Notes: generated by a model from the letters alone, not told the origin. 34,293 nt of DNA from Acidimicrobiales bacterium (GCA_035249805.1 DATFFY010000179.1:1-34293); one strand, 5' to 3'. Shown: positions 1 through 34,293, counted from the first letter of the stretch. Numbers and translations: made by a program.

Positions 1-93
1 AGGCGCCGCGAGCGCCACGGGCCGACGGGCTGGCCGGCACGGCGGCCGGTCCGGCGGATCCACTCCTCGCCCTGCTTCCAGTAGGCCGGCATG
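1..93 (-). CDS. hypothetical protein, N-terminal fragment running off the left edge
   Basis: ATG at 93-91 reads MPAYWKQGEEWIRRTGRRAGQPVGPWRSRR. Third positions in this frame are G/C in all but one codon, unlike the alternative frame. It is too short in the window to appear in the ORF track. No family recognised. Confidence 0.3.
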
Positions 94-124
94 CGACCAT
101 CGTCGCGCCGCTTGGCGACGCTGG

Positions 125-580
125 CTAGGCGCGTCCGGTGACGTCGACGACCCAGGACAGGTCGGCGGTGTCGAGGCGCTCGTGCCACGACGCGGGCGCG
201 GCGCCCATGAGCGTCTGGAGGTCCCAGTAGTCCTTCCAGAGGACGATCGTGTCGCCCTCGATCCGCTGCACCGACACGAACGGCAGGGCCACGGTCTCGC
301 CGCTCGCCCAGGTCCACTCCTCCGTGTGCTCGGTGACGACGACCCCGTCCGGGCCCTCGGCCACCACGCCGGGCCGGTGCTCGTAGCCGGCCAGGCCCTC
401 GAGCCCGAGCCGGAGCCGGGCCTCGATGCTGTCGGGGCCCACCCCGGCCGACGACGGGCCGGTCGGCACGTCGTAGTAGATCGACTCCGGCCCGAAGAAC
501 GAGCGGATGCGCGGCCAGTCGCGGTCGTAGAGGGCCGTCCAGAACTCGGCGGCCACCTCCTTCGGGCTACCCGCGGTCAT
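125..580 (-). CDS. SnoaL-like / limonene-1,2-epoxide hydrolase-like NTF2-fold protein
   Basis: 151-aa ORF. The N-terminus (EVAAEFWTALYDRDWPRIRSFF ... IVLWKDYWD) is typical of small NTF2/SnoaL-fold proteins. Its ATG (580-578) overlaps the TGA (579-577) of the upstream amidohydrolase in an ATGA coupling. Confidence 0.7.
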   Translation of the reverse strand: MTAGSPKEVAAEFWTALYDRDWPRIRSFFGPESIYYDVPTGPSSAGVGPDSIEARLRLGLEGLAGYEHRPGVVAEGPDGVVVTEHTEEWTWASGETVALPFVSVQRIEGDTIVLWKDYWDLQTLMGAAPASWHERLDTADLSWVVDVTGRA

Positions 581-2307
581 CGAGCGCCGCGCAGCAGGGA
601 CCCGGGCCGGACGCCGGTGTCCTCGCCGTGCTCGAAGGTGACCTGGCCCTTCTTGACCGTGCAGGCGTAGCCATCGGCCCGCTGCACGAGGCGGGTGGCG
701 CCGCCGGGCAGGTCGCCCACGAGCTCGGGGCGGCGCAGCTCGAGGGCGGCGTGGTCGATCACGTTCGCGTCACCCACGTAGCCGGGGGCGAGCACGCCGC
801 GGTCGCCGAGGCCGTAGAGGGTGGCGGTGGCCTGGGTCATCTTGTGCACGGCCTCCTCGACCGAGAAGCGGCCGCGGTTCCGGTCCCGGGCCCAGTACGA
901 GAGGAGGAACGTCGTGCTCGACGCGTCGCAGGTCTGCCCCGCGTGCGCGCCGCCGTCGCCGAGGCCGAACGCGGACGTCGGGTGGCGCAGCATCGCCTCG
1001 ACCGCGTCGAGGTTCCCGTCGCTGTAGTTGAGGACCGGCGCGTTCAGGAGCTCGCGACCGCCGTCGACGAGCATCAGGTCGATGAGCACCTCCCACTCGT
1101 CCACGCCCTTGGCCGCCGCGATGCCGACCGCGCTGCGCTCGGCGCCGGGCTCGTAGTCCGGCGGGTCGCCGAGGACGTAGATCCGGCCGGGGTGCATGAA
1201 GGTCCGGATGATGTCGTTGTCCCGCAGGAGCGCGGCGTCCGCGACGAGGCGCTCGCGCAGCTCGGGCTCGCGCTCGATGCGGGCCACCTGCTCCTGCCAG
1301 GGCAGCAGGCCCAGGCCGGACTCGCCCCACACCGAGGTGAACTGCAGCGGGTGGAACGTCTGGAACCCGAGCAGGAGCGACACCGTGCGGGCGTGGGTCT
1401 GGGGCCGCACGGGCGCGCCGTCGATGCGGGCCTGCTCGGCCTGCTCGAGGAGCAGCTTCCACGCGTCCGGCGCGTTGTTGTTCTGCGACATCGCGAACGT
1501 CACGGGGCGCCGGATGGCCGCGGCGAGGCGCCGCATCCAGTCCATCTCCCGCTCGGGCGCGGCGAGGTCCTCGCCGGCGATCCCGGCCGGCGCGAGCTCG
1601 AACACGCCGGTGCCCAGCTCGCCCAGCACGCGCCCGATGCCGAACAGCTCGTCCTCGGCGGCGAAGGTGCCCGGCACCGGCTCGCCGTCGATGGCCCGGT
1701 GGGCCAGCGTCCGCGAGGTGGAGAAGCCGAGGGCTCCGGCCTCGATGCCGGCCCGCACGATCTCGGCCATGGCCTCGATGTCCTCGGCGGTCGCAGCCTC
1801 GTTGCGGGCGCCGCGCTCGCCCATGACGTAGGCCCGCACCGCGCCATGGGGCACCTGGGTGCCGATGTCCATCACGTGGCGCCGGGCGTCCAGCGCGTCG
1901 AGGAACTCGGGGAAGCTCTCCCAGCCCCATTCGATGCCCGCGGACAGCGCGGCACCCGGGATGTCCTCCACGCCCTCCATCAGCCCGATCAGCCAATCGT
2001 GGCGGTCGGGGGCGACGGGCGCGAAGCCCACGCCGCAGTTGCCCATGACCACCGTGGTCACCCCGTGCCAGCACGAGGGCGTGAGCTGCTCGTCCCAGGT
2101 GGCCTGGCCGTCGTAGTGCGTGTGGATGTCGACGAACCCGGGCGTGACGAGCGCGCCGTCGGCGTCGATCTCCCGAGCGCCGCGGCCGTCCACGCGACCG
2201 ACCTCGGTGACGACGCCGTCGGTGATCGCGACGTCGGCCGTGCGGCCGGGCGCCCCCGTCCCGTCGACGACCGTCCCCCCTCGGATGACCAGATCGTGCC
2301 CTGGCAT
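577..2307 (-). CDS. N-acyl-D-amino-acid deacylase (D-aminoacylase) family amidohydrolase
   Basis: This is the C-terminal 576 codons of the 1490-aa track ORF; the upstream part is an antisense shadow of plus-strand genes. It starts MPGHDLVIRGGTVVDGTG ... GFVDIHTHYDGQ, the metal-binding HxH motif and layout of the D-aminoacylase family. The ATG is at 2307-2305. Confidence 0.85.
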   Translation of the reverse strand: MPGHDLVIRGGTVVDGTGAPGRTADVAITDGVVTEVGRVDGRGAREIDADGALVTPGFVDIHTHYDGQATWDEQLTPSCWHGVTTVVMGNCGVGFAPVAPDRHDWLIGLMEGVEDIPGAALSAGIEWGWESFPEFLDALDARRHVMDIGTQVPHGAVRAYVMGERGARNEAATAEDIEAMAEIVRAGIEAGALGFSTSRTLAHRAIDGEPVPGTFAAEDELFGIGRVLGELGTGVFELAPAGIAGEDLAAPEREMDWMRRLAAAIRRPVTFAMSQNNNAPDAWKLLLEQAEQARIDGAPVRPQTHARTVSLLLGFQTFHPLQFTSVWGESGLGLLPWQEQVARIEREPELRERLVADAALLRDNDIIRTFMHPGRIYVLGDPPDYEPGAERSAVGIAAAKGVDEWEVLIDLMLVDGGRELLNAPVLNYSDGNLDAVEAMLRHPTSAFGLGDGGAHAGQTCDASSTTFLLSYWARDRNRGRFSVEEAVHKMTQATATLYGLGDRGVLAPGYVGDANVIDHAALELRRPELVGDLPGGATRLVQRADGYACTVKKGQVTFEHGEDTGVRPGSLLRGAR

Positions 2308-2338
2308 GGCTCCCCCTCGTCGCGCCGCTCGAGCCCAC

Positions 2339-2356
2339 GCTAGAACCTGTTCTAGC
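2339..2356. promoter_or_regulatory. KstR-type operator candidate (GCTAGAAC-CT-GTTCTAGC)
   Basis: Perfect 8-bp inverted repeat with a 2-nt spacer in the 57-nt divergent intergenic region. The core TAGAACCTGTTCTA fits the mycobacterial KstR consensus TnnAACnnGTTnnA as I remember it. Confidence 0.55.
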
Positions 2357-2364
2357 CTGGTGCC

Positions 2365-3552
2365 ATGGCTGCGATCGAGGCTCCGATCTGGGACGCGGAC
2401 AACCACTACTACGAGGCGCTGGATGCCTTCACCCGGCACCTGCCGGCCGGCCTCGGGCCTCGCTGCGTGCAGTGGGCCACGATCGAGGGCAAGCAGTACC
2501 ACGTGGTCGGCGGGAAGGTCAGCCGGGCCGTCGCGAACGCCACGTTCGACCCGATCTCGAAGCCGGGCTGCCTGAGCGAGTACTTCCGCGGCAACCCGAA
2601 CAACGTCGACGTCCTCGCGCTGCTGAAGGACAGCGAGCCGATCCGGCCCGAGTACCTCGACCCGGTCGCCCGCACGAAGGTGCTCGACGAGCAAGGGCTC
2701 GCCGGGTGCTTCATGTACCCCACGCTCGGGATGCTCTACGAGGAGCTCCTGAAGGACGATCCCGAGGCCGTCGGCATCACCTTCCGGGCGTTCAACCGCT
2801 GGTTGCTCGAGGACTGGGGCCTCGACCACGAGGGCCGGATCCTCAACGCGCCGTACCTCGCGCTGGCCGACGTCGACTGGGCCGTCGAGGAGCTCGAGTG
2901 GGCGCTTGCCCACGGCGCCCGCATCGTCGTGATGCGCACCGCGGCCCCGACCACCGCGATGGGTCGCCGCAGCCCGTTCGACCCGATGTTCGACCCGTTC
3001 TGGGCACGCATCGACGAGGCCGGCATCACCGTCGTGGCCCATGCCGGCGACAGCGGCGTGTCGTCGAACGGGTACGCCGTGGACGGGTTCGCCGCGAACT
3101 TCCGCGGCGGCGAGGGCCTTCGGCCGACCGTCAAGAGCTTCGCGATCGAGCAGGCCGTGCACGACTACCTGCTGTCGATGACGCTGGCCGGCCACTTCGC
3201 GAAGTTCCCGAACCTGCGCATCGCGTCGGTGGAGAACGGCGCCGAGTTCCTCCCGGACCTGTTCCGCAAGCTGCGGTCGCAGGCCAAGAAGATGCCCGGG
3301 TACTTCACCGAGGACCCCGTCGACATCTTCCGCCGCCACGTCTGGGTCAACCCGTTCTGGGAGGACGACCTCCTCACCGTGGTCGAGCAGATGGGTGCGG
3401 ACCGGGTCATCTTCGGCTCGGACTGGCCCCACATCGAGGCCCTGCCCCACCCGCTCGACTACCTCCCCGAGACCAAGCCCCTCTCGGACGAGGACCGCAG
3501 GAAGGTCCTGCACGACAACGCGATCGAGCTGGCGACGCTGCGACCCCGCTGA
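2365..3552 (+). CDS. amidohydrolase family 2 (ACMSD/LigW-like metal-dependent hydrolase)
   Basis: 395-aa ORF. It reads IWDADNHYYE near the N-terminus and RVIFGSDWPHIE near the C-terminus, which is typical of the PF04909-type fold. High GC3. Confidence 0.85.
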   Translation: MAAIEAPIWDADNHYYEALDAFTRHLPAGLGPRCVQWATIEGKQYHVVGGKVSRAVANATFDPISKPGCLSEYFRGNPNNVDVLALLKDSEPIRPEYLDPVARTKVLDEQGLAGCFMYPTLGMLYEELLKDDPEAVGITFRAFNRWLLEDWGLDHEGRILNAPYLALADVDWAVEELEWALAHGARIVVMRTAAPTTAMGRRSPFDPMFDPFWARIDEAGITVVAHAGDSGVSSNGYAVDGFAANFRGGEGLRPTVKSFAIEQAVHDYLLSMTLAGHFAKFPNLRIASVENGAEFLPDLFRKLRSQAKKMPGYFTEDPVDIFRRHVWVNPFWEDDLLTVVEQMGADRVIFGSDWPHIEALPHPLDYLPETKPLSDEDRRKVLHDNAIELATLRPR

Positions 3553-3555
3553 CCG

Positions 3556-4962
3556 ATGGGACGGTGGGACCGGGAAGCGGAGCCGGGGCTGCCGATCAAG
3601 CTCGCGCCCTGCTCCAACGGTGAGTTCGCCCCCCGGCCGGCCCCACCTCGCCTGCGGGCCGCCGTGCGGATGGCCCACGACGCCTGCGACCAGGCGGCGC
3701 GCCGGTTGGGCATGTCGAGGCGCGACTTCCTCCGCACCTCGATGGCGTCCGCGGCCACGCTCCTCGCGCTCGGGGCGTGCGCGGACGACGGCGACGGCGG
3801 CCCGTCGTCCGGCGAGTTCTCCGTCCCTCCGGACGCGACGCTCGACCGCGACACCGCGACGAGCGTCCTGGGCGGCGATGGGCCGATCGTCGACGTGCAG
3901 CAGCACCTGCTCGAGGGCGGCGGGTTCGGCAGCGGCTTCCCCCAGGCCGACTGCGGGGACGGGCAGGCCTGCTTCGACACCGAGCACTGGCTCGACCTCG
4001 TCTTCGGCCGCTCCGACACGACCGTCGCCGTGCTGTCCGCGATCCCGGTCCTCACCGACCCCGATCCGCTGTCGGCGGAGGTCATGGACGCGGCCCGCCG
4101 GGCCGCCGACGAGCTGTGCGGGGATGGTCGCGTGCTGGTGCAGGGGCACGCCCAACCGAACGTCGGCCCGCTCCAGGGCGCGCTCGACGCGATGCGGGAG
4201 GAAGCGGGCCGCTACCCGATCGCGGCGTGGAAGGCGTACACGCACGCGGGCCGGCCGTGGGCGCTCGACGACGACACCGGTGAGGCGTTCCTCGGCCTGG
4301 TGGAGGAGATCGGGCCGCCGATCGTGTGCGTGCACAAGGGGCTCGGGGCCGATCCCGCGGACGTGGGCCCCGCGGCGGCGGCGCACCCGCAGCTCGCGTT
4401 CGTCGCCTACCACTCCGGGCACGAGCGCGACGTGCGCGAGGGGCCGTACGCAGCGGGACAGCCGAACGGCGGCGTCGACCGCCTGCTCGAGTCGGTGCGT
4501 CGGGCGGGTGTCGGCGTCGGGCAGAACGTCTACGCCGAGCTCGGCACCACGTGGCGGAACCTCATGGGTGACCCCGACCAGGCCGCCCACCTGCTCGGCA
4601 AGCTCATCGCCGCCCTCGGGCCCGGCAACGTCCTGTGGGGCACGGACTCGATCTGGTACGGATCCCCCCAGGACCAGATCGAGGCGTTCCGTGCCTTCGA
4701 GATCACCGCCGAGGCACAGGAGCGGTTCGGCTACGCGCCGCTCGCGCCCGACGTGAAGCAGGGGATCCTCGCCGGCAACGCCGCCCGCCTGTACGGCATC
4801 GACCCCGCCGGCGTGCCGTGCGCGACGAGCCCGGCCGACCGCGAGGCGCTCCGCCGCGATCCGCCCTCGACCGACCGCCTGCTCGGTCCCCGCACGGCGG
4901 CCGCCGCCCGGCGGACCTTCGCCGCCGACCACCCGTGGTTCGCGACCGTGCCTCCACACTGA
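3556..4962 (+). CDS. Tat-exported lipoprotein, amidohydrolase-like
   Basis: 468-aa ORF starting 3 nt after the upstream stop. It has an internal twin-arginine motif plus lipobox (MSRRDFLRTSMASAATLLALGAC) from codon 53 (ATG 3712). The C-terminal NVLWGTDSIWYGSP resembles amidohydrolases. The 52 codons before the RR motif have coding-like GC3, so the start is ambiguous between 3556 and 3712. Confidence 0.72.
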   Translation: MGRWDREAEPGLPIKLAPCSNGEFAPRPAPPRLRAAVRMAHDACDQAARRLGMSRRDFLRTSMASAATLLALGACADDGDGGPSSGEFSVPPDATLDRDTATSVLGGDGPIVDVQQHLLEGGGFGSGFPQADCGDGQACFDTEHWLDLVFGRSDTTVAVLSAIPVLTDPDPLSAEVMDAARRAADELCGDGRVLVQGHAQPNVGPLQGALDAMREEAGRYPIAAWKAYTHAGRPWALDDDTGEAFLGLVEEIGPPIVCVHKGLGADPADVGPAAAAHPQLAFVAYHSGHERDVREGPYAAGQPNGGVDRLLESVRRAGVGVGQNVYAELGTTWRNLMGDPDQAAHLLGKLIAALGPGNVLWGTDSIWYGSPQDQIEAFRAFEITAEAQERFGYAPLAPDVKQGILAGNAARLYGIDPAGVPCATSPADREALRRDPPSTDRLLGPRTAAAARRTFAADHPWFATVPPH

Positions 4963-5008
4963 GGGGGCGCAGGTTCGGCTCCTGCCCGCCGGGGAAAAAG
5001 CACGGCCG

Positions 5009-6455
5009 GTGAACGATTGGTCCGCGGCGCCCGGGTACTGGCTCAGCACGGTCGTCTTCCAGCGCGCGCTCGCTGCGGTCTACCTGGTCGCGTTCGTCGC
5101 CGCGGCCCGGCAGTTCCGCCCGCTCCTCGGCGCGCACGGCATGCAGCCGATCCCCGCATTCGTCCGCGCCGTCCCGTTCGCGCGAGCGCCGAGCCTCTTC
5201 CACCTCCGCTACTCGGACCGGCTCTTCGCCGCGGTGGCGTGGACCGGCGTCGCGGTGTCGGGCGCTCTCGTGCTCGGCGCGAGCGAGGTCCTCCCGGCCT
5301 GGGGCTGCCTCCTCGTCTGGGTGGTGCCGTGGGCGCTCTACCTGTCGATCGTCAACGTCGGCCAGACGTGGTACGGCTTCGGTTGGGAGACCCTGCTGCT
5401 CGAAGCCGGCTTCCTCGCGATCTTCCTGGGGCCCGCGGAGGACGGTCCCCCCACGCTCGTGCTCCTGCTGATGCGCTGGCTGCTCTTCCGGGTGGAGTTC
5501 GGCGCCGGGCTCATCAAGCTGCGGGGCGATCCGTGCTGGCGGGACCTCACGTGCCTCCGGTACCACCACGAGACCCAGCCGATGCCGGGGCCGTTCAGCT
5601 GGTGGTTCCACCACCTGCCGATGCCGTTGCACCGCGCCGAGGTGCTCGCCAACCACGTCACGCAGCTCGTGGTGCCCTTCGCGCTGTTCCTCCCGCAGCC
5701 GGTGGCCGGGATCGCCGCGGGGGTCATGATCGTGACCCAGCTGTGGCTGATGGCCAGCGGCAACTTCTCGTGGCTCAACGCGATCACGATCGTGCTGGCG
5801 CTGCCGGTCCTCGGCGACGGTGTGTGGCGAGCCGTGCTCCCGTTCGAGCCCGGCGCGTTGGCGTCACCCGCCCCGTGGCACGAGGTGCTCGTCGTGGCGC
5901 TCGCCGCCGCCCTCGTCATCCTGAGCGTGCGGCCGGTGCGCAACCTGCTGTCACCCCAACAGCGCATGAACACCACCTACGACCCGCTCCGCCTGGTCAA
6001 CAGCTACGGCGCCTTCGGCTCCATCACGCGGGTCCGCCACGAGATCGTCCTGGAGGGGACCGACGACCCGAGTCCCGGCCCCGCCACCGTGTGGCGGGCC
6101 TACGAGTGCAAGGGCAAGCCCGGCGACGTGCACCGCCGGCCGCCGCAGGTCGCCCCGTACCACCTGCGTCTCGACTGGCTCCTGTGGTTCGCGGCGCTGT
6201 CGCCGGCCTACGCGGAGGGGTGGTTCGGCAAGCTCGTCGAGCGACTCCTGGCCAACGACCCGGACACGCTGCGGCTGCTGCGCACCAACCCCTTCCCTTC
6301 GACGCCCCCCACGTACGTCCGCGCCCTGCTGTACGAGTACCGCTTCACCACCCGCGACGAACGGCGGGCAACCGGCGCATGGTGGCACCGCGAGCTCGTC
6401 GGCACCTACCTGCCGCCGGTCCGCGTCCGAAGCGACGGCTCGTCGTTGGCCTCGT

Positions 6456-6472
<17 letters not shown>
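5009..6472 (+). CDS. lipase maturation factor (LMF1/LMF2) family membrane protein
   Basis: 487-aa polytopic ORF with a GTG start. It contains WYGFGWETLLLEAGFLAIF, FRVEFGAGLIKLRGDPCWRDLTCLRYHHETQPMP and SYGAFGSITRVRHEIVLEG, which match the conserved LMF-family blocks as I remember them. Confidence 0.78.
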
Positions 6473-7604
<1,132 letters not shown>

Positions 7605-7616
7605 GAGGACAGTCTC

Positions 7617-8573
7617 CTAGGCCCCGAGCGCTTCTGCGACTCGGTCGGTGTGGTGGGCGCTGTCGCCCCAGGCCCGGGCCAGCGCCCAGGTCCGCTTGAG
7701 GAACAGGTGGAGGTCGGCCTCGACGGTGTAGCCGATGGCGCCGTGGCACTGCAGGGCCTTGCGGCCGACCAGCTCGGCCGCGTCCGACGCCATGGCCTTC
7801 GCCATCGAGACGTCACGGGCGCGGGTGGGCGCGGCCTGCGCCACCGACCACGCCGCCCGCCACACGGCCGGCCGGGCGAACTCGAGGGCCAGCGCGGCGT
7901 CGGTCAGGTGGTGCTTCACGGCCTGGAACGCGCCCACCGGCTGCCCGAACTGCTGGCGCTCCTGCACGTAGCCGACGGTCAGGTCGAGCATCGCCTGCCC
8001 CAGACCGACGAGGACGGCGGCCGTGCCGAGCGCCCCGCGGTCGAGGGCCAGCTCGATGTCGGCGTCACCGGCACCGACCACCCGTCCCGTGCTGGCGGAC
8101 GTGATGGTGGCGGCGCGGCGGGCGCGGTCGACCGTCTCGGCCGGCTCGAGGTCCACGGCGTCGCGAGCGAGGAGGAGGAGCCGCCCGTCGCGGGCCACGA
8201 GGACGCCGTCGGCGTCGGCCCCGCACGGCACCAGGGGGCCGCCGAGCTCGCTCGCCACGAGGCCCGCGCCCACACCGACCAGCGGCGCCGCGACCATCGC
8301 GGTCTCCACGAGCGGGTGGGGGAGGGCGACCCGGCCGGCCGCTTCGAGGATCGGCACGAGCCAGGTCTCGTCGAGCCCGAGGCCGCCGTCCTCCTCCCGG
8401 ACGAGCACGCCGAGCACGCCCATCGCGTCGAGGCTGTCCCACACGCCGCGGTCGAGCTCGCCCGGCGGGGCGTCCCACGCCGCCCGCACGACGGCCGGGG
8501 AGCACTCCTTCGCGAGCAGGTCCCGCACGGCGTCGCGGAACGCCACCTGATCGTCGGTCAGCGCGAACCTCAT
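7617..8573 (-). CDS. acyl-CoA dehydrogenase family protein, short beta-type subunit (FadE32/33-like)
   Basis: 318 codons starting MRFALTDDQVAFRDAVRDLL; the rest of the 653-aa track ORF is a shadow. The ATG (8573-8571) overlaps the stop of the upstream ACAD in an ATGA coupling. The size and pairing resemble the alpha2beta2 steroid ACADs. Confidence 0.8.
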   Translation of the reverse strand: MRFALTDDQVAFRDAVRDLLAKECSPAVVRAAWDAPPGELDRGVWDSLDAMGVLGVLVREEDGGLGLDETWLVPILEAAGRVALPHPLVETAMVAAPLVGVGAGLVASELGGPLVPCGADADGVLVARDGRLLLLARDAVDLEPAETVDRARRAATITSASTGRVVGAGDADIELALDRGALGTAAVLVGLGQAMLDLTVGYVQERQQFGQPVGAFQAVKHHLTDAALALEFARPAVWRAAWSVAQAAPTRARDVSMAKAMASDAAELVGRKALQCHGAIGYTVEADLHLFLKRTWALARAWGDSAHHTDRVAEALGA

Positions 8574-9724
8574 CGGGGGAGCCCCAGGAGGCGCTCGGCC
8601 GCGATGTTGCGCTGGATCTCGTTCGTCCCCGCGTAGATCGGGCCCGAGAGCGAGAACTGCCAGCCCTTGCTCCACGGACCCTCGAGCTCGGCCTCGGGGC
8701 CGAGGAGGTCGAGGGCGAGACCGTGCAGCTCGATGTCGAGCTCGGACCACCACAGCTTCGTGAGGCTCGCCTCCGCGCCGGGCTTCGCGCCGGCCGCGAG
8801 CTTCGTGACAGTGGCGAGGGTCTGCTGCTGGTACGCGTCCGCGTGCATCCACGCGCGGGCGGCCCGCCGCCGCAGCTCGGCGTCGTTGCTGCGGTCCGCG
8901 AGGTGCAGGAGCCGCTCGGCGGTCGCGAGGAAGCGGCCGGGGGACCGCAGCGTGAGGCCCCGCTCCGAGCCGGCGGTGGCCATGGCGACGGCCCAGCCGC
9001 CCTCGGGCTGGCCGAGGACGACGCCGCCCGGCACCGCGTCGTCGGCCAGGAACGCCTCGTCGAAGAACACCTCCGCGAACCCCTCGTCGCCGTCGAGCCG
9101 GCCGAAGCCCCGCACCGTGATGCCGGGGCCGTCGAGGGGCACGAGCAGGTAGGTCAGGCCCTTGTGGCGGGCGCTGTCGGGGTCCGTGCGGAACAGGCCG
9201 AACAGGTGCGTGCAGAACGCGCCCCGGGTGGTCCAGGTCTTCTGGCCGTCGAGCACCCAGCCGCCGTCGACCCGCTGGGCCCGGCTCGTCACGGAGGCGA
9301 GGTCGCTGCCCGCGTTCGGCTCGGACCAGCCCTGGCACCAGAGGTCCTCGGCGGCGGCCATGCGGGGGAGGATCCCGTCGCGCTGCTCGGGCGTGCCGAA
9401 CTCGTAGATGCTCGGCGCGAGGAGGAAGACGCCGTTCTGGGTGATCCGGGGCGGGGCACCGGCGCGGTAGTACTCCTCCTCGAAGAGGAGCCACTCCCAG
9501 AGGGACGCACCACGGCCGCCGTGCTCCGGCGCCCACGACACCACCGCCCACCGGTCCGCGAAGAGCCGCCGCTCCCACTCCAGGTGCTGCGCGAAGCCCT
9601 CCCTGGTGTCGCCCGATTGCGGCTCGCCGCCCACCGACGACCGCCAGCCCGGGAGGTTCGCCGCCAGCCAGGCCCGCGCCTCCTGCCGGAAGCTGTCCTC
9701 CTCGTCCGACCAGGTCAGGTCCAC
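8570..9724 (-). CDS. acyl-CoA dehydrogenase, alpha-type subunit (FadE31-like)
   Basis: 384 aa with a GTG start. MDLTWSDEEDSFRQEARAWL ... GWSEPNAGSDLAS ... IYAGTNEIQRNIIAERLLGLP are canonical ACAD blocks. GAGG Shine-Dalgarno upstream. Confidence 0.88.
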   Translation of the reverse strand: MDLTWSDEEDSFRQEARAWLAANLPGWRSSVGGEPQSGDTREGFAQHLEWERRLFADRWAVVSWAPEHGGRGASLWEWLLFEEEYYRAGAPPRITQNGVFLLAPSIYEFGTPEQRDGILPRMAAAEDLWCQGWSEPNAGSDLASVTSRAQRVDGGWVLDGQKTWTTRGAFCTHLFGLFRTDPDSARHKGLTYLLVPLDGPGITVRGFGRLDGDEGFAEVFFDEAFLADDAVPGGVVLGQPEGGWAVAMATAGSERGLTLRSPGRFLATAERLLHLADRSNDAELRRRAARAWMHADAYQQQTLATVTKLAAGAKPGAEASLTKLWWSELDIELHGLALDLLGPEAELEGPWSKGWQFSLSGPIYAGTNEIQRNIAAERLLGLPR

Positions 9725-9731
9725 GGTGGCC

Positions 9732-10808
9732 TCAGCCGTCCCCGATGCGCTTCAGCGTCGCGTTCGCGTCGGCGACGATGCGGTCGAGCAGCTCGGCCAC
9801 GGTCGGCAGCTCGTCGATCACGCCGGTGACCTGGCCGGTCGGCAGGATGCCGACCTCGGGCTTGCCGTCGACCATGGTCGCCTTGATGAGCATGGGCGCG
9901 TTGGCGGCCAGGGCCAGCTGGCTGAGGGTGAGGTCCTGGTTGCGCCGCATCGCCCGGCCCTCCCGCAGGAGGTCGCGCAGCGAGGTGCCGGTCTGCTTGC
10001 GGAACCGCAGCGCGGCGAGCGCGGCGCGCGGGAGGCGCAGCACCCGTGGCGACTTCTCGATGCGGTCGATCACCTCCGTGCGGATGACCCGCTGAGGGGC
10101 ACCGTCGATGGCGGTGGTGACGACCGTGTCGAAGACGGTCGCGGCGGTGTAGCGGTCCTTCACGGCGGCGGGCACGTGGCTCTCCTGCGTCAGGAGGAAG
10201 CGCGTCCCCATGGCGACGCCGTCGGCCCCGTAGGCGATCGCGGCGACGAGGCCGCGGCCGTCGTGGAAGCCACCGGCGCCCAGGACGGGGATCGACGCCC
10301 CGACCGCGTCCACCACCTGCGGGAGCAGCAGCGAGGTGGGGACGGATCCCGTGTGGCCACCGCCCTCGCCACCCTGCGCGATCACCGCGTCGACACCCAT
10401 CTCGAGGACCTTCTCGGCATGGCGGCGGGCGCCGACCGTCGGCATCACGACCACGCCGGCGTCGTGACAGCGGGCCACCGCCTCCTTGGTCGGCGCGCCG
10501 GCGAAGCTCACGAGCCGCACGCCCTCGCCGACGACGAAGGCGACCCGCTCGTCGAGGTCGGGCTGGTCGGCCCGGAAGTTGACGCCGAACGGAGCGTCGG
10601 TGCGCTGCTTCACGCCGCGGACCGCGTCCCGGAGCTGGTCGGGCGCCATCGTCACCGCGGCGAGGATCCCGAAGCCGCCGGCCGCGCTCGTGGCTGCGGT
10701 GAGGTTGGCGCCCGAGACCCATCCCATGCCCGTCTGGACGACCGGCACGCGGCACCCGACGAGGTCGCAGAACCGCGTCCGCAGGGCCGGGTGCAGCGGA
10801 TCTGACAC
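9732..10808 (-). CDS. ipdC: nitronate monooxygenase-family FMN enzyme, IpdC-like
   Basis: 358 aa with a GTG start. It contains VPVVQTGMGWVSG and IAQGGEGGGHTG, the NMO/2-nitropropane dioxygenase motifs. Its size and its neighbourhood with ipdAB-, echA20-, fadE- and fadA-like genes mirror Rv3553 of the M. tuberculosis KstR2 regulon. The symbol is by inference. Confidence 0.8.
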   Translation of the reverse strand: MSDPLHPALRTRFCDLVGCRVPVVQTGMGWVSGANLTAATSAAGGFGILAAVTMAPDQLRDAVRGVKQRTDAPFGVNFRADQPDLDERVAFVVGEGVRLVSFAGAPTKEAVARCHDAGVVVMPTVGARRHAEKVLEMGVDAVIAQGGEGGGHTGSVPTSLLLPQVVDAVGASIPVLGAGGFHDGRGLVAAIAYGADGVAMGTRFLLTQESHVPAAVKDRYTAATVFDTVVTTAIDGAPQRVIRTEVIDRIEKSPRVLRLPRAALAALRFRKQTGTSLRDLLREGRAMRRNQDLTLSQLALAANAPMLIKATMVDGKPEVGILPTGQVTGVIDELPTVAELLDRIVADANATLKRIGDG

Positions 10809-10816
10809 CCCGTCAG
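10802..10816. promoter_or_regulatory. CTGAC-N5-GTCAG palindrome, copy 1
   Basis: CTGACACCCCGTCAG overlaps the GTG start of the ipdC-like gene and sits in the divergent region facing the first MFS gene. Confidence 0.45.
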
Positions 10817-10850
10817 GTTACCGAGGGGCTCCCCGGGGGGCGAACCCGCG

Positions 10851-12269
10851 ATGAGTTCCGGCGACCCCGCCCGTCCCCCTGGCATGACCGCCACCGTGCC
10901 CAGCGAGGCGACCGGGGACCGGACGTTCCACCGGCTCCTGCTCAACACCCTCGTGACCGGCGTGACCGGGTCGTTCGTCTGGTTCGCCCTCACGTTCTGG
11001 GTGTTCCGCGAGACGAGGTCGGTCGTCACGACCGCGGTGGTCGGCGCTTCCTTCAGCCTCTGCAGCGCCGTCCTCGGCCCCGTGTTCGGGACCTACATCG
11101 ATCGGCACCGCAAGCACACGGCGATGCTGCTGTCGACCTCCGCCTCGGTGGCCTGCTACGCCGCGGCGACGACGCTGTTCCTCGCGGTCGACGCCGACCA
11201 GCTCCTCCGGATGCGGGGCCCGTGGTTCTGGGCGCTCGTGGCGACCACGCTCCTCGGATCCGTCGCGGGGTCGATGCGCGGCATCGCCCTCTCGACCTGC
11301 GTCACCCTCCTCGTGCCCGAGGACCGGCGGGACAAGGCGAACGGGCTGGTCGGCTCGGTGACCGGCGTGTCCTTCGCCATCACCTCGGTGTTCAGCGGGC
11401 TCGTGATCGGTCAGCTCGGCATGGGGTGGGCGCTCTACGGGGCCCTCGCGCTGACCGTCGGCGCCCTGCTGCACCTGGCGACGCTGCACATCCCCGAGGC
11501 CGCGCCGACCGCGGCCGAGGGTGCCCCCGGCCCGGTGTTCGACCTGCGGGGCGCGGTCGAGGCGATCCGCGCCGTGCCCGGTCTCCCGATGCTCGTGGGG
11601 CTCGCCGCCTTCAACAACCTCCTCCTGGGGGTGTTCATGGCGCTCATGGACCCGTACGGCCTGTCGCTCGTCTCGGTCGAGACGTGGGGGTTCCTCTGGG
11701 GCGGGATCATGCTGTCGTTCGTCGCCGGCGGTCTGCTGGTGGCCAAGCGCGGCCTCGGGTCGTCACCGGTGCGAGCGGTCGTCGCCGGCAACCTCGTGTG
11801 CTGGGTGACCTCAGCGACGTTCGTGCTCACGTCGTCGCTCGTGCTGCTCGTGGTCGGGCTCGTCCTGTGGCTGCTCGTGATGCCGGTGATCGAGGCCGCC
11901 GAGCAGACCGTGCTGCAGCGCTCCATCCCGTTCGAGAAGCAGGGCCGGGTGTTCGGCTTCGCCCAGATGGTCGAGAACGCGACGGCCCCCGTCACGGCCA
12001 TCTGCATGGGTCCGCTGGCCGAGACGGTGTTCATGCCGTTCATGACCGACGGCAAGGGCGCCGACTGGATCGGAAGCTGGTTCGGGACGGGCCCCGACCG
12101 CGGCATCGCCCTGCTCTTCACCCTTGCCGGCATCGTCGGCGTCCTGGTCACCCTGCTGGTCCGGGCCTCCCGGTCCTACCGCCTCCTCACCGCCGAGGAC
12201 GTCGTGGCGGAGGCACCGGTGGCCCTACCGTGCGCCGAGCCCTGCCCGGCGCTGGCCGCAGCCGCCTGA
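10851..12269 (+). CDS. MFS transporter (DHA3 / MFS_3-like), paralogue 1
   Basis: 472-aa polytopic ORF. It has the DRHRKHTAMLL loop after TM2/3 and IEAAEQTVLQRSIPFEKQGRVFGF in the second half. It is colinear with the next gene. Confidence 0.85.
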   Translation: MSSGDPARPPGMTATVPSEATGDRTFHRLLLNTLVTGVTGSFVWFALTFWVFRETRSVVTTAVVGASFSLCSAVLGPVFGTYIDRHRKHTAMLLSTSASVACYAAATTLFLAVDADQLLRMRGPWFWALVATTLLGSVAGSMRGIALSTCVTLLVPEDRRDKANGLVGSVTGVSFAITSVFSGLVIGQLGMGWALYGALALTVGALLHLATLHIPEAAPTAAEGAPGPVFDLRGAVEAIRAVPGLPMLVGLAAFNNLLLGVFMALMDPYGLSLVSVETWGFLWGGIMLSFVAGGLLVAKRGLGSSPVRAVVAGNLVCWVTSATFVLTSSLVLLVVGLVLWLLVMPVIEAAEQTVLQRSIPFEKQGRVFGFAQMVENATAPVTAICMGPLAETVFMPFMTDGKGADWIGSWFGTGPDRGIALLFTLAGIVGVLVTLLVRASRSYRLLTAEDVVAEAPVALPCAEPCPALAAAA

Positions 12270-12334
12270 CGCTCCTGCCGGCAGACCACAGGCCGAGACG
12301 AAATCCGCCCGATGACCGATGGAGCAACCGCGAG

Positions 12335-13720
12335 ATGCCTAGGTACCGTCCCCCCATCGACAGCGACCTGATGGAGCAGACCGACGAGGCCGCGAAGGCC
12401 CGTGCCTTCCGTGCCCTCCTCGTCAACACCCTCGTGAGCGGCGTGACCGGCACCTTCGTGTGGTTCGCCCTCGTCTTCTGGGCGTACCTCGAGACGCGCT
12501 CGGTGCTGACGACGGCGGTCATCGGGGCGGCCTACAGCCTGGCGATGGCGTTCATCGGCCCGGCCTTCGGCACCTTCGTCGACCGCAACCGAAAGCACAC
12601 GGCCATGCTCCTCGCCACGGCCACCTCGGTGGCGTGCTTCGCCCTCGCCACCGCCCTGTTCGTCCTGATCGATGCCGGCTCGCTGCTCAGCCTCACCGGC
12701 GTGTGGTTCTGGTTGCTCACCGCGCTCGTCCTGGGGGGATCGGTGGCCGGTGCGATGCGAGGCATCGCGCTGTCCACCTGCGTCAGCCTGCTCGTCCCGG
12801 AGGAGCGGCGGGACAGGGCCAACGGGCTCGTCGGCACGGTCAACGGCGTGGCCTTCGCGATCACCTCGGTGTTCAGCGGCATCGTCATCGGCCAGCTGGG
12901 CATGGGCTGGGCCCTCTACCTGTCACTGGGCCTGACCGTCGTGGCGTTCGTGCACCTCGTGGGCATCCGCATCCCCGAGGCCAAGCCGGAGCCGATGGAG
13001 GGCGAGTCCACCTCGCAGTTCGACGTGCGCTCCGCCGTCGACGCCATCAGGGGCGTGCCCGGGCTCCCGGTGCTCATCGCGCTGGCGGCCTTCAACAACA
13101 TGCTCGGCGGCGTCTTCATGGCCCTCATGGACGCCTACGGCCTCGAGCTGGTCTCCGTCGAGACGTGGGGCCTGCTGTGGGGCTTCATCATGCTCGCCTT
13201 CATCGCCGGCGGCATCGCGGTGGCCAAGTTCGGCCTGGGCAGGACACCGGTGAAGCTGATCGTCACCTGCAACCTCGTGAACTGGGTGATCTGCTCGGTG
13301 TTCGCGGTGCAGTCGTCGATCCCGCTCCTCACGATCGGCTGCTTCGTCTGGCTGTTCATGATGCCGGTGATCGAGGCGGCCGAGCAGACCGTGCTGCAGC
13401 GGTCGATCCCCTTCGAGAAGCAGGGTCGGGTGTTCGGCTTCGCCCAGATGGTGGAGAACGCGGCGGCACCGGTCACGTCGATCCTCATGGGCCCGCTGGC
13501 CGCCGAGCTCTTCATCCCGCTGATGACCGACGGCAAGGGCGCCGACTGGATCGGCAGCTGGTGGGGCACGGGCCCCGAGCGGGGCCTGGCCGTCATGTTC
13601 ACGCTGGCCGGCCTCATCGGCCTCGCCGTGACCCTGGTCTTCCGGGCCTCCCGCTCCTACCGCGACCTCACCACGATCCGGGTCGAGGACGAGGCGAGCC
13701 TCGACGTCGCGGCCGCCTGA
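12335..13720 (+). CDS. MFS transporter (DHA3 / MFS_3-like), paralogue 2
   Basis: This is the last 461 codons of the 832-aa track ORF, starting MPRYRPPIDSDLMEQ (alternative ATG at 12371). By eye about two thirds of aligned residues are identical to paralogue 1, with identical blocks such as VIEAAEQTVLQRSIPFEKQGRVFGFAQMVENA and MTDGKGADWIGSW. Confidence 0.85.
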   Translation: MPRYRPPIDSDLMEQTDEAAKARAFRALLVNTLVSGVTGTFVWFALVFWAYLETRSVLTTAVIGAAYSLAMAFIGPAFGTFVDRNRKHTAMLLATATSVACFALATALFVLIDAGSLLSLTGVWFWLLTALVLGGSVAGAMRGIALSTCVSLLVPEERRDRANGLVGTVNGVAFAITSVFSGIVIGQLGMGWALYLSLGLTVVAFVHLVGIRIPEAKPEPMEGESTSQFDVRSAVDAIRGVPGLPVLIALAAFNNMLGGVFMALMDAYGLELVSVETWGLLWGFIMLAFIAGGIAVAKFGLGRTPVKLIVTCNLVNWVICSVFAVQSSIPLLTIGCFVWLFMMPVIEAAEQTVLQRSIPFEKQGRVFGFAQMVENAAAPVTSILMGPLAAELFIPLMTDGKGADWIGSWWGTGPERGLAVMFTLAGLIGLAVTLVFRASRSYRDLTTIRVEDEASLDVAAA

Positions 13721-13749
13721 TCCGGCGCCGGCGTCCGTAGCCTGCCCCC

Positions 13750-15165
13750 ATGCACATGGGGACCGCGCAGGGCCGCTGGGTCCTGCTGGCCACGGTCCTC
13801 GGCTCGGGGGTCGCCTTCCTCGACGGCACCGTCGTCAACGTCGCGCTCCCGGCGATCGCCGAGGACCTCGACACCGACCTGGCGGGGCTGCAGTGGGTGC
13901 TCGACGCCTACCTGGTCACCCTCACCGCCCTGGTCCTCCTCGGCGGGTCGCTCGGCGACCGCTACGGCCGGCGCATGGTGTTCCTGGCCGGGCTGGCCGG
14001 CTTCACCGCGGCATCGGTGCTGTGCGGGCTGGCGCCGAACGTCGAGGTGCTCATCCTCGCCCGGGCGGCCCAGGGCGTCGGCGCCGCGCTGCTCGTGCCC
14101 GGGAGCCTCGCCATCCTCTCGGCCGTGTTCCACCCGGACGACCGGGCGAAGGCGGTCGGGGCGTGGTCCGGCCTCGGTGGCGTGGCCACGGCGATCGGCC
14201 CCTTCGTCGGCGGCTGGCTCATCGACAGCGTGTCCTGGCGGCTCGCGTTCTTCGTCAACGTGCCGCTGGCTGCGCTCGTGGTCCTCGCCGCCCGCCACGT
14301 GCCCGAGACGAGGAGCGACGCCGGCGAGCACCTCGACCTCCCCGGCGCCGTCACCGCGTCGGCCGGCCTCGCCCTGCTGACCTACGGGCTGATCGAGCAG
14401 ACCGCCGTGGCGACGGTGTCCGGGCTCGGCGTGCTGGGCGCCTTCGTCGTGCTGGAGGCTCGCAGCCCGAACCCGATGCTGCCCCTCGCCCTGTTCCGGG
14501 ACCGCCAGTTCAGCGGGGCCAACGCGATGACCCTGGCCGTGTACGCGGCGCTGAGCGGCGCGTTCTTCCTCGTGGTCGTCGAGCTCCAGACGGTCCTCGG
14601 GTACTCCGCCCTCGAGGCCGGCGCCGCGCTCGTGCCCGTGACGCTCCTCATGCTCGTGCTCTCGGCGCGGGCCGGCGAGCTGGCCCAGCGCATCGGTCCC
14701 CGCCTGCCGATGTCGCTCGGTCCGATCGGCGTGGCGGCCGGACTGCTGCTGTGGACCCGCGTCGATGCCGGCGCGTCGTACGTCGAGGGTGTGCTGCCGG
14801 GGGCGATCGTGTTCGGGCTCGGGCTGTCGCTCACCGTGGCTCCGTTGACGGCGACGATCATGGCCTCGGCCGACGACGGCCACCTCGGCGCGGCATCCGG
14901 GGTGAACAACGCCGTCGCCCGCCTGGCCGGCCTGCTCGCGGTGGCGCTGCTGCCGGCCGTCGTGGGGCTCGACACCGCCGGCCCCGCTGCGGACCTCGAC
15001 GGCGGCGTCGACGACGCGCTCGTCGTCGCGGCCGGCCTCTCGGTCGCCGGTGGGCTGATCGCGCTCGCCACGGTGCAGCGGCTCCGCCGGGTCACCCCGC
15101 ACGCGCAGCCGTCGCTGGCCCATCCCTGCGGTCACCCGTGCCTCGAGGAGGAAGCCGCCGCCTGA
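13750..15165 (+). CDS. MFS transporter, DHA2 (EmrB/QacA-type, 14-TMS) family
   Basis: 471 aa. FLDGTVVNVALPAIAEDL, LGGSLGDRYGRR and WRLAFFVNVPL are the hallmark DHA2 motifs. Confidence 0.88.
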   Translation: MHMGTAQGRWVLLATVLGSGVAFLDGTVVNVALPAIAEDLDTDLAGLQWVLDAYLVTLTALVLLGGSLGDRYGRRMVFLAGLAGFTAASVLCGLAPNVEVLILARAAQGVGAALLVPGSLAILSAVFHPDDRAKAVGAWSGLGGVATAIGPFVGGWLIDSVSWRLAFFVNVPLAALVVLAARHVPETRSDAGEHLDLPGAVTASAGLALLTYGLIEQTAVATVSGLGVLGAFVVLEARSPNPMLPLALFRDRQFSGANAMTLAVYAALSGAFFLVVVELQTVLGYSALEAGAALVPVTLLMLVLSARAGELAQRIGPRLPMSLGPIGVAAGLLLWTRVDAGASYVEGVLPGAIVFGLGLSLTVAPLTATIMASADDGHLGAASGVNNAVARLAGLLAVALLPAVVGLDTAGPAADLDGGVDDALVVAAGLSVAGGLIALATVQRLRRVTPHAQPSLAHPCGHPCLEEEAAA

Positions 15166-15166
15166 C

Positions 15167-15220
15167 CCGAACTCGCGACGCCTCGCACACAGAACTGTGT
15201 GCGAGGCGTCGCGAGTTCGG
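15167..15220. terminator. bidirectional terminator, 54-nt perfect palindrome
   Basis: CCGAACTCGCGACGCCTCGCACACAG-AA-CTGTGTGCGAGGCGTCGCGAGTTCGG lies exactly between the stops of two convergent genes (15165 plus strand, 15224 minus strand). Confidence 0.8.
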
Positions 15221-15223
15221 CGG

Positions 15224-16000
15224 TTAGTCGGGGACCTCTTGGAGGCGGGCGCCGGCGGGGTCGATCACCGTGCCGATGAGCTCGAGCTCGTCCGGCGTGG
15301 GCAGCCGGGACGTCGGCACGTCATCGGGCACGGCGAGCTCGAACCCCGTGGCGGCCCGCACCTCGTCGACCGTGACGCCGGGGTGGACCGACCGCAGGCG
15401 CATCGTGCGCTCGGGCGTCTCGAAGTCCAGGACGGCGAGGTTCGTCACGACTCGGCGGATCTCGTGGAAGCGCGCCGCCTCCGGACCCAGGGCGGCGGCG
15501 CGGTCGTAGCCGACGCCGCAGACCGTGTCGACGGCGGGGACGAACACCGAGGGCGAGTGGTTCGGCACCCAGTACGAGGTGACGTCGTTGATCGTGTTGC
15601 CCGGCGCGCCGCGGTAGCCGAGGAGCTGCACCTTGGGGTGCCGGTAGTCGCCGATGGCGGCGAAGTTCTGGTTGCCGAACCGGTCGATCTGGGAGCCGCC
15701 CATGATCACGTGGCGGCGGCCGTTCCAGACCCAGGTGAACATCTGCCGGTAGGGGTTGAAGTGCTCCACGACCTTGCCGTCGGGCCACGTGAAGGCGCCG
15801 TCGTTGGCGATGAGCCGGGCCTCGCCGTCGGTCATGGCGAGGTCGGGCTCGAACGTGGCCCGGGCGAGACGCCCGCCGATCATCGGGATCGTCCCGATCG
15901 GGTTGCACAGGAGCTCGCCGTCGCCGCGGAAGCACTCCGCGATCGCGACGACGCACACGTCGGCCCGCGCCACGAGGTCGGCCAGCCGGTCCTCGGCCAT
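15224..16000 (-). CDS. ipdB: CoA-transferase family subunit B, IpdB-like
   Basis: 258 codons starting MAEDRLADLVARADVCVVAIAECFRGDGELL; the rest of the track ORF is a shadow. The ATG overlaps the TGA of the upstream subunit by 1 nt. Order and sizes match echA20-ipdA-ipdB (Rv3550-3552). Confidence 0.8.
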   Translation of the reverse strand: MAEDRLADLVARADVCVVAIAECFRGDGELLCNPIGTIPMIGGRLARATFEPDLAMTDGEARLIANDGAFTWPDGKVVEHFNPYRQMFTWVWNGRRHVIMGGSQIDRFGNQNFAAIGDYRHPKVQLLGYRGAPGNTINDVTSYWVPNHSPSVFVPAVDTVCGVGYDRAAALGPEAARFHEIRRVVTNLAVLDFETPERTMRLRSVHPGVTVDEVRAATGFELAVPDDVPTSRLPTPDELELIGTVIDPAGARLQEVPD

Positions 16001-16875
16001 CAGCCGGCTCCTCCGTCGCGGCGGAGCCTGGCCTGGTAGTCGGCCTCGCTCAGGTCGAGCCACGTGGCCCGGAACTCGGCCCACGCCTCGGGCGACTTCG
16101 CCGACGCGGCGTACTGCTTCTGGAAGGCCTCGTCGCGGGGGTAGTCCGGGTCGCACGACGTGAAGTGCGCGCCGTTCGGGGCCTCGATGACGCCGTCGAC
16201 GTGCAGCCGGCTGATGAGCAGCGACTGCGGCGGCCCCTCCTCGGCGAGCTGCTCGGTGGGGACGATCCGCTCGGTCGACAGGTAGCGCTGCACGGCGGCG
16301 CCGAGGAACAGGTCGTCCATGTAGGGGTCCGGCCCGAGGTACTGCCCGTTGCCGCGGGCGTCGGCCCGGTTCATGTGGACGAACGCGGCGTCCATCGTCA
16401 GCGCAGGCACGGCGACGAGCTCCTCGGCGTCGGCGAACGGGGAGGTGACCATCCGCACCCGGTCGTTGTCGCGCAGGATGTCCGACCCCAGCCCCACCCG
16501 TGTCGGGAGGAACGGGACCCGCCACGCGGCGGCCTGGAGGCCGAGCAGGAACATGCCCTCGTCGTACGGCTCGTCCTCGACGGCACCGGCCTGGCGCGCG
16601 GCGCGGAAGTGCGGCTCGAGCGGGATCGAGTCGAGCGACACGAACGCGTAGACGATGCGCTTGACCTTCCCCGCCGCGCAGAGGATGCCGACGTCCGGGC
16701 CGCCCCAGCTCACCACCGTGAGGTCGGTGAGGTCCGAGCGCAGGATCGCCCGCACCACCGACATCGGCTTGCGGCGCGAGCCCCAGCCCCCGAAGCCGAT
16801 GGTCATGCCCGACCGCAGCTGGGCGACGGCCTCGTCCTCGGTGAGCCGCTTGTCCTTGGGTTGGGCCGTGCTCAC
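16000..16875 (-). CDS. ipdA: CoA-transferase family subunit A, IpdA-like
   Basis: 291 codons from GTG (VSTAQPKDKRLTEDEAVAQLRSGMTIGFGGWGSRRKPMSVVRAILRSDLTDLTVV). There is a GTGA overlap with the echA stop. The GWGSRRKPM block is as I recall it from IpdA. Confidence 0.8.
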   Translation of the reverse strand: MSTAQPKDKRLTEDEAVAQLRSGMTIGFGGWGSRRKPMSVVRAILRSDLTDLTVVSWGGPDVGILCAAGKVKRIVYAFVSLDSIPLEPHFRAARQAGAVEDEPYDEGMFLLGLQAAAWRVPFLPTRVGLGSDILRDNDRVRMVTSPFADAEELVAVPALTMDAAFVHMNRADARGNGQYLGPDPYMDDLFLGAAVQRYLSTERIVPTEQLAEEGPPQSLLISRLHVDGVIEAPNGAHFTSCDPDYPRDEAFQKQYAASAKSPEAWAEFRATWLDLSEADYQARLRRDGGAG

Positions 16876-17633
16876 TTCGACGTGTCTGTCCCGCGCTTGT
16901 CGACGAAGGCGTCGCGGTGCTCGTCCGCCACGCCGGACAGGTTGAGCTCGAACGTGAATCCCTGCTCGTAGCGGTACGACCGCTTCACGTCCCACAGGTC
17001 GATCCCGTTGAGCGACTCCTTGGCCGCCCGGATCACCGTCGGTGACTTGGCCGCGATCTGGCCGGCGACCGCCATCGCCGCGTCCCGCAGCGCAGCGGAC
17101 GGCACGACCTGGAGGACCGAGCCGAACTCGTGCAGCTCGGCGGCGGTCGCGGTGGCCGACGTGTAGACCATCGCCCGCATCTTGTGCTGGGGCACCAGGC
17201 GGGACAGGTGGGTCGCCGCGCCGAGGGCGCCCCGGTCCACCTCGGGGAGCCCGAAGGTGGCGTCCTCCGCCGCGATCACGATGTCGGCGTTGCCGGCGAG
17301 GCCGATGCCCCCGCCCAGGCAGAAGCCGTTCACCGCCGCGATCACCGGCACGGCGCACTCGTAGACGGCGGCGAAGGCGGCGAAGCAGCCCCGGTTCGCG
17401 CCGATCAGCGCCTCGAACCCCTCGGTGGCCTGCATCTCCTTGATGTCGACGCCGGCGTTGAACCCGCGGCCCTCCGCCCGCAGCACGATCACACGCACCT
17501 GCGGGTCGCGGCCCAGCGCGGTGATCACGTCGGCCAGCTCGAACCAGCCCGCGACCGTCAGCGCGTTGACCGGCGGGTTGTCCATCACGACCTCGGCGAT
17601 GCCGTCGTCGTGGACCTGGTGGCTGATGCCCAT
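16872..17633 (-). CDS. echA20: enoyl-CoA hydratase/isomerase (crotonase) family, EchA20-like by synteny
   Basis: 253 aa. It shows crotonase oxyanion-hole blocks (RGFNAGVDIKEM, AAVNGFCLGGGIGLAGNADI). It is the first gene of the echA-ipdA-ipdB unit. Confidence 0.8.
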   Translation of the reverse strand: MGISHQVHDDGIAEVVMDNPPVNALTVAGWFELADVITALGRDPQVRVIVLRAEGRGFNAGVDIKEMQATEGFEALIGANRGCFAAFAAVYECAVPVIAAVNGFCLGGGIGLAGNADIVIAAEDATFGLPEVDRGALGAATHLSRLVPQHKMRAMVYTSATATAAELHEFGSVLQVVPSAALRDAAMAVAGQIAAKSPTVIRAAKESLNGIDLWDVKRSYRYEQGFTFELNLSGVADEHRDAFVDKRGTDTSK

Positions 17634-17656
17634 GCGTGACGTCCCCGGAGTCGGTT

Positions 17657-17671
17657 CTGACGGCCCGTCAG
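17657..17671. promoter_or_regulatory. CTGAC-N5-GTCAG palindrome, copy 2
   Basis: CTGACGGCCCGTCAG lies 24-38 nt upstream of the echA20-like ATG (17633). Confidence 0.45.
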
Positions 17672-17681
17672 GAACCTAGCA

Positions 17682-17717
17682 ACGACGAGGCCCCGGCCGG
17701 AGCCGGGGCCTCGTCGT
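17682..17717 (-). terminator. GC-rich hairpin downstream of hppA
   Basis: ACGACGAGGCCCCGGC-CGGA-GCCGGGGCCTCGTCGT has a 16-bp stem and lies 13 nt after the hppA stop. There is no clear U-tract, which is common in high-GC actinobacteria. Confidence 0.55.
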
Positions 17718-17730
17718 CAGCTCCTTCGGA

Positions 17731-20309
<2,579 letters not shown>

Positions 20310-20313
<4 letters not shown>

Positions 20314-21044
20314 GCTTGCTTCCCTTGGGTCGTGGGGGCGGCGTTGGCCCCACTGGTTGGTGCCGTGCGATCGCCGTTGCGGGTCTCGCGACGAGTGACG
20401 TAGATCTGACGGGCGACCCGCTCGCCGAGCGTGCGGTCCTGCCCGTTGACGGTCACCACGAGGGGGCCGTCGAAGGGGTGCTTCTCGACCACCTCGACCT
20501 CCACGCCCGGGACCAGGCCCAGGGTGCCGAGGAAGGTGACGAGGTCTGGGTCGGTGGAGCCGGAGAGCGCGACCTCCGCCACGTCGCCGGGCTCGAGCAT
20601 GTAGAGGTCCGGGGTGACCGGCAGCTCGCCGTCCTCGGCGGTGGGGATCGGGAACCCGTGCGGGCACGTCGCCGGCCGGTGGAGGGCCACGTAGAGGCGC
20701 TCGAGCACCTCGTCGGGGAGCTCGTGCTCGAACCCGACGGCGAGCTTGTCCGCCTCGTTCCACTTGTAGCCGAGCATGTCGGCGAGGAAGCGCTCGACGA
20801 TGCGGTGCCGGCGGATGGCCGCGACGGCGGTCTTCTGGCCCTCGGGGGTGAAGCTGACGCCCTGGTAGGGCCGGTGGTCGACCAGGCTCCGGTCGGCCAG
20901 GCGCTTGACCATCGTGGTGACGGTGCCGGGAGACAGCCCGAGGACGTCCGCGAGCGCGCCGGTGTGCGCCTCCGAGCCATCTCGGGTGAGGCGGTAGATG
21001 GCCTTCAGGGCCTCGCGCTCGGACTTCGTGAGGGAATCGTCCAC
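20310..21044 (-). CDS. DtxR/IdeR/MntR-family metal-dependent transcriptional regulator with FeoA/SH3-like C-terminal domain
   Basis: 244 codons from GTG (VDDSLTKSEREALKAIYRLTRDG...). It has a winged HTH (LADVLGLSPGTVTTMVKRL), a metal/dimerisation helix (RRHRIVERFLADML...GFEHEL) and a FeoA-like tail. The stop overlaps the hppA ATG (ATGA at 20310-20313). An alternative GTG lies 17 codons upstream. Confidence 0.83.
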
Positions 21045-21130
21045 GGTTCGATCTTTGGAGCCCCGAAATCCTGGCTTTGTCCCAGGCACGTTCGAAGCGC
21101 GCTCATCCCACCAGACCGGCGCCTTCACCG

Positions 21131-21169
21131 CAAAACGGCGGACGCCGGCCCCTCTCGGAGCCGGCGTCC
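21131..21169 (-). terminator. intrinsic terminator after the lipoprotein gene
   Basis: On the minus strand, GGACGCCGGC-(10-nt loop)-GCCGGCGTCC is followed by GCCGUUUUGCGG. Confidence 0.75.
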
Positions 21170-21190
21170 TGACGCTCTGTCGTCGAGCCG

Positions 21191-22204
21191 CTACTCGACC
21201 GTGAAGGCCCTGAACATGCCGTGGCCGCCCATGTCCTCCGGGATGGCGTGCGGTGGTCCGCCGGTCCGGTCCTGGACGAAGCAGTACACGATGTACGTCC
21301 GACCCGATTCGAAGCCCTCCGACACGGTGAACTGGCCGCCCAGGCCCGTGCTGTAGACGCCGCTGAAGCCGAACTCGTCGTCCTCCGGCTCGACGGCGCC
21401 CTCGGGCGGGCCCGTCTCGCTGAACTGACCGGCGAACGAGGTCTCTGCGGTCTCGACGTCGGTCCCCTCCGGCATCAGGCTGATGCCGGCGAAGTGGATC
21501 TGCTCCGGGCCGGTGTTCTCGAAGTTGATGGTCGTGTCCCCGTCGGCGACGTCGACCTCGAAGCTCCAGTCCGCGGCTGTGATCGTGCCGTCGGCCTCGG
21601 GCAGCTCGGCGGCGCCCGTGGCGGGACCCACGGTGACGACCTGGGCCATGCCCCGGTTGTAGTGGAGCCGCTCGGGGGTGACGGGCTCCTCCTCCTCGTC
21701 CTCGAGGTCCGACTCGCCCTCCTCGGCCTGCTCCTCGGCGTCGCCGTCGAAGCTGCACATGAGCGCGTAGGTGCCCTCGGAGATGAGGAACGTGGCCGAC
21801 TCGGTCTCGCCCGCGGCGGCCTCGACCGGCACGGCCAGGTTCTCCGACTCGGCGGGGATCGGCCCGCCGCCCTCCCCGGCGAACACGGGATCGAACTTGG
21901 GCAGGAACTCCGTCAGCGGGGTGTCGCCGATCTCGACGAAGGCGGCCTCGTGCTCCACCTCACCCTCGTTGGTGAAGTTGATCGTCACCAGGCCGGCGTC
22001 GAGCTCGGTCGGGGCCTCGGAGAACGCGTAGTCCACGCCGGTGACGTCGATCGTCTGCGCTTCGACCTCCTCCTCCGCCGTGCCGCCGTCGTCGGCCTCC
22101 TCGACGGGTGTGGCGTCGCCGTCATCGTCGTCGCCGCACGCGGCCAAGAACGACGTCAGGAACGTGAGGGCCACCAGCCCTCGGAGCACTCGCCTGCTTC
22201 CCAT
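21191..22204 (-). CDS. secreted acidic lipoprotein with two cupredoxin-like repeats
   Basis: 337 codons from MGSRRVLRGLVALTFLTSFLAAC (signal peptide plus lipobox), with a GGAGGGG Shine-Dalgarno. There are two internal repeats, each with INF-N-G...H and later Y..C...H....GM...TV, a pattern reminiscent of type-1 copper ligands. The cupredoxin call is inference. Confidence 0.68.
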   Translation of the reverse strand: MGSRRVLRGLVALTFLTSFLAACGDDDDGDATPVEEADDGGTAEEEVEAQTIDVTGVDYAFSEAPTELDAGLVTINFTNEGEVEHEAAFVEIGDTPLTEFLPKFDPVFAGEGGGPIPAESENLAVPVEAAAGETESATFLISEGTYALMCSFDGDAEEQAEEGESDLEDEEEEPVTPERLHYNRGMAQVVTVGPATGAAELPEADGTITAADWSFEVDVADGDTTINFENTGPEQIHFAGISLMPEGTDVETAETSFAGQFSETGPPEGAVEPEDDEFGFSGVYSTGLGGQFTVSEGFESGRTYIVYCFVQDRTGGPPHAIPEDMGGHGMFRAFTVE

Positions 22205-22291
22205 GCATCCCCTCCGGTGAATGGGCGCTCCCCGCCGCGCCTCGTGGTGTTGGTCGCGGACCCTAGACCCTGTGCCAGACTCGTGACGGAT

Positions 22292-22306
22292 CTGACACAC
22301 CGTCAG
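22292..22306. promoter_or_regulatory. CTGAC-N5-GTCAG palindrome, copy 3
   Basis: (T)CTGACACACCGTCAG(A) lies immediately 5' of the AGGAG Shine-Dalgarno, 11-25 nt upstream of the DUF35 ATG (22317). Confidence 0.45.
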
Positions 22307-22316
22307 AAGGAGTGCG

Positions 22317-22748
22317 ATGACCACGCCCGTACCGGCCGTCGACGGCTGGTTCACCACCGACGAGGAACCGCACCTCCTCGGGACGCGCTGCACGTCGTGC
22401 GGCACCGTCTTCTTCCCCCGAGCCGCCGGCTTCTGCCGCAACCCGGGCTGCCGCGGCCGCGACTTCGAGGAGGCCGCGCTGTCCCGCACGGGCACGGTCT
22501 GGAGCTACACCGACGCGCAGTACCAACCGCCGCCGCCCTACATCCCGCCCGGCGACGAGCACGTGCCGTTCGCGCTGGCCGCCGTCGAGCTCGCCGCTGA
22601 GCAGCTCGTGGTGCTCGGGCAGGTGGCCGACGGCTACGGCGTCGGTGATCTGTCGGTCGGGGCGCCGGTCGAGCTCGTCGTCGAGCCGCTGTACGAGGTC
22701 GACGGCGTGCCCCACCTCATCTACCGCTGGAAGCCGGTGGCACAGTGA
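22317..22748 (+). CDS. Zn-ribbon / OB-fold (DUF35) protein
   Basis: 143 aa. It has a CxxC...CxxxxC ribbon (CTSCGTVFFPRAAGFCRNPGC) followed by an OB-fold segment. There is a GTGA overlap with the downstream thiolase-like gene. Confidence 0.85.
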   Translation: MTTPVPAVDGWFTTDEEPHLLGTRCTSCGTVFFPRAAGFCRNPGCRGRDFEEAALSRTGTVWSYTDAQYQPPPPYIPPGDEHVPFALAAVELAAEQLVVLGQVADGYGVGDLSVGAPVELVVEPLYEVDGVPHLIYRWKPVAQ

Positions 22749-23941
22749 CGGCGCCTGCTGCGATCGCGGTCGCCGGGGTCGGCATGCACGAGTGGGGGAA
22801 GTGGGGTCGCCCCTTCCACGAGTACGGCATCGAGGCCGCGCTCCGAGCCCTCGACGACGCGGGCATCGGCTGGGACGAGGTGCAGTTCGTCGCCGGGGGC
22901 GAGACCGTCCGCAACGGCTACCCGGGCTGGGTGGCCGCGTCCACCCTGACGCAGGCGCTCGGCTGGAACGGCGCGCGCGTGGCGTCGTCCTACGCCGCCT
23001 GTGCGTCGGGCGTGACGGCCCTCGACGCCGCGCGATCGAGGATCCTCGCCGGCCTGTGCGACGTCGCCCTCGTCGTCGGCGCGGACACCACGCCGAAGGG
23101 CTTCCTGGCCCCGGTGGCGGGGGAGCGGTGGGACGACCCGGACTGGCTGCGCTTCCGCCTGCTCGGCGCCACCAACCCGACCTACTTCGCGCTCTACGCC
23201 CGCCGGCGGGTCGACCTGTACGGGGCCACCGACGCGGACTTCGCCAAGGTGAAGGTGAAGAACGCGCGGCACGGCCTGCACAACCCGTACGCGCGCTACC
23301 GCAAGGAGGTCACGGAAGAGGAGGTGCTGGGCAGCCCGATGGTGGCCGACCCGCTCCGCCTGCTCGAGATCTGCGCGACGTCCGACGGCGCCGCGGCCGT
23401 GGTGCTCACCTCGATGGACTACGCGAAGCGCAAGGGCCTCACCGCGCCGGTGCGCATCCGGGCCGTGTCGACCGTGACGCCCCGCTTCCCGAACACCGTC
23501 ATCGAGATGCCGAACTTCGCCACGGACTCGGCCGCCGCGCTGGCCCCGCCCGAGCTCACCTTCCGCGACTCGATCGCCGCGGCCGCCTACGACGAGGCCG
23601 GTCTCGGTCCCGAGGACCTCGGCCTCGCCGAGGTCTACGACCTGTCGACCGCCCTCGAGCTCGACTGGTACGAGAACATCGGCCTCTGCAAGCCGGGTGA
23701 GGCCGAGCGCCTCCTCAACGACGGCGACACGTGGATCGGCGGCCGCATCCCGGTGAACCCCAGCGGCGGGCTGGCCTGCTTCGGCGAGGCCGTGCCGGCC
23801 CAGGCCATCGCACAGGTCTGCGAGGTCACGTGGCAGCTCCGCGGCCAGGCCGAGGGCCGCCAGGTCGACGGCGCCAAGGTCGGCCTCACGGTCAACCAGG
23901 GCCTCTTCGGCCACGGCAGCTGCGTCATCCTCTCTGTCTAA
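22745..23941 (+). CDS. SCP2/Ltp-type thiolase-like protein
   Basis: 398 aa with a GTG start. It is thiolase-fold (SSYAACASGVTAL, NPSGGLACFGEAVPAQ), of the nonspecific lipid-transfer / Ltp type that partners DUF35 proteins. Confidence 0.87.
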   Translation: MTAPAAIAVAGVGMHEWGKWGRPFHEYGIEAALRALDDAGIGWDEVQFVAGGETVRNGYPGWVAASTLTQALGWNGARVASSYAACASGVTALDAARSRILAGLCDVALVVGADTTPKGFLAPVAGERWDDPDWLRFRLLGATNPTYFALYARRRVDLYGATDADFAKVKVKNARHGLHNPYARYRKEVTEEEVLGSPMVADPLRLLEICATSDGAAAVVLTSMDYAKRKGLTAPVRIRAVSTVTPRFPNTVIEMPNFATDSAAALAPPELTFRDSIAAAAYDEAGLGPEDLGLAEVYDLSTALELDWYENIGLCKPGEAERLLNDGDTWIGGRIPVNPSGGLACFGEAVPAQAIAQVCEVTWQLRGQAEGRQVDGAKVGLTVNQGLFGHGSCVILSV

Positions 23942-23946
23942 GTGCC

Positions 23947-23967
23947 GAGGGGGGCTGCGCCCCCCCT
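23947..23967 (+). terminator. GC hairpin after the thiolase-like gene
   Basis: GAGGGGGGC-TGC-GCCCCCCTC lies 6 nt after the TAA. No T-tract. Confidence 0.55.
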
Positions 23968-24036
23968 CAGCGAGACCCCCATCGCCGACACGCAGCGACG
24001 GCGAGCCCCCTGTCGGACCAGCCCGCGCTGCGTCGG

Positions 24037-24534
24037 TCAGCTCTCCTGTTCTTCGAGCAGTCGGCGCAACGTGGGCAGCGTCAGCTGGTCCTTCGGCCGA
24101 TCCGCCGCGGCCTTCGAGCGGATGACGTCGGCCAGCGACGCCACCTCGACGACGACGCCGAGCACCTCGTCCAGGATCGCGTCCCGATGGAGGTCGTCGT
24201 AGCCGTGCGTGCCGGCAGGCAAGATGGTGAGATCGAGGTCGCCATGCGGCGTTCGCAGGTTCCACACGGTGGCCCTGGCGAGCGACGCGGCGTCGTGGGC
24301 GAACTCGACGTCCTCGTCTCCTGCACGCACCCGGGCCCCGATCGAGCGCAACGCGTCCGACAACCTCTCCAGGTTGGCGGCGCTCATCTCCGGCGTGATG
24401 TCGAGGTCGAAGGTCAGATGCGCAGAGCCGTGGTAGATCGCCGCGAACCCGCCGACGACGACGAACCTCACCTCGTGCTCGGACAACGCTCGGAGCATCG
24501 CCTCCGGGTCGAACGCTGGACTGGTGTCGCTCAT
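24037..24534 (-). CDS. minimal nucleotidyltransferase-fold (Pol-beta superfamily) protein
   Basis: 165 codons from MSDTSPAFDPEAML. It has an NTase signature, GG-x13-DLD (VVGGFAAIYHGSAHLTFDLDI), a second acidic motif HGDLDL, and a C-terminal DVIRSKAAADRPKD. The ATG overlaps the stop of the HTH gene (ATGA). Confidence 0.7.
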   Translation of the reverse strand: MSDTSPAFDPEAMLRALSEHEVRFVVVGGFAAIYHGSAHLTFDLDITPEMSAANLERLSDALRSIGARVRAGDEDVEFAHDAASLARATVWNLRTPHGDLDLTILPAGTHGYDDLHRDAILDEVLGVVVEVASLADVIRSKAAADRPKDQLTLPTLRRLLEEQES

Positions 24535-24866
24535 CCGGCGCGCACCCGTCTGCGACGCCTCTCGCCTGCCTGCCTGAAGCCCTCGGCCAAGCGGATCGCA
24601 CCGAGCGACCGCCGCACCCGCTCCTCCGCCGGGAGCTCGGCGTTGGCCTTCACCTGTCCCCACTCCTCGGCGTCGAACGGGACGAGGCGGAGGTGGATGT
24701 CGAACCCGCAGGCCTGCGCCACCTCGGACAGCCGCGCGAGGGTGGGGGAGCCGTGGCGTTCGATGCGGGCGATGGCCGATTGGGTGGTCCCGAGCCGCTC
24801 GGCCAGCTCCGTCTGGGACAAGCCCGCCCGGCGGCGGACCTCGCGGATGAGGTGGTTGCCTCGCAT
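24531..24866 (-). CDS. XRE-family helix-turn-helix protein
   Basis: 111 aa. IREVRRRAGLSQTELAERLGTTQSAIARIERHG is a canonical Cro/C1 HTH. It lies upstream of, and overlaps, the NTase gene. Confidence 0.85.
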   Translation of the reverse strand: MRGNHLIREVRRRAGLSQTELAERLGTTQSAIARIERHGSPTLARLSEVAQACGFDIHLRLVPFDAEEWGQVKANAELPAEERVRRSLGAIRLAEGFRQAGERRRRRVRAG

Positions 24867-24875
24867 GCAGCCAGC

Positions 24876-24908
24876 ATAGCGCGATCGCTATGATAGCGAC
24901 AGCGCTAT
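24876..24908. promoter_or_regulatory. tandem operators ATAGCG-N4-CGCTAT x2
   Basis: ATAGCGCGATCGCTAT (24876-24891) and ATAGCGACAGCGCTAT (24893-24908) are 1 nt apart and lie 10-42 nt upstream of the XRE ATG, in the divergent region facing the VOC gene. Confidence 0.55.
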
Positions 24909-24944
24909 GTTCCCGAACGACCGGGGTTTTGGCAGGCTGGGGGC

Positions 24945-25337
24945 GTGCCCGTGCAGCTGAACCACACGATCGTCCACGCTCGTGACGCGGCGGCCTCCGC
25001 CGCGTTCCTCTCCGAGATCCTCGGCGTCGAGGCGCCCGGTCGGTTCGGGCCCTTCCACGTGGTCGAGGTCGCCAACGGGGTGTCCCTCGACTACATGGAC
25101 ACGCCCGAGCCGCACCCGGTGGGAGGTCAGCACTACGCCTTCCTCGTCACCGAGCCCGAGTTCGACGAGATCTTCGGGCGCATCCAGGAGCGCGGGCTCG
25201 ACGTCTACGCCGACCCCGCCGGTGAGCTGAAGGGCCAGGTCAACCACAACGACGGCGGCCGGGGCCTGTACTGGTCCGACCCCGACGGCCACTGGCTCGA
25301 GATCCTCACCGTCCCGTACGGGGGATGGCCGGCGTGA
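24945..25337 (+). CDS. VOC (glyoxalase/bleomycin-resistance/dioxygenase) family protein
   Basis: 130 aa with a GTG start. LNHTIVHARDAAASAAFLSEILG ... HYAFLV ... LYWSDPDGHWLEI is the typical VOC beta-alpha-beta-beta-beta pattern. Confidence 0.83.
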   Translation: MPVQLNHTIVHARDAAASAAFLSEILGVEAPGRFGPFHVVEVANGVSLDYMDTPEPHPVGGQHYAFLVTEPEFDEIFGRIQERGLDVYADPAGELKGQVNHNDGGRGLYWSDPDGHWLEILTVPYGGWPA

Positions 25338-25343
25338 GGTCGG

Positions 25344-25802
25344 CTAGGCCAACCAGCGGCTGAGCGACTCGACCACGCACGCGGGCTTGGCCCCGCCCTC
25401 CACCTCGATCGTGATCGTGATGGTCGTCTGCACGCCGCCGGGGATCTCCTCGACGGCGGCGATCTCGGCGCCGCCGCGGATGCGGCTGCCGACCGGCACC
25501 GGCGCGGGGAACCGGACCTTGCCGGTCCCGTAGTTCACGCCGGCCGACGCGGCGGGCACCTGGAGCAGCTCGGGCAGGAAGCGGTTCGACAGCGCCAGCG
25601 TGAGGAAGCCGTGCGCGATCGGGCCGCCGAAGGGGCTCTCGGCCGTCGCCCGCTCGGCGTCGACGTGGATCCACTGGTGGTCGCCGGTGGCGTCGGCGAA
25701 GAGGTTGACGCGCGCCTGTTCGACCTCCATCCAGTCGGTCCACCCGAGGTGCGTGCCCGCCGCGCCGCGCAGCTCGTCGAGCGTCTCGAAGACGGTGGCC
25801 AT
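25344..25802 (-). CDS. MaoC-like (R)-specific enoyl-CoA hydratase / hotdog dehydratase
   Basis: 152 codons from MATVFETLDELRG. FADATGDHQWIHVDAERA...GGPIAHGFL is the MaoC hydratase motif. There is a 1-nt overlap with the SDR stop. Confidence 0.88.
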   Translation of the reverse strand: MATVFETLDELRGAAGTHLGWTDWMEVEQARVNLFADATGDHQWIHVDAERATAESPFGGPIAHGFLTLALSNRFLPELLQVPAASAGVNYGTGKVRFPAPVPVGSRIRGGAEIAAVEEIPGGVQTTITITIEVEGGAKPACVVESLSRWLA

Positions 25803-26581
25803 CAGGCTCGCTGCGAGGACACGGACACGACCTCGCCGGTCATGTAGGTCGAGTAGTCGCTGGCCAGGAACGCGATCACGGTCGCGATCTCCCATGGCTC
25901 CGCGGCGCGTCCGAAGGCCTCGCGCTGCGTGAGCTCGTCGAGCAGCTCGTCGGTGGTGACCTTCGCGAGGAACGCGTGCATCGCCAGCGACGGCGCGACC
26001 GCGTTCACGCGCACGCCGTGCGGCGCCGCCTCGATCGCGGCCGAGCGGGTGAGCGCCATCACGCCCGCCTTCGCGGCCGCGTAGTGGGCCTGCCCGGCCT
26101 GCGCCCGCCAGCCCAGGACCGACGCGTTGTTGACGATGACGCCGCTGGCCTGCCGGTACATCTGGCGCAGCGCGGCACGGGTCATGCGGAACGTGCCGGT
26201 GAGGGTGATGTCGATGACCCTGTCCCACTGCTCGTCGGTCATCTCGACGATGTCGGCGGTGCCGCCCAGCCCGGCGTTGTTCACGAGCACGTCGACCCGG
26301 CCGTGCTCGGCGACGGTGCCGTCCACCAGCGCCTGCACCTGTCCCTCGACGGTGACGTCGCACGGCAGCGCGAGCGGGCGCCCGCCGGCCAGCTCGGCCA
26401 GCTCATCGGCCGCCTCCCCGAGACGGCGCTCGTGCGCGTCGCTGAGGACGACGGTGGCGCCCTCCTCGATGCAGCGCCGGGCCGTCGCGTTGCCGATGCC
26501 GGTCCCCGCCGCGGCCGTGACGAGCACGACCTTGCCGGCCAGGAGGTCCCGCCCGGACGGCGGCGAAGGGACAGTGGTCAC
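25802..26581 (-). CDS. short-chain dehydrogenase/reductase (3-hydroxyacyl-CoA dehydrogenase-like)
   Basis: 259 codons from GTG. It has TAAAGTGIG (Rossmann), NNAG and YAAAK catalytic motifs. There is a GTGA overlap with the ACAD stop. Confidence 0.9.
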   Translation of the reverse strand: MTTVPSPPSGRDLLAGKVVLVTAAAGTGIGNATARRCIEEGATVVLSDAHERRLGEAADELAELAGGRPLALPCDVTVEGQVQALVDGTVAEHGRVDVLVNNAGLGGTADIVEMTDEQWDRVIDITLTGTFRMTRAALRQMYRQASGVIVNNASVLGWRAQAGQAHYAAAKAGVMALTRSAAIEAAPHGVRVNAVAPSLAMHAFLAKVTTDELLDELTQREAFGRAAEPWEIATVIAFLASDYSTYMTGEVVSVSSQRA

Positions 26582-27771
26582 GTGGAGTCCTTGGGGAGGC
26601 CGAGGGCGCGCTCGCCGATGATGTTGCGCTGGATCTGGTTGGTGCCGGCGTAGATCGTGTCGCTGCGGCTGAAGAGGAACAAGCGCTGCAGCCGGCTGTA
26701 GTCCGGCGAGCCGTCCGGGAAGGTGGCCGTCCGGAGGGTGGCCTCGGCGCCGAGGACGTCCATGGCGAGCTCGCCGAGGTCCCGGTGGACCGTGGCCCAG
26801 AAGAGCTTCGTGACCATCGCGGCGGGTGACGCCTCGGGCGACGACGACATGATCCGCATGGCGTTCAGGCGCATCAGCCGGAGGCGCACCCACGTGTCGA
26901 CGAGGCGCTGCCGGATCACCGGGTCCTGCACGCGGCCGTTGTCGCGGGCTCGGGCCAGGATCTCGTCCCACTCGTTGAGGAACATGAGGTTCTGCCCGAG
27001 CGTCGAGGCGCCCCGCTCGAACCCGAGCGTGCCCATCGCGACGCGCCAGCCGCCGTCCACGTCGCCGACGACGTGCTCGGCCGCGGTGCGGGCGCCCGAG
27101 AAGAAGACCTCGTTGAACTCCGAATCGCCGGTGACCTGGTGGATCGGACGGATCTCGACGCCGTCCTGCCGCATCGGGACGAGCAGGTACGAGATGCCCT
27201 TGTGCTTCGGCGCGTCGCGGTTGGTGCGGGCCAGCACGAAGCACCAGTCGGCCCAGTGGGCCTGGCTCGTCCAGACCTTCTGGCCCTCGATCACCCACTC
27301 GTCACCATCGAGCTCGGCCTTCGTCTGGATCGACGCGAGGTCCGAGCCCGCTCCCGGCTCGCTGTAGCCCTGGCACCAGAGCTCGGTGCCGGCCACGATC
27401 CCCGGAAGGAAGCGGGCCCGCTGCTCGTCGGTGCCGAACGTGATCAGCGTGGGGCCGAGCAGCGTCTCGCCGATGTGCCCGATGCGACCTGGCGCCCGGG
27501 CCCGCGCGTACTCCTCGAAGTAGACGACCTGCTGGTGGAGCGACAGGCCACGGCCGCCGTGCTCCTTCGGCCACGCCACGCAGGTCCACCCGTGCGCGCC
27601 GAGGTGGCGCTCCCAGGCGAGCCGCTCCTCGAAGAGGCAGTCGTCGTCGCCGGGCCCCCCGCGGCCGCGCACGACGGCGAAGTCGCCGCGGAGGCCGTCC
27701 TCGAGGAAGGTGCGGACCTCGTCTCGGAAGGCCTCGTCCTCGGCCGAGAATCTCAGGTCCATCCGCGGCAC
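26578..27771 (-). CDS. acyl-CoA dehydrogenase
   Basis: 397 aa from GTG 27771; an alternative ATG at 27762 gives MDLRFSAEDEAF, parallel to the ACAD at 9724. It has GYSEPGAGSDLAS and IYAGTNQIQRNIIGERALGLP. Confidence 0.88.
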   Translation of the reverse strand: MPRMDLRFSAEDEAFRDEVRTFLEDGLRGDFAVVRGRGGPGDDDCLFEERLAWERHLGAHGWTCVAWPKEHGGRGLSLHQQVVYFEEYARARAPGRIGHIGETLLGPTLITFGTDEQRARFLPGIVAGTELWCQGYSEPGAGSDLASIQTKAELDGDEWVIEGQKVWTSQAHWADWCFVLARTNRDAPKHKGISYLLVPMRQDGVEIRPIHQVTGDSEFNEVFFSGARTAAEHVVGDVDGGWRVAMGTLGFERGASTLGQNLMFLNEWDEILARARDNGRVQDPVIRQRLVDTWVRLRLMRLNAMRIMSSSPEASPAAMVTKLFWATVHRDLGELAMDVLGAEATLRTATFPDGSPDYSRLQRLFLFSRSDTIYAGTNQIQRNIIGERALGLPKDST

Positions 27772-27784
27772 CGTACCGCTGGAC

Positions 27785-27799
27785 CTGACGGGCCGTCAG
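27785..27799. promoter_or_regulatory. CTGAC-N5-GTCAG palindrome, copy 4
   Basis: CTGACGGGCCGTCAG is the exact reverse complement of copy 2. It lies 14-28 nt upstream of the ACAD start. Confidence 0.45.
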
Positions 27800-27818
27800 A
27801 TCTTCTCGAGCGCTCCGC

Positions 27819-28103
27819 TCAGGACTTCACGAGGCGCTCGATGGCCTTGGTCGCCTCGGACACCATCCGGTCCTTGTGGTCGGTGTCGCCCCCGGCGGCG
27901 GCGTCGGCGACGCAGTGGCGCAGGTGCTCGTCCACCAGGCCGACGGCGACGCTCTGCAGTGCCTTGGTGACCGCGCTGACCTGGTTGAGGACGTCGATGC
28001 AGTACGTGTCCTCCTCGATCATGCGCTGGAGGCCGCGGACCTGCCCCTCGATGCGGCGCAGGCGGGTCACGTAGTCGGCCTTGCTCATGTCGTAGCCGGG
28101 CAT
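27819..28103 (-). CDS. csoR: copper-sensing CsoR-family repressor
   Basis: 94 codons from MPGYDMSKADYVTRLRRIEGQVRGLQRMIEED. The C-H-C ligand signature is present (YC in DTYCIDVL, and H and C in EHLRHC). A GAGGAG Shine-Dalgarno lies 14 nt after the copA stop. Confidence 0.9.
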   Translation of the reverse strand: MPGYDMSKADYVTRLRRIEGQVRGLQRMIEEDTYCIDVLNQVSAVTKALQSVAVGLVDEHLRHCVADAAAGGDTDHKDRMVSEATKAIERLVKS

Positions 28104-28117
28104 CGGATCTCCTCGGA

Positions 28118-30406
28118 TCAGGCGAGCTCCGCCTGGAAGCGGCGGAGGCGGAGGCTGTTGGTGACGACGAACAGGCTCGATCCGGCCATCGCGAGGCCGG
28201 CGAGCATCGGGTTGAGCAGGCCCGCCGCGGCGAGCGGGACCGCGGCGACGTTGTAGGCGAAGGCCCAGAAGAGGTTGCCCTTGATCGTGGCGAGCGTCCG
28301 GCGGGAGAGGCGGATCGCGTCGGCTGCGGACCGCAGGTCGCCCCGCACGAGCGTCAGGTCGCTGGCCTCGATCGCCACGTCGGTGCCGGTGCCCATCGCG
28401 AGCCCGAGGTCGGCCTGGGCCAGCGCGGCGGCGTCGTTCACACCGTCGCCGACCATCGCGACCACCCGGCCCTGCTCCTGGAGCGAGCGGACCACGGCGA
28501 CCTTGTCCGCGGGCAGCACCTCGGCGCTGACCCGCTCGATGCCCACCTCGTCCGCGACTGCTCGCGCCGTGCGCTCGTTGTCGCCGGTGAGGAGGATCGG
28601 CTCGAGGCCGAGCTCGCGCAGGCGGGCGACGGCGGCGGCCGACGTGGGCTTCACCGTGTCGGCCACGACGAGCACGGCCCGCGCCGCGCCGTCCCAACCG
28701 ACGAGCACGGCCGTGCGGCCGGCCTCCTCCGCGGCAGCGCGGCCGGCGGCGAGGGTGGGGGAGAGGTGCAGCGACCAGTCGGCCAGGAACCGCTCGCGCC
28801 CCACCACGACCGCGTGGCCGTCGACGACGCCCTGCACCCCGAGCCCCTCCGTGCTGGCGAAGGACTCCACGGGCACGAGCTCGACGCCCGCGGCGACGGC
28901 GCCGGCGGCGATGGCCTGCGCGATCGGGTGCTCGCTGGCGTGCTCGAGGGAGCCCGCCAGGCGCAGCGCCTCCGCCTCGGACGCACCGTCGGTCACGACC
29001 TCCACGAGTCCCATCCGGCCGGTCGTGACCGTGCCCGTCTTGTCGAGGACGATCGTGTCGACCCGGCGCGTCGACTCCAGCACCTCGGGCCCCTTGATGA
29101 GGATGCCGAGCTGAGCGCCGCGTCCGGTCCCGACGAGCAGGGCCATGGGGGTGGCCAGACCGAGCGCGCACGGGCAGGCGATGATCAGCACGGCCACCGC
29201 GGCGGTGAACGCGACGGTCGCGCTGTCGGTGGCGGCGGCGGTGACCCAGAAGCCGAGGGTGGCGGCGGCCAGCACCATGACGATCGGCACGAAGATGGCG
29301 GAGACCCGGTCGGCCAGGCGCTGGACCGGCGCCTTGCCGCTCTGGGCGTCCTCCACGAGGCGAGCCATCTGCGCGAGCGCGGTGTCCGCGCCGACCCGGG
29401 TGGCCTCGATCACGAGGCGGCCGGAGCGGTTGACCGTCGCACCGGTGACGCCGTCGCCCGGCCCGACCTCGACGGGGACCGGCTCGCCGGTGACGAGGGA
29501 GGTGTCGATGGCGGAGGTGCCCTCGACCACGACGCCGTCGGTGGCGATCTTCTCGCCCGGGCGCACGACGAAGCCGTCGCCCACCTGCAGCTGCTCGATC
29601 GGGACGCGGACCTCGTCGCCGTCGCGCAGGAGGGCGACGTCCTTCGCACCGAGCTCGAGCAGCGCGCGGAGCGCGGCACCGGACCGGCGCTTGGCCTTCG
29701 CCTCCGCGTAGCGGCCGGCGAGGATGAACGCGGTCACCCCGGCGGCCACCTCGAGGTAGATCTGGCTGTCGCCGGCGCCCCGCTCCGCGGTGAGCGAGAA
29801 GCCGTGCTCCATGCCGATGATCCCGGCGTCGCCGAGGAAGAGGGCGTAGAGCGACCAGCCGAAGGCGGCGAGCGTGCCGACGGAGATGAGGGTGTCCATC
29901 GTCGCCGCGCCGTGGCGCAGGTTCACCCAGGTGGCGCGGTGGAAGGGCCACGCGCCCCAGGTCACGACCGGCGCGGCCAGCGTGAGGCTCAGCCACTGCC
30001 ACGCGTCGAACTGCAGCGCGGGGACCATCGACACCAGGACCACCGGCACGGTGAGCGCGGTGACCAGGAGCAGCCGGTCCCGGAGGGCGCGGGTCTCGTC
30101 CGCACCCGGGACGGCGCCGTGGTGGGCGTGCGGATCCGCGTCGGCCTCGGCGTGCGCGGCATGGGCGGGAGCGGGCACGTGGGCGCGGTAGCCGAGCTCC
30201 TCGACCTCGGCCACGAGCTGCTCCGGCCCGACCTCGGGACCGTGGTGCACCTGCACCCGCTCGGTCGCGAAGTTCACGGTCGCCGTCACGCCCTCGAGCC
30301 GGTTGAGCTTCTTCTCGATGCGGGCCGCGCACGAGGCGCAGGTCATCCCGACGATGTCCAGGTCGGTCTTCTCGGTCGGGGCCTCGGTGTGGGTCTCAGT
30401 GGTCAT
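28118..30406 (-). CDS. copA: copper-translocating P1B-type ATPase
   Basis: 762 codons from [13 protein letters not shown]. It has one N-terminal GMTCASC metal-binding domain, a His-rich linker, a CPC transmembrane motif ([11 protein letters not shown]), the DKTGT phosphorylation site and [18 protein letters not shown] Shine-Dalgarno upstream. Confidence 0.93.
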
Positions 30407-30593
30407 GGTCGTCTCCCCCGAGGAACGAGCCGCCCTCGGTGGTGGTCGTGGTGGACGGGGTGTGCTCGACCACGTGCTCCTCGTCGTCGCCGACGTCGAT
30501 GGGGCCGCTGGCCTCGCCGATCGCCGCGCCGGCGCCGAAGGCGGCACCCAGGGCGAGCGTGAACGCCGCGAGCTTCACGGTGGTGGTTGCCAT
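30396..30593 (-). CDS. small exported or membrane-anchored His/Asp-rich protein, first gene of the cop operon
   Basis: 65 codons: [67 protein letters not shown]3 is coding-like. The ATG sits 7 nt after the -10 box (leaderless), and the 3' end overlaps the copA start by 11 nt. There are no Cys, so it is not a CopZ. Confidence 0.55.
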
Positions 30594-30600
30594 GTCCCGT

Positions 30601-30629
30601 ACCCTATACCCCCATGGGGTATCTGGCAA
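30601..30629 (-). promoter_or_regulatory. cop promoter with embedded CsoR operator
   Basis: The minus strand reads TTGCCA-(17 nt)-TAGGGT. The spacer holds ATACCCC-CAT-GGGGTAT (30606-30622), a perfect 7-bp inverted repeat matching the TACCCC-N3-GGGGTA CsoR box known from Streptomyces and Bacillus. Only 7 nt separate the -10 box from the ATG. Confidence 0.72.
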
Positions 30630-30637
30630 TCCCTCCG

Positions 30638-32536
30638 TCAGCTCCCTGCGGGATCGAGCTCCGCTCGGAGGAGGGTGCGGTAGAGGTCGGCGTAGAGGCC
30701 GCCCACGGCCATGAGGTCGCCGTGGGTGCCCCGCTCGACCAGGCGGCCCTCGTCGAGGACGAGGATCTGGTCCGCGGTCGTGATCGTCGACAGGCGGTGG
30801 GCGATCACGAGGCTCGTCCGGCCGACGAGCGCGCCGGCCAGGGCCTCCTGCACGAGCTGCTCGTTCTCGGCGTCGAGGTGGCTCGTCGCCTCGTCGAGGA
30901 TGACGATGGCCGGGTCCTTCAGGAGCATCCGGGCGATCGCGATCCGCTGCTTCTCGCCGCCCGACAGGCGGTGGCCCCGGTCGCCCACGAGCGTGTCGAA
31001 GCCGTCGGGCAGCGAGGCCACGAGCTCGTCGATCTGCGCCGCCCGGGCCGCGGCCCACAGCTCGTCGTCGGTGGCGTCGGGGCGGGCGTAGCGCAGGTTC
31101 TCCCGGATGCTGGCGTGGAACAGGTGCGGCTCCTGGCTCACCACGCCGACGGCCTCGCGCAGGCTCTCCTGGGTGAGGTCGCGGACGTCGGTGCCGTCGA
31201 TGCGGACCGCGCCATCGGTGACGTCGTAGAGCCGGGGGACGAGCGAGGCGAGGGTGGTCTTGCCCGCGCCCGACGGCCCGACGAGCGCGACGAGCTGGCC
31301 GGGCTCGATCGAGGCGGTGACCCCGGCGAGGACCACGGGTCGCTCGGCGGGGCCCGTGCCGTCGTCGTCCGCCGGGGCCGTGCCGTTCGCCTGGGTGGGC
31401 TCGAGGCTCGCCACGATGGCGTCGGCCGGGTACGCGAACCCGACGTGGTCGAGCTCGATGCGGCCGCGCGGGTGGGCGAGCGCCGCGGCACCGGGCCGGT
31501 CGACGATCGGGTTGGGCGCATCCAGGACCTCGAACACCCGCTCGAACGACACGAGCGCGGTCATGACGTCCACGCGCGCGTTGGTGAGGGCCGTGAGCGG
31601 GTTGTAGATCCGGCCCACGAACGTCGCGAGGGCGACGAGCGTGCCGAGCGACATCGACCCGTCGATGACCTGGTGGCCGCCCACCCAGTACACGGCGGCG
31701 GCGGCGAGGGACCCCACGAGGCCGAGGGCGACGTAGAACGTGCGGCCCAGCACGGCAGAGCGCACGCCGACGTCCCGGAGGCCGTCGGCCTGCGCGCCGA
31801 ACCGGGCCGACTCGCGCCGGGGGTTGCCGAACAGCTTGACCAGCAGGGCGCCCGACACGTTGAAGCGCTCGGTCATCGTGCTGCTCATGTCCGCGTTGAG
31901 CTGCATCTGGCGGCGGGTGAGCTTCTGCAGCCGGCCGCCCACCCGCTTGGCCGGCACGAGGAACAGGGGCAGCAGCACGAGGGCGATGACGGCGAGCCGC
32001 CACTCCAGGAACACGATCGCGGCGCCGTTCGTGATCAGCAGGACCACGTTCGACACGACCGACCCAAGGGTGCCGGTGACCGCCCGCTGCGCCCCCAGCA
32101 CGTCGTTGCTCAGCCGGCTCGTGAGCGCGCCGGTGTCGCTCCGGGTGAAGAACGACATCGGCATGCCCTGCACGTGGTCGAACAGCGCCACGCGCAGGTC
32201 GTGGATGAGCCCCTCGCCGATGCGCGAGGACAGGTAGCGCTCGGCCAGCGCCATCCCGGCGTCGGCCAGGGCGGCACCCACGATGAGGAGGGCCAGCCCG
32301 TTGAGCAGGCCGGTGTCGCCGTTCGGGATCGCGTCGTCGAGGATCTCCCGGAACAGCAGCGGCGGTACGAGGCTGAGCACCGCGGCCGCGACGATGACGA
32401 ACAGGAAGCCGGCGATGAACCGGCGGTAGGGCCGGGCGAAGCGCCACGCCCGGCGCACGACGGTCCGGTCGAGCGTCGCGCCGTCGACGGCCGACGGGTC
32501 ACCGTGCCCGAGCAGGTAGGGGGGTCCACCTCGCAT
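30638..32536 (-). CDS. ABC exporter, fused permease and ATPase (MsbA/type I exporter-like)
   Basis: 632 codons from MRGGPPYLLG; the upstream part of the track ORF is unlikely to be translated. It has six N-terminal transmembrane segments, Walker A GPSGAGKTT, the signature LSGGEKQR and Walker B VILDEATS. Confidence 0.87.
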   Translation of the reverse strand: MRGGPPYLLGHGDPSAVDGATLDRTVVRRAWRFARPYRRFIAGFLFVIVAAAVLSLVPPLLFREILDDAIPNGDTGLLNGLALLIVGAALADAGMALAERYLSSRIGEGLIHDLRVALFDHVQGMPMSFFTRSDTGALTSRLSNDVLGAQRAVTGTLGSVVSNVVLLITNGAAIVFLEWRLAVIALVLLPLFLVPAKRVGGRLQKLTRRQMQLNADMSSTMTERFNVSGALLVKLFGNPRRESARFGAQADGLRDVGVRSAVLGRTFYVALGLVGSLAAAAVYWVGGHQVIDGSMSLGTLVALATFVGRIYNPLTALTNARVDVMTALVSFERVFEVLDAPNPIVDRPGAAALAHPRGRIELDHVGFAYPADAIVASLEPTQANGTAPADDDGTGPAERPVVLAGVTASIEPGQLVALVGPSGAGKTTLASLVPRLYDVTDGAVRIDGTDVRDLTQESLREAVGVVSQEPHLFHASIRENLRYARPDATDDELWAAARAAQIDELVASLPDGFDTLVGDRGHRLSGGEKQRIAIARMLLKDPAIVILDEATSHLDAENEQLVQEALAGALVGRTSLVIAHRLSTITTADQILVLDEGRLVERGTHGDLMAVGGLYADLYRTLLRAELDPAGS

Positions 32537-32639
32537 CGGACCGAGCGTACGGTCGCCCGAGCCGTTCGCGTTCGGGGCACGGGCAGCCCGGATCGGCGCG
32601 CTGCTGCCCCCAACGCGCGGTGTCGCCGAGGTTGGGGGC

Positions 32640-33521
32640 GTGACGGTGCCGATTCGGCGCCTCGATGCGCCCAACCCCCGTCGTACGCTGCCGGCCGTGG
32701 ACGGGTGGGTGGAGGCGAACCGGGCCAACTGGGACGAGCGCGTCGGCATCCACGTCGCGTCCGAGTTCTACGGCGTCGAGGCGTGGCTGGCCGGCGACCG
32801 GATGCCCCGCCCCAGGGAGCTCGCCGCCATCGGCGACGTGCGTGGGCTCGACGTCGTGCACCTCCAGTGCCACTTCGGCCTCGACACGCTGGCGCTGGCC
32901 CAGGCGGGCGCTCGGGTCACCGGCGTCGACCTCGCGCCCTCGGGGATCGCCCAGGCTCGGGCGCTGGCCGACCGGGCCGGCCTGTCCGACCGGGCCCGGT
33001 TCGTGGAGGCCGACGTGCTCGAGGCGGCTCGGGTGCTGGCGCCGGACACCTTCGACTTGGTCTACGTCAGCCTCGGCGCCCTCTGCTGGCTGCCTCGCGT
33101 CGAGGTGTGGGCCGACCAGGTCGCCGCCCTCCTGCGGCCCGGCGGCCGGCTGTTCGTCCACGACTCGCACCCGCTGTCGCAGGTGCTGACGTACGACGTG
33201 CCGGTGGTGCCGGAGTACACGTACTTCGAGGAGCCCGACCGGCCCTGGGTCGAGGACAGCGAGCGCACCTACACCGACGGCGACACGCCCCTGACCAACA
33301 CCCGCTCGTACCAATGGAACCACTCGCTCGGCGAGGTCGTCACCGCGCTCCTGGACCGCGGCCTGCGCCTCGACCGCCTGGAGGAGCACGACTGGACCGC
33401 GTTCCAGCGGTTCCCGTGGCTCGTCCAGACCGCCGACCAGCGCTGGGAGACGCCCCCCGGCTTCGTCCGCCTCCCCCTCAGCTACACCCTGATGGCCACC
33501 AAGCCCGAGGCGAGTGCATAG
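32640..33521 (+). CDS. class I SAM-dependent methyltransferase
   Basis: 293 aa with a GTG start (alternative GTG at 32697). NRANWDERV...VVHLQCHFGLDTLALAQAGARVTGVDLAP...DLVYVS is a Rossmann methyltransferase layout. The substrate is unknown. Confidence 0.78.
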   Translation: MTVPIRRLDAPNPRRTLPAVDGWVEANRANWDERVGIHVASEFYGVEAWLAGDRMPRPRELAAIGDVRGLDVVHLQCHFGLDTLALAQAGARVTGVDLAPSGIAQARALADRAGLSDRARFVEADVLEAARVLAPDTFDLVYVSLGALCWLPRVEVWADQVAALLRPGGRLFVHDSHPLSQVLTYDVPVVPEYTYFEEPDRPWVEDSERTYTDGDTPLTNTRSYQWNHSLGEVVTALLDRGLRLDRLEEHDWTAFQRFPWLVQTADQRWETPPGFVRLPLSYTLMATKPEASA

Positions 33522-33769
33522 GTCCGACGGACGCCAGCCCGAGTCCACGTGTCCGACATCCCGGACCCATCCACTCGCCCACCCCACCCCCGGACCCATC
33601 AACTCGCGCAGGAAACGTCGCGAGCCAGGGGATGCCGGCGCGCCGGTCCAGCGGACGCGGGCCGAGGCCGGTGGAGCGGATGTGAGCCACCGCAGGTCCA
33701 GCCGACGCGGGGCGCCGCAGGCGCCCTCGCCAGCAAGCACAGTCGGAGAGCTCTCCGCTCCCAAAGACG

Positions 33770-33813
33770 GGAGGACGCGCCGCCACGGCGATCCGAGTGC
33801 GGTCACGTCCTCC
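33770..33813 (-). terminator. hairpin plus U-tract downstream of tRNA-Ser
   Basis: The minus strand reads GGAGGACG-(28-nt loop with an inner CGCCG/CGGCG stem)-CGTCCTCC followed by CGUCUUUGGG. It begins 9 nt after the tRNA 3' end. Confidence 0.5.
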
Positions 33814-33821
33814 GTGGTGAG

Positions 33822-33908
33822 CGGAGAGCGTGGGATTCGAACCCACGGTGACCCGAAAGCCACAACGGTTTTCGAGACCGTCCCATTCGTCCGCTCTGGC
33901 AGCTCTCC
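33822..33908 (-). tRNA. tRNA-Ser (anticodon CGA)
   Basis: It folds by hand. Acceptor stem GGAGAGC/GCUCUCC plus discriminator G; anticodon stem ACGGU/ACCGU with loop CUCGAAA; a long variable arm; T-arm GUGGG-UUCGAAU-CCCAC. CCA is not encoded. Confidence 0.92.
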
Positions 33909-33950
33909 GTCGGCCACGTTACCGGCCGGGACCCGGCGACCTCCAAGGCG

Positions 33951-34293
33951 CTACACGCGACGGGGGGCGAAGAACTCCTCGAGGAGCGCGGTCGCGGCTT
34001 GCGCCTCGATGCCGTGGGTCACGGTGATCTCGTGGTTGAGCCGCGGGTCGACGCAGAGGTTGTAGAGCGTGCCGCACGCCCCGGCGTCGCTGTTGGCCGC
34101 GCCGTACACGACCCGATCGATGCGGGCGGCGAGCATCGCGCCCGCGCACATGGGGCAGGGCTCGAGCGTGACGTAGAGCGTGGCTCCGTCGAGCCGCCAG
34201 GACCCGACTGCCGCCGCGGCCTGGCGCAGGGCGAGGACCTCCGCGTGGGCGGTGGGGTCGCCGAGCTCCTCGCGGCGGTTGCCCACGGCGGCG
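33951..34293 (-). CDS. tadA: tRNA-specific adenosine deaminase, C-terminal part (5' end beyond the window)
   Basis: [12 protein letters not shown] (HAE zinc ligand) and [15 protein letters not shown] (PCxxC) are present. The reading frame stays open to the window edge. It is adjacent to tRNA-Ser, as in many Gram-positive genomes. Confidence 0.88.

Follow-up and report, generated by a model that had tools for sequence, protein, structure and literature searches.

We propose, with a probability of about 0.7, that four copies of the palindrome CTGAC-N5-GTCAG in the window (the whole 34,293-nt stretch of DNA analysed here) are operators of a dimeric helix-turn-helix repressor, most likely a TetR-family protein that we name TetR-A, which would control steroid ring C/D (HIP) and related acyl-CoA catabolism in the Acidimicrobiia. 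The initial annotation had read the palindrome as the operator of an undescribed regulon, one resembling neither the KstR nor the KstR2 box, and our analysis supports this: the palindrome is conserved, non-coding and mutually exclusive with the KstR2 box.

Proposed operator sites and target operons

Exact copies of the palindrome start at 10802, 17657, 22292 and 27785, where all four had been annotated. Shuffled sequences contain a mean of 0.05 copies and none of 100 shuffles reached four, in agreement with the earlier view that the copy number is not random. With two mismatches allowed the window holds 14 matches versus 24 expected; there is no excess in this class, and thus the exact class alone stands out.

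Site 1 (10800–10818, core 10802–10816, CTGACACCCCGTCAG; minus-strand reading CTGACGGGGTGTCAG) contains the GTG start codon (10808–10806, minus strand) of an NMO/IpdC-like gene and occupies a divergent intergenic region common to this gene and three tandem MFS transporter genes (10851–15165, plus strand; Pfam). The minus-strand operon on its other side (6456–10808; Pfam, NCBIfam and GC3 frame analysis) comprises the ipdC-like NMO gene (9732–10808), two ACAD genes (8570–9724 and 7617–8570) and a FadA6-type thiolase gene (6456–7604). The GTG is found at offset +1 of the site in every relative in which ipdC heads its own operon (L001, L003–L009), and in L001 and L004 an MFS3 orthologue is also divergent from the ipdC site. 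The three MFS transporter genes are probably co-regulated via site 1.

Site 2 (17655–17673, core 17657–17671, CTGACGGCCCGTCAG) lies 24–38 nt upstream of the echA20 ATG (17633), at the head of a minus-strand operon (15224–17633; Pfam) of echA20 (16872–17633), ipdA (16000–16875) and ipdB (15224–16000). Site 3 (22290–22308, core 22292–22306, CTGACACACCGTCAG) directly abuts the AAGGAG Shine-Dalgarno sequence of a DUF35 gene (ATG 22317), in the 112 bp that separate a secreted-protein gene (likely start ATG 22204) from the divergent plus-strand DUF35-ltp operon (22317–23941; Pfam), which encodes a DUF35/ChsH2-like OB-fold protein (22317–22748) and an Ltp/SCP-x-type thiolase (22745–23941). DUF35 orthologues with upstream motif sites are present in at least 15 loci. 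Site 4 (27783–27801, core 27785–27799, CTGACGGGCCGTCAG) precedes a minus-strand operon (25344–27762; Pfam, NCBIfam) of ACAD (26578–27762), SDR (25802–26590) and MaoC-type hydratase (25344–25820) genes; orthologues of this ACAD gene have upstream sites in L008, L030, L032 and L069 and in the metagenome loci L116, L131, L142 and L145. The contexts of sites 1–3 are as initially annotated. For site 4 the ACAD-SDR-MaoC unit stands but the distance does not, being 23–37 nt rather than 14–28 nt from the likelier start ATG 27762 (MDLRFSAEDEAF...).

The window encodes orthologues of the HIP cluster proteins IpdAB, EchA20, IpdC, IpdE-type ACADs and FadA6. IpdA matches the IpdAB structures PDB 6CO6/6CON with E about 1e-105, the EchA20- and FadA6-type proteins score above the NCBIfam equivalog cut-offs, and the Ltp-type thiolase matches the NCBIfam lipid-transfer protein PRK06059 with 694 bits (cut-off 424). 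The best hit of the second ACAD is IpdE2, at a sub-threshold 113 bits (cut-off 450), and the IpdC-like protein is assigned as NMO-family only. The window lacks fadD3, and none of the upper-pathway steroid genes kshA, hsaA-D and kstD was seen in it, so that the compound degraded in nature may be something other than a steroid.

Conservation of the palindrome

The consensus of the family is a palindrome of about 19 bp, (A/T)(T/C)CTGACG-N3-CGTCAG(A/G)(T/A), and the annotated CTGAC-N5-GTCAG is the core of this longer motif. Two of the four copies, sites 2 and 4, form perfect palindromes of the 7-1-7 type. Related loci contain 71 more exact sites, and IpdA-anchored reference loci (1.25 Mb) contain 61 more exact copies, all in Acidimicrobiia-type loci. 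The host genome of the window is itself Acidimicrobiales, Microthrixaceae-like.

In relatives the motif is kept upstream of orthologous operons down to about 50–60% protein identity, and the comparative footprinting suggested with the initial annotation, done here by position 5' of echA20, recovered it with 0–2 mismatches in the equivalent position of about 40 Acidimicrobiia loci. None of 73 testable motif sites is intragenic, whereas random positions are so in 49% of cases (p about 5e-22). Either a lack of conservation at orthologous operons or an occurrence in coding regions had been named as grounds for abandoning the operator reading, and neither is seen. Within 0–70 nt downstream of the sites we find orthologues of echA20-ipdAB, ipdC, fadE, fadA6, DUF35-ltp, ACAD-SDR-MaoC, fadD3 and Amidohydro_2, and P450 and aldehyde dehydrogenase genes widen the regulon further.

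Overlap with putative promoter sequences

A −10-like hexamer, TAACCT (10815–10820, minus strand), overlaps the first two bases of site 1, and TAAyCT is kept at the ipdC sites of relatives. Since the ipdC GTG begins 6 nt after this hexamer, the ipdC mRNA is predicted to be leaderless. At site 2 the hexamer TAGGTT (17673–17678, minus strand) lies 1 nt upstream of the site, and TAGGTT or TAGTTT occupies that position also in L002, L003, L005–L007 and L009–L011. A terminator-like hairpin of the H+-PPase gene (about 17684–17715) precedes the site 2 hexamer. Overall, a TANNNT ending between −3 and +2 of the motif is present at 30 of 103 gene-oriented sites, versus 0.2% at random. An E. coli-type promoter scan returned no promoters at these sites, so the −10 assignments rest on the minimal TANNNT criterion.

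The 19-bp consensus with a TANNNT abutting or overlapping its left edge fits the arrangement in TetR-type pairs, where a palindromic operator of about 15–20 bp overlaps the promoter or transcription start. The operator would thus begin at or just past the −10 hexamer and cover the transcription start, in which case a bound repressor would block RNA polymerase; at ipdC it would also cover the start codon of the putative leaderless mRNA. Acyl-CoA-responsive TetR repressors of fatty-acid or aromatic-CoA catabolism include Bacillus FadR/YsiA, Thermus FadR and PaaR. The proposed system would be like these in placing a TetR dimer on a promoter-overlapping palindrome before operons of the β-oxidation type, with release by a CoA thioester, but it differs from them in operator consensus and protein subfamily, and the analogy is a mechanistic one only.

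A candidate regulator, TetR-A

No TetR, IclR or GntR gene lies in the window, as had been noted before. The other DNA-binding proteins encoded there are DtxR-family, XRE/antitoxin-like and CsoR-like. In relatives, motif-headed operons do contain a linked TetR gene: TetR-A, a non-KstR2 TetR composed of TetR_N and TetR_C_38 domains (PF00440 + PF19352), is found in such operons in L012, L017, L041, L082–L085, L086/L087, L125, L188 and L200, about 11 independent contexts. It is often co-operonic with fadD3, the ligases there being FadD3-family equivalogs, and its translation is often coupled to that of the gene before it; in L082 and L084 this coupling leaves TetR-A without a separate promoter or palindrome. 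In the 120 loci of a motif-first metagenome scan, no regulator other than TetR-A recurred (TetR-A in 6 loci), and neither KstR2 nor TetR-B was present. Among 14 TetR-A proteins, down to 38% identity, the recognition region V(I/V)DIAR-AG-SPATFYQYF does not vary; the TetR_C_38 family has >3000 homologues.

Neither the window nor the ±10 kb surrounding ipdA in its closest relatives (L001–L011) contains the TetR-A gene, and we therefore infer its presence in this genome, where the putative fadD3/TetR-A operon would lie outside the window. Transcription of TetR-A from a motif-bearing promoter in relatives, often together with fadD3, would make it autoregulated; by itself, such transcription indicates membership in the regulon only and not binding of the motif. 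Judged from these sequence associations, the cognate factor is most likely a TetR of the TetR_C_38 type, TetR-A, with its gene outside the window, and a pathway CoA thioester, HIP-CoA for example, would probably release it.

Comparison with the KstR2 and KstR regulons

The KstR2 box is a 14-bp palindrome, AnCAAGnnCTTGnT, as correctly given in the initial annotation, and is located in divergent intergenic regions 20–80 bp from gene starts (PMC3068626). The window contains no match to AnCAAGnnCTTGnT or to its CAAGnnCTTG core. A strict KstR2 box occurs in 14 loci and never together with the motif; the 38 motif-bearing loci have neither a strict KstR2 box nor a KstR2 homologue. KstR2 homologues (called by BLASTP E<1e-20 to the L047 protein, a TetR that matches the KstR2 structures PDB 2IBD/4W97 with E about 1e-61) are found only in the motif-free loci L015, L027, L047 and L064.

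The targets are much the same as those of KstR2 (Rv3557c), which controls the HIP or ring C/D regulon of Mycobacterium and Rhodococcus: echA20-ipdAB, ipdC, fadE30-33-type ACADs, fadA6 and fadD3. As with KstR2, the sites are located in the promoter regions of echA20-ipdAB, the ipdC/fadE/fadA6 operon and fadD3, a functional analogy rather than membership of that regulon. Both systems have short, palindromic, intergenic and often divergent operators a few tens of bp from gene starts; the KstR2 regulator is cluster-encoded and autoregulated, and the candidate here is likewise of the TetR family. In contrast, the operators are unrelated (14-bp CAAG-NN-CTTG there, 19-bp CTGACG-N3-CGTCAG here), the candidate regulator has a TetR_C_38 ligand domain and is not a KstR2 orthologue, the regulon is broader (with DUF35-ltp, ACAD-SDR-MaoC, Amidohydro_2, P450 and aldehyde dehydrogenase genes), and the lineage is Acidimicrobiia rather than Mycobacteriales. 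On the sequence comparison, the new operator takes the place held by the KstR2 box in Mycobacteriales, apparently by non-orthologous replacement with the enzyme set kept.

KstR (Rv3574; operator TnnAACnnGTTnnA; upper steroid and side-chain regulon) is comparable in having a palindromic TetR-type operator before lipid or steroid catabolic genes, and some of the motif targets (ltp/DUF35, MaoC hydratase, SDR and ACAD genes) resemble KstR-regulon functions. The operator sequences differ, none of the four sites matching TnnAACnnGTTnnA, and the earlier statement that the motif corresponds to neither the KstR nor the KstR2 consensus thus holds for every site. The sole KstR-type match in the window, a perfect box TAGAACCTGTTCTA at 2341–2354, is before other genes; the Amidohydro_3/Amidohydro_2 gene pair (577–4962) has no motif in front and a KstR-type box instead. 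KstR-type boxes and the motif coexist in L083–L085, L112 and L198. Being separate, before different genes and able to coexist, the two elements define distinct regulons.

Alternative explanations

That the copies arose by chance, or belong to a dispersed REP- or MITE-like repeat with no regulatory role, has a negligible probability: the core is short, and nothing else is in its favour, whereas the shuffling result, the flanks (alignable only to about 19 bp), the retention of sites at orthologous positions across a class and their absence from coding sequence refute it. An RNA stem-loop in the 5' UTR acting on translation, as raised in the initial annotation, or on mRNA stability draws on arms that can pair (a 5–7 bp stem with a 1–5 nt loop) and on the placement of sites 2–4, which lie downstream of the likely promoter and before the start codon, site 3 abutting a Shine-Dalgarno sequence. 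Across 37 orthologous echA20 sites, however, compensatory changes are found at no pair; four of the six pairs vary little or not at all in sequence, and pair 11–17 is broken in 19 sites by an uncompensated G-to-A change. The four window sites fold no better than shuffled sequences (z −0.7 to +0.5), sites in divergent regions serve genes on both strands, the ipdC site contains the start codon of an mRNA that is probably leaderless, and the A/T-T/C flanks outside the stem are also palindromically conserved. Since the stem is conserved as sequence, we reject the RNA hairpin as very improbable.

If the palindrome is a DNA operator, the question is what binds it. A KstR2 orthologue with drifted DNA specificity would account for target genes and a geometry that fit the KstR2 regulon (PMC3068626), but KstR2, which is in-cluster in lineages with the KstR2 box, has no homologue in any of the 38 motif-bearing loci. 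In addition, TetR-A retrieves no KstR2 structure at E<=1e-3 (its best match is EthR, 3e-6) and the half-sites are dissimilar (CTGACG versus nCAAG), which makes such drift highly unlikely. A less remote, though still unlikely, explanation is that the operator is genuine and bound by another factor, TetR or not, with TetR-A a downstream regulon member in a cascade. The lack of a TetR-A gene in the window and near ipdA (±10 kb) in L001–L011 is consistent with this, as are TetR-B of L075, which has the motif in front but its own distinct palindrome, and the second TetR of L085, which adjoins a motif site and carries its own different palindrome; adjacency to the motif is thus no proof of cognate pairing. 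Against this, TetR-A alone recurs with the motif, in operons and in the motif-first scan alike, its L082 and L084 genes lack their own promoter and palindrome, its recognition helix is as invariant as the operator, and it occupies the place expected of kstR2, beside fadD3 and the HIP cluster. TetR-A is accordingly our preferred candidate.

Implications

The palindrome and TetR-A would be new as an operator/regulator pair but of a well-known type, and the regulator is the candidate part of the pair. More speculatively, and with doubt, the Acidimicrobiia could place under this operator and a TetR_C_38 repressor one large regulon that unites what is divided between KstR and KstR2 in mycobacteria and includes functions new to steroid catabolism, which may be Amidohydro_2, an isochorismatase-like hydrolase, an F420-type LLM oxidoreductase and a family-III CoA-transferase. 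If so, this would point to a form of ring C/D catabolism not described so far, or to a natural substrate that has a HIP-like core without being a steroid, and the fusion of the operator to the leaderless ipdC GTG would couple repression to the first codon.

The Acidimicrobiia are abundant and mostly uncultured bacteria of soil, freshwater and activated sludge. For this widespread actinobacterial class, CTGACG-N3-CGTCAG would provide a sequence key with which the steroid-ring/acyl-CoA regulon may be mapped from metagenomes, and the co-regulated Amidohydro_2, isochorismatase-like, LLM and MFS transporter genes are candidates for new steps or transporters. A first candidate function and operator are also nominated for the TetR_C_38 family. 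In evolutionary terms, the proposed pair would be a case in which regulator and operator were both exchanged for non-orthologous counterparts while the enzymes they control were retained.

A palindrome at the start of four catabolic operons

By searching the window (72% G+C) for CTGAC-N5-GTCAG we found four exact copies, starting at 10802, 17657, 22292 and 27785. Dinucleotide-preserving shuffles hold 0.05 copies on average and none of 100 reached four, bearing out the initial annotation, which had placed the copies at these coordinates and judged them non-random. Allowing two mismatches gave 14 matches against 24 expected, so the signal is confined to the exact class. In an alignment of the four sites similarity ends at about 19 bp, which speaks against an origin from some longer repeat. 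Perfect 7-1-7 palindromes (CTGACGG-N-CCGTCAG) are found at sites 2 and 4, and 65 pooled sites give a 19-bp palindromic consensus, (A/T)(T/C)CTGACG-N3-CGTCAG(A/G)(T/A). The core TGAC-N5-GTCA is compatible with the highly degenerate BldD box of Streptomyces (TNAC-N5-GTNA); BldD regulates development in another order, and the extra conserved positions of the motif depart from its box.

Genes were called from GC1/GC2/GC3 frame bias and annotated with Pfam and NCBIfam. Site 1, on the minus strand, spans the GTG of the NMO/IpdC-like gene heading ipdC-ACAD-ACAD-thiolase, and site 2 lies 24–38 nt 5' of echA20-ipdA-ipdB, just past a terminator-like hairpin of the H+-pyrophosphatase gene. Site 3 abuts an AAGGAG Shine-Dalgarno in the 112 bp that separate a secreted-protein gene (likely ATG 22204) from DUF35-ltp; site 4 is 23–37 nt 5' of ACAD-SDR-MaoC (likely ATG 27762). 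There is good support for the pathway identity of these genes, with an IpdA match to solved IpdAB structures at E about 1e-105 and with EchA20-, FadA6- and Ltp-type proteins that exceed NCBIfam equivalog cut-offs.

Site 1 also faces three tandem MFS transporter genes (10851–15165, plus strand), divergent from ipdC, which are candidate substrate transporters of the regulon; an orthologue of the third is divergent from the ipdC site in the close relatives L001 and L004 too. In two other close relatives, small proteins with repeated GAQW-E---RWE-WD motifs (L005, about 11700–12130; L007, 5513–5980; both minus) are divergent from the ipdC site, and homologues occur in seven loci. The H+-translocating pyrophosphatase gene and a DtxR/MntR-like regulator with a FeoA domain (17731–21000, minus) separate the echA20 and DUF35 operons, a synteny shared with L003, L004, L005 and L008; most other Acidimicrobiia have a divergent SDR gene beside echA20 instead.

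Conservation in Acidimicrobiia

We fetched reference loci by IpdA, one genome per species (80 loci, 1.25 Mb in total), the closest relatives being Acidimicrobiales/Microthrixaceae MAGs at 84–91% identity. These loci hold 61 further exact copies, all in Acidimicrobiia-type loci; the Streptomyces, Saccharopolyspora, Geodermatophilus and Myxococcota loci of the set have none. The copies stand 0–70 nt 5' of orthologues of EchA20, IpdC, DUF35, both ACAD types, MaoC, SDRs, FadA6 and an Amidohydro_2 family. Regions chosen by position rather than by pattern (90 nt upstream of each EchA20 orthologue) returned the motif, with 0–2 mismatches, in about 40 loci at a fixed distance of 20–35 nt. The IpdC motif is present only where ipdC heads its own operon, always with the GTG inside. 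None of the 73 testable exact sites lies within a gene, compared with 49% of random positions (p about 5e-22). Thus the two observations that the initial annotation had named as speaking against an operator, a similar density in coding regions and a lack of conservation at orthologous operons, are the opposite of what is found.

Three lower-GC Acidimicrobiales loci (L028, L035 and L048) carry CATCTGACGATTGGCAGGTCACC at the same position 5' of echA20, with an intact left and a degenerate right half-site; the operator may here be drifting or reduced to a half-site. A different palindrome, TGAAACGCGTTTCA, stands 5' of echA20 orthologues in two deltaproteobacterial/Polyangiales MAGs (L025, 9176; L036, 105); a further operator apparently serves the same genes in these proteobacterial lineages.

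A probable protein-binding DNA site at promoters

Of 103 gene-oriented sites, 30 have the minimal −10 hexamer TANNNT ending between −3 and +2 of the first motif base (0.2% at random), and the hexamer is almost missing from the remainder of the 30 nt upstream of the motif. The window has such −10-like hexamers at sites 1 (TAACCT, 10815–10820, minus) and 2 (TAGGTT, 17673–17678, minus). At ipdC the GTG starts 6 nt past TAAyCT, predicting a leaderless mRNA with its first codon within the operator; because the start codon lies inside, ipdC sites read GTGTCAG and not CCGTCAG. A scan for E. coli-type σ70 promoters returned none in the window, as expected and uninformative at 72% GC.

A palindrome in a 5' UTR could also act as an RNA stem-loop rather than a DNA site, as the initial annotation had offered as an alternative. 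Selection on pairing is not what the 37 orthologous echA20 sites record, however. Compensatory changes are missing from all stem pairs; three of these (8-20, 9-19 and 10-18) never vary, pair 7-21 is identical in 36 of 37 sites, and an uncompensated G-to-A disrupts pair 11-17 in 19 of 37. Nor is the folding of the four window sites better than that of shuffled sequences. Since it is the sequence that is conserved and not the pairing, we reject the stem-loop in favour of a protein-binding DNA site. Taken on sequence evidence, the sites are most probably a transcription-factor operator at promoters, a reading to which we give a probability of about 0.9.

A candidate regulator

The window encodes no TetR, IclR or GntR protein by Pfam and NCBIfam annotation, in agreement with the initial annotation; its other DNA-binding proteins are DtxR-family, XRE/antitoxin-like and CsoR-like. 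We rejected the first two as regulators of the sites. The DtxR-family gene (20310 to about 21000) adjoins the DUF35 site in L003 and L008 by mere synteny with the H+-pyrophosphatase gene, an adjacency that fails in L004 and L005, and belongs to a metal-regulator family. The XRE gene (24531–24866) recurs only in L008 and resembles an antitoxin or 'mobile mystery protein A' type. Together with an overlapping 167-aa partner lacking any Pfam hit it makes up a pair (24037–24866, minus) that may be a toxin-antitoxin or mobile module and have inserted next to the ACAD-SDR-MaoC operon; in L008 the pair is 3' of MaoC on the same strand. The CsoR/RcnR-type metal-sensing repressor (PF02583, E 5e-30; 27819–28103, minus), directly 5' of a heavy-metal P-type ATPase (28118–30547, minus), forms with it a copper-efflux-type pair of no relation to the motif, site 4 being just beyond its 3' end.

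Iterated HMM searches of the loci for TetR HTH domains found several types. One of them, TetR-A (TetR_N + TetR_C_38; best PDB match EthR at 3e-6, not KstR2), has 3335 homologues at E<1e-10, and those among the matches listed with a taxon name are all from Acidimicrobiia. Its gene is in or adjoins the HIP (steroid ring C/D) cluster and lies within a motif-headed operon in every testable context (L012, L017, L041, L082, L083, L084, L085 and L086/L087), often translationally coupled to the preceding gene and so without a promoter of its own. When metagenome contigs were searched with the full 19-bp consensus, 120 loci were obtained (102 high-GC; regulon-gene homologues in 78). TetR-A was their sole recurrent regulator (6 loci), with three new motif-headed operons (L125, L188, L200); neither KstR2 nor TetR-B, another TetR type, occurred among the 120. 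The segment V(I/V)DIAR-AG-SPATFYQYF does not vary among 14 TetR-A proteins with identities as low as 38%, and their arginine-rich N-terminal arm is strongly conserved, which fits an invariant operator.

The ligases co-transcribed with TetR-A exceed the FadD3-family equivalog cut-off, and the product of FadD3, HIP-CoA, is the effector of KstR2. No fadD3 is present in the window, suggesting that this genome carries a fadD3/TetR-A operon outside it. The case is weakest in that the TetR-A gene is absent from the window and from ±10 kb of ipdA in its closest relatives.

Two further TetR types were rejected as the cognate factor. TetR-B (L049, L075) has an AT-rich inverted repeat of its own immediately ahead of its start and is a regulon member instead. 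The repeat common to L049 (about 17150–17200) and L075 (about 19735–19765), GGACTTCC-N9-GGAAGTCC-like, is probably its own operator; in L075 the CTGAC motif stands about 20 nt farther upstream, and downstream of TetR-B is a P450 gene, an arrangement that suggests a nested regulator within the regulon. The second TetR of L085 (6171–6959), which is unrelated, has a TTGAACGTCGTTCAA palindrome just upstream (6130–6170); the one intergenic region contains two types of operator, as a CTGACGGTGTGTCAG site precedes the start by 67 nt. Both proteins look like separate systems, and clustering of all unlabelled ORFs in motif-bearing loci gave no other shared regulator. We consider it somewhat better than an even bet, judging from gene context and protein conservation, that TetR-A is the factor binding the sites. 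By analogy with KstR2 and from the site geometry, it would repress transcription until a CoA thioester of the pathway releases it.

A TetR repressor acting on a palindrome that overlaps a promoter is an ordinary class of mechanism. We found no description in the literature of the motif, of regulation of the pathway in Acidimicrobiia or of TetR_C_38 (PF19352), and what seems to be new here is the specific operator, together with its candidate regulator and the replacement of KstR2.

Relation to the KstR and KstR2 regulons

A perfect 6-2-6 palindrome, TAGAACCTGTTCTA (2341–2354; 0.02 expected in the window), matches the consensus of KstR, a mycobacterial steroid-catabolism repressor (TnnAACnnGTTnnA). 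It occupies the 24-bp gap between divergent Amidohydro_3 (577–2340, minus) and Amidohydro_2 (2365–3552, plus) genes. Similar KstR-type boxes coexist with the new motif in L083, L084, L085, L112 and L198, so a KstR-like regulon is probably kept alongside the new one. The functions of the new regulon overlap those of KstR type. Further motif-adjacent genes in the metagenome loci (P450, aldehyde dehydrogenase, family-III CoA-transferase, LLM oxidoreductase and DUF35 fusions) make it broader than the 15-gene KstR2 regulon.

The published KstR2 box, AnCAAGnnCTTGnT, is found in divergent intergenic regions 22–82 bp from gene starts (PMC3068626). The operator had been claimed to be distinct from it, and of the 80 reference loci 14 indeed hold the strict box, none of them together with the new motif. 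KstR2 homologues are encoded in the motif-free loci L015, L027, L047 and L064 (the L047 protein matching KstR2 structures at E about 1e-61) and in none of the 38 loci bearing the motif with one mismatch allowed. By this mutual exclusion of boxes, and the lack of KstR2 in motif-bearing loci, the new operator fills the KstR2 niche in this lineage.
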